The notes under the pieces: model-generated | The model's input: the letters and a program-made list of their open reading frames with translations, nothing else | Told to the model about the DNA's origin: nothing | Database searches by the model: none | Source of the DNA: Cyanophora paradoxa CCMP329 | Taxonomy: Eukaryota; Plantae; Glaucophyta | Assembly: GCA_004431415.1 (NCBI GenBank) | Contig: QPMI01000474.1 | Coordinates: 78,913-142,912, forward strand | DNA length: 64,000 bases | Direction: 5' to 3' | Position numbers and translations under genes: made by a program | In this document: positions 1 through 64,000 of the stretch, piece after piece | How positions within the stretch are numbered: the first letter of the stretch is position 1 | Layout of the letters: each line of letters begins with the position of its first letter

Positions 1-785
1 TCATTGCAGACTCAATGCCGAGCCCGCGCGGGCGGCGCGGCTCCCGGTCCGAGAGTCCGGATCCCGGAGTCCTGGCCCCTCCGGAATCCGGATTCAGCGG
101 CAATTTCAGCCTCCAGAGTCCAGGCTCCCGCCGGCTTAGGCCCGGCTCTCCCGCCCGGCCCGGGGGCCGGGGCCCGGGCCCCGCGCCCCGGACTCCGGGA
201 GTCCCGGCCCGGCCCCAGGCTAGGGCCCCGGGCGGGCCGGGCCCCGGGGCCCCGGCCCCGCCGGTCCGGCCCGGCCCGGCGGGCCCGCCCGGGCCGGGTA
301 GCGCTGCATCATCAGCCTGAATATTAATGCTGCATGCAGCCTGGCAGCCTGCCAGGCTGCAGAGTCAGTGCAGACTGCAGTCTGCAGCTGACTCACTGAG
401 TCAGTGATGCACTGCAGCAGTCTGCAGCTGAGAATCATTATTTTTGAGATGTAGGCTAATGTAGCTGTTCCAGCCTCCAGCGGCCGCGGCCGGGCCGCCG
501 CCGCGGCGGCCGCGCGCGGCGCCGTCGCCGCCGGCCCGCCGGCCGCTTATAATCATTGAATTTATCGGCGCTGATCCCGGGTCCGACGGTCCGCGACTCC
601 GCGAGTCCCCGGCCCGGGGCCCGGACCGCGATCCCAAATCATGAATCCGCCGGCCATTCAGGTAATGCGAATTCGAGAATTTTTTCGAGGTTGCGAACTT
701 GAAACCGTTGAACGATTCAGGCCCTCGCCAGCCATTGGCCCATTGTTCTGCAGTTAAGCTGGAGATGACGGCAGCTTATAAATTA

Positions 786-2413
786 CCGTGTAACACTTAA
801 TTAATGCGCCAGTAATTAATGCGTTTTTTTTTTTTTTTGGTGAATTACCGGCCACAGTCTCTAGACACCAGCACTGCGGGGGCTGCCCAGGGGGCATAGA
901 GACAAAATAGCAAAATAACTAAGACAAGAGCACGAAGAAAGATAAGACAAAGAGCCAAAATCGACAATAAAAAAGGAAAGACACAGAGCTCGAGACAGAT
1001 CGATTGCGAGAAGAGACGATAAATCGAGCAGATCTAGGGACAGAGGATAACTGACACGAAGAAGAGCCAGAGCTAGAGGATAACTGACACGAAGAAGAGC
1101 CAGAGCTAGAGATACCATCAATATCAGAAGGAATTACATCACTAAGAAGCGGGGACAAAATTGAGAAAGATAAATAACAGGAAGAAGACAAGTAAGAGGA
1201 ACAACAAGACGACATGGAGGCGGAGGCGAAGCAGGACGATGCGAAAGGGCAGAGCTACGGCACGAGGTCGAGGAGGACACAGGAGGCGGAGCAGGCGGAT
1301 CAAGAGCAGGCAAAAGAACAGTCAAAGGAATCACTAAAGCCGGCCGGGGTCGAGGCGGGCAATCGAACTGCAAACGACGGCGAACAACAGGTCGAGCACG
1401 AGGACTATAGCTAGTATTGAAACTAACTCTAGCATCAACACTACGATCAGAATCCGAACCAGACCGAACTAAACTAGAAGACGAAGAAGTACGCCGGCGC
1501 CGGCGGGATACGATCGCGACCAGCGAAGCAGAAGACAAGGACAAAGGCGGTAGGCCGGTATCAAGAACAAAGGCCGGAGGGTCCGGCCCGGCAAACCGCC
1601 GGGGGGAAGTAGAAGGAGCCGCAGGCTCGGCAAGCCGGCGACGGGTACGACCACGAGTCCGGAAGGAGATCGGGGAAGCCGGTCCCGGAGCTGAGGGCCC
1701 AGGAGCAGAGCCAGGAGAAGGTAAGCCCGGCGAGAAATCTGACCCGGAGCCGGAACCCAGCGAACGACGACGACGAAGAGGCCCCCGAGGAGCCACGACG
1801 GGGGAGCTACCGAGCAAAGTACTGACAGCCGGCGCCGAACACGGCGGCGGAGGTACCCCGCAGACAGTGGCAGGCGGAGAGTCCAGGGTCGATCGAGAGA
1901 TCCGCCGACGGGAATGCGGCGGGGGCCGACGAGACGGAAGAGGCGAGGAGGGGGCCGAGGAAGGGTCGGAGGCAGGGGAAGGGCCACGAGCAGGTGACGG
2001 GGATCGCTGCCGGCGCCGAAGAGAGGGCAGCAAAGCAGGAGAAAGGTCGGGTGGCGCCGGAGCAGATGACACGGAGGTCATGGCCATGGGCGGTGCAGAG
2101 AGAGACGAGCTCGAGGGCGCAAGGGCCCGACGAGGGCGCCGGCGGCGAATCTCACGAGCGCCAGGAAGCGGGATAGGACCCGCAGATGGGACCCGAGGCG
2201 CCGAAGGGGGAGCAGGCGTTTTTGGACCCGGACCCTTAATATGGCTATTAATGCGGCACCAAATTAATGCGTTTCGAAGCATTTTGGCTGCTGTGTGGGG
2301 GTACATACCGCACTTAAGTAATGCGGTCCCAAATTAATGCGTTTTGCCAGCAGAAAACGCATTAATTTGGGACCGCATTACTTAAGTGCGCGCATTACTT
2401 AAGTGTTACACGG
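786..2413. mobile_element. Tc1/mariner-pogo-type non-autonomous DNA transposon (TA target), interrupted by a retro-insertion
   Basis: TIR TA|CCGTGTAACACTTAATTAATGCGC at 784-809 versus GCGCATTACTTAAGTGTTACACGG|TA at ~2390-2415. Internal AATTAATGCG subterminal repeats at 2250-2400. Confidence 0.75.
829..2215 (-). mobile_element. 5'-truncated poly(A) (non-LTR) retro-insertion nested in the MITE
   Basis: Poly-T at 824-838 (a poly-A tail on the minus strand). Candidate TSD GCGTTTTT at 821-828 and 2216-2223. Pro/Ser-rich minus ORF with no RT motif seen. 33-bp tandem repeat at ~1044-1112. Confidence 0.5.
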
Positions 2414-2454
2414 TATAATTAAGCTGCTTAACGCGTACGGCTGCTACGGGCCTA

Positions 2455-2532
2455 CGGCAACGTCGGCAAGTTGCCAAGTTGGCAACTTCGTCGGCAAGTT
2501 GGCAACTTCGTCGGCAAGTTGTCGTCGGCAAC
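2455..2532. repeat. short tandem repeat (GGCAACTTCGTCGGCAAGTT-like, ~20 bp)
   Basis: Directly visible repeated units. Confidence 0.7.
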
Positions 2533-2634
2533 TTACTATTATGATCCAATCACTGATTACATACTCGACAGTTCGCGAATGAATTCGAAATACTGGTATT
2601 CTCGTGCTCACGTAAGGGTCGGTCCTTCGAATTC

Positions 2635-4623
2635 GACGTCAAGCGCAAGGAGCCCCCCCTCCCCCCAAGCGCCCCGGCGGCCCCACCCCCGCCCCCGCCC
2701 CTACTCTGACACGGCGTACTCCCCCCGGGCCCAGGATGGCCCAGTGGGCGCCACGCCGTACGCGTCGCCCTCGTCCAGGCTGGCTGCCTACCCCACTTCC
2801 TCCACTGACCTCCATGCGCGCGAGGTACCGATAGCTCTCACGGCGGGCCCGGCGGAGACATTCACACACGTCTTCTTCTGCCCGGGGCCCCATGCAGTGG
2901 CGCACCGCGCGGAGACCGCCCGTGAGCTGAATCGCTTCCTGCGGCGCGCCCACCACGAGACTCACGGACCCCAACTCAAGAACATTGATCCCACGATAGC
3001 GCTCACCTCCGGCCTTGTGCCCACCTATCTGCGCGTAGCCGACGATGACGCCGAAGCGCGCAGCTCCGACGACCGCCCGACCACGTACTCGCGGCTCTGG
3101 GTCCTCCAAGGTGTCGCCCCGCAGTCGCTCGAGCGGGACTTGATCCGCGCCCTCGACCTCGACCCGCGCCGCGCGCCCCGCACGGCCAAGCGCGTACGCC
3201 AGATGCTGATCGAACGCGCGCGTCGGCTCTGGGCCAGCCGGTGCGAGATCAACGCAGCATGGGAACGAGACTGTCGCATCTCTCAAACCTCTAAGCGTCG
3301 CCCGCGCCCGCCCCGCACAGGAGCTAGAGCTAAAGAACGCGCCCGCGGACCCCGTGTCCCGATAGAGCTCTGTCCTGCCTGCGACGGGCCCATACACCTT
3401 CATAACGACCTTCGCGCAGCTCAGAACGCGGACTGCCCGCCGGAATACCGAGGATGGAAGGCAGCGCTTCAAGCCCAAGAACTCTACGACAGCACCAAGG
3501 TCCGCCCCTGGAGCCTGCCCCCCCCGGACGATTAACCTACCCTCGTAGGGGGAGGGGGGGGGGGGGGGGGGGCTACAACTGGAGGAGACGCGGAGACACG
3601 GAGACTCCACCACTACGCCCACTGACGACCTCACTCTCAACCTATCACCTACGGCCGCTCGCCGGGCCCTCGCGCCCGCCGCCGACCCGCCGTCGCCAGC
3701 GCGACCTGCGCCTCCACACCCCTCTCACTACCGCCGACACGCTCGCCTACCGCCGACACGCTCGCCTCCCGCCGCCACCGCTGCTCTCTCCCCCCCTGCC
3801 CTCTCTCGCCCGTTGCCCCAGTCGCCCTCCCCCACGGCCCCATCCCCCACCCCCTCCGCCCCTTCTGCTCTGCTGATCTCCCGCTACCCCAGGGAGGGGA
3901 CGGTGGTGCGGGCTGCCAGGTGGAAGGTCGTCGGTCGGCCGCTGAACCCACCGGCGCCTGCCCCGGCCACGCGCCAGGCCGGGGCGGCCGGACCGCCGTG
4001 GAGGGGGCTCGTCATTGCCCGCGGTGGGGGGGAGGCGGTCGGCGGGCGGCTGGAAGCCCGGCGGAACGCGCCACTGGAGCCTCCCTCCTCCCGACCGCGG
4101 CTGCCCGACCCGGTCCTCCCCCGTCCTTTCCCACCGCCCAACGTCGCTCCATGCCGTGCCCCCCTCCCCGCCCCCGTCCCCCTTCCCCCCGACCAATCTT
4201 CCCCGAATGCTCTGAGCCCGGCGGCTCCACCAGGCTTGCTCTCGGACGAGCGAGCCCCCGACCCGACCCGCCGTGCCGACGACACGGCGGGCCGTACTCT
4301 AGCGTGTACAGAGTGGCTCAGATTATAGTGCGCCTTCTCGGAGGCCCTAGCTTACTAGGCATAGCGCTAGCTACAGCTGCAGCTCACTTTGCTGCCCACC
4401 TCTGATTTCTATTCTCGTCCCTGGGTAGTCACTTCCCTTCCCGCGTAGGATCTTTCCTGTGCTGCAGCTCTAGACTTAGTCCCCGGGGTAGCGTTTCCAG
4501 TTATTTCCATATCCGAGCTCCACCCGGTCCGATGTCCGAAAGGCTTAGTCCCGTAGGTTCATCTCTCGACTTGACACAGATGGACACCTCAGCTATATCT
4601 CTAGCCATTTGTCTCGGTGTGTG
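2635..4623 (+). mobile_element. 3' fragment of an L1/Tx1-like non-LTR retrotransposon (ORF2 C-terminus plus long 3' region)
   Basis: ORF 2471-3535 contains ETFTHVFFCP (zf-RVT-like half) and RLWASRC motifs. Possible 7-bp TSD CGAATTC at 2628-2634 and 4624-4630. No poly-A tail seen. Confidence 0.45.
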
Positions 4624-5649
4624 CGAATTCAGTTACAGCTGACCTCCATGCATGACCAGGCCCGCGTATACACGCACGTATACGTAAATGTAAACGCCGT
4701 GCACGTGACGTTACTCGAGCGGAGCCGCGCGCGCGCGGGCCCGCGGCCCGCGGGCCGCGACTCGAGGGGTGCCGGAGATCTAGAGCTCATATGCATGGAA
4801 GACATGTTTACAGTCGGTTTAAAAGAGCAATTCGCTGCTAGCTCAGCGGCTGTAGCGTGCTGTGCATGCGCAGCTGCGTGTGCGATGGCGGGGGCCATCA
4901 ACTCGCGCCAGGGCGTGCACGTGCGCGTGCTGCGAGTCGTGCCCTTCGGCCAAGATCCGTGGTCCACGAGCTGCCGAAAACTGCCCCAGCCAGGCCGAGG
5001 TTGTTGGCGTCGGTCTGGATTCGCAGCACCTTGGCCGTTTGCCAGGCAGACGTAGGGATAGACGTAGGGGAAGATGCCATGATGAGCTGCAGCAAGTCGC
5101 GCCACCATGTGATCATCAGATCATGTGGCACGCATGAATCATCCGATGATACGAGAATGCGAATTCCTTTAATTTATATTATGAATCATGATCATGAATC
5201 ATAAAACAGTAGACTGGAATTCAATGATTCGAAGTGGGCACCGGCAGAACTGGGGCCCTAGTCTGGGGGTAGGGCCCCGGCAGGCCCAATCATTGAATCG
5301 CGACGACGCGTACGGGGGTCAGCAGCGCTAGCGGAGATACAGCCAGGCCGTGGCCAGGCCTAGGCCGGGAAGCTGACAGGAACCACGACATGAAATCAAA
5401 TAATTCAAGGTGAATTCGAAAGGCCTAGGTTCGCGCGCGGAGGACAGATCTAGATCTAGAGTCCAAGAAGACGTGTGCTTAGTAGACTGTCACGTTTCTC
5501 GAGGGCCCCGAATGCCTTCGCTGCGGCAGCACGACCCATGATCATCGGATCATGACGGAAATCGCTCTTTCAGGTCTCCGGTCCCTCAAATTTGTAGAGC
5601 GCGGGGTTCGCGATCGCCTTCTCAGCTCGAGGCAATGCGTCGCAGGGCT

Positions 5650-8600
5650 TCAAGGCGCCGCCAGGCCGCGGTGGGCGAGGGCGGCGCGGGCGTCGGCCTC
5701 GCCGCGGCCGGCGGCGCGGTACGCGGCGAGCAGCGCCGCGGCCGCCTTTTCGCGGGCGCCGGGCGGCTCCCCCGCGCGGGCGCCCCCGGCGGGAGAAGCG
5801 CGGCGGCGCGCTCGGCGGCCTCCAGGGCGCCCTCCGCCCGCCCGCCGCCGCCTCCTCCAGCGCCAGCTCGGCGAGGGGTCCCGCGAGGCCCGGGTGCTCG
5901 GGCCCGCGCGCCCCTCCACGGCCGCCGCGACGCGCCGCAGCACGGCGGCCGCCTCCGCGTGGCGCCGCGCCGCCTGCATGGGGCCCAGCAGGGCCCCCAG
6001 GTAGAGCAGGGCGGGGGGCGGGCCCTCCCGCCCCGGCCCCGCCGGCTCCGCCTCCGCCTCCGCGACGGCGCCCCACAGGAGCGCGTCGGCCTCCTCGCCG
6101 CGGCCGCCGGCCCGCGCCGTGGAGGCGGCGGCCTCGGTGGCCGCGAAGGCGGCGGGGTCGCCCGGCCCGCGCGCGCGGCGGAGCTCGGCGGCGGCGGAAG
6201 CGAGGCCGTCCTCCACGGCGCGGGCGTCGGCGGCGCGCCCCTGCCGGCGCAGCATGTGCGCGAGGAGCTTGGCGTAGTCCGCCGCGGCCGGCGCCGCGTG
6301 CGGCGCGGCGATGCCCTGCGCCTCGGCCAGGCGCTCCCGCAGCAGTGTCTCGGCCTCGCCGGCGCGCCCGGCCGCCGCCAGCAGCCCGGCGAGGCCGACG
6401 GTCGTGTTGCGCGCCTCCGGGGCGAGCGGGCCGCGCCGCGCCCGGTGGATCTCGGTCGCGCGCTCGAGGAGCGGGAGGGCCCCCTCGGGGTCGCCCCGGC
6501 TCGCGAGGCAGCCGGCGAGCGCCGAGAGCGCCTCCGCAGTCTCGCCGCTCTCTGGCGCGAGCCGCTCGCCGTCCGCCGCCGCCCGCATCAGCACCGGCAG
6601 CGCCCCCTCCGCGTCCCCGGAATCCAGCAGAGCCACCCCTGCCGCGTCGCGTCGCGCCGGGCGGCCCGACGGGCGGCGGGGCGGGGCGGGCGGGGCGGAC
6701 CGAGGGCGAGGGCGGCGGCGCGGGCGGTGGGTGGTCGCGCCCCATGGGCCCCGCCTCGGCGGCGGCGAGGGCCTCGGCCTGCAGGGCGGCGGCCCCGCGC
6801 GGGTCGCCCGCCCGCGCGAGCACCGCCCCGAGCCCGTGGAGCGCCCCGACGGTCCCGTGGTGCGTGGGCGAGAGGGCGGCGCGGAAGCCGGCGAGGACGG
6901 CCTCGTACTGGGCGCGCGCCTCCTGCAGGCGGCCGGCCGCCGCCAGCGCCCCCGCCACCGCGTGCCGGCTGTGCAGCGTCGTCGGGTGCTGCTCGCCCAG
7001 GGACCCCGCCGCGATCCCCGCCGCCCGCTCCGCCGCCTGCCGCCCCCGCCGTCAGCGGCGGGGGCGGGGCGGGAGCGGCGGCGGGGCGGGGGGCGGCGCA
7101 CGGCGAGGGCGGGCCCCGGGCGGGGACCTCGCCGAGGGCGGCGGAGAGGTTGACGAGGAGGGGACGAGGGCCGGGCCGTCCCCCCGACCGCCCCCGCCGC
7201 CGCGATGCCGCTTTCTAGTGCCGCCAGCGCCTCCTGCAGCCGCCCCTGGTGCTTCAGGCTCTGCCGGTCGCGCCTCAGCGCCTCTCAGGCTCTCAGCGGG
7301 GCGGGGGCGGGGCGGGCCAGGGCGAGGGCGTTGGTCGTCTCGACGGTGAGCGGGTGGCCGGCGCCGAGCAGGCGCCCCCGCGTGGCGAGGGCCTCCCGCA
7401 GGAGCCCCTCGGCCTCCTTCGCCCGCCCGAAGCCGGCGAGCACCGCCCCGAGGTCCGAGGCCGCCGACGCCGCCTCCAGCTCCCGCGGGCGGGCGCGGCC
7501 CTCCGCCGCCGGCGCCGGCAGCCGCCACATCGCGAGCGCCTGCGCGAGCGCCTTCAGAGGGGCGCCGCCTTCAGATATGCAAGACCCACGAACGCACCTG
7601 GGCGAGGGTCTCGGCGGCGGCGGCGGCGTTGCCGGCCGCGTGCAGCAGCGCCCCCGCGTTCTGCGTGATGTTCGCGAGGGGCGACGAGCCGGCTGCAAAG
7701 GCCTCCTGCGGGCCGGGCGCGGTGGGCGGGGGGGGGGCGGGGGCGGGGGCCGGCGCGCGCACCGGGGCGCGCTCGAGGGCGGGGATCATGCAGCCGAGGG
7801 CGGGGCGGAAGAGCCCGAGCGTCCGGCAGACGTGGCTCGCCGACTGGCACGCGAGCGCGCGGACGCCGGCCGGCAGCGAGGCGTCGGCGTCTATGCGTCG
7901 GGCCGCCGCCTCGAGCTCGGCCCCGGCGCGGCGGAGGTCGCCCCCGGCGGCGAAGCGCCAGAGGCGGGCGGCCTCGCGGACGGCGGGGTGCGTGCCGAGG
8001 CGGTGGACGAGGATGTCGGGGTCTAGAAGGGCGGCCCGCAGCCGCTCCGCCTCGCCGGCCGCCAGCAGCTGGTACGGCAGCTCGACCCAGCGCCGGTCCG
8101 AGGGCGGCTGGGCGGCGAAGTAGTCGGCGAGGCGGCGGTGCTCGGCGGCCCGGCGCTCGCCGCGGAGCTCGAGGCCCTCCTCCACGGCCGCCCGCATCCC
8201 CGCGTTAAAAAAGTCCAGCAGGCCGAACCGGTTCACCTGAGCGAACGTTCACCTGTGGGAGGCGGCGGGGGGGCGGGCGGGGCGGGGCCGCCGGGGCGGC
8301 GCACGGTGTAAGGGGCGAGGGCTCCGGAGAGCTCCGCGAAGGCGAGGGGCGGGGCGCCCGAGAGCTCGCGGGCCTCCGCCTCCGCCAGGCCAAAGCGGCT
8401 GGCGGCGAGGGCGGCGAGGAGGGCGCGCGCCGGCCCGCCGTACTGGCGCTCGAGGCGGCGGAGGGCGAGGCGGAGGGCCCCGGGGGTGCCGGCGCAGGCG
8501 AGGAGCCCGTCGAGCTTCGCGTCGAGCGTGTCGAAGACCGCGTCCGCCTTCACCTGCCGGCGCGGCCGGTCGCCTTCACCATAAAGCCGGCGGGGCGGGG

Positions 8601-11600
8601 CGGGGCGGGGCGCGCCTCGGCGAGGAGGACGGAGAGGAAGAGGGGGCTCCCGCACTGCGCCGCCCCCGCAATCCGCGCCATCTGCCGCCGTCCGTCACAA
8701 CAAGCGGAGCTAGTCGGGAGAAGGGCGTGCGCGCGCCCGCGGGGCGGCCATGCCCTTGCCGGCGAGGGCGAGGTCAGCCTCCACCATCGCCGCCACCTCC
8801 CCCGACCCCAGCGGGCCAAGCTGCGCGCGCGTGCCGCCCGCTCGGCCCCGGCGACGGGCCCCTCGGGACGGGAGGGAGGGCGGCGGGGCGGCGCGCCTCG
8901 AGGCGGGAGAAGGGCTCCAGCTTGGCCCGCAGCGCCTCGTCTTTCGCGGCCGCGGCTGCGCGCGAGGGCGTCGCGAAGGAACCGCAGGCAAGAGGGGCGA
9001 GGGAAGGGGGAGCTCGAGGGCGCGCAGTCCGCCGTGAGGGAGACGACAACGCGGAGGCGACCCGAGGCGGCGTCGCCGGGCAGCCACACGAGCCGCCGCG
9101 CCTCCGCCCCCCCGAACTGCCGCCCCGCCCGCCCGCCCGGTCGGGCCGAGCTCGAGGGGCGCGGTTGGAGTTTAGTTCGGGCGGCGCACGCGGTCCACGC
9201 CGTCGACGAGGAGTAGGAGGCGGCGGGGGAGGGCCCCGCGGGAGGCCTGCAGCCAATCCGCGAATCTGGGCGGGTGGGGTCAGGGCCGGGGGCAGAGAGC
9301 GGGGGGGAGGACGGGGACGGGGGCGGGCACCGGCCGCAGACGGCGGCGTCGTCGTCCCAGCCCCCGCGGGCCTCCTCCTGCACGCCCGGCCCGCCCGCCC
9401 GTCGGCCAGGCGGCCGGGCGGGGAACGCCCGGCATACAGGCGCACCTCCTCGAGGGACGCGTCGGGCTCCCCGCGCCACGCCGCCGCCTCCTCCCGCACC
9501 CGCCTGCGCACGAGCGCGCTCGCGTGCTGGGCGAGGGGCGGGGGGCGGGGTGGGGCGCACCGGAAGAGGCCGACGATGGCGGTGCCGCCCTCGGCCGCCC
9601 CCGCCACGTAGTGCTCCACCACCAGCTGCCCGCCCCGCCCCCTCCTCGTCCCGGGACAAGGGTGTGGGGGGGACGGACGTAAGGGTACGGCACCTCGTCG
9701 GGGTGCTGGGCGCGCCACTGCCCCGCGAACTGTGCGAGCAGCGCTGCGCGGCGGCAGAGCGTCAAGGAGGAGAGGGGCGAAGGGGAGGGGGCCGGCGGGG
9801 GCGCGCCGCTCTTGCCAAGGCCCTCGGCCCCGAGGAGGGCGAGGGGCGCCGGGCTCGCCCCCGCCGCGTACCCCCGCAGCGCCGCCAGCGGCCCCTCCCG
9901 CCCCACGAACGCCCTCCGCAGCATCTGCCCGCACGCCGCCGGCTCGGACCGGAGTACCCGCACACTTTCGGGGGAAGGGGGGGTACCTCGCCCTCGGCGA
10001 AGTGCTCGAGGCGGCGCTCCTCGGCCCACGAGAGGCCCGCCCCCACCGGGTAATCCCGCTCCAGCAGCTGCCCGGGGAGGGGGAGGGGTGTTACAAAGTG
10101 GGGGGTAGATCAGGCGACCGCCGGGGCGAGGGGGGGCGTTGGGGGGTACGCTCGCCCGGAGGAGGTCGTCGTGGAGGGCCTCCGCGAGGGCCGCCGGCGA
10201 GTCGTACCCCCGCGTCGGCATCCCCGCCGCGGCGACCTGCGGGGCGGGCGGGCGGGAGCGGAGCTGAGGGGAGGCGGAGCGGGGGCGGCGGGGTACGGCG
10301 CGCCTCCCGCTTGAGAGCCTCCAGGCGCGCCGCCTGCGGAGCAGTCGCGACCGGTTCGGCCGGCTCGGCCGGGGCGGGGCGGGGCCAGGGGCGGGGTTTG
10401 GTGGGGCGGGGCGCGCACGGCGTAGGGCCCCTCGGGCTCCCCACCCGCGGGGTCGGCCGCCACCATATCGGCGCCGGCGATGTAGAAGAGGCTCCGCCCC
10501 GCGCCTCCTGCGCCGGCGTCGACGCAGGCCGCGCCGGGCGGGCGGGCGGGGGGGGGGGGGGGGGGGGGGGGGGGGCCACCTCGGGCCGCAGGAGGGAGCC
10601 CAGGCGGATCTCCCTGCGAGGGACGCTCGAAGAAGGGGCGAGGGGGGCGCTTGGGGCGGAAGGGTACGGCGCACAGCTCGGTGACGCTGTTGTCGCGGTG
10701 CGCCCGCACGAAGGGGTACTCCCCCGCCGCGTTCTCCAGGGCACTGCGCCGCCGCCTCAGAGCGGGGAGGCGAGCGCGGAGCGGGCGCGGGGTGGGCGCG
10801 CGTGGCGAGGAGCGGGTCCTCCTTTCCCGGCGGAAGGTGCCACCCTGCGCAAATCGGCGGCCCGGGCCCGGGGCCCCTTTCGATCGCGACCGGCCAGGCC
10901 GGCTGGGGGCGGCGGGGGCGGGAGCGGGGCACCGTAGCGGCCTGCGGGGGACGCGCGGTCAGCCGGCGGTCAGCCCGGCACGGGAGCTGCGCCGCCGCGG
11001 GCCGGGCGCGCGCCTTTGATCATGGCGGCGAAGTAGGAGGCGCGCTCGACCTCGCGCAGGCAGAGAAGGACCACCTTGCCGCCCTGCACCTCCTCCTCCG
11101 TGATCCCCTGCGCTGCCCCCGTCGCCCCGCGCCGGAGCGGCGGGGCGGGGCGGGGCGCGCGATGGCGCCGGCGAGGCGCCCACCCATCTGGGCGCGCGGA
11201 AGTGATGCGGCGGCCGGCGCGGCGGCGGGCGGGCGGCGCGGACCGGAGGTCGATGAAGGAGAGGAAGATGCCGCGCCGGGCGCACTCGCGGCGGAGTCGC
11301 GGGAGGGCGGAGCGGTTGATCTCGTTGCGCTCCTCCTGCATATCGCGGAAGCTGCGGCGCCCAAGGTCGTCGGCGCCGCCCCGGCCCGGGCTCGGGCGCG
11401 ACAAGGCGACGCACGTAGAGCTGAGGAAGATGCGCAGCGTGCGCTTGTCCGTCGCCGAGCCGCCCCTGGGCCGCCCTGCGCGGAGCCCTCGGAGGTTACA
11501 ATTTTGATCCATATCGATATCGGAGCTCGTACTGTCCGGGGGCGCACCCGTGTCTTTGGAGACATATGCATCGGATGAGAGCTGCATCTTGAGTGCATCG

Positions 11601-11620
11601 GGAACCCTGGCGCCGTGCAC
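5650..11620 (-). CDS. DUF4062-NACHT/AAA-TPR protein (NPHP3/TTC41-like), multi-exon
   Basis: Spliced RIFLSSTFRDMQEER...FIDLRWGITEEE...LCLREVER...GRYG (DUF4062). Walker A GAEGLGKS at ~9750-9840 and Walker B-like LLLVDGVD at ~9200. Downstream TPR-like helices with GxxHPxT motifs. Start codon uncertain. Confidence 0.8.
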
Positions 11621-12312
11621 GACTGATGGCGCTGGCTGCTGAGCGGACGCTGCATGCGCAGCCGGCGCCAGCGGTGAGTCATCGAGAGCTGGCTGAGCTC
11701 TCAGTTGGTCAGCACTGACTCAGCAGTACGCGCGGAAGCCGCTGGAACACGTCGTACGCTCACCGGAGGAGGCGGCGCTCCAGATCGATGGACCGCGTGC
11801 TGAGCGCTCCCGCGGCCGCTCTCCGTCCTCGGCTTCCGCCGGCACATACCGAAGAGCCCCATGGCGACGCGGGCAACGCTTACGTGCAGTCGACGTCCCT
11901 TAGCCTGGCCAAACAGTTGGCGCTGCCGTTGATGGCTTGAGCTGGAGCTGGAGCCCGACCTGACGGCTAGCTTGACGGCTAGACTGGCGGCTGCCGGCCG
12001 CGGCGCGAGCCGGAGCTGCGCATGCCGGCGCCGCATGCGCAGTGCGGCCGCGGCCGGCGCCGGCGCCGGCCGCAGTAGCGCTAGCGCGGCACTGCGGCAC
12101 ATCGATATCCCGCATCACCCACTGCCAAGCGGAGGCAGGGGTCGCCCAGCTAGCGCCGCGCGCCCGCGGCGCTGCAGCAGCGCGGTCCGCTGCACAGAGC
12201 AGCGCGGCGTTCGTCGCCACTCTCGCTTCAAGCTTTCATTTCACTGCCAAGGCCTCCAGGAGCCTTGGAGGAGAAGGCACACGGCCAGGAGCTCGCGGCT
12301 CTAGGAGCCTGC

Positions 12313-14918
12313 CTACTCGTAGCTGGAGGGGTCGTAGTCCTGCGGGCGGGCCCGGGGCCGCGGCCCCCTCCACGGTCACCCAGGCCTGTGAAAGCGCGAA
12401 GACGGGCGCGGGGGGTACGCACCTCGCCGAAGAAACGGTCCACGAGCTGAGCGGAGCGGCGGGCGAGCTCCTCGTCCTAAGGGGGGAGGGATGAGGGGGG
12501 AAAGAAAGAAGGGGAAGGGGGGTAGGGGCTCCCTGACGCGCCTGCCCCATCTGTAGGCTCTCGATCGCGTCGATCCCGTCCGCCTCCTCGACCAGCCGCG
12601 GGCCCTGCAGGGGGTACGTCAGAGGGGAGGGGGGTACGGGGGGTACGGGGAGGGAGAGCGGGCCCTGGGGTGTCGCTCGAGGACCATGTGGACGAAGGAG
12701 AGGGCCGCCCGCGCGATCTCCGCGTCCGGCGCCCGCAGCAGCTGCTCCGCCTGTGAGGGGGAGGGGCGGCGCTGGGCCGGGCTGGAGGGGGGTACGCGGG
12801 CCTGGAGGAAGGGGGGTAGGCAGCCGGCCTGGACGAGGGCGACGGCGTGGCGCCCGTCCGCCCCCAGATTCGCCACCGCGAACGCGGCCTGGGGGGTACG
12901 CCATCTCAGAACAGGGGCAGGGCGGGGGTACAGGGGCACGCCTCGCGCTTGACGTCGAAGGGGGCGGAGGAGAGGAGGTGGGCGAGGGGGGGGAGGAGCC
13001 CGGCGCCCAGGGCCGCGTCCGCGTAGTCCGGGCCCGTACCCGTCACGTTCGACACGATCCAGGCCGCCTGTCGGGGTACGAGGTAAGAAACTGTGTTGTG
13101 ACCCGTACCCCCCGCGGCCTCCCACCTCCTTAGCGGTCGCGCGGTGCTCCTCGGAGGCGAGGAGGCGGCGGAGGGCCTCCAGGAAGGCGGGGCCTGCGCC
13201 GGGGAGGGGTACGGGTTCGCTGCGGCGGGGCGGGCGGGGCGCGGGGGCGGGCCCTGGTGGAGGAGGACGGCGACGTGCTCGGCGGGGCCCGAGGCGACGT
13301 TCCCGAGGGCGCGGAGGAGCGGCGTCAGCGCCCGCCCGCCCGCCGGCCGCTGCGGGTCCGCCACGCGCGCCACCTGCCGCCCCGGGGCGGTCGGCCGGAG
13401 GGGCGCGGCGCGGGCGGAAGGCCGCGGGGGGTACCATCGCGGAGACGACGCCGGCGTCGATGAGCTGCCGCGCGTTGCCGTCCTCCCCCGCCGTCAGGTA
13501 CGACCTGGGGGGGGGGGGGTACGGGTCGAAGGCTGGGGGCGGGTGCAGGGAAAGAGGGGCGCACAGGAGCCACGCGACTTCCTCCTGCGTCTCGTCGTCC
13601 TGCGGGGGAGGGGGGGGGGGGGGGGAGTCGGCGGGGCTCACGTAGGCGGCCGCGGGGTACGACACCGCGAGGGAGGCGGGGGGTTGATGGCGAGGGGGCC
13701 ACGGCCTGCGGGCGGGCGAGGGGATCGTACCCCTCCCCGACAGGAGGGGGGGAGGCGGGGGGGGGTACGGGGACGACGCCGAGGGGGAAGTAGTCGTCGA
13801 CGCGGGGGCGCGGGCCGCGGACGAGGTTCGTGAGGGCCCACGACGCCGTCTGCACCAGCGACGCCGACTGCCGCGGGACGAGGACTCGGTGACTCGGCGG
13901 GCCGGCGGCGCGGCGGGCGGGGCGGGCGGGCGGGCGGGGCGCACGCGCGCGGCGCGGAGGACGGCGATGAGGGCGGCGCGGCGCCCTCCGCCCGCAGCTG
14001 CGCGGGCCTCGCCCGGGGCGGGGGGCGCGGGGCGGGGGCGGGGGGCGGGAGGGTGGCGCGCCTTGTCGCGGAGCTCGACGCTGTCGCCGGCGATGTTGCC
14101 GAGGGCCCACGCGCCCTGCTCCTGGAGGATCTGCCCCCGCCGCTCGCAGAGGGGCGGCGCGGAGGGCCGGGGCCGGCGGGCACCGCGTCGCCGGAGGCCA
14201 CCAGAGCGATGAGCTGCGGGGAGAGGGCGGCGACGGCCGCTGTCTCCTCGTGCGTCCCGGTCGCGATGTCTGCCCGCCCGGCCGCCCCGCGCGAGTGAGC
14301 GAGCCGGCGCCGGCGCCGGGGCGCGGCGCACTCGTGCAGATCCACGCCGCCTCCATCCTGTGCTCCGCGCTCGCCTCCCCGAGGACGCGCTGCCGGCGGG
14401 GCGGGCCGGGGCGGGCCGGCTCGGGCGAGGCGAGGACGGGGCGCGCCCCGCCGGCCGGCCGCGCACCGCGAGGCGCTCGAGGAGGCCCATGGAGAGCGCG
14501 CGGGCGATGGGGGCGCCCTCCTCGGCGCTCAGCGCGCGCCGCAGCCGCCGCAGCGCCTCCGTCCGCGCCGCCGTCGCGCCCTCCTGCCGCGGCGGCGCTC
14601 AGCGGGGCGCCGGCGGCCGGCGCGCCGCCCCGCGCACGTCGAGCGCCCGAATGAGCTGCTGGAGCTCGGCGTCGGTCATCGCGGGGCCCGTGTCTGCGCT
14701 CGCTCAGCGCCAGCTGGTTCCCGCGCGGGCGCCGGCGGACCCATCTCATCTTCGCCGGCGCCGCTGGCCTTCCTGCGCTTGAGCACCTCGCCTTTGCGCT
14801 TGTCCTTGCGCAGCTCGGCGAAGGCGCGCTCCTTTTCCTTGCGCGCGGCGCCCGGGTCGAGGGTCTTCTTGTAATCCTTCGCCCGCGACGCGCCGCCCTT
14901 GCCGCCGCCGTGCTCCAT
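12313..14918 (-). CDS. importin subunit alpha (IBB plus ARM repeats), multi-exon
   Basis: IBB-like ARKEKERAFAELRKDKRKGEVLKRRK. ARM motifs EAAWICT, EQGAWALGNIAGDS, ASWALTNL, LRALGNVASG, AAWIVSNV, AAFAVANL. C-terminal VEEADGIDAIESLQ...DRFFGE then DYDPSSYE*. Confidence 0.9.
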
Positions 14919-15484
14919 TGCGCTCCCGGCGTCGACCGTCTGCCGGTCGCACGTCGGCGCGTGACGGCTGCACTGGGCGCGTGCGAAGGATGTAACTTGG
15001 CGGCCGGGGGCGATGCGGATCACCGGAGCCGCTTCGAATTCTGGCGGGCTAGTGGACAGAGCGTGTACCCAGCTGCTAAAGCACCCGGTACCCCGTCTCA
15101 GTGTGATCCCCCGCATGAATAATATTATAGCTCGATCGTCCGCGCTCGTGCACGATCGAACCGGTTCGCGTTTTCCCAGCTTTTCGGCGGGCCGGCTCAC
15201 GGCCCGGGTACCGGGCCACGGCAGGCTCCAGAGGCGCGCCGACGCGCCCGGCGGCCACCTCCGATATCGATTCCGCTTAAGCTCTTAGAGACCGGAAGAA
15301 CGCCTCGAGTGATCGCCGATCGGAGCTGACAGCCTGGCAGGCTAGCTGCAGCTGGCGCCGGCAGGTTGGAAAGAGAAGAGATCGGAGCCGCGTAAGCTTC
15401 GTCTAGCTGAGCACTTGCAGCATGCTGGCCTGTTAGCCGAAGGCCGCTGAAGTCCCGCGCACCCACGTTGCGTCGGCCGCGGCC

Positions 15485-18400
15485 ATGGAAGGAGGACGGC
15501 GCCGGAGCCAGCGGGCATGGAAGCGGTGTCGGAGGCCAGCGGGCCCCCACGGGCCCCCGTGTTCGCGCTGGCGCGTGCGCCCTTCCGCAGCGGCAGGGCA
15601 TCTAGATGTGTTTAGAGCCGTGCAAGCGTGCCTCCTTGTGGCGCTCGCCCTCCCCGGCTCGGCGACGGCGAATCCAGCGGCAGTGACAGTCATCATCGGG
15701 GGGTGCGTGCCTTGTGATTGCGCCCAGCCACGCTCGTCCCCCCCTCGGCTCCGGCGTCTCGTGCCGGCCGCGGAGCTCCCGGTGACGAGACTGAGCCCGG
15801 CGCAGGACGTTCCAGCTGGCGCAGCCGGAGGGCGCCACGCTGGCCGACATCTTCGTCTTCGCCGTGGGCGAGGCGAACCGCACGCTCGCCCCGCCGGGCT
15901 TCGAGTTCGCGCCCCTCGTCGCCGACCAGGTCCGATCTTGGCTTTCGGCCCCCCCCCTCCCCTCCCTGCGCTGGCAGCGCCCGCCGCCCACGCCCGGCCG
16001 CCCCTCCGCCGCAGGGCCTCAACGCGAACGCCGCCGTCGGTTCCGGTGCGCGCGCGCCCTTGCTGGAACGCCGCTTCAAGGCTTGCACATTGCACAGAGG
16101 CCGAGGCTGGCGCTGACACTCACCCCCCCCTCCCCTTCACCCCCCCAAAAACACACACGCAGCGGTCTCCCTCGCCGGGGCCGGCGCTGCTATCATTATC
16201 GGGGTGAGCGCCCCCCCCTGCGCACCCCTTGCGCGCGCCCCTCGGCTGAGAGCGCGGCGCAGCTGCGGACGTCTGCGGCCGCCCAGCCGATGGTGCCCCG
16301 CCTCGCCCCGCGGCCTCGGGCCTCGCCTCGCCTTGCCGGGCGCTGAGGGGCGGGCCGGGGCCGGCGCAGTCGTACGCGCTGAACAACTACGAGCTCACGC
16401 ACATATCCGTCACGGCCACCGCGCCGACCTTCTCCAACAAGGCCGAGGCCCGCCCTCCCCACTCGATCCCCCCTCGCCCCAGCCCCCCTCCCAACACCCC
16501 CCGCCCCCCCCGCCGCGCAGTTCCCGTACTACGGGCGGGTGGTGCCGAGCGACGCGCTGCAGGGCCCGGCGATCGCGGAGGTCCTCGCCGCCTTCGGCTG
16601 GCGCCGCCTCTCCATCGCGTTCACCCTCGACGTCTACGGTGAGCCGGCCGGCGAGCCGCTCTCGACGACCCAGCCGGGTTTCCTTGAGGGCGCCGCTGAC
16701 GCCCGGGGCCGGGGCGCGGTGCAGGCCAGGGCATCTCGGCGAGCTTCGCGGAGCGGGCGCGGGCGCTGAACCTGACCCTCGCCGCCTCCGCCTCGTTCTT
16801 CCCCTCGGCGGACCCCGCGGCGGCGGTGGCGGCGCTGCGGGCGGCCGAGGCGCGCGTCGTCGTCCTCGCGATGCTCCACGCCGACGCGGCCCGCTTCGTG
16901 GCCGCCGCGCTCGCCGCCGGCATGACCGGCGACCAGTACGCCTACCTCTGCAGCGACTCCCTCGGTGACCGAACGCCCACCGCTTTCCTTCCTCCCTTTC
17001 TTGTAGAGCCCACGTTCTCCTTCTCTTTGATCCGAGGGACGAAACAAACCCCTTTAAAAATCCTCTTTGCTCTTAAGCTTCAAACCAGCAAGCGAAGCTT
17101 CGCCGCCCCCGCCATCTTTCTGAAGGGCGGCGCGGCAGCGGTGGAGACGTCGCTGGTGGGGAAGCCGGCGGCCGTCCTCGCGGCGATGGACGGGATGCTG
17201 GGCGTGCGGACTTTCGCCGGCTCGGCCTCCTCGGACGCCTTCGCCGACCTCGAGCGCGGCTGGGCCGCCGCCGAGGCCGCCCGCCCTCTACGGCCGCCCC
17301 GGGCGATCCCCTACTACGGCCTCTTCACGTGGGACGCCGTGCAGGCGTCGGCGCGCGCCCTCGCCTCGCTGCCCCGCGAGGCGCTCCGCAACGCCTCCGC
17401 ATCGGCCCCGGGCCCCAGCGGCCCCGGAGGCCTCCGCAAGAGCCCCCTCGGCCAGGTGCCCGCGGCCGCGCCTCCTCCGCCCCTTCCCTTCTTCATTTTC
17501 GCGGCAGCGGCTGTACGCGTCGCTGGTGGGGACGCGGTTCGAGGGGGTGACGGGCCCCGTGGCCTTCACTGCGGCCGGGGACCGCGTGGGCATCTACGAG
17601 CTCGTCAACCTGCGGGGCGGCGCCTGGGCCCGCGTCGCTACCTACGACCCCGCCCGCGGCCTCGACCCTCCCCGCCCCGCCGTCCGCTTCTTCGGCGGGC
17701 GCCCCGACCCGCCCTCGGACCGCCTCTCCTGCCCCGCCGGCAACGCGCGCCCGCCCCGCCCCGCCCCCTTGGCTTGACTCCAGCTGAGCCGGCCCCCTCT
17801 CCACAGGTTCCGGACGGGCAGGGGGTCGGGTGCGTCCCGTGCCCCGCCGGCTCCTTCGCCGCCCGCCCCGGCTCGGCCGCCTGCGCCCCCTGCCCCCAGG
17901 GCTTCGCCGCCCCCGACGCCGGCTCCGCCTCCTGCGCCCCGTGCGAGCCCCGCCCCCCTTCCTTCTCCCGATCCGATGATCTGACGATCTCTGCGCAGGT
18001 GCGAGCCCGGGAGCTTCCAGGACCGCGTGGGGCAGACGGCCTGCGTCCTCGCCGACCCGGGCTTCTACGTCCCCTCCCCCAACGCCTCCGCCCCGCTCCC
18101 CTGCCCCGGTCCGCCCCTAGCGACCCCTCCCGCGCTGCTCGTCCGCTCACCTGTTCGCGGGCAGCGCTGGCGACGACGCGGCGGCAGGGGGCGCTGCGGG
18201 CCTCGGAGTGCCACTGCGCGCGCTCGACGTACGCGCCGGGCCCCTTTGGCGACGTCGCCGGCCCCGCCGCCAAGTGCCTCGCCTGCCCCGCGGGGGCCTA
18301 CTGCGACGGGCCCCTCCCGCCCCGCGCCCTCCCGGGCTTCTACGAGGCCCCCTGGGCCCGCTTCACCGGCTTCCAGCGCTGTCCGGAGGCGGAGGCCTGC

Positions 18401-21400
18401 CTCGGGGGCCCGGAGCCGGCCCCCGCCGTCCTTCAAGCGGCCGCCCTCAACCAGAGCCTCTCGTTCGCCCTCGCACCGCCCCCCGAGGCCTGCGCGCCGG
18501 GGTACGAGGGCCCGCTCTGCTCGGTGTGCACGGAGGGGTACGGGCGCGGGGGCCCCTTCCAGTGCGCGCCCTGCATGCCGGCCGAGGCGATCTGGTTCAT
18601 CGTCGCCGCCGGTGCGCCCCGATGGAATCGAGCACCTCGAGTAGGTACAGGCGGCTCCTGACGCGGCGCTCCGCGGCCCCCAGGCGCCCTCGCGATCGTC
18701 CTCGGGATCCTCCTCCTCGTCGTCCGCACGTGCGCGCGCTCCTCGAGCCCTCGCCCTCGCCCTCCGCCGCGGCAGCCTGAGGGGCGTGGCCCCCAGGGTG
18801 AAGTCGGCGCTGAAGCCGGCGGCGCGGGGCCCCGTCTACATCAAGATCCTCCTCTCCTACGTCCAGCTCCTCTCCTTCTGCAAGTTCTCCACCCCCTGGA
18901 GTGAGCCGCTTCGAGCTCTCCAGAACAGATTAAGCATCATCGAGCCGCCGCGCTGACTGCTGTGCCCGGCAGCGGCGGCGCTGAACGGCTTCTTCCGGGT
19001 GGCCTCCTCGGGGGTCTCCCCCCTCGACACCGTCTTCTCTGCCGACTGCGCCCTCCGCAACCGCCGCGGCTCCTTCGACTTCTACGGTGCCGCCCCGTAC
19101 CCCCCCTTCCTTTCCTTTCCTTTTCCTTTCCTTTTCGCGCCTTTTCTTTTCTTTTCTTATGGACCGCAGACCGCCTGCGCATCGTCGTCGGGGCCCCCGG
19201 CGTGCGCCCGTGCCCCTCTGATTCTGAGCCCGCCCGCCTCGCCCCGCCCTGCTGATCGGGCCGCAGGTGGCGCTCCTGGTCGCGCTCTTCGTGTTCCTCG
19301 TTGGCCGCTTCTCCTCGCGCGCCCGCCGCCTCCTCGCCGACAAGGAGGCGGCATCCCCCCTCTCCGGCTCCCCCCGCGCCTCCGCCCCCGGCCCCGGCCC
19401 CGGCCCGGCCCCGGGCCTGGCGCCCTCGAACGTCGTCGCCCGGCGCTACGTCGACGAGGAGGCGGGGAGCGAGGCGGGGCGGGACTCGCCGGCCTCGCGC
19501 TCCTCGCTGATCCCCGGCGGCCCCGCGGTGCCGACGCCGCCGGGCGGGCACGCGAGGCGGGCGCGGGCCGGCGCTCGGTGCTGGGCTCCCTCGACGACCT
19601 GCGGGCGGCGGCGGCGGAGTACCGGCGCTCGTCGGTGGCGTCGGACGCCGACCGCTACGGCGCCGGCCTCCTCCTCGCCACGATGAGCCTCCACGCCGAG
19701 CTCGGGTCCGGCGCCGCCCGCCGCGGCAGCGGCGAGGGGAGGGACCCGGCTCCGCCTCGGCCCCCGGCGGCGGCGGGGGCGGCCGGCGCAAGGCGTCGGT
19801 TTCGGGGCGCCGCCTCTCGCGCGCCATGCGCTCCGTCTCCTCCATTGCGGCCAAGGCGCGCCCCCGCCCCCCGGCGCCAGCAGCTCGCCCCGCGCGTACG
19901 CGGCCCCCTCACGCGACCGCCCGCGCGCAGTTCTACGTGCCGTCCGCCGCGGACTACTTCTGGTCGTCGACGATCCTGCTCGTCTTCCTTCTGCACCCCG
20001 CCATCACCGAGACCGTCCTCCTCGCCTTCCGCTGCACCTCCGTCCAGGCCCGCCCGCCCCGTCCCAACTCCTCTCCTTTCCTCGACTTCGAAGCGATCTC
20101 GAGGCGAGCGCAGGGGCGGCGCTTCCTGTACGCCGACCTCCGCATCGACTGCGAGGGGGACGACTTCCGGCGCTCGACCCTCGGCCTCGCCCTCCCCGCC
20201 CTCTTCTCCCGTCCGCTGCTCTCCCCGCCCCCGCCCTCAGCCCCAGCCCCGGCTCAGGCGCGGGCCCCGCAGACGTGCTCCTGATGGGCTTCGCCCCCTT
20301 CGGGTTCCTCGTGTGGAAGCGGCGCGCGATCTTCGCGCCGCACCTGCGGACGCGCTTCGCGTTCCTCACCCGCGGCTACCGCCTCCGCGTCGTCTACTGG
20401 GAGGCCTTCGCCGTCGCCCGCAAGGCCCGCCCCGCCCCGCTGGAGCTCAGCCGAGCTCAGCTGAGCCTCGGGCGGGCAGATCCTCGTCGTCTTCATCGCC
20501 GTCTTCCTCTCCGAGGCGGCCTCGGCGCAGGCCCTCTCGGCCATCGGCGCCCTCGTCCTCAGTCAGCCGCCGCCGGCACCTCAGTCAGCCGTCGCCGCCC
20601 CTCGCCCCCTCTGAGAGGGGCCGGGGCGCGTGGCGCAGCGACGGCGGTGGCGGCGAAGGTGCAGCCCTTCGAGTTCCGCGAGGCGAACATCCTCGTGCGC
20701 CGCCCCCGCGCCCCCGCGCCCGCCCCGCCCGTCTCCCCCGCCCCTCACGGCCTCGCGCGCCCGCGCAGGAGACGTTCGCGGGCGTCTGCGTCACCATCTC
20801 CGTCTTCGGCGGCGCCTTCCTCACCGTGCGCAGCGCCGCCGGGCGGGCTCTCCAGCGCAGCGAGCGCTGGCTCGACCTCACGCGCCGCGCAGGTGGAGGC
20901 CGCCGAGGAGGCCGCGGGCGCCGCCGGCGGCTCGGGCTCGGGCTCCGGCCCGCAGCTCTCCGGGGAGCGGCAGGCGGCGATCGCGGCGACGGTGCTCGCC
21001 ATCAACTGCGCCTTCCTCGCCACCTGGGCCTACTACTTCCTCCGCGAGGCCGGCGCCCGCCTCGCGGCCCTCGCCTCCCGCCTCCGCCCCTCCCTCTCCG
21101 CCGCCGCCCCCGTCTCCCCGGCCCGCCCGCCCCCGCCTCCCGCCCCGACCTCGACCCCAGCCCGCCTCCCCGCCCCCGCTTCCCGCCGCCAAGGACGCCG
21201 GGGAGGGCGCCGACGGCGGCGCCGACGCGGCGGCGGCGCCGCGGGCGGTGCTGGACGGCGCCGGCATCTGGTCGCGCTTCGGCGGCTCGGGCCCCTTCGT
21301 CGTGCCGTCGCCGCCGCCCCGCCCGCCGCGGGCCGTGCGGGGCCCCAAGCCGGCCCCCTCGGGCGCTTCGCTCGCCGGGGCCGGCCCGGAGCCGCCCCTC

Positions 21401-21964
21401 GCCCTCGTCTTTGCCCTCCAGACGGACTACTGCTCGGCCGGTGAGGACAGCGCCGCGCGGCCCGGCTCCAGCCGCCAGTCCTCCTCCTTCCTCCTCGACG
21501 AGCCGCCGCCCGCGGCCAAGCTGGCGGCCGCCTCCGCCGCCCCGCCGCCGCCGCCGCCGCCGCCGATTGCGGGCTGGCCGCGCTGGGGAGCCTGGGGCCC
21601 GAGAGCGAGTTCGAGGGCGAGGGCGAGGGCGAGGGAGGCGGCTTCGGAGGAGCGGGCGGGGCGCTGGCGCCGGAGGACGAGGGGCCGCCCCGATGCCCCA
21701 GAAGAGGATGAGGATGATGATGATGAGGGGGAGGAGGAGGAGGAGGAGGAGGAGGAGGAGGAGGAGGAGGAGGGGGGGGCGGTGGCGGAGGTGCACCCCT
21801 GGGCGTCTTCCGCGCTCTGCTTTCCGGCGCCCTTCCTGGCGCGCGGGTTCGCCGGCAGAGGCGGCGGCGGCGGCGGCGGGGGCCGCCGGAGGGTCTCCGC
21901 GTCTCTCGCCAGCAGCTCCTCGGCGCGCTCGAGCACCGCCCTCGCCCCGCCCGAAGAGGCCTGA
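15485..21964 (+). CDS. membrane receptor: ANF-receptor/Venus-flytrap domain, Cys-rich (ephrin-receptor-like) repeats and multi-pass TM region, multi-exon
   Basis: Signal-like LLVALALPGSA. ISVTATAPTFSNKAE|FPYYGRVVPSDALQG and FEGVTGPVAFTAAGDR (ANF_receptor-like). CxxCPAG repeats. TM region with KILLSYVQLL, FLYADLRIDC, YRLRVVYWE, KVQPF. Start uncertain. Confidence 0.75.
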
Positions 21965-22558
21965 GGCCCTGCCGCCGCCCCGGCGCCCCGCCCCATGCCA
22001 TTCCCTTGCTGCTCTTCTTGATGCCCATGGCCACTAGTAGTGTCTGCATTCGGATTCTATTTAATCATGATCACTCAGTGCCCGGGGCCCGCTTATCATT
22101 GTACTTTTTCTGCCCGGCCATGGATAGAATATTAATCTATTATTTCGAAGCTTGTTTGTTCAGCTTAATCAACAGCTCGAACTTTTTCACGTCGGATCTT
22201 TTCACAGATCTAGAGTGATTGTTTTCCAGTAGTACTAGTGTCATAGTATTTCCACAATTCCACAGTTCTCATAGTATTTATTCCAGTTATATTCCTTCTG
22301 CCTCGGCCGACGCGTCTGTCTCGAAGTAGTTGTATTTTCCTTGCTCGTGATCATGATCATTTAAACTCGATTGATGACTAAGTGATGGTAATTCACCAAA
22401 AAAAAGGCCCAGTGGCCTCGAAAAAGCGCAGGATATTCTTGATTTCTAATTACCAGGTACCTGGTAATCTACGTAAGCGCACGTGATTGAACCCCTACCC
22501 CAGTCCCTCGAGCTCGCAGCCCCCGCTGCTACGGCCATGGGATCCGATGATCATTCGA

Positions 22559-24990
22559 TCACCAGTGCAAGGGGGAGGAGCACTCGCGCCCCGCGAACAT
22601 GTCGCCGATGGCGCCCGCCGCCTCCAGGCCCTCGCGCCCCGCGTGCATGGCCGGCGGGCCGCACAGCTCGACCCCCACGGCGACCCCGGGCCCCAGGCGC
22701 GCCTGCAGGATCTGCGCGCCGTCGGGCGGGGCGGGGCGGGGCGCGCAGCTTCGGGCCCGCTCGCACGGACCTGGTAGGGCGCGAGGGGCGGGGCGTGCGG
22801 GGAGTAGGACCGGATGCGGAGGCGGCGGAGGGCGGGAGGGCGGCGACCGCCTCGGCCTCCTCGGCCTCCAGCGCCCGCCCGAGGTGGAGCCCGAGCTCCG
22901 TGAGCGCCCGCCGCGCCCCGGCGCTGGCGAGGACGGCGACGACGTCGGCCGCCCCGAAGAGGGCGTGCGCGTCATCCTCGCCGGGCCCGAAGGTGATGTC
23001 TGCGCGCGCGGGCGGTGGCGGGCGGGGGCGGGAGGGGGGCCCTTTGGGAGGGCCGGCCGTGCGGGGGCACCGGTGAAGTCCAGCTTGAGGGTCGCGAGGC
23101 GGGTTAGGCCCGAGAGGGCCTCTCCCAGGGTCCGCGCCGCGCCGGGCGCGTACGGGCGGAACGAGAGCTCGAGGTCCACGAGGGCGCGCCGCGCGCCGGG
23201 GCTCTCGAGGACGGCCACCGCCCCCTCCGACGTCGCCTCGTCGAAGCAGCCTGCGCGGCGTCGGCGTCGGCTGCGGCGCGCTAGCTCAGCGGCCGCCGCC
23301 GGCTGCGCACCCGGGGAGACGGCGAAGACGTCCCACTTGAGGCGCAGGGCCTCGAGGCGGGGCAGGGCGGCGAGGGCCGCCGCGAGGGCGCGCGCGACGC
23401 CCAGCGTCCTCTCGTCGTCCTCGTAGCCCGCGGAGACGAGCAGGGACGCCTCCCGCAGCGCCGCCGCCCCCCGCAGCGCCAGCACCGCTCCCCCCTCCAC
23501 CTCGTTATCTGATATCTGCCGCCGAGCCGAAGCTGAGGTGGTCTGGGGAGGGCGCAGGCGAGTGGGCGAAGGGGGGCGGCGCCTGGAGCGTGTGGAAGGA
23601 CTCGAGACGAGGCATGCGGGCGAGGGCGAGGAATGTCGCCTCGTCCGCCCGCACGGACACGCCGTGCCCGTCCGCCGCCGCCAGCTCCCCGCCGCCCGCC
23701 AGCTCCGCCTCGCCCTCCCTGAGCCGGGCCCTCAGCGGGGTACGCCAAGCCAAGCGAGATGAGCTGATTGCGAGCACGTGAGTAGGGCGCTGTTCTGGAC
23801 GAGGGCGATGCTCCGGAGGCTCCGGCCGGCGGCGCCGTCGGCGAGCGCCGCGAAGCCTCCCCGCGGCTCGAAGCAGCCGCCGGGGCCGATCGGGAACTGC
23901 AGCGCGAGCCGCTCGAGGTGGGCCAGTCGGGCGAGCTCGGCCAGGACGCCGTCCGCCGCCTCGCGCGAGCGGCGCAGGCTGACGGCGACGCTGCGGAGGA
24001 GCGGGCAGGCGCCGGCGACGGCGGCGGCCGCCTCCGGGCTGAGCGCCATGAGGGGCTCGTCGAAGGCGAGGGTCAGCGAGCGCAGGCCGCCGAGGGGCCC
24101 CAGCGCCTCCCGCAGCTCGCCGGCGGGCGGCCAGGGCGCGCGGCCGGCGGGGAACTCCTCGTAGAGGTCTGCGAGCTCGTCGTCCGTGCCGCCGAACTCG
24201 TGGCCCCAGCGGAAGCCGACCCGCAGGCTCTCCAGGCTCGGGAGGCTCCGGCCGAGCGTTCTCAGCAGGTGGAGCAGGTGGATGCGGAACGAGGCGCCCT
24301 CCGCCTGGCCCCCCAGGTCGCCAGTCGGCTGCTCGAGCCCGCCCCCCTCGCCTCGCCCGTCCCCGAGGAACTCGAAGCTCACGGCCGCCGGGCGCGCCCG
24401 GCCGCAGATGGCCAAAAGGAGCGTGAACGCCGCCGCGTCCTTGAGCACGTTGCGCCCCGCCGCCTCTTCCGAGCCCTCCTGCGAGAGCCGCAGGCGGAGG
24501 CTGACGCTGGCGCCCGCGCCGAGCCGCAGCTTCCTCTTCAGAAACAGGAACGGGAGCTTTGCGGCCCAGCTCGTGTGCCGGTCGTCCACGTCCAAGCCGT
24601 TCGCGTAGAGGGACATCGCGCCGTCCAGCTCGTCGTGGCTGCAGGAGCAGCTTTCCACGAAGGCCTCGCCCGCGTCCAGTTCGAAGCTCTCCCACTCTGT
24701 CTCCTCGATCACGCGCCGCCACCGCCTGCCGCCCACCGCACTCTTAGAGCGCAGCTGCAGCGGGCCGGGCGCGGCGGGACGAAAGAACGCGGATCGGACC
24801 TGCACACGCCGCGCAACGTCCAGCTCGCCCGCAGCCCGAGTTCTTCGAACACGCAGCTCATCACCGCGTCTGGAAGCGCATCGAACGGAGCCGCCCCCTT
24901 TAGAGCTCGAGGCTCGGCTGGCGCTGGCGCTTCGACGCGCGCTCGCTTCTCCGCGCGCTCTCCCGACGAGCTCCCAGCGTCAGCCGACAT
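22559..24990 (-). CDS. F-box / LRR-like protein, multi-exon
   Basis: FDALPDAVMSCVFEELGLRASWTLRGVCR|RWRRVI (F-box), followed by LxxLxxLxL repeats. Confidence 0.8.
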
Positions 24991-25851
24991 CGCCCAGTAC
25001 TAGTGCTCACACTTGAGATCCCCGAAGGCCTGCAGCTCGAGCTCAACGCGTACGAGTCAGTCGAGCTCGAGCGCCATGTCATACGCCGCGCCGCGCGCGC
25101 ATGCACATGCCGGCACCCTGGCTATGACCGGGGCACTCGCACCTCGAGCTCGCAGTCCGCCGCCGCAGCCGGCGAGCGCGCGCAGGTGATCGGCGGGGAT
25201 GCGTGTCGTACCCCGGCCGCGCCGCGCCGGGAGCCACTGGGGCCACAGCCTTAACGCGCTTGCGCATGCGCGTGCTGTTAACGTTCAACGGTTGCGCTGA
25301 TCATGATAATGACTAGTGCTCATGATCATGATCAAGTGCCGCCCTAGGCCTCACCACAGCCGTATACTGCAGTTCGCTGTTGCACTGTTCAATTGCAACT
25401 TGCACATGTACAGTTCGCTGCTGCGCAATTAATATTAATCATTGAATATTGCAAGAGTGCCGCCGTCGACCGTCGACGTCGACGTCGGGGAGGCGCACTG
25501 GCGCAGGCGTCGAGTCGTACCCCAGCCCCCAGCTCGGGGGGAGGGGGCCCTCAGGGGGGGTGTGCGCTGCGGGCCTGCGGCCCAAAAACCAATTGCAAAT
25601 TTGCAATTGCAAGGTGGGCGGATCCACTGCCGGGCCAGTGGACGTGCCGGCGCCGCATGGCCACTGGCCAGTGGAAGCTGCTCCGGTAGGGTACATAGTA
25701 AGATCATTGAAGGGGCTGCAATTAATTGCGCAACTTGCCTGCACGCTGCAGCTAGCGCTGGCAGCTGCAAATTCCCTGCAATCGCATCTGACTCAGTGAC
25801 GCATCACCAGATTCGCATGCGCAAGCCTGGCAAGGCCGCGCGCCACGCGTA

Positions 25852-26113
25852 CCGTGTGGCACTATAATACCGCGCCCACTTAATTACCGCGGTACCAAAT
25901 TACCGCGTCGAGAATTTGTTAAAACGCGGTAATTTGGTCCCGCGGTAATTCGCTTCCGTGAAGTTACCCCATACAGTACCCCCCCGAATACCCGCCCCAT
26001 ACAAGCCTCTAGTTTTTTAAAACGCGGTAATTTGGTACCGCGGTATTTTGGCCACCCTCGTGCCGGAGTTTCTAACGCGGTAATTTATGCCGCGGTAATT
26101 TAGTGCCACACGG
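25852..26113. mobile_element. pogo/Tc1-type MITE with TA TSD
   Basis: TA|CCGTGTGGCACTA at 25850 and TAGTGCCACACGG|TA ending at 26115. Many AATTACCGCG/CGCGGTAATT subterminal repeats. TIR resembles that of the 786-2413 element. Confidence 0.85.
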
Positions 26114-26220
26114 TACTACGGTATACGTACCGTGCGGCGTACGTACGAGCCTCGGAGGCCGCTGCAGCTGCAAGGCTGTGCAAGCCTGCAAGTTGCTGCA
26201 AGTACTACGGTAGCCTGCAA

Positions 26221-26756
26221 CAGTGTTTGTGAAAGTTTACTCCCCGCCGGCACCCTGAAAGCTTTCATGAAAGCTTTCTGAAAGCTTTCTGAAAGGATTG
26301 CTCCCGGAGTCCCATACAAGGAAACCTTGCCCAGCGAAACCGGAAATATTTGTTTCCAGCAAGCGTCCAAACACAAGTCTATGCTTTCCAATGCCATCTC
26401 CAACTGCAATCTTAAAGCCCGCATGGCCCTCGTGTGCTCCTGAGCTCCTTTCAGCCAAGTTTCAGTGGAAGAGGGGGTACAGCTCCGGAGGCTGCCACCT
26501 TCCCCAGCGGCCCCCGCCCTTCCACAACGTCATGCAACCGTTTGCCCCGTGTGGCATTATGCTTTGTTGCACTCTAGCTTGCTCAAATCCGTCGTTTTCC
26601 GCATGAAACTCCGTCGGAAGGCCTGCTGTAGGGTACCCCCCCGTTGCAACGAAACTGAAAGCTTTCACCTGCGTTTTTAGGGCATGAAAGCTTTCAGAAA
26701 GCTTTCTAGAAAGCTTTCAAAATGAAAGCTTGCCACTGAAAGTATATCAAACACTG
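26221..26756. mobile_element. hAT-type MITE
   Basis: TIR CAGTGTTTG...CAAACACTG. Perfect 8-bp TSD GCCTGCAA at 26213-26220 and 26757-26764. GAAAGCTTTC subterminal repeats at both ends. Confidence 0.9.
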
Positions 26757-27839
26757 GCCTGCAACTGTACATGTACATGTGGCAATTGCAACTGTAGGCT
26801 AGTAGCTATAGGGCAATTGCCAGGCTTGCTCGCCGTAAGCGTCGACTCGGCGTCGGCTGAAGCCTTGACACTACTAGGCTAACAACCCGCGCTGCTGGGC
26901 CGGGCCGCGGCCGCTGAACTCAGCGACCTGAAGTCGTCGACGTCAGCAATCTGCGCAGGCTGCTATGACGCGTACGAGACTTGCAGCGCATTCATGTGCT
27001 GCACGCGCAGCAGCAGCTGGTCATGATCATATGCATGGCCTCAACATTAATCTGCTAGGCCTAGGCATTCTCCTTGTGGTCGTGCACGCGGCATTGCATA
27101 CACATATGCATGCATGTGGAGCAGAGGCGCTTGTACATCAAGCTTCCGAATCCTCGAAGACCTCGCCCTCGAGCTCGACACGTGCGTGCGATCCGTTAAC
27201 ATTCATGATCAACCGGTTGCTCGCACACCACGACCTGATCATGAATGCGTATACGCGTGATCATGAGCAGGTCGTCTCGCAAGCGTTATTGCAGATCCTG
27301 CCGTGCAAACTTGCAGTGCGTCACGCGTACGGCGCGCAAATGCATATACCTCGAGCTCCCATGGCCACTGCGCCCAGTCCAAGCCTTTTATCTAATATCT
27401 GTATCTAATCTTAATAAGCGTACGTACGTATACAATTGCAATTAAAAAGGGGCCTACTAGCTATAGGCTAGCTATAGGTCGGCACACCCGCCGCCAGTTC
27501 TATACTATGAAAGCTACCTAAGAGGATTGCTATAGCTATAGCTGTAAAGCTATAGCTAGATATAACTAGCGCTCATTAACTCCTTTAACCTCTCGGGGGC
27601 GAGCCCTCTCATCTCGGCGCCGCCGCCGCCCCGCATGCGCAGCCGGCCCCAGCTACCATAAATATTAATCTTCATAAGCTTTCCGCTCATGATCATGATC
27701 ATGAGCATGTCTCCAACTCTGGTGCAGGCGCGCACTTCGGGGGTGGCGAGAGCTACATCACCCTGCCCTCTTTGCACCTTGGCAATCCGATGTCCTTTGA
27801 GTTCTGGTGCGCGTTTCCCTGCTCAGTTCTGGAAACGCG

Positions 27840-29208
27840 CTTGTGAAGCCCAACGGACTGAAATTGGGATCAGGATCAAGCTCGGTCAGCGGCAGCAGGA
27901 CTGGACGCGCGTCTTCGACTTCTCGAACGGCGGGTCATATCGCGGGAATGTGGTGCGTCGGCTTTTGAACAGTCCCTGCAGCTGGCGACGTCGATGGCGA
28001 TACTGATTTCGCTGCCCGCCTCCCCTCTGGCCGATCGGCGCAGCTCATTGTTCTCCGCGCGGTGAGCGCGCAGCTAGCACGCATGCGCAGCTCCGCAGCT
28101 GCCGCCGTGGCTGCAGCATCTCCCGTCCGCAAGCGCCTGATCATGATCATGATGCACGTCGCTGACAGGACGCCGTCATCTCGAATGCTCCGAGCCCTGA
28201 CCACCTCTTCCTGATGGTTATGGATCGAGCTCGAACAAATGACCCAGTACCCCCGGTTTGCACGTTACTCTTTCTGTGGACCGACTGCGGCGCCGGCCGC
28301 GGGCCGGGTCGGGCGGGGCCCATATTAAAAGCACCCTTAAGCCTGTACATGTGCACGAGATATAGCCGCTGAGCTCTTGAACGGTCCCATGCCACTGATC
28401 GCCATCGGCCCGACTCCGCGTCCACAGGAATCACCGGAGGAGGACCAGGTCCATCTGTACTCGGCGTCCAGCACAGACACTGGTCAGATCGAGGTACGCA
28501 CGTGCACTTGCAAGAAGCGCGCTTGCCTGCAAGCGTGCAATTTCAATTGGATCACCGCTGCGTGCACGCAGGTAGGGCGGTGGTACCACGCGGTGACTGT
28601 GCTTGGGGCGGCCGGTGACCTGCACTTCTACCTGACGGACAGCGTGACGGGCACCCACGTCCACATCACCGACGGGACGCGCACCTCCGGCCCGCAGGGG
28701 CAGAACGTGACCATTCTGCCGAGCGGGCCACGCAGCGATAATTACATCGGCAGAGTTGCAACACCGGTGCGCGCTTAAGTTTGCAAGAGACGCGCACTTC
28801 CGATGCTCGCGATCGTGGATTGCTTCGAGCGCTAGCAATCTAGCTCGGTTTAAAGTATAGGTTCGATCAGAATGCCGGCGCCCGACTGAGCGCAAACATA
28901 CGTGCAGGACCCCAAGCTGTACACGCCGACGAACATGCAGCTGTCCGGTGCGTCCGCCTGTAAACATCTCATTTAAACAAATTTAGAGCCTTTGAGCTAT
29001 ATTCTCAAGTTCGCCTGCACGTTCGACATGAGGACGCGCCTGGGGTCGCAACCGCAAATGCATCTATACATGCACATGCTGACTTCGAAACCGCGGCCGG
29101 CCGCGGGCGCGTGCAGGCTTTCGGGTGTGGCCGGCGGCGCTTTCGGCGAGCGAGGTGCAGACGCTGGCGGCGGGTGGAGACATTGGGCGGCAGCCGCTCG
29201 TGCACCTC
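27840..29208 (+). pseudogene. host LamG/concanavalin-like domain gene, truncated at the viral left end
   Basis: Exon-like pieces WTRVFDFSNG, WYHAVTV...HFYL, DNYIGR, FRVWPAALSASEV (LamG_3-like). The frame runs directly into the viral TIR at 29209. Confidence 0.55.
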
Positions 29209-30387
29209 ACACATAGTAAAATGCGGAGTTTTAACCCTCGGCTTATCTTAATTGATTTTGTTGATATATCTCGTATATTCTATTTCAATCAATCGATAAT
29301 CTGTGTATATCTTATCGAATATTCATTTATTTCGATTATTTTGTATTCTTTTCGATATTTTATCGTAAATTTCTCTTATTTTCCGATTAGTCTTACTGAG
29401 TCTATCGATAATCTGTATATATTTCCGAATAATATAACTGAATCTCAATTAGATCTTGCCTCTGGTTAAAACTCCGCATTTTACTATGTGTGATTGGTCT
29501 AAAAGGTAATTGATTTAATCGATATTATATTCATGTACTTTCTCGATTAAATTTAATTAAATTTAATTCATTTAATCGGAAATATATCGCTAAACTCGAT
29601 TAAGATCCATAAAAGATTCATTTGTTAAATAAAACAAATCGATCTCTTATTGAATTCAATCGTAATTATACATGAAATTGATATGTTATTATCATGTTTT
29701 AATGATTCTAAGGGGGGACCCTTAGGATTTTTGAAATAATTGGGTGTGACAGGTGTGACAGGTCTATCCCAAACTTTTGATAGTTCATTTTTATGTTATA
29801 GAAAAGTTTGGGATAGACCTGTCACACCTGTCACACAAACCATATTCAGTAAGGATCTCTTTTAATGTTAAAATTTCAGTGTTAGTTGGTGTAGTTGATT
29901 CACAAAATGCATCCTGTCACACCTGTCACACAAACCATATTCAGTAAGGATCTCTTTTATAATGAAAAACTCAGTAACAATAAGTAAGAAGTTTATCTAT
30001 GTAATTCTACTTGAATAAACAAATGAAATAATCGAGTGTGACAGGTGTGACAGGTCCATCCCAAACTTTTGAGAGTTCATTTTTATGCTATAGAAAAGTT
30101 TGGGATAGACCTGTCACACCTGTCACACAAACCATATTCAGTAAGGACCTCATATATTGGTAAAATCTCAGTGTTAGTTGGTGTAGTTGATTCAAAAAAT
30201 GCATTTATACTCTGATTCATTGTTATTTCCTGTGAAATTTGAGTCAACTCAACCCACTTAGTCAACCCTTGCATTGAATTCGTAACAAAATCCATATACT
30301 TTTACTACTTTTACGATTAATATGAGTCAACCTTGAGTCCACTTAAATATAAATATAATATAATAGGGGGAATCAAGGGGAGATGCT
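29209..30387 (+). repeat. left terminal inverted repeat (~1.15 kb)
   Basis: Reverse complement of 59492-60644. Confidence 0.92.
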
Positions 30388-30680
30388 TATAAACATATGA
30401 GTTATTGAGCCTATGATACTTACATAGTCACGCTGGTCTCGGTAAGAGGATTCCGAATCTGTTTTTATCTTTGTGAGATGATGAGTTGGTGAAGAGATAC
30501 ATGCGTTTTAGTGTTTTGTATCGGATTTCATGTTATGACGTCATAATGACGATGCATATGTATATGATATATATGATATACCACGTGACTCGGGAGATCA
30601 TGACGATCACGGCGATGCAGTCAGTGTGATGTTATGATGCATCATGTAATGACTCATTCAATGACTCATTAAATGACGCA

Positions 30681-30810
30681 ATTTGGTGTATCCCCGTTTT
30701 CATGAGCCATTAAATAACTTATTTTATGATGAAATTTGGTGTATCCCTGTTTTCATGAGCCATTAAATGACTCATTTTATGATGAAATTTGGTGTATCCC
30801 TGTTTTTATG
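30681..30810. repeat. 53-bp tandem repeat (2.5 copies), also present in the duplicate at ~33606-33735
   Basis: ATTTGGTGTATCCC... units start at 30681, 30734 and 30787. Confidence 0.85.
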
Positions 30811-31047
30811 ATTTATTACATCACTAATGATGAGGTATTTATCACAGTCGAAGTTTCGCCGAAGTTTCGGTATTTCGCTGTCGGCATCTTCAAACGCTTG
30901 TATCTCATCACCAGATCATCGAAACGCAACGTTCTGCATAGCGCTGTGAAGCGCTTGATAAGATCTACAAGACTATGTGTATATCATGTGCATATATGTA
31001 TATCAGTCATACATATATTTGGAAAAAACGAGTTTTTGCCTAGCAAA

Positions 31048-32143
31048 CTAGCTAGTTTTGGTCCTTTCTCTTAGTGTTCTCTGAGGTTTAGGGGCTGTAT
31101 ATGACTCCTTAGTAGTCTGAAAGTCATTATACCATCTCTGGCTATTAACCTCAGAAAGTTTCTGTGTCCCTGCTATAGTGAGCTTTTTGAGTTCCCTGTT
31201 AACTTTCCCAGCCTTCTCCTTTCTAGCCTCTATCAAAGGCTTATCTGGACTTCATTAGCAGCTTCTATGCCTTCTCTCCTTATAGCAGCATCAGCCCTGG
31301 CTTCCTCTTTAGCTTGCTCCAAGGCATCCACTGTAGGGGTTTCTAGATATTCAACTGCATTCACAGGCAACAGCTCATGGAAAGCAAACCTGTTTTCTAT
31401 GATCTCACCAGTGGGACTCCTTAGCTTAAACTTAAAGCCTTCCCTACTATCAACAGTGTAAACCATCCTAGACCAATTGTTACCCTGTTTAGCAAAGGGG
31501 TTCTTCTCAACTTTCACTCTAACAAACATGCCAGGCTGCATGGTATCAAGGTAAGCTATTGATTTCTTGAATCTTTCATCTTCTAATCCCACTATATACC
31601 TATAATGCTCCTCTGTAGTTTCGCCTGGCTTCATCTTAGTAGCTGAGTGAACTGTATTATTGTAATTATACTCAATATCACCTAACACATCAAAGAATCT
31701 AGCTGTGTTATTAGCTATGCAATAGTTTGTGATCAGTCTCTTAATCTGCTTGTTAAAGGCTTCAATTCGACCTTGGCTTCTGTGGTCTGCAGTTCCACTC
31801 ACTTGGTGTTCTATGTATTTACTAGATAAATACTCCTGGAATATTCGATTTTGGAACTCACTCCCAGCATCTGATTGAACCTTTACTATGGGTCTTGCTA
31901 CTCTCATCTCAAGCTGTTTAAATGCAGCCAATGTAGTGAGAGCTGATTTATCCCTTATAGGTATGATATACCCAGTTCTCAGTGTAGATTCCATTGCAGT
32001 CATAAAGGTATCATAGCCATTGTTTTGTTTCTTATAAGCTGGGAAAAAGAGCAAATCAATCACATAGGTATCAAGGGGTTGCCTAATTGGGACCATGGGA
32101 TCTCTCTTCCTAGATATAGCAGGTGCATTGATCTGAACAACTT
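31048..32143 (-). pseudogene. 5'-truncated duplicate copy of the rve integrase
   Basis: Near-identical to 33973-35068 and cut at 32143 by the second TIR copy. Confidence 0.88.
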
Positions 32144-32149
32144 AAAACT

Positions 32150-33312
32150 CGGAGTTTTAACCCTCGGCTTATCTTAATTGATTTTGTTGATATATCTCGT
32201 ATATTCTATTTCAATCAATCGATAATCTGTGTATATCTTATCGAATATTCATTTATTTCGATTATTTTGTATTCTTTTCGATATTTTATCGTAAATTTCT
32301 CTTATTTTCCGATTAGTCTTACTGAGTCTATCGATAATCTGTATATATTTCCGAATAATATAACTGAATCTCAATTAGATCTTGCCTCTGGTTAAAACTC
32401 CGCATTTTACTATGTGTGATTGGTCTAAAAGGTAATTGATTTAATCGATATTATATTCATGTACTTTCTCGATTAAATTTAATTAAATTTAATTCATTTA
32501 ATCGGAAATATATCGCTAAACTCGATTAAGATCCATAAAAGATTCATTTGTTAAATAAAACAAATCGATCTCTTATTGAATTCAATCGTAATTATACATG
32601 AAATTGATATGTTATTATCATGTTTTAATGATTCTAAGGGGGGACCCTTAGGATTTTTGAAATAATTGGGTGTGACAGGTGTGACAGGTCTATCCCAAAC
32701 TTTTGATAGTTCATTTTATGTTATAGAAAAGTTTGGGATAGACCTGTCACACCTGTCACACAAACCATATTCAGTAAGGATCTCTTTTAATGTTAAAATT
32801 TCAGTGTTAGTTGGTGTAGTTGATTCACAAAATGCATCCTGTCACACCTGTCACACAAACCATATTCAGTAAGGATCTCTTTTATAATGAAAAACTCAGT
32901 AACAATAAGTAAGAAGTTTATCTATGTAATTCTACTTGAATAAACAAATGAAATAATCGAGTGTGACAGGTGTGACAGGTCCATCCCAAACTTTTGAGAG
33001 TTCATTTTTATGCTATAGAAAAGTTTGGGATAGACCTGTCACACCTGTCACACAAACCATATTCAGTAAGGACCTCATATATTGGTAAAATCTCAGTGTT
33101 AGTTGGTGTAGTTGATTCAAAAAATGCATTTATACTCTGATTCATTGTTATTTCCTGTGAAATTTGAGTCAACTCAACCCACTTAGTCAACCCTTGCATT
33201 GAATTCGTAACAAAATCCATATACTTTTACTACTTTTACGATTAATATGAGTCAACCTTGAGTCCACTTAAATATAAATATAATATAATAGGGGGAATCA
33301 AGGGGAGATGCT
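32150..33312 (+). repeat. second (internal) copy of the left TIR, lacking the first 15 bp
   Basis: Matches 29224-30387 at an offset of ~2925 bp. Confidence 0.9.
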
Positions 33313-33972
33313 TATAAACATATGAGTTATTGAGCCTATGATACTTACATAGTCACGCTGGTCTCGGTAAGAGGATTCCGAATCTGTTTTTATCTTTGTG
33401 AGATGATGAGTTGGTGAAGAGATACATGCGTTTTAGTGTTTTGTATCGGATTTCATGTTATGACGTCATAATGACGATGCATATGTATATGATATATATG
33501 ATATACCACGTGACTCGGGAGATCATGACGATCACGGCGATGCAGTCAGTGTGATGTTATGATGCATCATGTAATGACTCATTCAATGACTCATTAAATG
33601 ACGCAATTTGGTGTATCCCCGTTTTCATGAGCCATTAAATAACTTATTTTATGATGAAATTTGGTGTATCCCTGTTTTCATGAGCCATTAAATGACTCAT
33701 TTTATGATGAAATTTGGTGTATCCCTGTTTTTATGATTTATTACATCACTAATGATGAGGTATTTATCACAGTCGAAGTTTCGCCGAAGTTTCGGTATTT
33801 CGCTGTCGGCATCTTCAAACGCTTGTATCTCATCACCAGATCATCGAAACGCAACGTTCTGCATAGCGCTGTGAAGCGCTTGATAAGATCTACAAGACTA
33901 TGTGTATATCATGTGCATATATGTATATCAGTCATACATATATTTGGAAAAAACGAGTTTTTGCCTAGCAAA

Positions 33973-35356
33973 CTAGCTAGTTTTGGTCCTTTCTCTTAGT
34001 GTTCTCTGAGGTTTAGGGGCTGTATATGACTCCTTAGTAGTCTGAAAGTCATTATACCATCTCTGGCTATTAACCTCAGAAAGTTTCTGTGTCCCTGCTA
34101 TAGTGAGCTTTTTGAGTTCCCTGTTAACTTTCCCAGCCTTCTCCTTTCTAGCCTCTATCAAAGGCTTATCTGGGACTTCATTAGCAGCTTCTATGCCTTC
34201 TCTCCTTATAGCAGCATCAGCCCTGGCTTCCTCTTTAGCTTGCTCCAAGGCATCCACTGTAGGGGTTTCTAGATATTCAACTGCATTCACAGGCAACAGC
34301 TCATGGAAAGCAAACCTGTTTTCTATGATCTCACCAGTGGGACTCCTTAGCTTAAACTTAAAGCCTTCCCTACTATCAACAGTGTAAACCATCCTAGACC
34401 AATTGTTACCCTGTTTAGCAAAGGGTTCTTCTCAACTTTCACTCTAACAAACATGCCAGGCTGCATGGTATCAAGGTAAGCTATTGATTTCTTGAATCTT
34501 TCATCTTCTAATCCCACTATATACCTATAATGCTCCTCTGTAGTTTCGCCTGGCTTCATCTTAGTAGCTGAGTGAACTGTATTATTGTAATTATACTCAA
34601 TATCACCTAACACATCAAAGAATCTAGCTGTGTTATTAGCTATGCAATAGTTTGTGATCAGTCTCTTAATCTGCTTGTTAAAGGCTTCAATTCGACCTTG
34701 GCTTCTGTGGTCTGCAGTTCCACTCACTTGGTGTTCTATGTATTTACTAGATAAATACTCCTGGAATATTCGATTTTGGAACTCACTCCCAGCATCTGAT
34801 TGAACCTTTACTATGGGTCTTGCTACTCTCATCTCAAGCTGTTTAAATGCAGCCAATGTAGTGAGAGCTGATTTATCCCTTATAGGTATGATATACCCAG
34901 TTCTCAGTGTAGATTCCATTGCAGTCATAAAGGTATCATAGCCATTGTTTTGTTTCTTATAAGCTGGGAAAAAGAGCAAATCAATCACATAGGTATCAAG
35001 GGGTTGCCTAATTGGGACCATGGGATCTCTCTTCCTAGATATAGCAGGTGCATTGATCTGAACAACTTCTTGTTTTTTATAGAACTCTTGCAACTGCTTA
35101 TAGGATTCATCAGGTAACTCAGCCCTCATAGCTTGAAGCCCTTTGTAACCAGTTCTCACATCATAGAATCTCTTGGCAATCTTGCTGGTTTCTTTCACTG
35201 CAATAGCAACTGGGATCTCTACTGGGACAAGCTCTTTCATCTCTGACTTTTTTACAATTCGAGATTCTCCCTTTTCCTCCTTGGAACTGTGATAGGCAGT
35301 AGGTTACCTTGTAGTTGCTCAGTGGTTCTCCTAACTATTCTTCCAGTTGCTGGCAT
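33973..35356 (-). CDS. retroviral-like (rve, DDE) integrase of Polinton type, frameshifted
   Basis: YVIDL, VQSDAGSEF and GRIEAFN (D-D-E). YNNTVHSATKMKP. PGMFVRV...NWS SH3/KOW-like tail. Confidence 0.93.
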
Positions 35357-35359
35357 CTC

Positions 35360-38300
35360 TTAATTAAAAGGAACAGAATTAATACCATCTGGTAAGATGT
35401 ATCTCTTTGCATCAAAGCAGTTTAGGGCAACCCTTCTACTCACAGTGTCTATTATTGTGTGATCTGCCCTTCTTTTCTGCTTTGCAGTCACAGTCTTGCT
35501 GATACCTGCAAATAAACACTGTTTTAAATCATTAAATTGGAGTTCCTCAGTTGAAGTCCCAGAGAGCTTACTCCTCTCAATCTCAGCAGTTCTGAAACTG
35601 TAAACTTTAGCTCTCAGACCCACATACTCCAATATAGCAGAGCCAGGCATTTCATTTTTGTATTTACCTGGGGTCATTCTGGAATCACCTCCAAGGTCTA
35701 ATGCATAGGATATATTCTCTATATCTTTTTGTAGGGTCTTAGATTCGATATATAGACAAAAGGAGTCAGTATCATGGAATAGTAACTTTGCTTTTGTCCA
35801 TTGGGACCTTACAGTATCATAGAAGAACTTGTAGTTATGCAGTTTGGCTGCATCCAGAACATAAGCCCCAATAGCAACTGGCTTATCTAGCTTCACATGC
35901 TTTGTGTAAAACTCAAAGGCAACTGCTTTTTCGTTTATGGACTTGTTGATTTCACCAATGGGGAGGCTGCATATTTCATAAACAGTTTCTCACTGTTTGC
36001 AATCTTAACCACAGATCTACCTCTGCAAGATTCAATGCATTTCCCATAGATTGAGTTATTCATGAGTTTATAGAAATCAGCCTCGAATTTATTCACTGCT
36101 TTCCTTCTCATCTCAGTATTCAGCTCAATGTAGGGTTTCATTACAGGAGCCACAGTAAATGATAGGACCCTGTGAACCTTCTTTAGTTTCACCCCTTTGT
36201 CCAACAGATACTGTAGAAGAGGCTCAGAAATCACATAGTTGGTCACAGAACCAAAGGTTGCAGTTAGCTTAGGGGTCTTATCAAGCTCTTCTCCTGAGAG
36301 ATCTAATAGGCTCTTTTGATATTGTGATAATTCTGCATATTCTACTATTTTCTTGTTAATAATTAGGGGGAAATCACTGTGGTCTAGATATAGCCTAATT
36401 GGGTAATCCAGATCAACTTCCAGGAAACTGGATCTGTTATCTTGTGGGTTGAATTCGGTCTCCCATCTAAAATCACCAACTGGGATTGGCTGACTCAAAC
36501 AGTAGCCATACAAGTTGTTAGCATCAAACAGCATTATATGGGAGTTCTCACCATCAGCCTCAGCATACCTACAAGGCATTGTTGCAAAGCCACCCTGATT
36601 CCCCTCTCAACAAATTCGTATTGCTCTACATCACTTATAAGCTCTATTTTTGCCTTGGTGGTCCTAAGCATAGCATCCCAAGATAACCCAGGTGCAGATA
36701 CATAATGAACTGGGTCCAATCCATATACTGAGTGTGAAAGCCTTCTGAAAGCCTGGAATTTGCTCATTAACTCATCTACATCAGCAGCCCCAAAGTCCAT
36801 AAAATTACTTGCATCAATGAACTTGTAAAGACCCCATTGCAATGAAAGGTATTGATCAAAGTTTTTCGAAAGGATTTCGATTCGCTTTTTATCACCCATG
36901 CCTGCTATTTTTCTGAAAATGAATGTCCCACAGTCATCCATTTGGTCAACAACCACTGCTACTTTTGTTTGCTTTGAGATTCTCCTATGGAGATTGCAGT
37001 TTCTGCATGCAGGTGCAATGTAATTACCTGTGTGGTGATCATGATCCCTGCATTTGAAGTTTTCCTTGGTGAACCTCTCACTGCAAAGGTAACAGTGTTT
37101 GGTAGCTCTGTAAATAGCCTTTTGCTCATCTGTGAGTTCATTCATGGAATATTGGTGAACAGGAAATCGATTAGCTCTCTTGCTTTGGACTCCAAGCATT
37201 CAAACAGACCTCCCATTGGATCCTGACCCTCAAATCGAAACTCCTGAACATCTGCCCCAGTGACTATTCTAATGTTGACTGCTGAGACTTCCCTCTTGGA
37301 TTTCGATGCATCAATGGGGATGCTTCTATGTTCAATCTTGCAGTAAACCACAACAGGAAGCCAGACAGTTTTCCTGAGGTTTTTCAGTCCAAACTCTATT
37401 GTGGTGTCAGGCTTAGGGTGATTCCCTTTGAGAGTCTCCAATCAATGCATCTGTTTGAGTCCACATGAGCAGTGAGTTTAGCCTCAGACCTGAATCGAGA
37501 TAAGCATGTATCACAGTAGTGTAACTTTTGATCCTTGGTTTTATCAAGGGCAACTCTGAGAAGTCTTGAAAGGGACATGATAGTAATATAGTGACCATTC
37601 CCTTCATCATCATGAATGAGCATTAGATTAATCTTTTGCTTTCTGCCTGGGTTGCTGGATTGATGTAGGGATATATAACATCTCCATCCATTCCAAATAT
37701 GTTTATGCTGATGCCTGCATTTTGAGATTCGAATTTATCAATGATTTCAGCATCACAAGGAACAGGGAATGGATATTGTCGAAATTGAGAGCCAAAGGAT
37801 TGTATGTGGTTGGTGAGTATTTCCATTTGCGATATTGTGTAAGCTCACTTCTCTTGTGGAATTTACATCTTTCCTATGGATCCATGCCAAAATGGCATTT
37901 TCAAAGCAAGAATCATCAATATTTCGAATATTCACTGTGGCTCTCTTGGCTGCAATTGATTCTGGTGTTTTAACATAGCAGCCACCAGTTGGGCATAACT
38001 CATAATAGCAACTCTTAGCATTTCGATTCTCTCCAATCGATAGCTATCAACAACATTCATCTGTTCCTGACACATTTGGGCTGCTTTATTCAGCTCAGTT
38101 CGAATATTTCTCGATTTGGTTAATACAAAATAATCGCTGTAAATGTATTTCGATATCCAAACCTGTGGATTGCTGACTTTTACGAACTTGCAGATAAACG
38201 ACAAGCGAACTTTGATTGCCCTGAATTGATCCAGACTATCTCTTAAACGTTTGGTAGAGAGGTTGCAATTCTATCTAAATATTCAATCACATCTACCACA

Positions 38301-38593
38301 ACTTCCCTTCTGGCTCTGTATGTGAGCCAGCGATATAATTCATTCATGGCTGTTCCATCTTCTGCCTCTGGTTCTATTTGCCTCAGGCGATCGAGTTCAT
38401 CAAGAGTCTCAACTTTGTCATAGAGGTTATTGGCTTTTCTGGTTAATTTTGCTAAAGTGGGTCTGCCCTTGAAATAAATCCGATTTCCCGGTCATATTCA
38501 GCCTCTGTGATTTCATGGCTGCATACAGTGTTCCCAGTAATCCCATAAGTTCCCATTTCTTCTCTCTAATGAGTCTGTTGCTAATTCGGGCAT
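35360..38593 (-). CDS. protein-primed family B DNA polymerase (Maverick type), frameshifted
   Basis: DANNLYG (motif A), KLMNNSIYGK (B), DTDS (C), LRAKVYS. Endonuclease-VII-like Zn insert CYLC...DHDHHTG...CRNCNL. N-terminal NIRNIDDSCF...GHY region typical of Maverick PolB. Confidence 0.93.
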
Positions 38594-38702
38594 AGTTCCT
38601 AACTTGTTCCTACTAAAAGGGGAGGTTTTAAATGGGGAATTCTGAACACAAAATTTGATGAAAACTACTTAAAGAAATATCTTCTATATATATAAAAGGA
38701 CA

Positions 38703-39396
38703 ATGGCAGAGAAGAAATCGTATTGCCTGGAAAAGCTCAAAGCGGCTTTAATGTTGCTTTGTGGATCTGATAACTTCAATGATTATGTTGCTCTTGGAAG
38801 TAACAGGAAACCGCTCCCTCTTTGGGCAAAGCTTGCAAAATATGGATTAAGTGACTATGACCTGCCTCCAGAGTCTGAGCATTGCGCCTGTGATCATCCA
38901 ATTAAAGAGCAATGCTATATTCTGCATGTTAATAAAAAGATTGTGGTCATTGTTGGGAATTGCTGCATTTTACGATTTATTCCGAAGGGTGCCAGAGGTC
39001 AAGATATATGTGAAAGATGTGGAGATCGCATAAAAACCGAAAGGATAATTTCTGTAATAAGTGCAGAATCGCTTTAAAGCAAGAAGAACTGGAAGAAAAA
39101 GAGAACTTGAAAAACAAGAGGAAGCTCGAAAGAGGCAGCTTGAATTAGAAGAAAGAGAGCGAAGAGAGAGAGAATTAGAACAAGAAAGAGCAAGGAATAA
39201 ACATGCAGTTAATCTTTTCCTGATTTGGTGCAACCAATTTATTCCGAAAATGGATAATCTTCGCAGAGATGATATAGAGAGGTTCAGAGAGGGCAGATCT
39301 GCATTGATTGAAATGTATGCAGAACTCAGTACAACAAATACATTGGTTGCTGGGTTTCAGGTGCCTTATCTTAAAAAAGATATCGCAAAAGATTAG
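38703..39396 (+). CDS. hypothetical Cys-rich Zn-binding plus coiled-coil protein (one frameshift)
   Basis: CACDHPIKEQCYI...VGNCCI and CERC motifs, preceded by a conserved AT-rich motif. Confidence 0.6.
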
Positions 39397-39570
39397 ATTG
39401 CAGATGGAATAAGGACAAGAAAACATGGGAGACCTTGGAAATCGAACCATTTGTAGCATTGCTAGGTAAGCATTTCAAACTTATGTATATTGAGCGATTT
39501 GGACAAAGAGGTTAGAGAACAAAAAATGATTTAAAGAATTCTCTATATATATTAAGAGAGACAGAGGAAA

Positions 39571-39813
39571 ATGCCACTCAGTGAAGCCCAGAAGAGAGCT
39601 ATGAAGAGATACCAGCAAACTGAAAAAGGTAAGGCTCAAATCAAAAAGTTTAACGAAAAAATAGCCACACAGCTTAGAGATCTATATCAAACCGATGATA
39701 CCTATAGAGCAATGAAAATAGCAAGTTCATGTCAGCGAAAGTATGCAGCCAATGCAGTCTGCTTTGTCAAGTATTTGTATGATGTCCCTTACTCAAATAG
39801 AGGAGAAAATTGA
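39571..39813 (+). CDS. small basic hypothetical protein
   Basis: Intact 80-aa ORF MPLSEAQKRAMKRYQQ with the same upstream motif. Confidence 0.65.
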   Translation: MPLSEAQKRAMKRYQQTEKGKAQIKKFNEKIATQLRDLYQTDDTYRAMKIASSCQRKYAANAVCFVKYLYDVPYSNRGEN

Positions 39814-40031
39814 AACATGTCTAAATTATTTTTCCCAGCATATTACTAGGCTGGGGATATGCTGTTTATTCGCTGAAATACCCATTCATCCTTTTGTATC
39901 TAAACCACTCGATATATCATGTGGATAAATTCGTAGGGATACTTTCTCGATTTCCAACAAAAATGATTGGGGACCCAAAACTACTTAAAGAAAAATCTTC
40001 TATATATATAAAAGGGACCCGATCGCTGAAA

Positions 40032-42303
40032 ATGAACGCCAAACAGACTAAATCGCTCAAATCGCTCGCTAACTGGCTCAGATCTGATGAGGAACTGTCC
40101 AAAAACATGATTATCCCAGTGAAACCTGACAGCAAAGACCCTGTTTTCAAGCATAAGGAGGTGCATGGTCCTGGGAAAAGTATGAGGAAGCGCTGGCAAC
40201 TAATCATATGTATCTTGGGGCATTCTGCTCTCAGACAACATGATGGTTATTGACTTGATGATGAGGAGGACTTTGAGAAATTCCGGGATATGTTTCCTGA
40301 TGACTTTGATGCCAATCAGCCATGGCAAAAACTAAAAAAGCTATCATGTCTACTTTAAACGACCTGAGAGTTCAATAAACTCAAAATTACCGATAAGCTC
40401 CTGGCTTTAAAGGCTTGAGAAGGTTGACCTGAAAACAATCACTGGAACTGGAACTTCTGACTGATCAATGTGTGTCCCAGTGTGAACAAGGCTTGGTAAT
40501 CTCCCCATGGGATGATACCTGTGATTTCAATGAGCCTACTGATGACTTCAAAAAGTGGATAATAGATAACTACATCTATAAGAGTGAGTATACTGCTAAT
40601 GCTACCTCACATGATGAACTGGAAAACAATATTATCAAAGAGCTGGTGGATATGGATTTATGCATCCCAATATAATCTCTAAAACTGAACTTGGCTTTAA
40701 CTTGATGCTGCTAACAAGGGACTCAATTGCCCATGCTGCAATGGTTCACATGAATCGAATAACTGGTATGTATGAAAGCTAAAGGAGATGATAACAAATA
40801 CATTGTGTCAAGCTACAGTGGAAATTGCAAAAAACGATTCATCTGCATTGGAATGCAATCTGATATCTTCAATCTTATAGATAAATCCGCTGTTCTGGTG
40901 GCGCTCATTATGATGTGAGTTTAGTATGCAAAGAGGTTCTTAAACATACTGGAGATACTCCAAAAAGTCATGGTTCAAACTCAATACTGATACTGGATTT
41001 GGAGCATGATGACACAAACCTAAAGATTTACCTAGATATAACCGTCTTGTTGTCCCCAATACCTTGGAAGGCTGTGCATTATAGTCAAAGAGCTTTAAAG
41101 GATGAGGAAACAAAGCAGCTTTCGAAGAAAGATCCAAAACATTGATGACCATTGCCAAAAATCTTAAACAATCAGGATTTCGCAAATCCCTTCTGACTGA
41201 CTTGTCCCACTGCTGAATGATGATGAATCTTGAGAAATTGACACAGTTCCATATGTATTGGATCGAAAATGTGTATTTGATCTGACCACTATGACTTTCA
41301 GAAGGTAAACTGGAAGATATGGTGAGCAAGACTGTGGTTATGACTATACTGAAAATGTAGACCCAAGAAAATAGAGCATCTCAATCAGATTTATAAAGAG
41401 ATTGTGGATGATCCAGCAGAGCGAAAGTATCTTCTGGCATCCATTGCAATTGCCCTTAGTGGATCAACTAAATCCAGAAGTTCTATATGTGACTGGTGCT
41501 GGTGCTAATGGTAAATCACTGTTCAGGAATACTGCAAACAGATATCTGTCGCTATTACAGCCTCTCGAAATATCCTATTGGACTAAGCCTAAAAAGAACT
41601 CATCAGAGCTACTCCTGAACTTGCCAAACTCCTTGGAAAGCGACTTGTATTCAGTAATGAGGCTGAAGATGTGATAAACTGCAGATCTCCAAATTAAGGA
41701 GGTCACAGGTGGAAATGAAATGACTGTGAAGCCTTGTTCAAAGACCAGTTATCCTTACCCCAATGTTTCAGGTCTACATTACAACTAATGACAATTTGAC
41801 TATAAATAAACCAGACTTTGCAATTCAAAGAAGACTTTCCTATCAGAGATTCAATAATATATTCAAGAGAAGCCAGAAGCTGGTCAAAAGAAGCTGACCC
41901 AACTCTGTTCACACTTCTACACAATGATGATGAGTATAAGATGGCTCACATGAAGATATTACTGGATATGTGGAAACAAAGAGGTTGAAGAGATCTTAAG
42001 AAGTCCCCCTCAATCGATTATTGACAGGGAATTAACTTTATAGCTGAAAATGATAGATTGGTGAATGGCTTCGAGATAATTTCGAGGTTACACATAATGC
42101 TAACGACTTTGTTTCCAGTGATATCATTACAAATCATACAAAGTGTTGATGATAAAGTTGAATGTGTATCTGTTATGAAAAGAGTAAGGAGATCTTCAAT
42201 GTTAAATCAAAAGAAAACGAGTTATGGTATTCTTGCCAGAGGATATATTGGATTCGAAAGATAACAAGGTTCAGAAGACAATGAAGATGATGCCGAATAT
42301 TAA
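40032..42303 (+). CDS. bifunctional primase-polymerase fused to a D5-like SF3 helicase, heavily frameshifted
   Basis: IIPVKPDSKDP, VIDLDD and YHVYFKRP (PrimPol-like). Walker A VTGAGANGKS at ~41490-41520. KEVTGG motif at ~41700. Confidence 0.8.
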
Positions 42304-43045
42304 AGAAAACGATTAATGATGAGATTTACATATATTTTTATAGCTTACTGAAAATGGTTTGTGTGACAGGTGTGACAGTCCATCCAAGAAAGCCTGGTGA
42401 AAAGTTGATTTTCAAAATCGATGGATAGACCTGTCACACCTGTCACACCTGTCACACCTATCGAAAAGACCAAAATTTGACAAGAATACTTAAAGCTTAC
42501 TTGATGTGTATAGTGAAGACAAAATGCAAAACTCTTGATGAGATGACCATGAATGAGTTAATAAATGCATAAAGCATGGAGATAGGGCATATATCGAAAT
42601 GTCACAGAGATTGATAGGTTACAATATGTATGCAGCAAAACCAAAGAGAATAGATCAGTAACATTCACATAACTGTTTCAGTGTCTGAGAATGCAAACAA
42701 AAAACAACAAAGCATATTTACAAAGTTATCTGTGACTTGCAATTGATTGCAAGTATAAAGCCAATTCCTTGTATATATTTTATAGCTGCCTCAGTGCATA
42801 CTGAGACCGCTTTTGCTCAATTATCTATAGACCTGGGGTCCATTGCTACTATCAGTAGGCAAATAATATTTAATCGGTCTCCCTCTGGGTCTCTGCTCCT
42901 CTTTTTGGCTTTTTGCGATAATAGGATGCCAGGGCTTGCTTTTTATACTCTCTATATGCTGGGTCCTCTATATCGTTTCTGCATTGCCAGAATGTGTCTT
43001 ATAGACCCCTCAGTAACAGGTTCATCACTGGTAAACTCGATTAAA

Positions 43046-43315
43046 CTAATAGTGTCCTCCATTTATATTCCAGAGAAAACGTTTTCTGCTGCAGAGAACT
43101 TCTCCTTGGATACTCCTGTTGCTCATATGTATACTCTGTGGGTCTGCTGGCATTGACTCCACAGAAACTGTTGATCTCCTTCTCTCTCTTGCCTCAGATA
43201 CATTATCCTCAGTATCTGACATCTCAAACTCTATTGTTGTGTCACAGCATCCACTGTGGCAATTGCTTACCACATGCAGACTGAGCATCTCAATAAACTT
43301 TCGTATTATATCCAT
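43046..43315 (-). CDS. hypothetical viral protein
   Basis: 89-aa ORF with an AT-rich upstream region, in a run of minus-strand genes. Confidence 0.45.
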   Translation of the reverse strand: MDIIRKFIEMLSLHVVSNCHSGCCDTTIEFEMSDTEDNVSEARERRRSTVSVESMPADPQSIHMSNRSIQGEVLCSRKRFLWNINGGHY

Positions 43316-43336
43316 GTCTCTAATAAAACAGAGAAA

Positions 43337-44060
43337 TTAAAGCCAAACTCGTCTTTTATATACTGTGGGAGCTACTCCCTTTCTACTTCAGTTTTAGTGG
43401 CACCAGGTTCAATGGTTCCCTTTGGGTCTTTGTTTTCATTTCATCTACTGCTTGCTCATCGATTTGGTTCTCTTTCTTAGCAATAAACTGTTTATCTGGG
43501 ACACCAGTAATGCCCATTTTATAAACTTCTTTCGAAGCATCTCCTTTAGCTTGGCTCTCTCTTTCTTCTCAGTAACATACTGCTCCAAAGCACTGGATTT
43601 GGCTTCCAGATCTTTGAGTTTAGCAGTCATCTCATCCCATTGAGCCTTGGGAATTCGATGAATATTTTGAGTGGGAGCAGTCTTATATGTGACTTCACCA
43701 GCCATAGACTGAATTACCTTGTCTGATTCCTTACTAAGACCTTCACCTTTGCGAGCCAGTGAAGATCTTGCAAGCCTAAACCTTTATCATCAGCAGCACC
43801 AATAATTCGCCTGGCACCCTCAGCAACAGCTTCATTTTGAGCTTCTGGTGAGATGTTGAGTTGGTCACTGGTTGAAGCCTGTGGGGCTTTGTCATCGACT
43901 GATTCCTCATAGGCAGCATTAAGAGGGTCTTCTTGCTGTGAGGGCTTCACCTCATTCATACCATTGAATTTCATTGGTTCAGTATTAATGGATCCATTGT
44001 TTCCACCACCTGAATAGCCAACAGCCCCAGCTGGATCCCTATCTTTCGTTTGGGAGGCAT
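43337..44060 (-). CDS. hypothetical viral protein (coiled-coil C-terminus), frameshifted
   Basis: Fragments 43714-43974 and 43445-43705. TAATAAAG...ATG upstream at ~44060-44075. Confidence 0.45.
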
Positions 44061-44111
44061 TGTATCTTTATTAGAATGAGAGATAATTTTATAAACCGCG
44101 TTTATATCGCA

Positions 44112-44826
44112 TCAATTTATTGCTATGGACTTGGCTTTTCACTTCTTTAGGGGCTTCCTCTTTCTCTGGAGGTTTCAGTTCATCTTCTTTCTTTTTTGGC
44201 TTTCTGTGGAAGCGAGGAAATGGGAAATCTTTCACAAGCTCAGCTTTATCTACAATAGTATTTAACTGAGTTGCAGAGGACCAAATATATACTGATAGGA
44301 GTGAACATACTCTTCAAACATCTTGTAAAATCCTCTTTATTTCGCATTATATTGTATTCTTCCTCTATGGCTTCAAGTTCTTTGCGATTTGCAGCACTTA
44401 GAAACATGCATATCAGAATTAACTCGAATAGTCGAAGAGACTTTCCTTAGCTTTTTGTGATGCAGATAATGGATATTTTTCGAATGATCCAATATTTTAT
44501 CCTGTAATCTACTATCTCATTATCGATTAAATCATCTAAAAACACACATTGGTTAACAGGTTCCACCTTTTCTATTTTCTCTTGCCTCTCATCTAGCAAT
44601 TTAGCAATGTAAGGGGCATCCCTTTCCCAGTTGCAGTGTTGCACTTTATCCCAGAAATGATTGAAGCTGGTTCCACTCACAACTAATACAACATCAATCT
44701 TTTTGGCATCATGCACTGCTTCAACCAATACTTTACAGCTTCTGATTTACCAGTTGCTGATTTCCAATTGTGACTCGAAAGGGGGTCTATCATTTCACCA
44801 GCCACAAATTCATCCAAATCGTTCAT
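44112..44826 (-). CDS. FtsK/A32-like genome-packaging ATPase, frameshifted
   Basis: Walker A GKSATGKS at ~44745-44767. Walker B CVFLDD. IRVNSD arginine-finger-like motif. Confidence 0.8.
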
Positions 44827-44878
44827 TGGTATCTCTCTATAAAGAGACAGATAAAAATAATGCAGGAGACTGAAATGG

Positions 44879-45728
44879 TTTACAGGTTAGATAGGAAATC
44901 GTTTAATGCACCCTCAATATCAGTTTCGGTGAATGGGATTCTTAGGAGTTTGATATTATTAGCTTCACAGTACCGATTTTTAATTCCATCACGAATTTGG
45001 GTATCTTCAAAGGCCTTCTGACCTCCAAACTGTTCCACAGGTTTGAAATGTTGTATACCATCATATTCAATTGCAATTTTGAGAGATGGAATATAAATAT
45101 CGAATGGGAGAACTCTTTTATGCTTGCAATCAGGAAATCTGTGGATATTGAGAAGTCTAAACCAATTTCTTTTAGGGCTGCTTGAACTTTCGTCTCACCA
45201 ATAGACGATCTACATGACAGACAGCCATACCCATTGAGAAAATCACTTGGTGTCTTTTTGAATTCAAGATCACACTTTTTACAGATAATGGTAACTTTTG
45301 TTCTTGCATTAACATACTCACTTTAGATAAATCGTAGTTATCCCATAGAGTTTAAGCCTCTCTGTAATTTCTCAATCCCCATTTGCAACTTATCTTTGAT
45401 GCGATCCATTTTACATTTTGCATGCCCATCCATGCATGTGTTTGTGTGGCTTTTGATTGAAATACCTTGACATTTCTTGCAGAAAATTTTATAGGGTCAT
45501 CTCCTTAATATAAACAGATTCGAATAGTAAAGATCTTTATGTTTCGCTTCGCTCTTTGACAAACTCATGGTTAACCTATGCATTTTCCTTTTTAATATTC
45601 CACAAGGGACAGCCACATTTGTTTATGTGACTATGGGCAGCTTGAATAAACTCAGTGTTGCATTTGCATATATAATTTTTCTTCATTCCCCATGAAATTA
45701 ACTTTCGAATAATCATAATTTAGCCATG
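44879..45728 (-). CDS. Zn-ribbon repeat (DUF723-like) plus PD-(D/E)XK/Vsr-like endonuclease, frameshifted
   Basis: EYVNARTKVTIICKKC...GYGCLSC. SIGETKV...FDIYIPSLKIAIEYDGIQHF...KNRYCEANNIKLLRIPF. Confidence 0.8.
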
Positions 45729-45800
45729 CCTGAATAGCTTGGCTAGAAAGACTTAGAGTATAAGACATTTACTTTTGTAAATGATTTCAAAAATAAATAA

Positions 45801-47190
45801 TCATTTTTCTTTAAATGCCTTACGAAATGGTAACAATCTATAAATTAATTCTGCGTAAACCATCTTTGTCACAATAATAAAGCTATGCATGAGAGCGCGA
45901 ACATTAACATCGATTACCTTATCTGAAGGCATGTAGAGGGTGAGGAATGAAGAGGAGGAATTTGTTAAATCAACATAACCAGACTGGGCAATATTTCGAA
46001 TTGCCTTTTCTCCATCAAGGCAGAAGGATCCTGAAAGGACATAGCGATCAGCAACCTTATCCATGTTAGAGCATTTGAAGGCATCAGCAATTAGCTCAGC
46101 ACCTTTGAGTAGGGAAATTGGCTCAGTGGCAAAAAGTCGCTGACCATTTATTTCAGTTGTGAATGTTATCTTTGGAGTTGGCATAGGTCTTAAGAACACT
46201 GTGGGAGCCATTGGATTTGTCAACAGTTGCATTATCACGAACTGAAACAAGCAGAGCATATACAAGACCTGAGATTTGAGAGAGGTTAATTCGATTGGGT
46301 TGGGCATTGCCCTTGGCAGGGAAAGCACTAGCATCTACAAATCCAATATCAAGGGAGGGAATAGCCATGCCAGTAGTCTTAACTTTTTCAATTACAGTAG
46401 CGAAAAGCTCATCAGAAACATTAATAGCATGCATGTAAAGGCGAGGAGAAGTAATAGAAATACAGGGTTGTTGCACCAAGAGTAAAGTTGTGATGTTTTG
46501 ACCAACATTTGCAGAACAGTTTCAGCAGGGGCAGTTCCAAGACCATCATCTTTGAATAATCTACATCAGCTGCTGCAACAGTAAGACCACGACCACCATA
46601 GGAAGTTTCAACATAACCCTTTCCAGCATCCTTAAACCAAACAGTAACAACCATTTCACCAGATAAAGCACCAAGGGGAAGGTAGTGATTTAGCCAAGGC
46701 ACTGGATTTCAACAAAAATGAGCCACCAAGTCGGTTGGTTCCATGAGCAGGGATGCCATGAACCATGCCCATTGATCGTTTCTTTTTAGCTAGTTGATCC
46801 TCCGAATAATAGACCAGGGGGAAATGAGCAAGGAAATCAGATGGATGTAGGTGTAAGATCCATAGGTAATTTCAAGTCGCTGAACTAAAGCACCAACTGG
46901 GCGAGTGTATCCATTGCGAACTAGGTCAGTATCACCAGCAAAAGTGATGGCTGGAAGGTCGAAAGCAAGTTCGAGTTTTCCACAGAAATTGTAGCGAGGT
47001 AGCTTGAAGGAAATGCGATTTCCAACATTATTCTCAAAAGTATTGCTGGGATTCACAACAACTAGAACTGGCTTAGACTTGGATTCGAGACCAAGCATAA
47101 GGGAGTTATCCAGGAAAAAGGCTTTCGCCTCTCTGGGGTTGTTAGGGCTTCTTTCAGCGAAAGTCTTTGAAGAGTGGAAGTGATATCCAT
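45801..47190 (-). CDS. double-jelly-roll major capsid protein (putative), frameshifted
   Basis: About 450 codons, beta-rich. N-terminal NPSNTF...ISFKLPRYNFCGKLELAFDLP, YLPLGAL, C-terminal SGYVDLTN. Located between the ATPase and penton genes. Confidence 0.72.
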
Positions 47191-47293
47191 TATATTCTCT
47201 TTTATTATACTGCAACATAAAAAATCTACCAATGATCCTTAATTTATGCGAAGTTTGTAATAACTGGATAGGAAGGGTGAAGCTGCGACATTC

Positions 47294-48244
47294 TCATCTT
47301 AAAGTATTCATAAACTGGGTCCCAGCTGGCTCATCACCATAGCGAATTTCAAAGGTCAGATGAACAGGTTGACCCTCAAAATCAATTGGTTCATTTACAG
47401 CATTACAATATCAACCGAGAAAGTGGATAATCCAACCTTTTTATTATAGTATTTGTAAAGTGGATGAGCCTCTGTTGAATTGTAAACAACATGCTCACCA
47501 TATCTTTGTCAGGGACCACTATTTTTGGAAAGTAACCAGTCAGAAGACCATCCCCACATTGCACCAGATCACCCAGCTCCTTTACTCTCACAAACAAAAC
47601 ACTGTCCCTGGTCTTCTCAGGCTCAAAAGAAGATATAATGCCATTCACTCGACCACCAGTAAAGATTCCATCAGTGAGAGCATCATAACTGTGATTGGAT
47701 TGGGGAATTACCATATCTTCCAGGATCAAGACCAAGCAGTCTAGCTGAACTCAATAGCTTTTGGATTGTTTGTTGGCTTGGGTTACAGCAAGTGAGAAAG
47801 CCAGGTAAAAGGTACTGCTGAGTGGAATATAATTCGTTTCAGTGACTCATCCCATTTGCAGCGAATGGATGGTTGGGGATTTCTGCCTTCGAATTTAGAG
47901 TTAATTACATTCACCAGTTGTTGGTGGCTTTGGATGGGGGTTTCGCGACTTTAATGAATTGTTTCCATTGTTCAAGTCAGCAGCTGGGCGAAGTTGTTGG
48001 AATTCCTGAGCTTCCAGCTCCAGGAGTTTGTTCAGAATAATAAATACTAAATGTGTTGTCAACTGTACATCTCCTGCTTTGGTTTCACCACTCACCATAG
48101 GGATGCTGTTATAAAATTCGGCTGAGACCAGTCTCACAGCCCTCACATTCTCATAACTACTGGGAGTCTAGCCACAAAGCTTGATGTGGGACCATCACCA
48201 GAGATTGTATTAAATGAGCTAACCTCGATGTAATCCACAGGCAT
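47294..48244 (-). CDS. minor capsid (penton-like) protein 1
   Basis: YENVRAVRLVSAEFYNSIP at the N-terminus, VLFVRVKEL, and C-terminal PIDFEGQPVHLTFEI typical of PLV minor capsid. Confidence 0.72.
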
Positions 48245-48273
48245 TCTTCTTTTATCTATATTTATATATTAAA

Positions 48274-49200
48274 ATGAACCGGCTGTTAATATTGATAGCA
48301 GGGATAGAAGCCAAGGACAAAATGAAAACTCTTACAGGGTCACCCTCACAACTCCAGTAGAGAGACCAAGGGAATGCAGGGTTCTCTATGCAGAGATTCC
48401 AAACAGTATCTATAACAGTGTGGGAACTGATCATCTAACAGTTCAGTTTAATTACCAAGATGGTTCATACAATGAAATCATCACACAAAAGTGTATCCCC
48501 TTCCCAGTGGCTACATCAATCAGGGTCATTTTGGGGTCACACACCCTTATAATTATGGGCTGAACTATTCAAGCTTCCAAACCATTGCAGGCAAAACAGT
48601 AGCTTTTGAGTTCAAGATATTCTACAACCCAACTACCTATAAAGTGGAGTTTTACAGTAACCATGAGTTTCGTTTTATTGCAAGCAACCAGAGAATAGGG
48701 AAGCTTTTGGGTGTGAGTTCTACTGAATACACCACTGGGTATTATAGCACTCCTCCTGTTGGTGGATCTCCTATCGACCTGAGAACCTTTTAAAGTATGA
48801 TGGCAAACCTATTACACCTGATCACCCAGCATGGGGAATCACCTTCTCAGGACCCAGACTCTCCTCTAAGCCCTTGCAATATTATTTTGACAGCAGGAAG
48901 ATGTCTGATATGAATGCTGAGCAGTATCTGTACATGCATATTAAAGAGCTGCCCCTTTGCCAGCAGACACAATATAATTCCGAAATCGCAACCACATAAC
49001 CAGGGGCTATCCTTAGATTGCAATTGAGTAAAGATATAGGTGGCTATGTTTACCATAGTGGTGAGCATGCAGAATTTATTCAAATAAATGACAGAAACCT
49101 GGTGATAAGGGAACTCACTGTGGAGTTTAAAGATTACTTTGGTGAACTGATTGATATGAATGGAATCGATAATTCTTTTCAGTTGGAGTTTATCGAATAA
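48274..49200 (+). CDS. minor capsid (penton-like) protein 2
   Basis: IDSRDRS at the N-terminus, YLYMHIKEL, and C-terminal LTVEFKDYFGELIDMNGIDNSFQLEF. Confidence 0.78.
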
Positions 49201-50735
49201 AGGCACCTGTAAAGTCAACTCTCATTGTGGGAGCATTCACATACACAAGGGGATAAATGCGAATATATTTGATTCTGAGAAAACCTATGTAAAAAGCATC
49301 CTTGATGCTGAGAGGAAATCCACTCAATAGAGCCACATCACCTGAGTTGTGAGCATTGTTAATGTTCTCACAGACATATATTTTGTTTGCCCATCTGATC
49401 GAATAAAAGACCAGTTGATCCCATCAGTGGATGTTGCCACATTGAAAGTCTTAATAAAAGCATTGGTGTCCCCTGATCCATAGGCAATCACAGAAGAGAG
49501 TTCAAAAGTATATGGAAAAGCAACTTGAAGGTATTCAGTGGGGGTTTCCCATATCTGTTCAGGAGCATAGGCTCCAGCTTCCCAGCCAAATGCTGAAGGT
49601 CTAGCCATGAAAGGCTCTTTACCTGTCACAGAGGATGAGGCAGTAAAGGCATCATCTGCAAGCTGATACCAATTAGCATCCAAAGGAGGTGATGTAGTGA
49701 GAGTGGATGAAATGTAAGCCTTTGTAGGGTTCTTTAGTTCATAGTTTGCTACTAGAAGGCTGCAAAGCTTATTAATCATATCATTGTTTGCTGCTATGTA
49801 TGTTTCAGTGAAAGCAAGCATATCTGGGATTTTAGAAGTGTCATCCAGGGAGCTTACTATATGATTTGGAAGAGGACTGATAGCCTATAGTATCTCCCAT
49901 AATCCTGATCATAGTTGTAGGGTAACAACTCCTCCATCTTATCAAGGGCAGAAAGCTCACTTGCAGCCATGAGCATGTTAATCAATGGGCTTCCATCTGT
50001 TGAGGCAATCCATGAGAGAATGCCCCAGCTGTTACAGTCTCATAAGCATAACCCACATAATCAGACTCTAAATGTGGGTCCACCTCTCCACAAGAGATAC
50101 TTATTACTATAATATCATCATCATCACTGTAAATCTTCTTTGCATGGCTGTAACCACACACACTGGGATTATTGTTTCCCGAAATGGCACCATCAATGAG
50201 ACAGACAATACTCCCCGATTGAAATCAACAATGCTTACAGGAGAGAAATATGTAGGAGCAGCAGAAGTAGCCCTAGCAGCAATCTTACAAGGCATAAAGT
50301 TGTAATTGTTGTCATTTGTGATAAATATTGGTTTCATATTCTGAGTATCAAAGGATGTAATCACAATGTCCTTTAGGGAATCCTGTATTAGTGATTCACC
50401 AGTAACTGAATTGATTGCAGTCTCCAAGGGTCCCACATCATACTTTGTATTAAAAAGGGCATTTTCGATTATATTTCGAGGATTTGCGAAAATCAAGGGC
50501 AGTTGAGTTAGGTAAATATTGTGTAAATCGTTTGCTGTCAGTTTAGGTTCACCTGGTTTATCAGGATGCCTTATATTCAAACCTATTGCAATGATCCCAC
50601 CAGTGGAAGTTCCACTCACAAGATCCACAAGATCGATTATTCTCCTGCCAGTTCGATTTTCGATTTCTTTAGCAGCCTGGTTATGATAATGCCCCTTGCA
50701 CCCCCCGAAAAGACTTAAACGACCTTGAGAGGCAT
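49190..50735 (-). CDS. patatin-like phospholipase fused to a discoidin (F5/8 type C) domain, frameshifted
   Basis: GGARG, GTSTG, ARATSAAPTYF and IDGA...NNP. The patatin C-terminal helix runs in frame into EYLQV...FIKTFNVATSTDGINW. Confidence 0.82.
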
Positions 50736-50778
50736 CTTTTACTTATCAGGAATTTTATAAATCCATATAGTAAAAGCC

Positions 50779-53700
50779 ATGAGCTTCAATTACCCACCAA
50801 TCTAGAAACCATTCAAGATGATAATGCAAGCAGCACCAAGCATGTGAACTTTGATAATATTAAAGTAAAGGGTTCAGTTTCAATTGACCACAGCTCTGAT
50901 AATTCATCAAAGACTCAATCAAGGGAGCATGCTTTATCTGTGAATCAAACCGATCCAGAAAAGAGGATGTCAGTGTTAGCTTTTAGTTTGGGTAATGTGA
51001 AAGCAAACCAAGTGGCAGAGATCAAAGCAACAAGAAGGAGACCTAGGAAACTAAAAACCAGTGGCACTCACCCAGATATACCTTCCAGGTTCGATAGTGG
51101 TCGATTGATTTTCAATGTTCAAGATGAGCAGGGCAAACAGAACACAGCTTTGCGAATTTACAATGAGGGCAGCACTGCAAAAGCTGAGGTCCCCCAAGTA
51201 TTGCAAGTGGGTCCCATTGCCAATACAAATCAGGTCTCCTACACAAATGATGTATACCCCAAGGATATTACATATGACTTTGCGAGGAATGAGCCTTTTG
51301 GGTTTTTTACTCCAAAAGATGTCCATCAAAAAAAGCCATCAATTACAATCAACAGTAGCCCCAGTCAACCAGTAGCAATCCATTTACATCCTGATTTAGT
51401 CGAAATGGATAGGCACCTTTTGCCTTTGTATAGCAATGTGAAAGACCTTGGAATTCGAACCAGGCAATGGCGAAATATCCATGGCAGCAATGTGTATGCA
51501 AATGGTGAGAAGCTTGTAGTGAGAAAACCTAAGAGAAATCATTGAGCATTATGGTCCCAATGGACCTGTCCCATTCCCTATTCCATTTCCAATGGACCTC
51601 CCGATTTAACACCAAAGAAGCAGCCTGGAAGAGAATACACAGCAACTGAAGATGTAGCCTTTGGGCAGCATATTGTTAGTTGGGAGCAAGTTCGCAATAA
51701 ACCTATAATTGAACCCAGAAAGCAAATAGATGAGCAGTATTTACCTCCTGAAGTCGATATATTAGAGCTTGATGAATATCAATTCGTTCCAGATGAGGAA
51801 GAATATTTACCAGATGGTTTTGACCCACAAGAATATGAATATGATCATTGACCCCAATGAGGAGGAGATACTACCAGATGGCTTAGATCCTCAAGAGTAT
51901 GAGTATGAGCAGAACTATGAACCCCATGAGGAGTATTTAGCAGATGGACATGATCCACCAGCTGTTGATTATGAGCAACCTTATGAACCCCATGAGGAAT
52001 TATTACCAGATGGATTTCGACCTGAGATCTGGGAGTTCTTTCCTGATTATGAACAAATTAATAATAAACCTGCAAAGTATCCCCCAGAGGATCACAATCA
52101 TGATTGGGATGAGATCTTAGGCAAACCTCAAAAGTATCCACCAGAGGATCACAGGCATGATTGGGGTGAAATTGATGGAATACCAGAGTTCCACCAAGCA
52201 AACATGAACACACTTGGGATGAGATCAATGACCAACCAGAATTCGCAAAGGTAGAGCCTCTTGATAACTTGGGGGTTTCTCTTTACCAGACTTGCAATGT
52301 CCCTGAAAGAATCTTTTTGAATGAACACTATGTCATGTGAATGGGACACTTGCAAATTCAGCTATGAGAGGACCACTTCATATTAGGACATTACCAGGCT
52401 CTTTTGAAACCCCACCTGAACCAGGAGCAACCATACCAAATATCTTTGTGTCAAGCTACATGGAGGCTGACATTCCCACAGATACATTCAGAGTCCCAAC
52501 AGACCCAGCAACCTACCAAAATTACAACGCTGCTATACAGGTTCATGTAGCAGATGTAAGCAGTTTAGATGGCTCAAGACCAATGATAGTATTCAGCAGA
52601 GATAAATATTCTTACATTCCCATAGTGGGAACTGCAAATGATAATTATGGAAGGGCAGAGCTTGCATGGATTAAAACAGATTATGGTGGGGTTCTGGAAG
52701 CCAATCAGAATGGCTGCAAAAAACATACACAATGAGAGCATTTCGAGAGTGGTCACAGAGGATTATTAGAAGAGCAAGGATATATTGATGAAGGTGAACT
52801 CACAAATATTCTTTCTCTTTTTGTGATCAAAAATGACACAAACCTTACAGTCACTTCCAATATCTACACCAGTAACCTTTATTACAAGTAACCTATGGGC
52901 AAGTAACATTTGGACAAGAAAACTATGGCAGATGATATTTACACAAGTAATCTTACAGTGTATCGAAATATAACAATCGGAACACAAAACACTATACAAA
53001 TACTTTATAGACCTTACTATGCTGTTACTACTGTCATTGATCCAGCCCCAATTATTCCAAATTGTATATTTGCATGGAAAGCATCAGGTCAACATGGTCA
53101 GTTGATATATTATCAAGGTCAGATATATAACAGAGTTACTACACAGATACCATATTACAAATTATTCGAATTGGGAAACTGTTTATTATTATTTGAATGC
53201 AACCCTGAACAATCAAATTTCGATTGGGAAAGAATTAAACATGGCTTATAGGAATAGTGTTTCAATAGATTGGTCATTAGGTCTTACATTATTCTTTATA
53301 GGTAGGATCAATACAACAAATCCTTCTTATATGTTGAGTATAAGGGATAGTTCTTATCAAAATTGGATTGGATATGGTTGTAAAAATCAAAAGTTTGGTG
53401 TTTCACTACAAATTCAAAACGATATAGAAAATGCAACTCCTCCATTATTCGATGCATCATATATTTATAATTCGTGGAATTATTGGGATTTCACTGTTTC
53501 CTCAGAGCAAATTGTCGTAGGAATGGGTGGATTTGATATTGGAACATCATCGGGTGATTTTCTTCCACCTTCTAATTTTGCATCATTTGGTTCTTCTGTT
53601 GCTAATGGAGATCTTGCCGAAATTATCGTTTTCAATCGTGCGTTATCTATTGAAGAAAAGAACGCGGTTAGATATTATATACAATTATTGTATGGATTTC

Positions 53701-56604
53701 CAAATACGCAGCCCGTATTGAATAATGAAGATCTTAAAATTAATTCGAGCAATATATTTATTGAAAATCTCACAGTTACCAAAAATGCAACTCTACCACA
53801 TCATCCAACATCGAATGTTGTTTTAGATTGGTTAGCAAAACAAAAACACACAAAAGCAGATATTACGGATTTCGCCCATACTCACACAAAAGATCAAATC
53901 ACAGATTTCGCCCATACACACACCAAAGATCAAATCACAGATTTCGCACATACTCACACAAAAGATCAAATAACAGATTTTGCCCATACTCACACAAAAG
54001 ATCAAATAACAGATTTCGCCATACACATTTATGGGAGCATATCACAAATCCACCATTAACCTTCCACCAGATTCACACACTCATGATTATTCAGAGATTA
54101 CAAATAGCAACCACAGGCACCCATGGAGCGAAATGATGACCAGCCAGTGTTTGCACAGTTGAATGCAATCGGAAATGTTTTTAATGGAGTCACACTTTAC
54201 CAATCGAGTAATACACCTGAAAGATTGTATTTGAATGATCATTATGTAGTCTCAATGGGACTTTTACAGGTCAAACAGGCACACCAATGGTGGGAACTCT
54301 TGCAGTAAGATTACCCAGGGATCCAATCGTTAATGGAGTTTATATGGCGATTTTAATGGGAGTTAATGATACTTTCCCCAGTATCTATGTTACGAATTAT
54401 CACCCAGGAGAAACAGGACAAGTAGCGGATTTTTCAGCAGCAATTCAAGTAAATGTAACAGATCAAAGCCATATGATGGAGCAAGACCTAAAATGTTTAC
54501 AAGGGAGAAAGTTGTAAACTATCTTCCTGTTGGGACAACCCACAGATGATCACGGAAATGTGAGATTGCATGGATAAAACGACATCAGGTGGAGCCTTAG
54601 AAGTCAATCAGAGGATGGCAGCAAAAGAACTTACACAATACACCCTTTCAGGAGTAGTGACAGATGATTACCTTAACAATAAAGGATATCTTACAACAGC
54701 AGATTTAAGCAGCTATGTAACAGAAAGTGAATTGGGAACGACTCTAAATAATATACAACAGATGCAGAGTTAACAGCAGCTCTGGAAATTATTTACCTCT
54801 TACAGGTGGGACAGTTAATGGAACTGTAAACGCTACTAGTCTACAAATTGGTGGAAACACAATTCCAAAAGGATATGATTTCGATCAATTAGATGTAGTA
54901 TCAACAGATAGAAGCGCAAATAATTGGAATTTGAATTGGTCACCAAGAACAGGACAAACAGGATGTTATACACCACAAAATGATGAAGATTGTAGCGGTT
55001 GTTTTATGAGGTGGACTGTCCCCACAGGTATGAAATCATTTTATATTCAGCATATGCCTTGGTATAATGGCAGATATTTTGATATCTATGGTCAGACTCT
55101 CAATAACAATCAGCATTTCTTAAAACGTGTAAACGATTATCAAGGAATACAGTCAGTAAATCATGATGGGACAAATAATCTATCTTGTTTGTATCAATTA
55201 ATTGCGAGTTTTACAAGAATATTTATGTTCAAGGTCGAAAAGGTCGCATTCATCTTACGGGGTTTTGGTTGGAGTAGACAGAGAGCAACCGATAATGAGT
55301 TGGGCATGATTCTTGGGATAATATTTACAGTCGTCCCGCTTTAATAACAGCCGCAGACCTTCCACAAACCGCAACATGGGCAACAAATACATGGTTAAAA
55401 TCAACAGATGCAGTTGAGCGAATTTGGTTTGGTAATGGTGATTGCACATATATACGAGGGAGACCAAATGGTGATGGTGTCTCAATTGAATTCAGAACTC
55501 AGCAGATGGAGCAATTTTAAAGTCTTATAACAATGGTAACTTTTGGGTGAAAATACTATTACAGCACCCACTATTAATGCTACTACCAAACTCCAAATAA
55601 ATGGTAATGATGTCCCAAAGTTTCACACAGCGGATTCATCGAAGGAGGTATTGATTTAATAGATGTTCTTATAACGATTGGGAGTGGGCGTGGAGTTCAG
55701 CATGGGATCCATATTATAATTATGGTTCTTTCGTTTATAATAAGCAATATGATGACCAAACTTCTACCGCTTGATTGACTTCGATATACCCGATGGGATA
55801 TCACACAGGAACAGCGTTTTTAACTTATTTACCTTGGAAACGCACGACTTTTTGAAATTTGGGGAGTAATCGACAAGGAAATGAAGTTTTTATTACATCA
55901 GTGAATAGTTATCAACCATACGCCACATCTCCTGACAGTAACCACAGCGGTTTAAATAATGTTCCTATACATCTCGGTAATCGATTTTTGACTATTCGGA
56001 TTAGACCAAAGATTGGAAGAGTTCATATTATGGGTATAAGTTACATGAAAATTTGGACAGGAAATAGTTATGGTGGTCACACCGGCTATATTCATTGGAA
56101 TAATGTTTATAGTAGACCAAATCTTTTAACAGGAACTGTGGTAGTTGGTTTAATTCAAGTGATGGATACAATCGTATCCATTTTGGTAACAATACTTCTA
56201 CATACTTGAAAGGAAGGGAGATATCCTTGATTCCGAAATGAGCAAGATACTGATTTGTTACATGTATCATGGGGCGGATGTGGATAATTATTTAACACAA
56301 GGAAGTGACAGAAGATACAAAACAGATATAAAAAAGATACAGGCGCTCTTTCAGCGATTGAGAAATTAGAAGGAGTGAGTTTTAAACGAATTGGAAGCGA
56401 AAAAGACGGAACAAAATTAGGTTTAATTGCGCAAGATGTGGTAAAGGTAATACCAGAATTGTTAATGTGAAAAAGATGATGGTTACCTTATCGCTTGAAT
56501 ACACAGGATTGGTTCCAGTTCTCATAGAAGCCGTTAAAGAGTTGTCTCAGAAATGCAAGAGTCTACAAGATCAAATAGACCAAATTAAAAATGTAACAGT
56601 ATAA
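50779..56604 (+). CDS. giant fibre/tail-spike-like protein (possibly one ~1,900-aa ORF) with HxH repeats, LamG-like domain and C-terminal peptidase S74 chaperone
   Basis: YPPEDHxHDW repeats. GDLAEIIVFNRALS (LamG-like). HTHTKDQITDFA repeats. SDRRYKTDI...GLIAQDV...LVPVLIEAVKEL. No obvious intergenic gap between fragments. Confidence 0.7.
53845..54030 (+). repeat. 36-bp coding tandem repeat (HTHTKDQITDFA, ~5 copies)
   Basis: Directly visible. Confidence 0.9.
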
Positions 56605-56607
56605 TAA

Positions 56608-56897
56608 ATGGCGACCTATCCACTTGGTGGAACCCCAATACAGGTGAGCCTGTCGCTCTTGCATTTGATACAATCAAGCTTGTATCAGCATTACAAACAG
56701 TGGAAAAAACGATTCAGCAAACTAACAAGCTCTCACCAGTTGTAAATGAGTATAAAAACCTCTTGGTTAATGTCCTTGCTCAAGCTGCATATGGTGACCC
56801 TGTTGCTAAATACAATGAGTGTGATAACAACATTAAAGCAATGACATCCAACCTGCAAGTTCTTTCAACTGTTTACCAATCCCTTGGATCGATTTAA
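56608..56897 (+). CDS. small hypothetical viral protein
   Basis: TATAATAAATG start. The ORF fragment 56700-56897 supplies the C-terminus. Confidence 0.45.
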
Positions 56898-56950
56898 TCA
56901 CTTTGGCTTGATGGTAGTTTATTTTTCTTTCCTTCTTAGTAAAAGAAGCA

Positions 56951-57790
56951 ATGGGGAATATAATCGAGTTCAACTGCCTATATATTCCCTTGGATCCCCT
57001 GCAATGCATTTCGCCAGCATGAAGTAATGATGAGGTTCGTGGTTTAGAATCCACAGAGAGACCCAATTCCAATGGTAACTCCTTTGATAAAAATTCGATT
57101 ATTCGAGTTAAAGAGCTGAGAGCTGATAAGAATTCTGGTGTGGTGAAAACAACTCGACTTCTTGTGACTAATGCTAACTTCTTCCACCTACAATGGAGGT
57201 CCTGATGCTTACAGTGTTGATCTGAAAGCCCTTGTTTCGATAAGAATTCTGCTGCTGTAACTGTGAGATCAGGAGGAGCTTTTATTGGTGGTGGTTGCAG
57301 AGTTTCAGGTCAGCTTTCATCCTCTGTTTCCTACAAGATGTCCCAGATACTCTTGAACAAAATGCTGAGAACCCACAACGAATTCGTTCTATACACCAGT
57401 TGCACAGCAACCTTTTGCATTTCTATGTTTGCATCATCTGTCACTCTTGAAAATTGAATTGGTTTCCATTACAGGAACTGATCGAGTGAGAAGGAATATT
57501 CCTCTTCCACAGCAATGTTCTCTCAATGTGTAGAGCAATAATAACCAACAAGGTCACAATTACTATTCTTTGTTCAAGCATCAACCATTTTGGTCGGGGA
57601 TATTGTGTTTATAACAATCTGACATTTACTTATGATTGTATGTCACTGAGGTTGGAGTTTACAATACTATGATTATGGGACTGAGAACAGATATAGCAGC
57701 TGTTCAGCACTCCGTGGGTAAATGTTGCTGATATATTCACAACAGGATTTTACCAAGAATTAGATGTAATTGATGACCCAACCCCATAAA
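56951..57790 (+). CDS. hypothetical structural protein, paralog A
   Basis: RVKELRADKNSGVVKTTRLLVTNANF shared with the next gene. End uncertain. Confidence 0.5.
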
Positions 57791-57812
57791 AGATATATCC
57801 CTTTAATGTAAA

Positions 57813-58635
57813 ATGGCTGAGCAACCCCATTGAACGAATTATTACACCTCAGCTATCATTAGCTGCCCAGCAAACCATGTTTTACAGCATGCTACCTTTG
57901 ATGATGTAGAGGGTCTCCAATCCACAGAGGTCCAACCTACAATGAACACCTTTGGTTCCACCCACAAACTGAGATTACAGGAACTCAGATGTGATAAAAA
58001 TAATGGAATAGTTAAGACAACTAAGCTACTTGTTACCAATGCAAACTTTTCTGCTCATTATGGAGACCCAGATAGCTATGGAGATCCTCTTTCTACTTAT
58101 TCTTTTGAATCTAGGTCGGGAGCTATTAACTGCAAATCGGGGAGCTTATATTGGTGATGGACTTAGGTTGGTGGGGCTTGGAGCGCCTCTATTTGTGAAT
58201 GATCAACCCAATCCCATTGATCCCAACACAAGAATTCGAACCTATGTCCCCAGCATGAATGCCCCTACATTATAAAGATATTCCCATTGTTGTAAATGAA
58301 CAAACAGCAGTAGTAGACTCTCTTGTTGAGATTGGTGACCACTACAAGGTTGTTGTGGATATTCCACCAGATGTTTATGCTCTTTGTCAAGTAGAGGGTG
58401 GAACTCCTAATTTTGCAGTTGTGATCACCCCATATGATAATTTCGGATTGCTTATCATGGAGTCAATTTCGGTTTGGAAGACTATCAGTTCTTAGTGAGA
58501 GCCACCAAGTTTGGTATCTACAATGTGTATTATATTGCTGAGAGAACCGATTTTATTGCAAAGCAGAATACCTATGCTGAATACTATGGGACAAATCGAT
58601 ATTTCCCCATTTTTGGGCAGGATACTGCTCCATAA
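57813..58635 (+). CDS. hypothetical structural protein, paralog B
   Basis: RLQELRCDKNNGIVKTTKLLVTNANF. Frameshifted. Confidence 0.55.
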
Positions 58636-58657
58636 GAATATTGGTTATATATAGAGT

Positions 58658-58918
58658 ATGGATAGTAAACAAAAAAGTTTATTGATGCTGCTATGACAGT
58701 TCATGGTAAAGATAAATTCGATTACAGTGAGACACTTACATCAAAGCTCAAGAGAAAGTATCTGTGAGATGTTTGCAGTGTAACAAGGTGATCCTTACCT
58801 ATCCCTTTAATCATGTGAAGGGTCAGGTTGCAGGGAATGCAACAAAAAACATTCTCAGGCTTACAGGAAAAGGGCTTCTTCATCAATCACAGTGGAATAT
58901 AGGGATGTTTGCATTAGG
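58658..58918 (+). CDS. single DUF723-like Zn-ribbon protein
   Basis: VHGKDKFDYSE...KVSVRCLQC...NHVKG.GCREC. Confidence 0.6.
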
Positions 58919-58956
58919 TTCGATTAGGTTTAATTAATTTTTCTAAGGTATTCTTA

Positions 58957-59400
58957 ATGGAGACTCAATACAGGGCTTTCATGTTATGCTTGATTACAAG
59001 GCTAAACAGCTATTGCAACAGGACATGACATGTAGCTTCCTAGGTAATTGGATTATGAGAACCCTTGAACAAGCAGTATTAAGGCAAGGTATTAGGATTG
59101 TTCATAACATTGTGAGATATTTGATGGCAAACTATCACCTCCTGGATTTGCATTGGTTCTGCTATTAGATGAAAGCCATTGCACAGCTCATTGTTATTCC
59201 AATGAAGGCATGTTAGCAATTGATATATTCAGTTGTGGAAAGAAGCTCAGCATAAAACACAATCAGTGCAGATGAGATCGAAAAACAATGAATTTCTTCA
59301 CATTTGAGAAGACTGAGAGAATAAACATGATAGATTTCCGTTTTGATGGGTTTCTATAATGATGATCAGGGTGATTCTTTTTTATTACAATAACATTGAT
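58957..59400 (+). CDS. speD: prokaryotic-type pyruvoyl S-adenosylmethionine decarboxylase proenzyme (SpeD/SpeH family), frameshifted
   Basis: The frame from ~59120 reads FDGKLSPPGFALVLLLDESHCTAHCYSNEGMLAIDIFSCGKK, with the ESH autocleavage site and DIFxCG motif. N-terminal HVMLDY. Confidence 0.82.
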
Positions 59401-59491
59401 CAGCTATTAACAAAAGGATTATAATATATCCCTTTCCTACAATAGAATATGTTACAATTTCGAATACTATCGATTTCCTTACATAAAACTC

Positions 59492-60644
59492 AGCATCTCC
59501 CTTCATTCCCCAATTATAATTAAGTGGACTCAAGGTTGACTCATATTAATCGTAAAAGTAGTAAAGTATATGGATTTTGTTACGAATTCAATGGGAGGTT
59601 GACTAAGTGGTTGAGTTGACTCAAATTTCACAGGAAATAACAATGAATCAGAGTATAAATGCATTTTTGAATCAACTACACCAACTAACACTGAGATTTT
59701 AACAATATATGAGGTCCTTACTGAATATGGTTTGTGTGACAGGTGTGACAGGTCTATCCCAAACTTTTCTATAGCATAAAATGAACTCTCAAAAGTTTGG
59801 GATGGACCTGTCACACCTGTCACACTCGATTATTTCATTTGTTTATTCAAGTAGAATACATAGATAACTTCTTACTTTTGTTACTGAGTTTTTCATTATT
59901 AAAGAGATCCTTACTGAATATGGTTTGTGTGCAGGTGTGACAGGATGCATTTTGTGAATCAACTACACCAACTAACACTGAAATTTTAACATTAAAGAGA
60001 TCCTTACTGAATATGTTTGTGTGACAGGTGTGACAGGTCTATCCCAAACTTTTCTATAACATAAAAATGAACTATCAAAAGTTTGGGATAGACCTGTCAC
60101 ACCTGTCACACCCAATTATTTCAAAATTCCTAAGGGTCCCCCCTTAGACTCAACAAAACAATGATAAAATCATATAAGTTTCATGTATAATTACGATTGG
60201 ATTCAATAAGAGTCGATTTGTTTTATTTAACAAATGAATCATTTATGGATCTTAATCGAGTTTAGCGATATATTTCCGATTAAATGAATTAAATTTAATT
60301 AAATTTAATCGAGAAAGTACATGAATATAATATCGATTAAATCAATTAACTTTTAGACCAATCACACATAGTAAAATGCGGAGTTTTAACCAGAGGCAAG
60401 ATCTATGAGATTCAGTTATATTATTCGGAAATATATACAGATTATCGATAGACTCAGTAAGACTAATCGGAAAAGAAGAGAAATTTACGATAAAATATCG
60501 AAAGAATACAAAATAATCGAAATAAATTGAATATTCGATAAGATATACACAGATTATCGATTGATTGAAATAGAATATACGAGATATATCAACAAAATCA
60601 ATTAAGATAAGCCGAGGGTTAAAACTCCGCATTTTACTATGTGT
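59492..60644 (-). repeat. right terminal inverted repeat
   Basis: Reverse complement of 29209-30387, ending ...TTTTACTATGTGT at 60644. Confidence 0.92.
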
Positions 60645-61373
60645 CAAATACGACATCCACAGTAGGAGGCAGAGTGGCTATATAAACACGAAGACGAAAA
60701 ACAGGACATAACACGTTGCCTGGAAGAGCCGAAATAAAAAGCTCGTGACCAATCTGAGTCTGATCTGTTTTAGAGCGAGAGACGCGGAGGACCATGCCAT
60801 CTGGCGGAAAGATAAATGAGGACCGCCGAATTTGCACAGTCTCAGAGCGACGGAGGAGCCAAAGAAACCGACGGTGATCATAGCAATAGAGCGACGATGG
60901 GTCTGTATGGAACACGATCGGAAGCTACCGCTAGCCGGCGAATATGTTCGACCGAAGGACGGCCGCTGGGCGAGTGGGGCCATCGCCCAGGACTCGGCGC
61001 AAGCCGTGAGGACGTGCTGAAGAAGCACTGAGCTGAAAAACTGAGGTATCAAGCGCAAGGTCTCACACTCATTACGAACTGCAGAAAAAGCTACATTTAT
61101 AGTTGAGAAGACGTAGTCATCGTCAGCAATATCGCACAAAAAACCGGCTAGAACCTCAGCATCGACGGGAAAAGGTAGAACACCCAGCTGAATGCAGAAT
61201 GCGAAAACGGCCAACCCACATTGCATATGGCATCTCGCGTGGATGGGGCAGATGCTTTGGTTTGCTAGAACGTAATGCGAGCACAGATGTGGGCCCAACG
61301 AGCTGCATCCACTGCAGGGTATGGTTAGAAGCATGAGGGTGTGCGCTCGATTGCATTTATAATTATTTGACAC
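60645..61373 (-). pseudogene. tyrosine recombinase, truncated by the viral right end
   Basis: FFG.LRRSE and SKTDQ...LCPV. The HxxR and catalytic Tyr region is missing beyond 60645. Confidence 0.8.
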
Positions 61374-61403
61374 TAGTTTGCAATTGGGTACAGCTAAACT
61401 GAA

Positions 61404-63304
61404 CTAGAAAGCGAGGAGCAGCCACTCAGGAAGAGCAGCACGAGTTGGACCGAAAAGGCATACTGTGTGGCCCCGACCAAGATGCAGAGGGGGCTCCACA
61501 GCTGCAGCCTGCAAGATAGGCCACCATGGCTGCGAGGGCCATTCGGGTACTACAACAATCATCCGAGCTCGACAAGCTTGAGCATGACGAACCACCCGCA
61601 GTAGGACTGCAGGGTCGGGGAAAACATAATTAAAATCACGAGACCAATCAACAGTGAGCAGTCTACTGCCTCTGCAAGGCGGTCAAAAGGATCAATGCTA
61701 TTATAGCGAGGGACACGTGCAGAGGAAGCTAATGCCATTCGATCGACATCAGGCAAGCCATATCTGTTACAATGCGACGGAAAACAGCATCGGAAAGCTG
61801 ATAGTCAGCAGGGGCAAACCAGCGACTAAGATAATCGGCGAAATTATTGGTTTCTCCAGGTATCCACTCAGCATCCATGAAGGCACAATTTTGCAGGCGA
61901 AATTCCAATTTCCTTGGCGATTAATGTAAGCTCGGGGCTACGACCGCCACCATTAAGAATGTACTGCACTGCATTTGTGTTATCTGAGCGAACTAGTAAA
62001 TTAACGTGCTGCAGGTAAGGACTGAAATGATGCAGAGCACGAATAATGGCGGTCATCTCACGCCATGCAGGCGTCTGGGCCGACTCTGCAGGAGTCCACT
62101 GTTGTTGGAATGAGAGATCGCCAACCTCGGTGGTGACAAAACCACCAAGACCGATCTTGCTGGCATCCGTCGTAACAACGAAATTCGCTCTGGCCGGATG
62201 GCACACCGCCCATTATAGCGGGCGAGTTTGCATGCCACCAACAAGCTCCTCCTGGGCCTCCGGCGATACCACCGCCGGGGCATTCCACCGAAATTGTCGC
62301 TGGGTAATATCAATGTTGCGATAAATGGATCGAGTATGAATGCGAGCGGTGCAATAGCTAGGCCATTGACATAAGCACACCGACAATCGAAGTGAGTGTA
62401 CGAGCTGACATCTGAAATTGCACGCCTCTAGCCTGGCACGACTGGATGCGCTTAGCTGCGTCCTTTAGCCGGTCCTGAGCTTACTAAGCTTCTGCAGAGG
62501 ACCTCAAACATCATCGATGTGGAATCTACAATAAACCCTAAAAATTCGACACGCTGTGCAGGCTCAAGGGCCGATTTCTCATTAATGAATAAGTGCAGGT
62601 GGCGAAAAGATCGAGAATGAAATTGCGAAGATTAACAGCGGCCTGGTACGTGGGAGCCGCAAACCAGAAATCATCGACATACGATACCACGGTAATACCG
62701 TGTGCGCGGAAAGAAATTTAATGACCTGACGTATGATCTTGGTGAATGCATATGGGCATGTGAGAGCCCGAAGGGTAAAACGGTGTATTCGAAGAAAGTA
62801 CTATCGTACTGGAAGCCAGGTACGAGAAATATTGCGGGTCTACCGGTACATGATGATATCCCGACTCGAGGTCGATAGTAAACATAAACCAGCCAGGTCG
62901 CAGCAAGGCGATGACCTCGCGCATATTTTTATAGCGAAAAGGGACAGGAGGAAGACCTCGATTTGTTGGGCGGCCATCCCAATCAGTCTGAGCTTATCAC
63001 CAGTCTTCTTTGGAACCGTAAATAGCGAGCAAAACAATTTTCGGGGGCTTGGGGCCACCCGAATAGCGCCGGTACCGAGCAGCTTCTGAATTTCTGCCCG
63101 AATGAAGTACTCTCACGAGGCGCTGAGATTGACCAGCATTGTAATTACACTAGGAGGCAGATGCTCAACGCCAGCAAGAGGGTAGCCGTTCTGAGCCATG
63201 AAAAGGATGTAATCACTTGTTCCGATTGCACGCCATGCCGCCAAGGCATCCGCACTTCCGAGACAGCGAGCAGTAAAACCTGACAGAAAAACAACAGCAC
63301 GCAA
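61404..63304 (-). CDS. DIRS-type RT-RNase H-(Dam-like) polyprotein, frameshifted
   Basis: FTIDLESGYHH, SYVDDFW (~62670), TDASKIGLGG, REMTAI, RSDN, and VVPEWPSQPWWP. Confidence 0.88.
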
Positions 63305-64000
63305 TTAATAATGCACGAGAATACAGGCTCGAGGCCGCCCGCAAGGGAGGAATTATATAGACAGCAGAAACAGCATCCATATATATAGGAGGGTTGGGTG
63401 GGAGCAAGAAGCGAAGCTGCTATCAAGCAACTCTGAGAGAAGCTGCAGCAGCTGCAGCGATAGCTCACTGCTGCAGCTCTTAGGAAGCTCGTAGGACTTG
63501 TTGCAGGTGCAACAAGTACCCAAGAAGTACTTGTTGCGAAGCAACAGAAGTGTGAATTTATGTAACATATACATTATTCACGCTGTCCGAAGTACGTTAT
63601 ACTACGTTCCTCGTATAACAACTATTCGGACAGCGCTCATTTCGTATATTGCAATTGAGGTATACTTGTACAATTGCCATGAAGAGCAAAAGAGCGAAGG
63701 CCGAGAGCCTGCAGACGAGTGCAAGCCTCTAACGGCACACAGAAGCACACATATATGTGAAATGCGTATGTATAATGCCATCGATGCGTTCGGTCGCCAG
63801 TCAGTGCACGAGCGATTTATGGGGGAGGCGTGCCTGAACTCCAGATGCTTGAACTGCGCAAGGGAAAGAAAAAATGGCGACCGAATCTCCATCTCCGGCG
63901 AGGGAGTATGCACTAGTGCCGTGCGCACTGAAAAGAAATACAGCAACAGATGCCACGCGAGGGCAGAGCTGTCCTGACAATTTGCAAGCAATAAATGTCG

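Follow-up and report, generated by a model that had tools for sequence, protein, structure and literature searches.

An integrated Polinton-like virus in Cyanophora

The window analyzed here, a 64,000-nucleotide stretch of the Cyanophora paradoxa CCMP329 genome, contains a real integrated Polinton-like virus (PLV), which is a further copy of an already catalogued family and not a new lineage. Very probably the element is a PLV with 1.15-kb terminal inverted repeats (TIRs) from a many-copy family, predicted to insert by means of an rve integrase, to have its ends copied by a protein-primed polymerase (pPolB), and to be packaged in a double jelly-roll capsid. An endogenous PLV with essentially this gene set had been claimed in an earlier note on the same DNA, and that claim is upheld by the evidence presented below.

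Ends and extent of the element

29209..30352, + strand: left TIR of about 1.14 kb that contains 180-nt sub-repeats
29217..32142, no strand: copy 1 of a direct duplication of 2.93 kb that takes in the TIR, a spacer and the integrase C-terminal part; probably produced by the assembly
32143..33277, + strand: internal copy of the left TIR, first 8 bases missing
59514..60644, - strand: right TIR, an inverted-repeat match to the left TIR
60645..63300, - strand: right flank, outside the virus; retrotransposon with reverse transcriptase and RNase H (RT_RNaseH E 8.8e-10, RVT_1 E 0.04)

That the element is bounded by TIRs, as had been proposed, is confirmed by the 97.0% identity of the two repeats (29209-30352 and 59514-60644) over 1146 columns and by the contrast in GC content between the element (0.31-0.43) and its left (0.53-0.84) and right (about 0.50) flanks, where the genes are GC-rich and intron-rich. 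The left flank contig from short reads (run X1) stops exactly at 29208. The bounding repeats of the span first assigned to the element, 29209..60644, thus stand, but a single unit of that length does not. The 31.4-kb length was dropped because the left end holds a duplication, 29217-32142 against 32143-35068, that is 99.8% identical, comprises a TIR plus half an integrase, and is not bridged by the short-read contigs listed. A single unit is probably about 28.5 kb, which, with its 1.15-kb TIRs, lies within the 14-40 kb, TIR-bearing definition of a PLV in the broad sense.

The two copies of the duplication differ by only three gaps and two mismatches, with both mismatches at the join, and no short-read contig among the 24 of 483 pieces listed bridges 32142/32143; instead, contigs of all three short-read runs continue past this point either into uninterrupted integrase or into a complete TIR end. 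A target-site duplication is the normal trace of rve integrases, and for Polintoviricetes the criterion is 5-8 bp. None of 4-8 bases was found at offsets of -6 to +6 with up to one mismatch allowed, and the left and right flanks do not match each other; the assembled copy is therefore probably a chimera, likely joining the ends of two different insertions. It is a less probable, though by no means negligible, alternative that the structure is real as assembled, with a second insertion, nested or in tandem, on its left side and with the target-site duplication lost when two insertions recombined or were joined by a deletion. Ectopic recombination would be plausible given many near-identical copies, and a single-copy junction could have been pruned from the short-read contigs, of which 24 of 483 pieces are listed; however, the listed contigs of every run leave the join unbridged, and the near-identity of the duplicate copies, with mismatches at the join only, likewise speaks against this alternative. 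The earlier note had missed the duplication, the absent target-site duplication and the mismatch of the flanks, as well as an endonuclease VII domain in the polymerase (see below).

In the right-flank retrotransposon, a reading frame truncated at the TIR is presumably a tyrosine recombinase, a label given from its motifs, and it had no match in the Pfam scan. EMALEs are associated with tyrosine-recombinase retrotransposons, to which the one in the right flank may be likened.

Replication and integration genes

33973..35356, - strand: integrase of the retroviral rve type, with frameshifts in the assembled sequence (PF00665; D, D and E motifs at 34988, 34802 and 34700)
35360..38556, - strand: protein-primed family B polymerase, pPolB (PF03175, DNA_pol_B_2, E 5.8e-11; polymerase motifs at 36528, 36057 and 35776)
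38703..39813, + strand: Cys/His-rich protein and small basic ORF; no informative Pfam or PHROG match
40047..42264, + strand: likely primase-superfamily 3 (D5-type) helicase, broken by many frameshifts (Walker A at 41495; PHROG 1156)
42870..44100, - strand: small ORFs, two or three in number, without informative matches in Pfam or PHROG
44880..45500, - strand: zinc finger plus endonuclease, homing-endonuclease-like (PHROG 559, E 2.3e-30 and 1e-12; weak DUF559 and DUF4379)
56589..58937, + strand: further ORFs; no informative family match

The Pfam scan covered 70 ORF pieces of the frameshifted window, and PHROG profiles were also run on ORF pieces. The integrase and the polymerase both proved to be as previously described, the former by its D-D-E motifs and a PF00665 match under the curated cut-off (E 7.8e-5), the latter by its PF03175 match and polymerase motifs; the combination of pPolB and rve integrase used as a criterion for Polintoviricetes is thus present. 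An endonuclease VII domain is inserted within pPolB (PF02945 E 3.8e-6). A further region of pPolB, with a Cys motif at 37917 and a His motif at 37602, we take from these motifs to be a likely vOTU protease domain, for which the Pfam scan gave no match. The proposed PrimPol-D5 helicase is partly sustained: the Walker A motif and a weak match to PHROG 1156 DNA primase (E 7.4e-4) point to a primase-helicase, but its Prim-Pol part drew no Pfam or PHROG match on the ORF pieces and stands at motif level. The gene reported as a zinc-ribbon nuclease is recovered as a zinc-finger nuclease by PHROG 559.

Capsid and packaging genes

44089..44826, - strand: likely A32-type packaging ATPase (Walker A near 44751, Walker B at 44545)
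45841..47190, - strand: major capsid protein (MCP), Cyanophora family; full-length match to P0016
47294..48244, - strand: likely minor capsid protein 1 (penton-like end patterns)
48274..49200, + strand: likely minor capsid protein 2 (penton-like end patterns)

The MCP matches P0016, a Cyanophora paradoxa protein by its EukProt label, at 269 of 441 positions (61%) over the full P0016 length, with no in-frame stops and eight frame breaks, and so lies above the minimum (25% identity to cluster members across 30% of the length) for the Cyanophora MCP clusters of Bellas et al. (2023). P0016 agrees in contig name, length and displayed sequence with gene_47449, entered in their Table S2 (PMC10120064) as a confirmed viral MCP with an HHpred value of 98.5% to an iridovirus MCP. 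Closer still is gene_64235 of the same study, identical at 133 of 157 positions (about 85%) in three N-terminal pieces of its displayed sequence, counted by eye. When 1.84 billion representatives were searched with a capsid piece, two of the 10 matches were full-length capsid homologs (P0016 and P0018); among the other eight, the one inspected proved repetitive and of bacterial type, and the remaining seven (524-3695 aa) match over short stretches only. A word-seeded search with the capsid piece returned nothing, a two-sequence profile search its own members only, and sequence searches of PDB and Pfam with P0016 and P0018 were blank. Scans that detect close matches only gave no MCP relatives in IMG/VR (two queries) or JGI metagenomes, and none of pPolB, the integrase or the S-adenosylmethionine decarboxylase (AdoMetDC) in IMG/VR.

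A Foldseek search placed double jelly-roll capsids on top (PBCV-1 Vp54 E 2.4e-10), using a low-confidence model of the relative P0016 rather than of the window's own MCP (mean pLDDT 41, TM-scores 0.2-0.3); an earlier single-sequence fold of P0016 (pLDDT 34) was set aside. ESM features of the MCP scored 0.98 to capsid clusters, with a recognition value under the tool's threshold. The HHpred-confirmed relative, the P0016 model and the ESM features together suggest a double jelly-roll fold, so that the MCP of the earlier note withstands the jelly-roll check proposed for it. The nearest ESM and Foldseek matches are of NCLDV type, and Sputnik and mavirus capsids rank beneath NCLDV capsids with this weak model; the capsid would thus lean toward giant-virus-type capsids, given a poor model and libraries in which PLV capsids may be thinly represented.

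For the remaining packaging genes, the earlier assignments stand at the level of motifs. The putative ATPase has both Walker motifs, but its frameshifted pieces have no Pfam match. The two putative pentons, which we named from their N- and C-terminal patterns, matched no Pfam or PHROG profile, gave a blank Atlas search, and did not resemble each other significantly in a penton-to-penton shuffle test (140/2000). The reported lack of an adenain-type maturation protease is reproduced: a motif scan found no Ulp1/adenain His/Gln/Cys motif in a plausible coding frame, and there was no Pfam or PHROG match, although several unassigned ORFs are fragmented and might hide a divergent protease. Absence of a maturation protease has been described as typical for Aquintoviricetes-type PLVs.

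Predicted entry, fibre and metabolic genes

49190..50780, - strand: patatin phospholipase then discoidin (F5/8) domain, likely one gene (PF01734 E 1.6e-14, PF00754 E 3.7e-7)
50673..54549, + strand: pair of long fibre-like ORFs whose repeats are of phage-tail type (PHROG tail fibre/virion matches, E 2e-6 to 7e-4)
54570..56604, + strand: fibre-like protein with S74 chaperone at its end (PF13884, Peptidase_S74, E 3.2e-10)
58971..59340, + strand: class 1b AdoMetDC homolog (PF02675 E 2e-9; self-cleavage motif at 59165)

Both domains of the proposed patatin-discoidin fusion are present, with a patatin nucleophile motif at 50613, and their linkage into a single gene across frame breaks is probable. 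The S74-chaperoned fibre is likewise supported by its PF13884 match, and the fibre-like ORFs upstream carry a 36-nt tandem repeat at 53847-54024 and a PTR match below cut-off (E 0.016). The AdoMetDC is substantiated by PF02675 (AdoMet_dc) and the self-cleavage motif.

Frame breaks and copy number

The comparison with short-read contigs spans the window up to 47900. All 12 of the indels listed (out of 363) are bases absent from the window, and they coincide with several frame breaks (MCP 47130 and 46713; pPolB 35938 and 36592). Of the eight MCP breaks, seven of which are deletions, only two coincide with an indel in this list. Errors of assembly appear to be the source of the frameshifts. It is highly improbable that the element is a decayed, non-mobile relic with pseudogenized genes. 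Nearly all genes are frameshifted in the window and the TIRs are merely 97% identical; however, a pseudogenized relic was rejected given an MCP alignment free of stops and broken mostly by deletions, catalytic motifs that are intact, and extra bases in the short-read contigs at several breaks.

Contig depth in the element is about tenfold that of the left flank (940-1070 against 92 in run X1, 1190-1360 against 109 in X13, and 2220-2820 against 213-237 in X2), although a sum of contig depths does not equal a number of copies, and repeats may exist in the flank too. The element is one of many copies in a host that the capsid and the GC-rich, intron-rich neighboring genes mark as likely Cyanophora, and the family likely spread recently. 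In run X16, which we guess to be RNA but which may be DNA, 10 contigs lie on the TIR, the integrase and pPolB, and they speak neither for nor against expression.

Relation to catalogued elements

In Table S4 of Bellas et al. (2023; PMC10120064), the Cyanophora paradoxa genome has 366 MCP hits in two clusters, unnamed there and placed in columns under "Iterative HMM searches"; one more copy of a family already counted in hundreds is therefore unsurprising. For glaucophyte elements (n = 156), Table S6 of Bulzu et al. (2025; PMC12220804) gives A32 in 139, rve in 85, PF03175 in 49, D5_N in 40, S74 in 37, lipases in 89, AdoMet_dc in 66 and all nine protease columns at 0, as group totals that do not show co-occurrence of all genes in one element. 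The text of that survey names discoidin-patatin fusions for rhizarian and glaucophyte PLVs and calls S74 fibres ubiquitous among PLVs, and AdoMetDC has 0 occurrences in its main text. The window element thus resembles published endogenous Cyanophora PLVs (PMC10120064; PMC12220804) in its MCP family, with 61% identity to P0016/gene_47449 and about 85% to gene_64235, and shares with the glaucophyte elements (PMC12220804) rve, pPolB, S74, lipase and AdoMetDC, putative genes for a D5 primase-helicase, A32 and a minor capsid protein, and the lack of a protease; no difference was found in the published data consulted, which are group counts and give no map of single elements.

That the element stands for a separate lineage not yet described, with a combination of genes that is new, as the earlier note had suggested, is highly improbable. 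In favor of this reading, the group is unnamed in Table S4, only 2/156 glaucophyte elements match the PLV/polinton MCP profile of Bulzu et al. (2025; PMC12220804) in Table S6, "Cyanophora" and "glauco" have 0 occurrences in the main text of the PLV framework published in 2026 (Bellas and Sommaruga, 10.64898/2026.06.19.733378), and no capsid relatives came from IMG/VR or JGI metagenomes. However, the capsid family, all cargo classes and the zero proteases are already tabulated for Cyanophora and glaucophytes (Bellas 2023 Tables S2/S4; Bulzu 2025 Table S6), and protease absence, S74 fibres and nuclease insertions in pPolB are all known among PLVs and polintons. With a catalogued MCP family and the same cargo, the element groups inside a described clade at the catalogue level, and at that level novelty is largely refuted. 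Within the literature searched, to which most subscription papers did not belong, we found no study that deals specifically with the PLVs of Cyanophora or with AdoMetDC as a PLV gene, nor, in the accessible text, a name, main-text description or phylogenetic placement of the Cyanophora capsid group.

Among other systems, Maverick-Polintons (Polintoviricetes) share pPolB with rve integrase, long TIRs, a phospholipase, the nuclease insert (known from oomycete and nematode pPolB2; PMC10748475) and the likely vOTU domain (PMC11071308). The element differs in lacking a recognizable Ulp1/adenain motif and a target-site duplication (in a probably chimeric copy), in carrying pPolB together with a putative primase-helicase, and in an MCP family of which the polinton MCP profile hits only 2/156 elements. 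Nucleocytoviricota-related PLVs (Zoravirus VC102, VC218 and Zephyrvirus; Bellas and Sommaruga, 2026, 10.64898/2026.06.19.733378) are alike in their 20-30 kb size and in a capsid that may lean toward the NCLDV type; rve integrase is frequent in both Zora and VC218, and no glaucophyte host is named in the accessible text. Mriya48, HUH endonuclease and VLTF2/3 were not recognized in Pfam and PHROG scans of the element's ORF pieces. Mavirus-type virophages and EMALEs are similarly AT-rich, TIR-bounded inserts in GC-rich protist genomes, with rve, pPolB, a helicase and two putative minor capsids. However, the element has no protease and the Cyanophora clusters stand outside the virophage columns in Bellas Table S4. 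Membership in this group was rejected on the missing protease motif, the virophage MCP-VIR profile matching 0/156 glaucophyte elements in Table S6 (PMC12220804), and the low rank of Sputnik and mavirus capsids with the weak model.

A model for the element

In the model proposed, the rve integrase is predicted to insert the element into the host genome and the protein-primed polymerase to copy its ends, with the vOTU-like domain likely freeing the terminal protein. The putative ATPase would fill a double jelly-roll capsid with the genome, and the two putative pentons likely bear the S74-matured fibres, while discoidin-patatin may bind surface sugars and breach the membrane during entry. The putative AdoMetDC could raise spermidine supply in replication; it resembles the Algavirales AdoMetDC of class 1b (Li et al., 2023, PMC9992855) as a small prokaryotic-type enzyme with a self-cleavage motif, but differs in standing alone in a small virus, no spermidine synthase being recognized, and some viral homologs decarboxylate arginine or ornithine instead.

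By sequence, the AdoMetDC appears most similar to those of likely giant viruses: it is about 55% identical to enzymes of giant-virus-like contigs, and the closest relatives with visible context neighbor genes for Erv1/Alr, RNase III, D5 helicase, mRNA triphosphatase and ABC1 kinase. This identity hints at an unknown helper virus, and dependence on a putative giant helper is plausible. A more speculative and rather doubtful extension is that the Cyanophora elements form a host-restricted, giant-virus-related PLV branch that took its AdoMetDC from a phycodnavirus-like giant virus and whose hundreds of copies act as a virophage-like defense. If true, the target of that defense would be an undiscovered glaucophyte giant virus, and a small virus would supply a helper-type polyamine enzyme. 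The giant-virus-like AdoMetDC, an enzyme that is easily assayed, suggests that these elements have been in contact with a glaucophyte giant virus, and the capsid lineage, seemingly never placed in a tree and with no environmental relative in our searches, may provide a test case with a known host for the proposed continuum between PLVs and giant viruses.

Structure of the element

The polinton-like virus (PLV) lies in a low-GC island of the window (29209-60644; GC 0.31-0.43 by composition scan), with GC-rich, intron-rich host sequence to its left and a retrotransposon of ~50% GC to its right. The earlier note took this span as one TIR-bounded unit; its terminal inverted repeats (TIRs), 29209-30352 and 59514-60644, are indeed 97.0% identical over 1146 columns of a self-alignment, but the first 2.93 kb of the element is duplicated head to tail (29217-32143 equals 32143-35068, 99.8%), and the single unit is therefore ~28.5 kb. 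At the duplication join, contigs of three runs lead into either an intact integrase or the intact end of a TIR, and the 24 pieces listed (of 483) include none that bridges it. No target-site duplication was found at the element ends, and the likely recombinase of the right-flank retrotransposon ends at the TIR, the left flank lacking its continuation. The simplest reading is that the assembly collapsed or joined copies; a genuine rearrangement may instead have produced the structure as assembled. Flanking and repeated features are as follows.

27600-29208, + strand: left-flank gene in pieces, resembling by its motifs a laminin-G/concanavalin-type domain gene (no Pfam match on these pieces); a short-read contig stops exactly at 29208, consistent with a fork in the sequence at that point
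60645-63300, - strand: right-flank retrotransposon with RT and RNase H matches; its likely tyrosine recombinase frame, which from its motifs we take to be probably of DIRS/Ngaro type, is cut at the right TIR
42344-42459: internal copy of a TIR sub-repeat (~75% identity, three ACCTGTCAC units) between helicase and structural module, possibly acting as promoter or as a site for protein binding
38661-38699 and 39977-40015: 39-nt repeat (38/39 identical) preceding two + strand genes, a candidate shared promoter

At least half of the sampled window words occur in 10 (the tool's own count) to 14 (rounded shares) listed runs under a single organism label. Over 28000-47900, a short-read comparison of three runs (two presumably DNA, the third of unknown type) gave element-specific contigs ~10x the depth of the left-flank contig; summed contig depth over core genes was far higher, this depth not being equivalent to copy number. 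Nearly all element genes are interrupted by frameshifts in the window. All 12 indels listed (of 363) are bases absent from the window, several at MCP and pPolB frame breaks, and the MCP alignment is free of in-frame stops; consensus errors therefore seem the likely source of the breaks.

Gene content

Profile matches among element genes (Pfam on 70 ORF pieces, PHROGs on 44)
pPolB: Pfam, E 5.8e-11; contains an endonuclease VII domain (3.8e-6)
Patatin: Pfam, E 1.6e-14
F5/8 discoidin: Pfam, E 3.7e-7
S74: Pfam, E 3.2e-10
AdoMetDC: Pfam, E 2e-9
rve: Pfam, E 7.8e-5, under the family cut-off
Zn-finger endonuclease: PHROG, 2.3e-30
Primase: weak PHROG match, 7e-4
Tail-fibre-like repeats: PHROG matches

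The gene set proposed earlier is borne out by profile for pPolB, patatin, discoidin, S74, the Zn-finger endonuclease and AdoMetDC; the ATPase, the Prim-Pol domain and the two pentons are putative assignments from motifs. The pentons we assign through patterns at their termini; two further tests (Atlas search, penton-to-penton shuffle) were blank. The earlier note recognised no adenain-type maturation protease, and a six-frame motif scan likewise detected none of the Ulp1/adenain catalytic signature in any frame plausible as coding. In the polymerase, a Cys motif (37917) and a His motif (37602) stand at the expected place of a vOTU protease domain, a putative label that combines a motif with passages of PMC11071308; Pfam gave no profile support for this domain.

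The glaucophyte row of Table S6 in Bulzu et al. (2025; PMC12220804; n=156 elements) counts A32 in 139, minor capsid in 97, lipases in 89, rve in 85, AdoMet_dc in 66, PF03175 in 49, D5_N in 40, S74 in 37, Prim-Pol in 8 and the polinton MCP profile in 2, with zero for tyrosine recombinase and all nine protease columns; these are group totals, which do not give co-occurrence within single elements. Passages of the same survey describe S74 as ubiquitous among PLVs, a module without protease as typical of Aquintoviricetes, and discoidin in 11 glaucophyte PLVs, alone, paired or patatin-fused, with a proposed role in entry. Nucleases inserted in pPolB are described in PMC10748475, and a passage of PMC8502044 remarks on C. 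paradoxa contigs with adintovirus-like proteins. Because capsid family and cargo are already catalogued in the tables and passages cited (PMC10120064, PMC12220804), the suggestion of a new lineage with an unrecognised gene combination is unsupported; the observation itself is largely confirmed, with its structure corrected.

Capsid and host

A capsid piece had 10 matches among 1.84 billion representatives. P0016 (E 1e-32) and P0018 (2e-9) are homologues over the full length; of the other eight, one is a bacterial-type protein rich in repeats, and seven matched over short stretches. P0016, labelled Cyanophora paradoxa, aligns over its whole length with 45841-47190 (269/441 identities, 8 frame breaks), and P0018 shares 147/368 identities with the window capsid. 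By contig name, length and shown sequence, P0016 matches gene_47449 of Table S2 in Bellas et al. (2023; PMC10120064), listed there as an MCP confirmed by HHpred (98.5%); gene_64235, another entry, matches the window capsid at 133/157 positions counted by eye, and Table S4 holds 366 MCP matches, split 272 to 94 between two unnamed clusters. As P0016 is a C. paradoxa MCP in print, the host is likely Cyanophora. Three further loci lie in the window.

12236-15116, - strand: importin-alpha host gene with short GC-rich introns and IBB and Arm matches, fit to confirm the host lineage
16700-22000, + strand: host gene encoding ANF-receptor and ephrin-receptor-like cysteine repeats
1134-3900: lower GC, long open frames on both strands, no Pfam match; resembles another mobile element

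The structure model of P0016, a relative rather than the window protein, is poor (pLDDT 41, from a 7-row alignment); even so, Foldseek matches it best to double jelly-roll capsids, PBCV-1 Vp54 first (E 2.4e-10, TM ~0.27) with other NCLDV capsids. ESM features stood at 0.98 to viral clusters with 12-18% Capsid_N members, the recognition value being below the tool's threshold. Searches for close matches (IMG/VR, JGI metagenomes, a two-sequence profile) found no environmental relatives of the capsid. The main text of a 2026 PLV framework (Bellas and Sommaruga; 10.64898/2026.06.19.733378) relates rve-bearing, 20-30 kb PLV groups to Nucleocytoviricota, and does not mention Cyanophora or glaucophytes; the window capsid leans weakly toward those groups.

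AdoMetDC and proposed life cycle

Fifteen AdoMetDC homologues were found. The three loci recovered for one cluster have neighbouring genes of giant-virus type (Erv1/Alr, RNase III, D5 helicase, mRNA triphosphatase, ABC1 kinase, thioredoxin), and their enzymes are 55-56% identical to that of the window. In a 27-row tree, the window enzyme and the homologue P0001 (60%) join this giant-virus-type clade at 92/88, but the branches are long and the support falls short of what the tool counts as strong; since the sample was picked by similarity to the query, without taxon labels, the tree does not give transfer direction. A bolder reading, in which the element belongs to a PLV branch related to giant viruses and took its polyamine enzyme from one of them, is rather improbable. 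Passages of Li et al. (2023; PMC9992855) report Algavirales enzymes of this class as true AdoMetDCs, and certain phage homologues as using arginine or ornithine instead. One giant-virus-like contig also carries a family 46 glycoside hydrolase near its AdoMetDC (L003:906-2390, - strand). In the homologues P0006 and P0007, an AdoMetDC relative is fused to deoxyhypusine synthase (PF02675 and PF01916, 434 aa), one protein joining spermidine supply with eIF5A modification.

From the families of the parts observed we infer a life cycle in which rve would integrate the element, the TIR ends would start protein-primed replication with the primase-helicase assisting, and the ATPase would drive packaging into a double jelly-roll shell. 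S74-matured fibres would be anchored on the pentons, the discoidin-patatin protein may aid entry, and AdoMetDC may provide additional spermidine.

Follow-up and report, generated by a model that had tools for sequence, protein, structure and literature searches.

A long, mismatched terminal palindrome found in one orientation in an integrated Polinton-like element of Cyanophora paradoxa

How Polinton-like viruses and virophages that integrate by an rve (retroviral-like) integrase start their replication and leave the chromosome is the question raised by a locus of Cyanophora paradoxa CCMP329 (assembly GCA_004431415.1, contig QPMI01000474.1). We analyzed a stretch of 64,000 nucleotides of this contig (positions 78,913 to 142,912), here called the window, whose own numbering is used below. 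It contains an element of 31.4 kb and ~38% GC (29209 to 60644), with GC-rich host DNA to its left and DNA of about 50% GC to its right. A first-pass annotation had described imperfect hairpins at the termini of this element and had proposed that they prime replication in the manner of AAV and poxviruses.

Position, sequence, and folding of the terminal palindromes

The element is bounded by terminal inverted repeats (TIRs) of about 1.14 kb, the left one at 29209 to 30352 on the + strand and the right one at 59514 to 60644 on the - strand, with 97% identity by blastn. The left TIR opens with an imperfect palindrome of 283 nt (29209 to 29491) that is delimited by 28-bp arms (29209 to 29236 and 29464 to 29491). 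As the annotation had stated, the inner arm is a perfect inverted copy of the outer one, and the 28-mer has five matches within the window, compared to none in 100 shuffles. The same structure was confirmed at the right end (60364 to 60644), where the palindrome measures 281 nt, also has perfect inverted arms (60364 to 60391 and 60617 to 60644), differs from the left one by one substitution and four gap positions, and is the identical isomer.

Between the left arms lie 227 nt of 26% GC, in good agreement with the quasi-palindrome of ~225 nt that had been reported. When this interior was aligned with its own reverse complement, the score was 115, which was reached by 4 of 2,000 dinucleotide shuffles and by 0 to 4 of 1,000 shuffles in which words of two to five letters were kept. 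The adjacent 227 nt, which are equally rich in ATCG, served as a control and were not significant (191 to 309 of 1,000 shuffles reached the score). An origin of the palindrome from periodic ATCG words alone was ruled out by the shuffles that kept four- and five-letter words.

In the register of this alignment, 67 of the 107 aligned pairs of the interior are Watson-Crick, so that 40 mismatched pairs and 13 unpaired bases lie between the 28-bp arms. The predominance of pyrimidine-pyrimidine mismatches also holds (29 of the 40 on the + strand). At the left end, however, the + strand is the 5′ strand. Because its mismatches are mostly pyrimidine-pyrimidine, the 3′ strand, the one capable of priming, is A-rich and has purine-purine mismatches.

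With the stem kept and the interior shuffled, the folding z score was -3.5 on the + strand (1/300) and -4.1 on the - strand (0/300); folding beyond the 28-bp stem was therefore better than in the shuffled controls, as had been expected. Folded without the stem, the interior was weak (z of -1.6, 12/200, and -2.4, 3/200). The 3′ strand folded better than the 5′ strand, and the predicted minimum free energy fold of the palindrome was branched, not a rod. By folding, the 3′-terminal palindrome is thus capable of folding back, as in AAV-type ITRs and rolling hairpins, and it is AT-rich and incompletely paired, as are the telomeres of poxviruses and ASFV. In this respect the proposed fold-back of the 3′ end stands; the strand described for it was the 5′ strand at the left end, and the 3′ strand is the one with purine-purine mismatches.

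That these are true viral termini was borne out by short-read contigs, which place the exact terminus at 29209: pieces start or end there and the depth jumps. In four runs, contigs started or ended exactly at this base, and several different host flanks join it. The terminus had ~25 to 55 times the depth of the flank (3300/92 in run X1, 6500/118 in X11, and 5271/206 in X2), a ratio of depth and not of copy number. Given the many host flanks at 29209 and the high depth of the terminus, the element belongs to a multicopy family with many independent insertions. Of the 24 sequencing runs listed, 14 contained at least half of the sampled words, and X1 may be the source run.

Loop orientation among integrated copies

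Terminal resolution in AAV inverts the loop, which gives two isomers. Concatemer resolution of the poxvirus type also yields flip and flop (PMC8956199). If the ends described here were formed in either way, by hairpin transfer or by symmetric concatemer resolution, both orientations of the loop should be found. Such an origin was the analogy drawn in the first-pass annotation, and the AT-rich, mismatched terminal palindrome is indeed similar to a poxvirus concatemer junction (PMC8956199). We therefore looked for the flipped isomer across genomic copies in the short-read contig graphs of four runs (X1, X3, X9, and X11), among 32 of the 234 pieces listed. The words of these graphs have 31 letters and reach beyond the 28-bp arm, so that the two orientations leave distinct words.

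In all four runs, the contigs of integrated copies showed one loop orientation, and flipped k-mers were at error level. The depth was carried through undiminished from the inner arm into the loop of the same orientation: 3329/3300/3300/3297 in X1 (from the inside and the 28-mer), 6929/7000/7000/7063 in X3, 7929/8000/8000 in X9, and 6500, about 6500 (by inference), and 6950 in X11. The depth units remaining for any other words were 21.5 in X1, 13.3 in X3, 8.3 in X9, and about 7 in X11, compared to a single-locus depth of 92 in X1 and about 118 in X11. The single visible word of the flipped type had a depth of 7.5 of 3300 in X1, next to error words of 5 and 9. In X9 and X11, one contig spans 29491-29492 unbroken, which leaves host flanks that end in C as the only ones that could join a flipped loop. 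Neither a loose end after 29491 nor a strand-change joint was found among the pieces listed. Flips next to a host flank that ends in TC escape detection and can account for at most about 14% of the X9 termini (1150/8000), the share that follow TC. The test concerns integrated copies, some of them common to several strains, as read from contigs, which drop rare variants.

Resolution of the AAV and poxvirus types is contradicted by these data because both give two isomers and the integrated copies show one. Both ends of the window carry the same isomer as well, as judged from the alignment of left and right, and hidden flips would be confined to the TC-ending flanks. For integrated copies, flip-flop ends are largely refuted: dozens of independent ends in one orientation exclude the symmetric routes. 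Integration could in principle pick one isomer; even so, we find flip-flop replication scarcely credible for this element. Two distinguishable options remain, namely, protein-primed copying of a structured 3′ end and one-sided hairpin priming. Rolling-hairpin replication is believed to operate even at some bocavirus termini of which a single form is known (PMC8242256), and one-sided resolution therefore survives the one-isomer result.

Replication genes and the copying of the ends

The element encodes an rve integrase (33982 to 35350, - strand; Pfam rve, E of 7.8e-5) that is frameshifted in the assembly and 78% identical to a relative (P0001); a second, 5′-truncated copy lies at 31069 to 32141. 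Next to it, a Polinton-type pPolB occupies several frames at 35360 to 38491 (- strand; Pfam DNA_pol_B_2, E of 5.8e-11, and Endonuclease_7, E of 3.8e-6). From its N-terminal region on, it is collinear with a profile of 65 long Polinton-type homologues, in the order terminal-protein (TP)-like domain, vOTU-like region, degenerate exonuclease with an endonuclease-VII-like insert, and polymerase. The Cys and His motifs of the vOTU-like region presumably have the roles usual for such motifs. Many frameshifts break the genes of the element, which would fit an unpolished long-read assembly.

The TP-like (D1) fragment (37935 to 38270, - strand) was modeled with a pLDDT of 86.6 as helix-strand-strand-strand-helix-strand. 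The modeled topology fits that of D1/terminal protein minus the first strand (10.1101/2024.03.18.585575). Its best TM-score was 0.60, to an adintovirus protein (E of 6e-3), and the fragment, without the first strand, had no match in the PDB at an E of 0.001 or better. In D1, the last strand is preceded by a loop that holds the linking Ser or Tyr, invariably close to a Gly or Pro (10.1101/2024.03.18.585575). Here, the loop that joins the second helix to the last strand has 4 residues fewer than in most of the 29 homologues aligned, and it is devoid of the [GN]S[GN][WF] (GSGW-type) motif that is present in 49 of the 65 long homologues; a Ser remains, with no Gly or Pro. Protein priming may be impaired because the loop is short and has neither the motif nor a Gly or Pro. 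None of the three frames of 36700 to 37420 contains the three exonuclease motifs that 54, 63, and 56 of the 65 homologues have, and about 95 profile positions of this domain are deleted; the polymerase motifs persist. Both the loop and the exonuclease were read from one indel-rich assembly copy. The endonuclease-VII-like insert (36990 to 37133, - strand; Pfam Endonuclease_7) has a DHDH...CxxCN motif, which we take to have its usual meaning, and an insert with DHDH occurs in 12 of the 65 homologues.

A probable primase (Prim-Pol-like) fused to an SF3/D5 helicase lies at 40100 to 42300 on the + strand, fragmented by frameshifts. The region contains a Walker A motif, GAGANGKS, and other motifs whose primase and SF3 helicase identities are our assumption; TIGR01613 matched one fragment with an E of 0.04. 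No Pfam match was obtained for the region, a homologue search with the helicase fragment found none, and the assignment is weakly supported. Two candidate machines, the TP-pPolB with its short priming loop and the probable primase-helicase, are encoded in one element, so that replicon turnover may have been caught here midway. The scanned frameshifted fragments, which included 106 fragments of at least 38 aa from unassigned regions and represent part of the frames of the element, had no match to a HUH Rep, a protelomerase, or a RuvC-type resolvase; a divergent enzyme could be missed in such a scan.

What was directly established is the structure, its exact position at the host junction, the single isomer, and a TP-like, vOTU-like, pPolB gene accompanied by an rve integrase. 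In the reading that we favor, to which we give about an even chance, the palindrome is a conserved tip in one orientation whose 3′ fold-back is bound by protein as an origin or cap, and the end is copied straight from a 5′ primer with no hairpin transfer. All the functional steps of this mechanism are ones that we infer. The A-rich 3′ strand would snap back during strand-displacement synthesis, or after a fork driven by the primase-helicase had left a 3′ overhang. With the perfect 28-bp stem, a duplex terminal origin would form again on the spot, with no need for a 30-kb panhandle, and the 3′ end would be shielded. Purine-purine bubbles would keep the fold meltable and could offer a surface for protein binding or packaging. 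The terminal-protein primer, or the primase, would copy the end directly, comparable to the end patching of Streptomyces or to initiation of the adenovirus type. Direct copying would preserve one orientation, and the integrase, by inserting open ends, would place the same isomer in every provirus.

Straight copying is favored because a single isomer is its prediction. It is also in line with the many independent host flanks that join the same tip, with the structure beyond the stem that beats the controls, with the N-terminal domain of D1/TP topology that the pPolB retains, with the scanned fragments free of HUH Rep, protelomerase, and RuvC matches, and with a sister terminus that carries a compensatory pair (see below). 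Against it stand the atypical TP loop and the absent exonuclease motifs, both of one assembly copy, and the weak primase-helicase call. Furthermore, the free 3′-OH at the base of the 28-bp stem would be a good primer, and no block to its use is visible.

The 3′-OH is central to a rival in which the A-rich 3′ hairpin itself primes, replacing an impaired TP, and mismatch-directed, one-sided resolution leaves one isomer, as at the left end of autonomous parvoviruses. Asymmetric resolution requires a dedicated nickase, as in MVM (our literature search found no paper on this requirement), and no HUH initiator was seen in the scanned fragments. Also against this rival, the TP-like fold and the vOTU-like Cys and His motifs are still there. 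The rival is kept alive because the TP loop is shortened, and the loss of proofreading with polymerase motifs kept, the endonuclease-VII-like insert with DHDH (common to 12 of 65 homologues), and the better folding of the 3′ strand all agree with it. Precedents are the single-form termini of some parvoviruses (PMC8242256) and the terminal palindromes of Halocafeteria, which accompany non-pPolB replication genes (10.64898/2026.07.28.741278). We consider one-sided priming doubtful but credible. In a more elaborate version, which we think unlikely, the pPolB has given up protein priming and starts from the purine-mismatched 283-nt 3′ hairpin, and the integrase or the polymerase's own endonuclease-VII-like domain nicks one side, which both regenerates the single isomer and excises the provirus. 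If true, this hairpin-start and one-sided-nick route would be a mode of replication and excision not yet shown for a Polinton-like virus or virophage.

It is also conceivable, if quite improbable, that the palindrome serves excision or packaging, not priming. For excision, nicks on opposite strands just 3′ of the 28-mer arms would allow the AT-rich 283 bp to melt and free the virus, whose A-rich hairpin end would reintegrate as the same isomer. For packaging, the bubbles would be the signal. The 28-mer of the integration tip does occur twice per end in the required geometry, the interior has 26% GC, and the hairpin mismatches of vaccinia virus serve packaging and not DNA synthesis (PMC8956199). 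However, our analysis revealed neither an excision scar nor a host end capped by a hairpin, and the perfect duplex (-328 kcal/mol) is far stabler than the two hairpins (about -46 and -51 kcal/mol).

A sister terminus, related systems, and other features of the element

A divergent sister terminus of 350 nt (run X11, record 12) covers the two arms, from which it differs at 10 and 11 positions, and has its center replaced (114 letters for 103). We compared it in a pairing register fixed beforehand by the self-alignment of the window palindrome. Six of the 21 differences are listed; two of them, 29257 T>C and 29441 A>G, lie opposite each other in this register and restore a pair (T-A to C-G), and the other four fall at bulged, unpaired, or mismatched positions. 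With 77 of 124 arm positions paired, the probability that all four would miss a pair is roughly 2%, as calculated from the six listed differences. Of three other polymorphisms, two break a pair and one makes a pair. Taken together, the sister terminus and the polymorphisms give modest support to selection on a rod-like fold.

These comparisons bear on the view that the tip was once duplicated by folding back and that the palindrome persists as a neutral relic of this old event, selection acting on the 28-mer only. The weakness of the interior when folded alone would fit, as would a fold-back-like join at 32143 (described below), by which such accidents may happen, and accidental annealing is named as an alternative in the Halocafeteria preprint (10.64898/2026.07.28.741278). 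However, divergence has left the interior with 67 of 107 pairs but has not touched the inner 28-mer, the mismatch bias is strong (29 of 40 pyrimidine-pyrimidine on one strand), and the sister family retains the layout with a compensatory pair. A neutral origin therefore appears very improbable.

The terminal 20- and 22-mers had no match in viral contigs or JGI metagenome contigs. Queries with the integrase and the capsid protein matched no viral loci and one distant metagenome locus (L005, 36%); four distant pPolB loci had 33 to 39% identity. No comparable terminal palindrome was present in the fetched parts of L005 and these four loci, whose true ends possibly lie outside those parts.

Terminal palindromes have been described for endogenous virophages (subtypes 1, 2, 5, and 6) and PLV subtype 4 of Halocafeteria seosinensis (10.64898/2026.07.28.741278). 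In its accessible text, this preprint proposes hairpin priming by analogy with parvoviruses and poxviruses, with no test, and the idea of hairpin priming at terminal palindromes is thus already in print. Like those palindromes, the one described here is found at the extreme tip of the TIR, beside the host junction, in a small, rve-integrated DJR virus of a protist. The Halocafeteria palindromes are close to perfect and short, that of subtype 5 having 52 nt, whereas the present one is 283 nt long, has 13 unpaired bases in addition to 40 mismatched pairs, and would be missed by the screen used there, which allowed at most 4 mismatches and a gap of at most 10 nt. Long, mismatched palindromes of such a kind would be overlooked by standard palindrome screens. 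In addition, the Halocafeteria palindromes occur preferentially with non-pPolB replication genes, whereas here the element has a pPolB, and the accessible preprint text contains no isomer test, whereas one isomer was found here. What is new is the length and mismatch bias, the presence of a pPolB whose TP loop is atypical, and the finding of a single isomer. We did not find a long, mismatched, single-isomer terminus described for a pPolB PLV; "hairpin" is absent from the main text of PMC12721341, PMC10120064, and PMC12220804, and subscription papers and preprint supplements may bear on the point.

With Polintons/Mavericks, the element shares a collinear pPolB that includes the D1/TP and vOTU regions (the TP loop being atypical), an rve integrase, and long TIRs (1.14 kb, 97%) (10.1101/2024.03.18.585575). 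Unlike Polintons, which have 15 to 20 kb and a Polinton-type capsid, it has 31.4 kb and a capsid that looks NCLDV-like, and for these two reasons we file it as Polinton-like. Further differences are the additional probable primase-helicase, the missing exonuclease motifs, the shortened TP loop, and the long terminal fold-back. An Ulp1-type maturation protease had no match among the scanned frameshifted fragments. The word "hairpin" is absent from the Polinton paper (10.1101/2024.03.18.585575) in the text available. Streptomyces telomeres, whose palindromic 3′ overhangs are filled by TP-primed synthesis, offer a functional likeness: a palindromic, single-stranded 3′ end of a few hundred nucleotides copied straight in one orientation (PMC5449611). 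They differ in being bacterial, with several short, GC-rich palindromes and Tap/Tpg (PMC5449611), and there is no homology. The AT-rich, incompletely paired palindrome resembles poxvirus telomeres (PMC8956199), and the ability of the 3′ end to fold onto an inner copy resembles parvoviruses (PMC8242256). Unlike in poxviruses and AAV, one isomer is present here, integration is by rve, and no A22/RuvC resolvase or HUH Rep was matched in the scanned fragments. The NDDVs of haptophytes are likewise small, integrated viruses of a GC-rich eukaryote, and their capsid protein is NCLDV-like, as that of the present element probably is; NDDV Phaglo-G has 61% GC and tandem-repeat flanks, whereas the present element has about 38% GC and TIRs (10.1101/2022.07.28.501842). 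Since the host is found in many public sequencing runs, free genomes are examinable in principle.

The probable NCLDV-like capsid protein (MCP; 45870 to 47190, - strand) is 51 to 72% identical to P0002 in four pieces. Its Atlas feature score to Capsid_N/Capsid_NCLDV clusters was 0.98 (12 to 18% of members; recognition below threshold), its structure model had a pLDDT of 35, and no sequence match was found in Pfam or the PDB. Profile scans revealed a patatin-like phospholipase (50107 to 50742, - strand), an F5/8 type C domain (49324 to 49884, - strand), and a phage tail-fiber-like C terminus (56386 to 56604, + strand). A homing-type endonuclease is also encoded, and an S-adenosylmethionine decarboxylase fragment (59108 to 59272, + strand; Pfam AdoMet_dc, E of 2e-9) represents an auxiliary gene of polyamine metabolism, which is unusual in a Polinton-like virus.

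Inside the left TIR, two subterminal repeats of 181 nt with a spacing of 292 nt (29732 to 30204), seen in the repeat listing and the sequence, contain ~100-nt palindromes with arms TGTGACAGG/CCTGTCACA. They are mirrored in the right TIR (59664 to 60123), and a related copy (42344 to 42460) directly follows the helicase gene; these palindromes are candidate protein-binding sites or transcript-end hairpins. A third copy of the terminal palindrome, with the outer 8 nt missing, lies at 32143 to 32417, at the junction of a 2.93-kb tandem duplication (29217 to 32143 and 32143 to 35068, 99.8% identical in the assembly, real or artifactual). Without this duplication, the element would measure 28.5 kb. 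At the junction (32135 to 32162), integrase sequence is followed by 9 bases that match the reverse complement of the terminal arm and then by the forward arm. From its sequence, this looks like a fold-back or template switch inside the 28-mer, if it is not an assembly artifact.

No target site duplication (TSD), which has 5 to 6 bp in Polintons, was found at the junctions (29189 to 29208 and 60645 to 60664), whose flanks seemingly come from different loci. The left flank in run contigs runs on into empty-site sequence that is not in the window. Probably, each junction derives from a locus of its own, the two having been joined in the assembly or by recombination, and a TSD is therefore unreadable in the window; the element may be a composite of copies. 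Adjoining the right end is a DIRS/Ngaro-like retrotransposon (60645 to 63400, - strand; RNase H E of 9e-10, RT E of 0.04), also with a probable methyltransferase and tyrosine recombinase. The virus appears to end within, and to interrupt, a frame of this retrotransposon that we take by its motif to be recombinase-like and that had no Pfam match. Nesting of viruses with Ngaros is known for EMALEs (PMC8547959).

At the left junction, several other host flanks have the same last three to five bases as 29205 to 29208, in a list biased toward such matches. Together with the share of X9 termini that follow TC, a target-site preference at integration is possible. Finally, the host flank has two alleles at 28923 to 29050, which, with the GC richness of the flanks, would fit a diploid protist or alga. 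The ratio of the two is 1:1 in X2, about 1:1 in X4, and 2:1 in X11, indicating a diploid or aneuploid host.

Follow-up and report, generated by a model that had tools for sequence, protein, structure and literature searches.

A Polinton-like virus in the genome of the glaucophyte Cyanophora paradoxa CCMP329 carries a gene for a pyruvoyl decarboxylase of the SpeD/AdoMetDC fold, and this enzyme is likely to turn arginine into agmatine (SpeDA) rather than to decarboxylate SAM. The gene occupies positions 58957–59346 on the plus strand of the window, the whole stretch of 64,000 nucleotides that was analysed, and was delimited from Pfam, short-read contigs, an open frame, and a phylogenetic tree. 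It is a real gene under constraint, and it recurs across its family of viruses.

Six-frame translation of the window places the motif SPPGF...LLDESHCTAHCY...LAIDIFSCG at 59108–59272 on the plus strand, with the N-terminal part of the protein in other frames. Comparison with short-read contigs revealed nine one-base losses in the gene, between 58973 and 59320. Seven of the nine breaks are absent from the contigs of all four public runs that were compared for this organism, and the other two from those of three. Placing an X at each break produces an open frame that extends from the ATG at 58957 to a stop at 59344–59346 and encodes 132 amino acids, and the ends of this read-through protein resemble those of homologs of 128–133 amino acids. 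Leaving any one of eight breaks uncorrected leads to an early stop, while the ninth alters the tail only. The entire gene is covered by a single contig (X15 record 1), which has 17 substitutions and 12 gap letters, three of these gap letters being beyond the stop. The contigs contain 26 substitution rows, and exclusion of two beyond the stop and one adjoining a break leaves 23 variant sites, with 19 located at the third codon position and 18 synonymous (p about 1e-6 to 1e-7). The element holds a single A/T run of seven or more where 10.9 would be expected, whereas four control viral loci are enriched in such runs. Because the contigs do not have the breaks and because of this opposite behavior of A/T runs, the nine breaks are likely to be long-read errors, although pooled contigs cannot prove this single copy intact. 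Some contigs differ at 14–15 of about 100 bases across the gene core, which indicates that additional, diverged versions of it are present in the organism.

The 55-amino acid piece encoded at 59108–59272 matches Pfam PF02675 (AdoMet_dc) with 38.2 bits, above the cut-off of 25 (E 2e-9). Three residues of the Thermotoga maritima enzyme, S63, H68, and C83, are kept in the window protein as Ser75, His80, and Cys95. Ser75 (59174–59176, plus strand) belongs to an ESH motif and aligns with S63, whose role in self-cleavage is described in PMC10407285; the proenzyme is predicted to cut itself at this serine, giving the pyruvoyl cofactor. Cys95 (59234–59236, plus strand) aligns with the catalytic C83. 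His80 begins the sequence HCYSN (59189–59203, plus strand), where the SAM decarboxylases of T. maritima and phage S-PM2 have HTWPE; HCYSN resembles instead the HCYSE and HCYAD of assayed arginine decarboxylases. The W70-P71-E72 of T. maritima is replaced by Y-S-N; W70 and E72 have a role in SAM binding. The predicted fold of a giant-virus relative that is about 49% identical (P0020, pLDDT 96) matches the AdoMetDC structures of Aquifex and Thermotoga (E 4e-9). By profile and alignment, the window protein is a member of the SpeD/AdoMetDC-fold pyruvoyl decarboxylase family. In the case of TIGR03330, which has a cut-off of 75.65, full-length relatives score 45–63 bits and two assayed arginine decarboxylases likewise fall below the cut-off; the 55-amino acid window piece, as opposed to the full read-through, scores 37.8, and the S-PM2 control scores 133.

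The earlier note had recognized a motif of the short prokaryotic-type family and the AdoMet_dc fold family, both of which are borne out by these matches, and had supposed a single frameshift artefact; the artefact is upheld by the contigs, but the breaks number nine and not one. Its description of the surroundings as a ~28 kb Polinton-like element likewise agrees with the inverted repeats and with the matches to rve and to protein-primed PolB.

The element is 28.5 kb in length and 38% GC, as compared with 72% on the left flank, which is intron-like host sequence. Terminal inverted repeats of about 1.14 kb that are 97% alike lie at 32143–33277 (left) and 59514–60644 (right). The decarboxylase is the last gene of the element ahead of the right repeat, which starts about 170 bases past it. 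The left repeat has a second copy (29209–30352) in a 2.9-kb duplication. Inverted repeats, a size within 14–40 kb, the drop in GC, the protein-primed polymerase, and the integrase identify the element as a Polinton-like virus. The rve-type integrase (34350–35240, minus strand) has a Pfam rve match of E 7e-5 that is under its cut-off, and the protein-primed DNA polymerase B (35363–37199, minus strand), in frameshifted pieces, has a match to DNA_pol_B_2 above cut-off (E 9e-11 on 35938–36579). A patatin lipase followed by a discoidin (F5/8 C) domain occupies 49327–50742 on the minus strand (Pfam E 2e-14 and 4e-7, respectively). Discoidin-patatin has been reported in glaucophyte and rhizarian elements (PMC12220804). 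One or more likely fibre genes with a terminal S74 chaperone domain lie within a putative extent of 53106–56601 on the plus strand (Pfam Peptidase_S74, E 3e-10 on 56309–56467). Two further assignments, neither with a Pfam match, come from motifs: a piece of a likely D5-type helicase (41375–41671, plus strand; Walker A GAGANGKS) and a likely A32-type packaging ATPase in pieces (44249–44886, minus strand; ATGKS and FLDD). A likely major capsid protein, also in pieces (45804–47293, minus strand), resembles the N-terminus of giant-virus capsids (ESM Atlas 0.95 to Capsid_N clusters, with a low recognition score) and is best regarded as a lead. No relatives of two capsid pieces were found in IMG/VR, and a capsid profile made from fetched viral loci, which comprised one sequence only, gave no match. 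The majority of the element's genes are seen as fragments. No target-site duplication was found, and the flanks of the element differ; such duplications are known in only part of rve-bearing elements (PMC12220804).

The substrate was approached through phylogeny. In one clade of SpeD homologs, the enzymes act on arginine but on neither ornithine nor lysine; the clade includes proteins of Poseidoniales, MGII archaea, Gimesia, Solirubrobacter, Nannochloropsis, and Tribonema (PMC10407285). Archaeal and Solirubrobacter genes of this clade gave no spermidine rescue in ΔspeD E. coli, and changes of substrate have occurred no fewer than three times within the family (PMC10407285). After removal of six short rows for the first tree, a second tree was made from 84 rows picked from the 182 of the first and from four anchors. 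The SAM decarboxylase anchors were the enzymes of phages S-PM2 and phiYS40, both assayed (PMC9992855). Two assayed arginine decarboxylases in the tree were KAG5182568 of Tribonema and XP_005856029 of Nannochloropsis, identified with our homologs P0250 and P0329 by accession and active, of Arg, Orn, and Lys, on arginine alone (PMC10407285 Table 2). The assayed archaeal DAC51064 and AIF02979 and the Gimesia protein were not among the cluster members listed, which represent part of each large cluster.

The window protein and both assayed arginine decarboxylases fall in a 63-row clade (support 100/100, from an alignment of 132 columns in which the bootstrap is unsettled), and the same clade holds marine archaeal genes adjoining speY. 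Path lengths from the window protein are 2.5–2.8 to the assayed arginine decarboxylases versus 6.6–9.0 to the S-PM2 and phiYS40 enzymes. Similarly, the window protein scores 113 bits with a profile of the cellular clade versus 46 with one of SAM-type rows. Its core is 62% identical to XP_005856029 over 39 amino acids; along the full length it shares 35% identity over 128 amino acids with the closest enzyme that has been assayed. In an AU test, a tree uniting the window protein and the SAM-type outgroup was not rejected (log-likelihood 24.8 lower, p 0.129); an uncertain root on a long branch is the probable cause, but the result stands. PMC10407285 marks a conserved proline (gamma in its Fig. 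8) for SAM decarboxylases, which may be that of HTWP. The missing HTWP proline was dropped as a stand-alone marker of arginine versus SAM decarboxylases, as it is not decisive by itself: the assayed SAM decarboxylase of phiYS40 (L242:259-693) also does not have it. Taken together, the tree and the profiles make it likely that the window enzyme is a SpeDA; it belongs to a subclade known from sequences alone.

The cellular kin of the window protein provide a genomic context. Among the best 80 of 527 GTDB matches, 79 titles name archaeal MAGs, many of them Poseidoniales or Thalassarchaeum. Of these 80, 77 have a DHS-like gene next to or fused with the decarboxylase, and 20 have an agmatinase-like gene next to it. 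Metagenome loci gave a similar picture, with a DHS-like gene in 74 and an agmatinase-like gene in 11 of the best 80 of 478 matches. Fifteen genomes picked from the 80 GTDB matches, of unstated completeness, all have an arginase-family gene, and a spermidine synthase was found in none. SpeY depends on agmatine (PMC13625781). The clustering with speB, speY, or aguA/B seen in 77 of 80 cellular loci does not occur in the element or in any of three virus records carrying the decarboxylase family; it serves as context for finding candidates and is no biochemical requirement. Fusions were scanned for in 28 long homologs picked from 150 listed, with domains of DS (5), PQ-loop (4), methyltransferase (4), arginase family (1), and SET (1) being observed, and spermidine synthase in none of the 28.

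Genes for the arginase family, agmatine deiminase, DS, and spermidine synthase were not found within the window, nor in the three virus records, so the viral carriers give no pathway context. The failure to find spermidine synthase weighs little because, after a motif search of loci that came back empty, the query was the distant E. coli SpeE and the element is frameshifted.

Three other explanations were weighed against an arginine decarboxylase. The enzyme might be a true SAM decarboxylase, as the earlier note had proposed, providing decarboxylated SAM for spermidine or draining SAM to counter methylation silencing. The Pfam and TIGR03330 family names accord with this, as do the assayed class 1b SAM decarboxylases of giant viruses (PMC9992855) and the AU test result, and the four relatives fused to SAM-dependent methyltransferase domains oppose the arginine reading. 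However, relatives score well under the TIGR03330 cut-off, unlike S-PM2, and both the 63-row clade and the profile scores place the window protein elsewhere; close cellular kin, at least in the 15 genomes, are without spermidine synthase. None was found in the element either, although a eukaryotic host would supply its own. On balance we regard SAM decarboxylation as unlikely, and the label "SAM decarboxylase" is probably wrong for this gene. Depletion of SAM is likewise unlikely given the placement in the arginine clade and the distance from SAM enzymes, and the same tree, profile, and gene-context evidence leaves it unsupported. The remark in the same note that some family members act on arginine or ornithine was right.

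It is very unlikely, in our estimation, that the viral subclade has switched once more, to ornithine or another amino acid or amine. The ornithine-diagnostic pattern of Gln, Thr, Phe, and Tyr (PMC10407285) is wholly missing, the window having LLLDESHCTAHCY against the VQLIETSLVSGHF...Y of examples. The repeated switching within the family (PMC10407285) lends this idea some appeal, as does the Asn that follows HCYS in the window protein where most kin have Asp or Glu, but two archaeal loci (L014 and L015) also have HCYSN. Lastly, this copy could be a decayed pseudogene, or the gene a passenger without a role for the virus, since the short-read contigs pool many copies and most of the element is in pieces. 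Against this, all nine breaks are one-base losses and A/T runs are depleted, as expected of long-read error; the variants are mostly synonymous; and the domain occurs in 42% of glaucophyte elements (PMC12220804 Table S6). Contigs of two runs that may be RNA cover the gene, which by itself says nothing about expression. Such decay or idleness is quite improbable.

The nearest protein to that of the window is P0001, on an unplaced 800-base contig, followed by a group at 47–49% identity. Contigs of this group (L002–L004) encode a giant-virus major capsid, D5 helicase, Erv1, and RNase III. P0001 is the sister of the window protein in the tree (100/89), and the pair joins the giant-virus group (97/84). 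Further family members occur in two giant-virus bins and one giant-virus contig (L083–L085). In all six of these giant-virus loci, the genes of the arginine-decarboxylase-like clade stand alone, and no agmatinase, agmatine deiminase, DS, or spermidine synthase was found in two bins that are 91% complete. Among cultured phages there was no close homolog (best identity to P0020, 37%).

A second small virus, IMG/VR contig L082 (18,273 bases; also L244), has a decarboxylase of the family at L082:5367-5741, along with an A32 ATPase, a penton-like gene, a likely capsid gene of 451 amino acids, and a cysteine protease. Its decarboxylase is placed with the one from giant-virus bin L084 (96/92), and a tree uniting it with the window protein was rejected (AU p 0.0005). 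The two small viruses therefore came by the family separately. Neither the capsid and ATPase nor the polymerase-side proteins of the L082 virus match the window element meaningfully, and its protease reaches E 0.05. A more tentative idea is that Polinton-like and virophage-type viruses repeatedly took a stand-alone arginine decarboxylase from the giant-virus gene pool, with agmatine serving as a capsid counter-ion or with arginine drain disturbing the polyamine supply of a co-infecting giant virus. We hold this to be possible but doubtful, and the effect on a co-infecting giant virus is speculation. If true, it would represent a metabolic weapon or auxiliary gene in a class of virus deemed too small for one.

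Polinton-like viruses with this domain have been tabulated previously. According to Table S6 of PMC12220804, from 2025, PF02675 occurs in 66 of 156 elements from glaucophytes, 45 of 706 from Rhodomonas lacustris, 10 of 177 from Cryptomonas borealis, and 17 of 57 from C. pyrenoidifera, and is absent from all 17 reference PLVs and all 40 virophages; we verified the column order against a count stated in the main text. The enzyme is thus common in some lineages. The gene had been called unexpected in a Polinton-like element, which holds only in part, as the domain is counted in 138 such elements, although it goes undiscussed there: the main text of PMC12220804 has no mention of decarboxylase, AdoMet, adenosyl, polyamine, or spermidine. 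The glaucophyte row of Table S6 resembles our element: besides PF02675 it lists A32 ATPase, rve, pPolB, lipase, and S74, and the usual models overlook its capsid. In that paper the domain is counted under its Pfam name only, and what the cryptophyte genes share with ours is the Pfam domain. The available text of PMC9992855 does not mention Polinton, and no discussion of a gene of this kind in Polinton-like viruses was found in the literature searched, including the available parts of PMC10120064, PMC7805220, PMC9952930, and PMC11633385. A 2023 virosphere survey, in its available text, places arginine decarboxylase activity of the SpeD fold in bacteriophages only. Within this literature, the arginine reading for the domain in Polinton-like viruses is new.

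Among characterized enzymes, SpeDA (Li et al. 2023, PMC10407285) is most like the window protein in clade (100/100), SPPGF...DESH...HCY core, length class, and catalytic Ser, His, and Cys. The window gene differs from it in residing in a small eukaryotic virus, in being alone without speB or speY, in having no intron or N-terminal extension, and in its separate subclade. Class 1b AdoMetDC/SpeD (T. maritima, PDB 1TLU; S-PM2; and the giant-virus enzymes of PMC9992855) shares the fold and self-cleavage residues, but the window protein has HCYSN for HTWPE, a long tree distance, relatives under the TIGR03330 cut-off, and no spermidine synthase partner. The pyruvoyl ADC of pelagiphage HTVC201P and the PLP-dependent ADC of chlorovirus PBCV-1 (PMC9992855) offer a parallel of a virus producing agmatine in its host. 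The HTVC201P enzyme is of separate bacteriophage origin according to PMC10407285 and is outside the tree made here, whereas that of PBCV-1 has a different fold and is accompanied by downstream enzymes.

We propose that the 132-amino acid SpeD-fold proenzyme would self-cleave at Ser75 to yield a pyruvoyl enzyme, which would decarboxylate L-arginine, yielding agmatine plus CO2, as a conserved accessory gene of a multi-copy family of Polinton-like viruses. As the virus has no partner enzyme, those of the host would convert the agmatine to putrescine and longer polyamines; alternatively, it might be used directly as a polycation. Either route could aid viral translation and DNA packing while the element is active. 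This explanation as a whole, a self-cleaving SpeDA-type accessory gene that makes agmatine for the virus, appears probable to us. Given an arginine substrate, the chances that the virus benefits are about even. If agmatine is made, a 28-kb virus could tap host polyamine metabolism. For studying the action of Polinton-like viruses on their hosts and on giant viruses, a 132-amino acid, cofactor-free enzyme provides a one-gene handle that can be tested at the bench. The results also suggest that some genes labelled "SAM decarboxylase" in giant viruses and small eukaryotic viruses encode arginine decarboxylases.

Several minor features were observed among the homologs and in the window. PQ-loop proteins carry cationic amino acids, and in four homologs (P0065, P0096, P0128, and P0166) a PQ-loop membrane domain is fused to the decarboxylase, suggesting transport coupled to decarboxylation. 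The methyltransferase fusions (P0106, P0136, P0162, and P0184) are eukaryote-like and NNMT-like, two of them also with DS, and represent a possible route to methylated polyamines. In the window, the left 2.9 kb of the element (repeat and integrase) forms a tandem pair at 29217–35068 that is 99.8% identical, and which is either a real duplication or an assembly artefact. The right flank (60645–64000) is 50% GC and has a reverse-transcriptase RNase H match (61871–62206, minus strand), and is likely a retroelement. A TGTGACAGG repeat motif is located in the terminal repeats and once internally (29700–30250, 42340–42460, and 59600–60160), and may be where a protein binds or an origin. A 39-base AT-rich direct repeat with the end TATATATATAAAAGG (38661–38699 and 39977–40015) is located ahead of two ORFs and is a promoter candidate.
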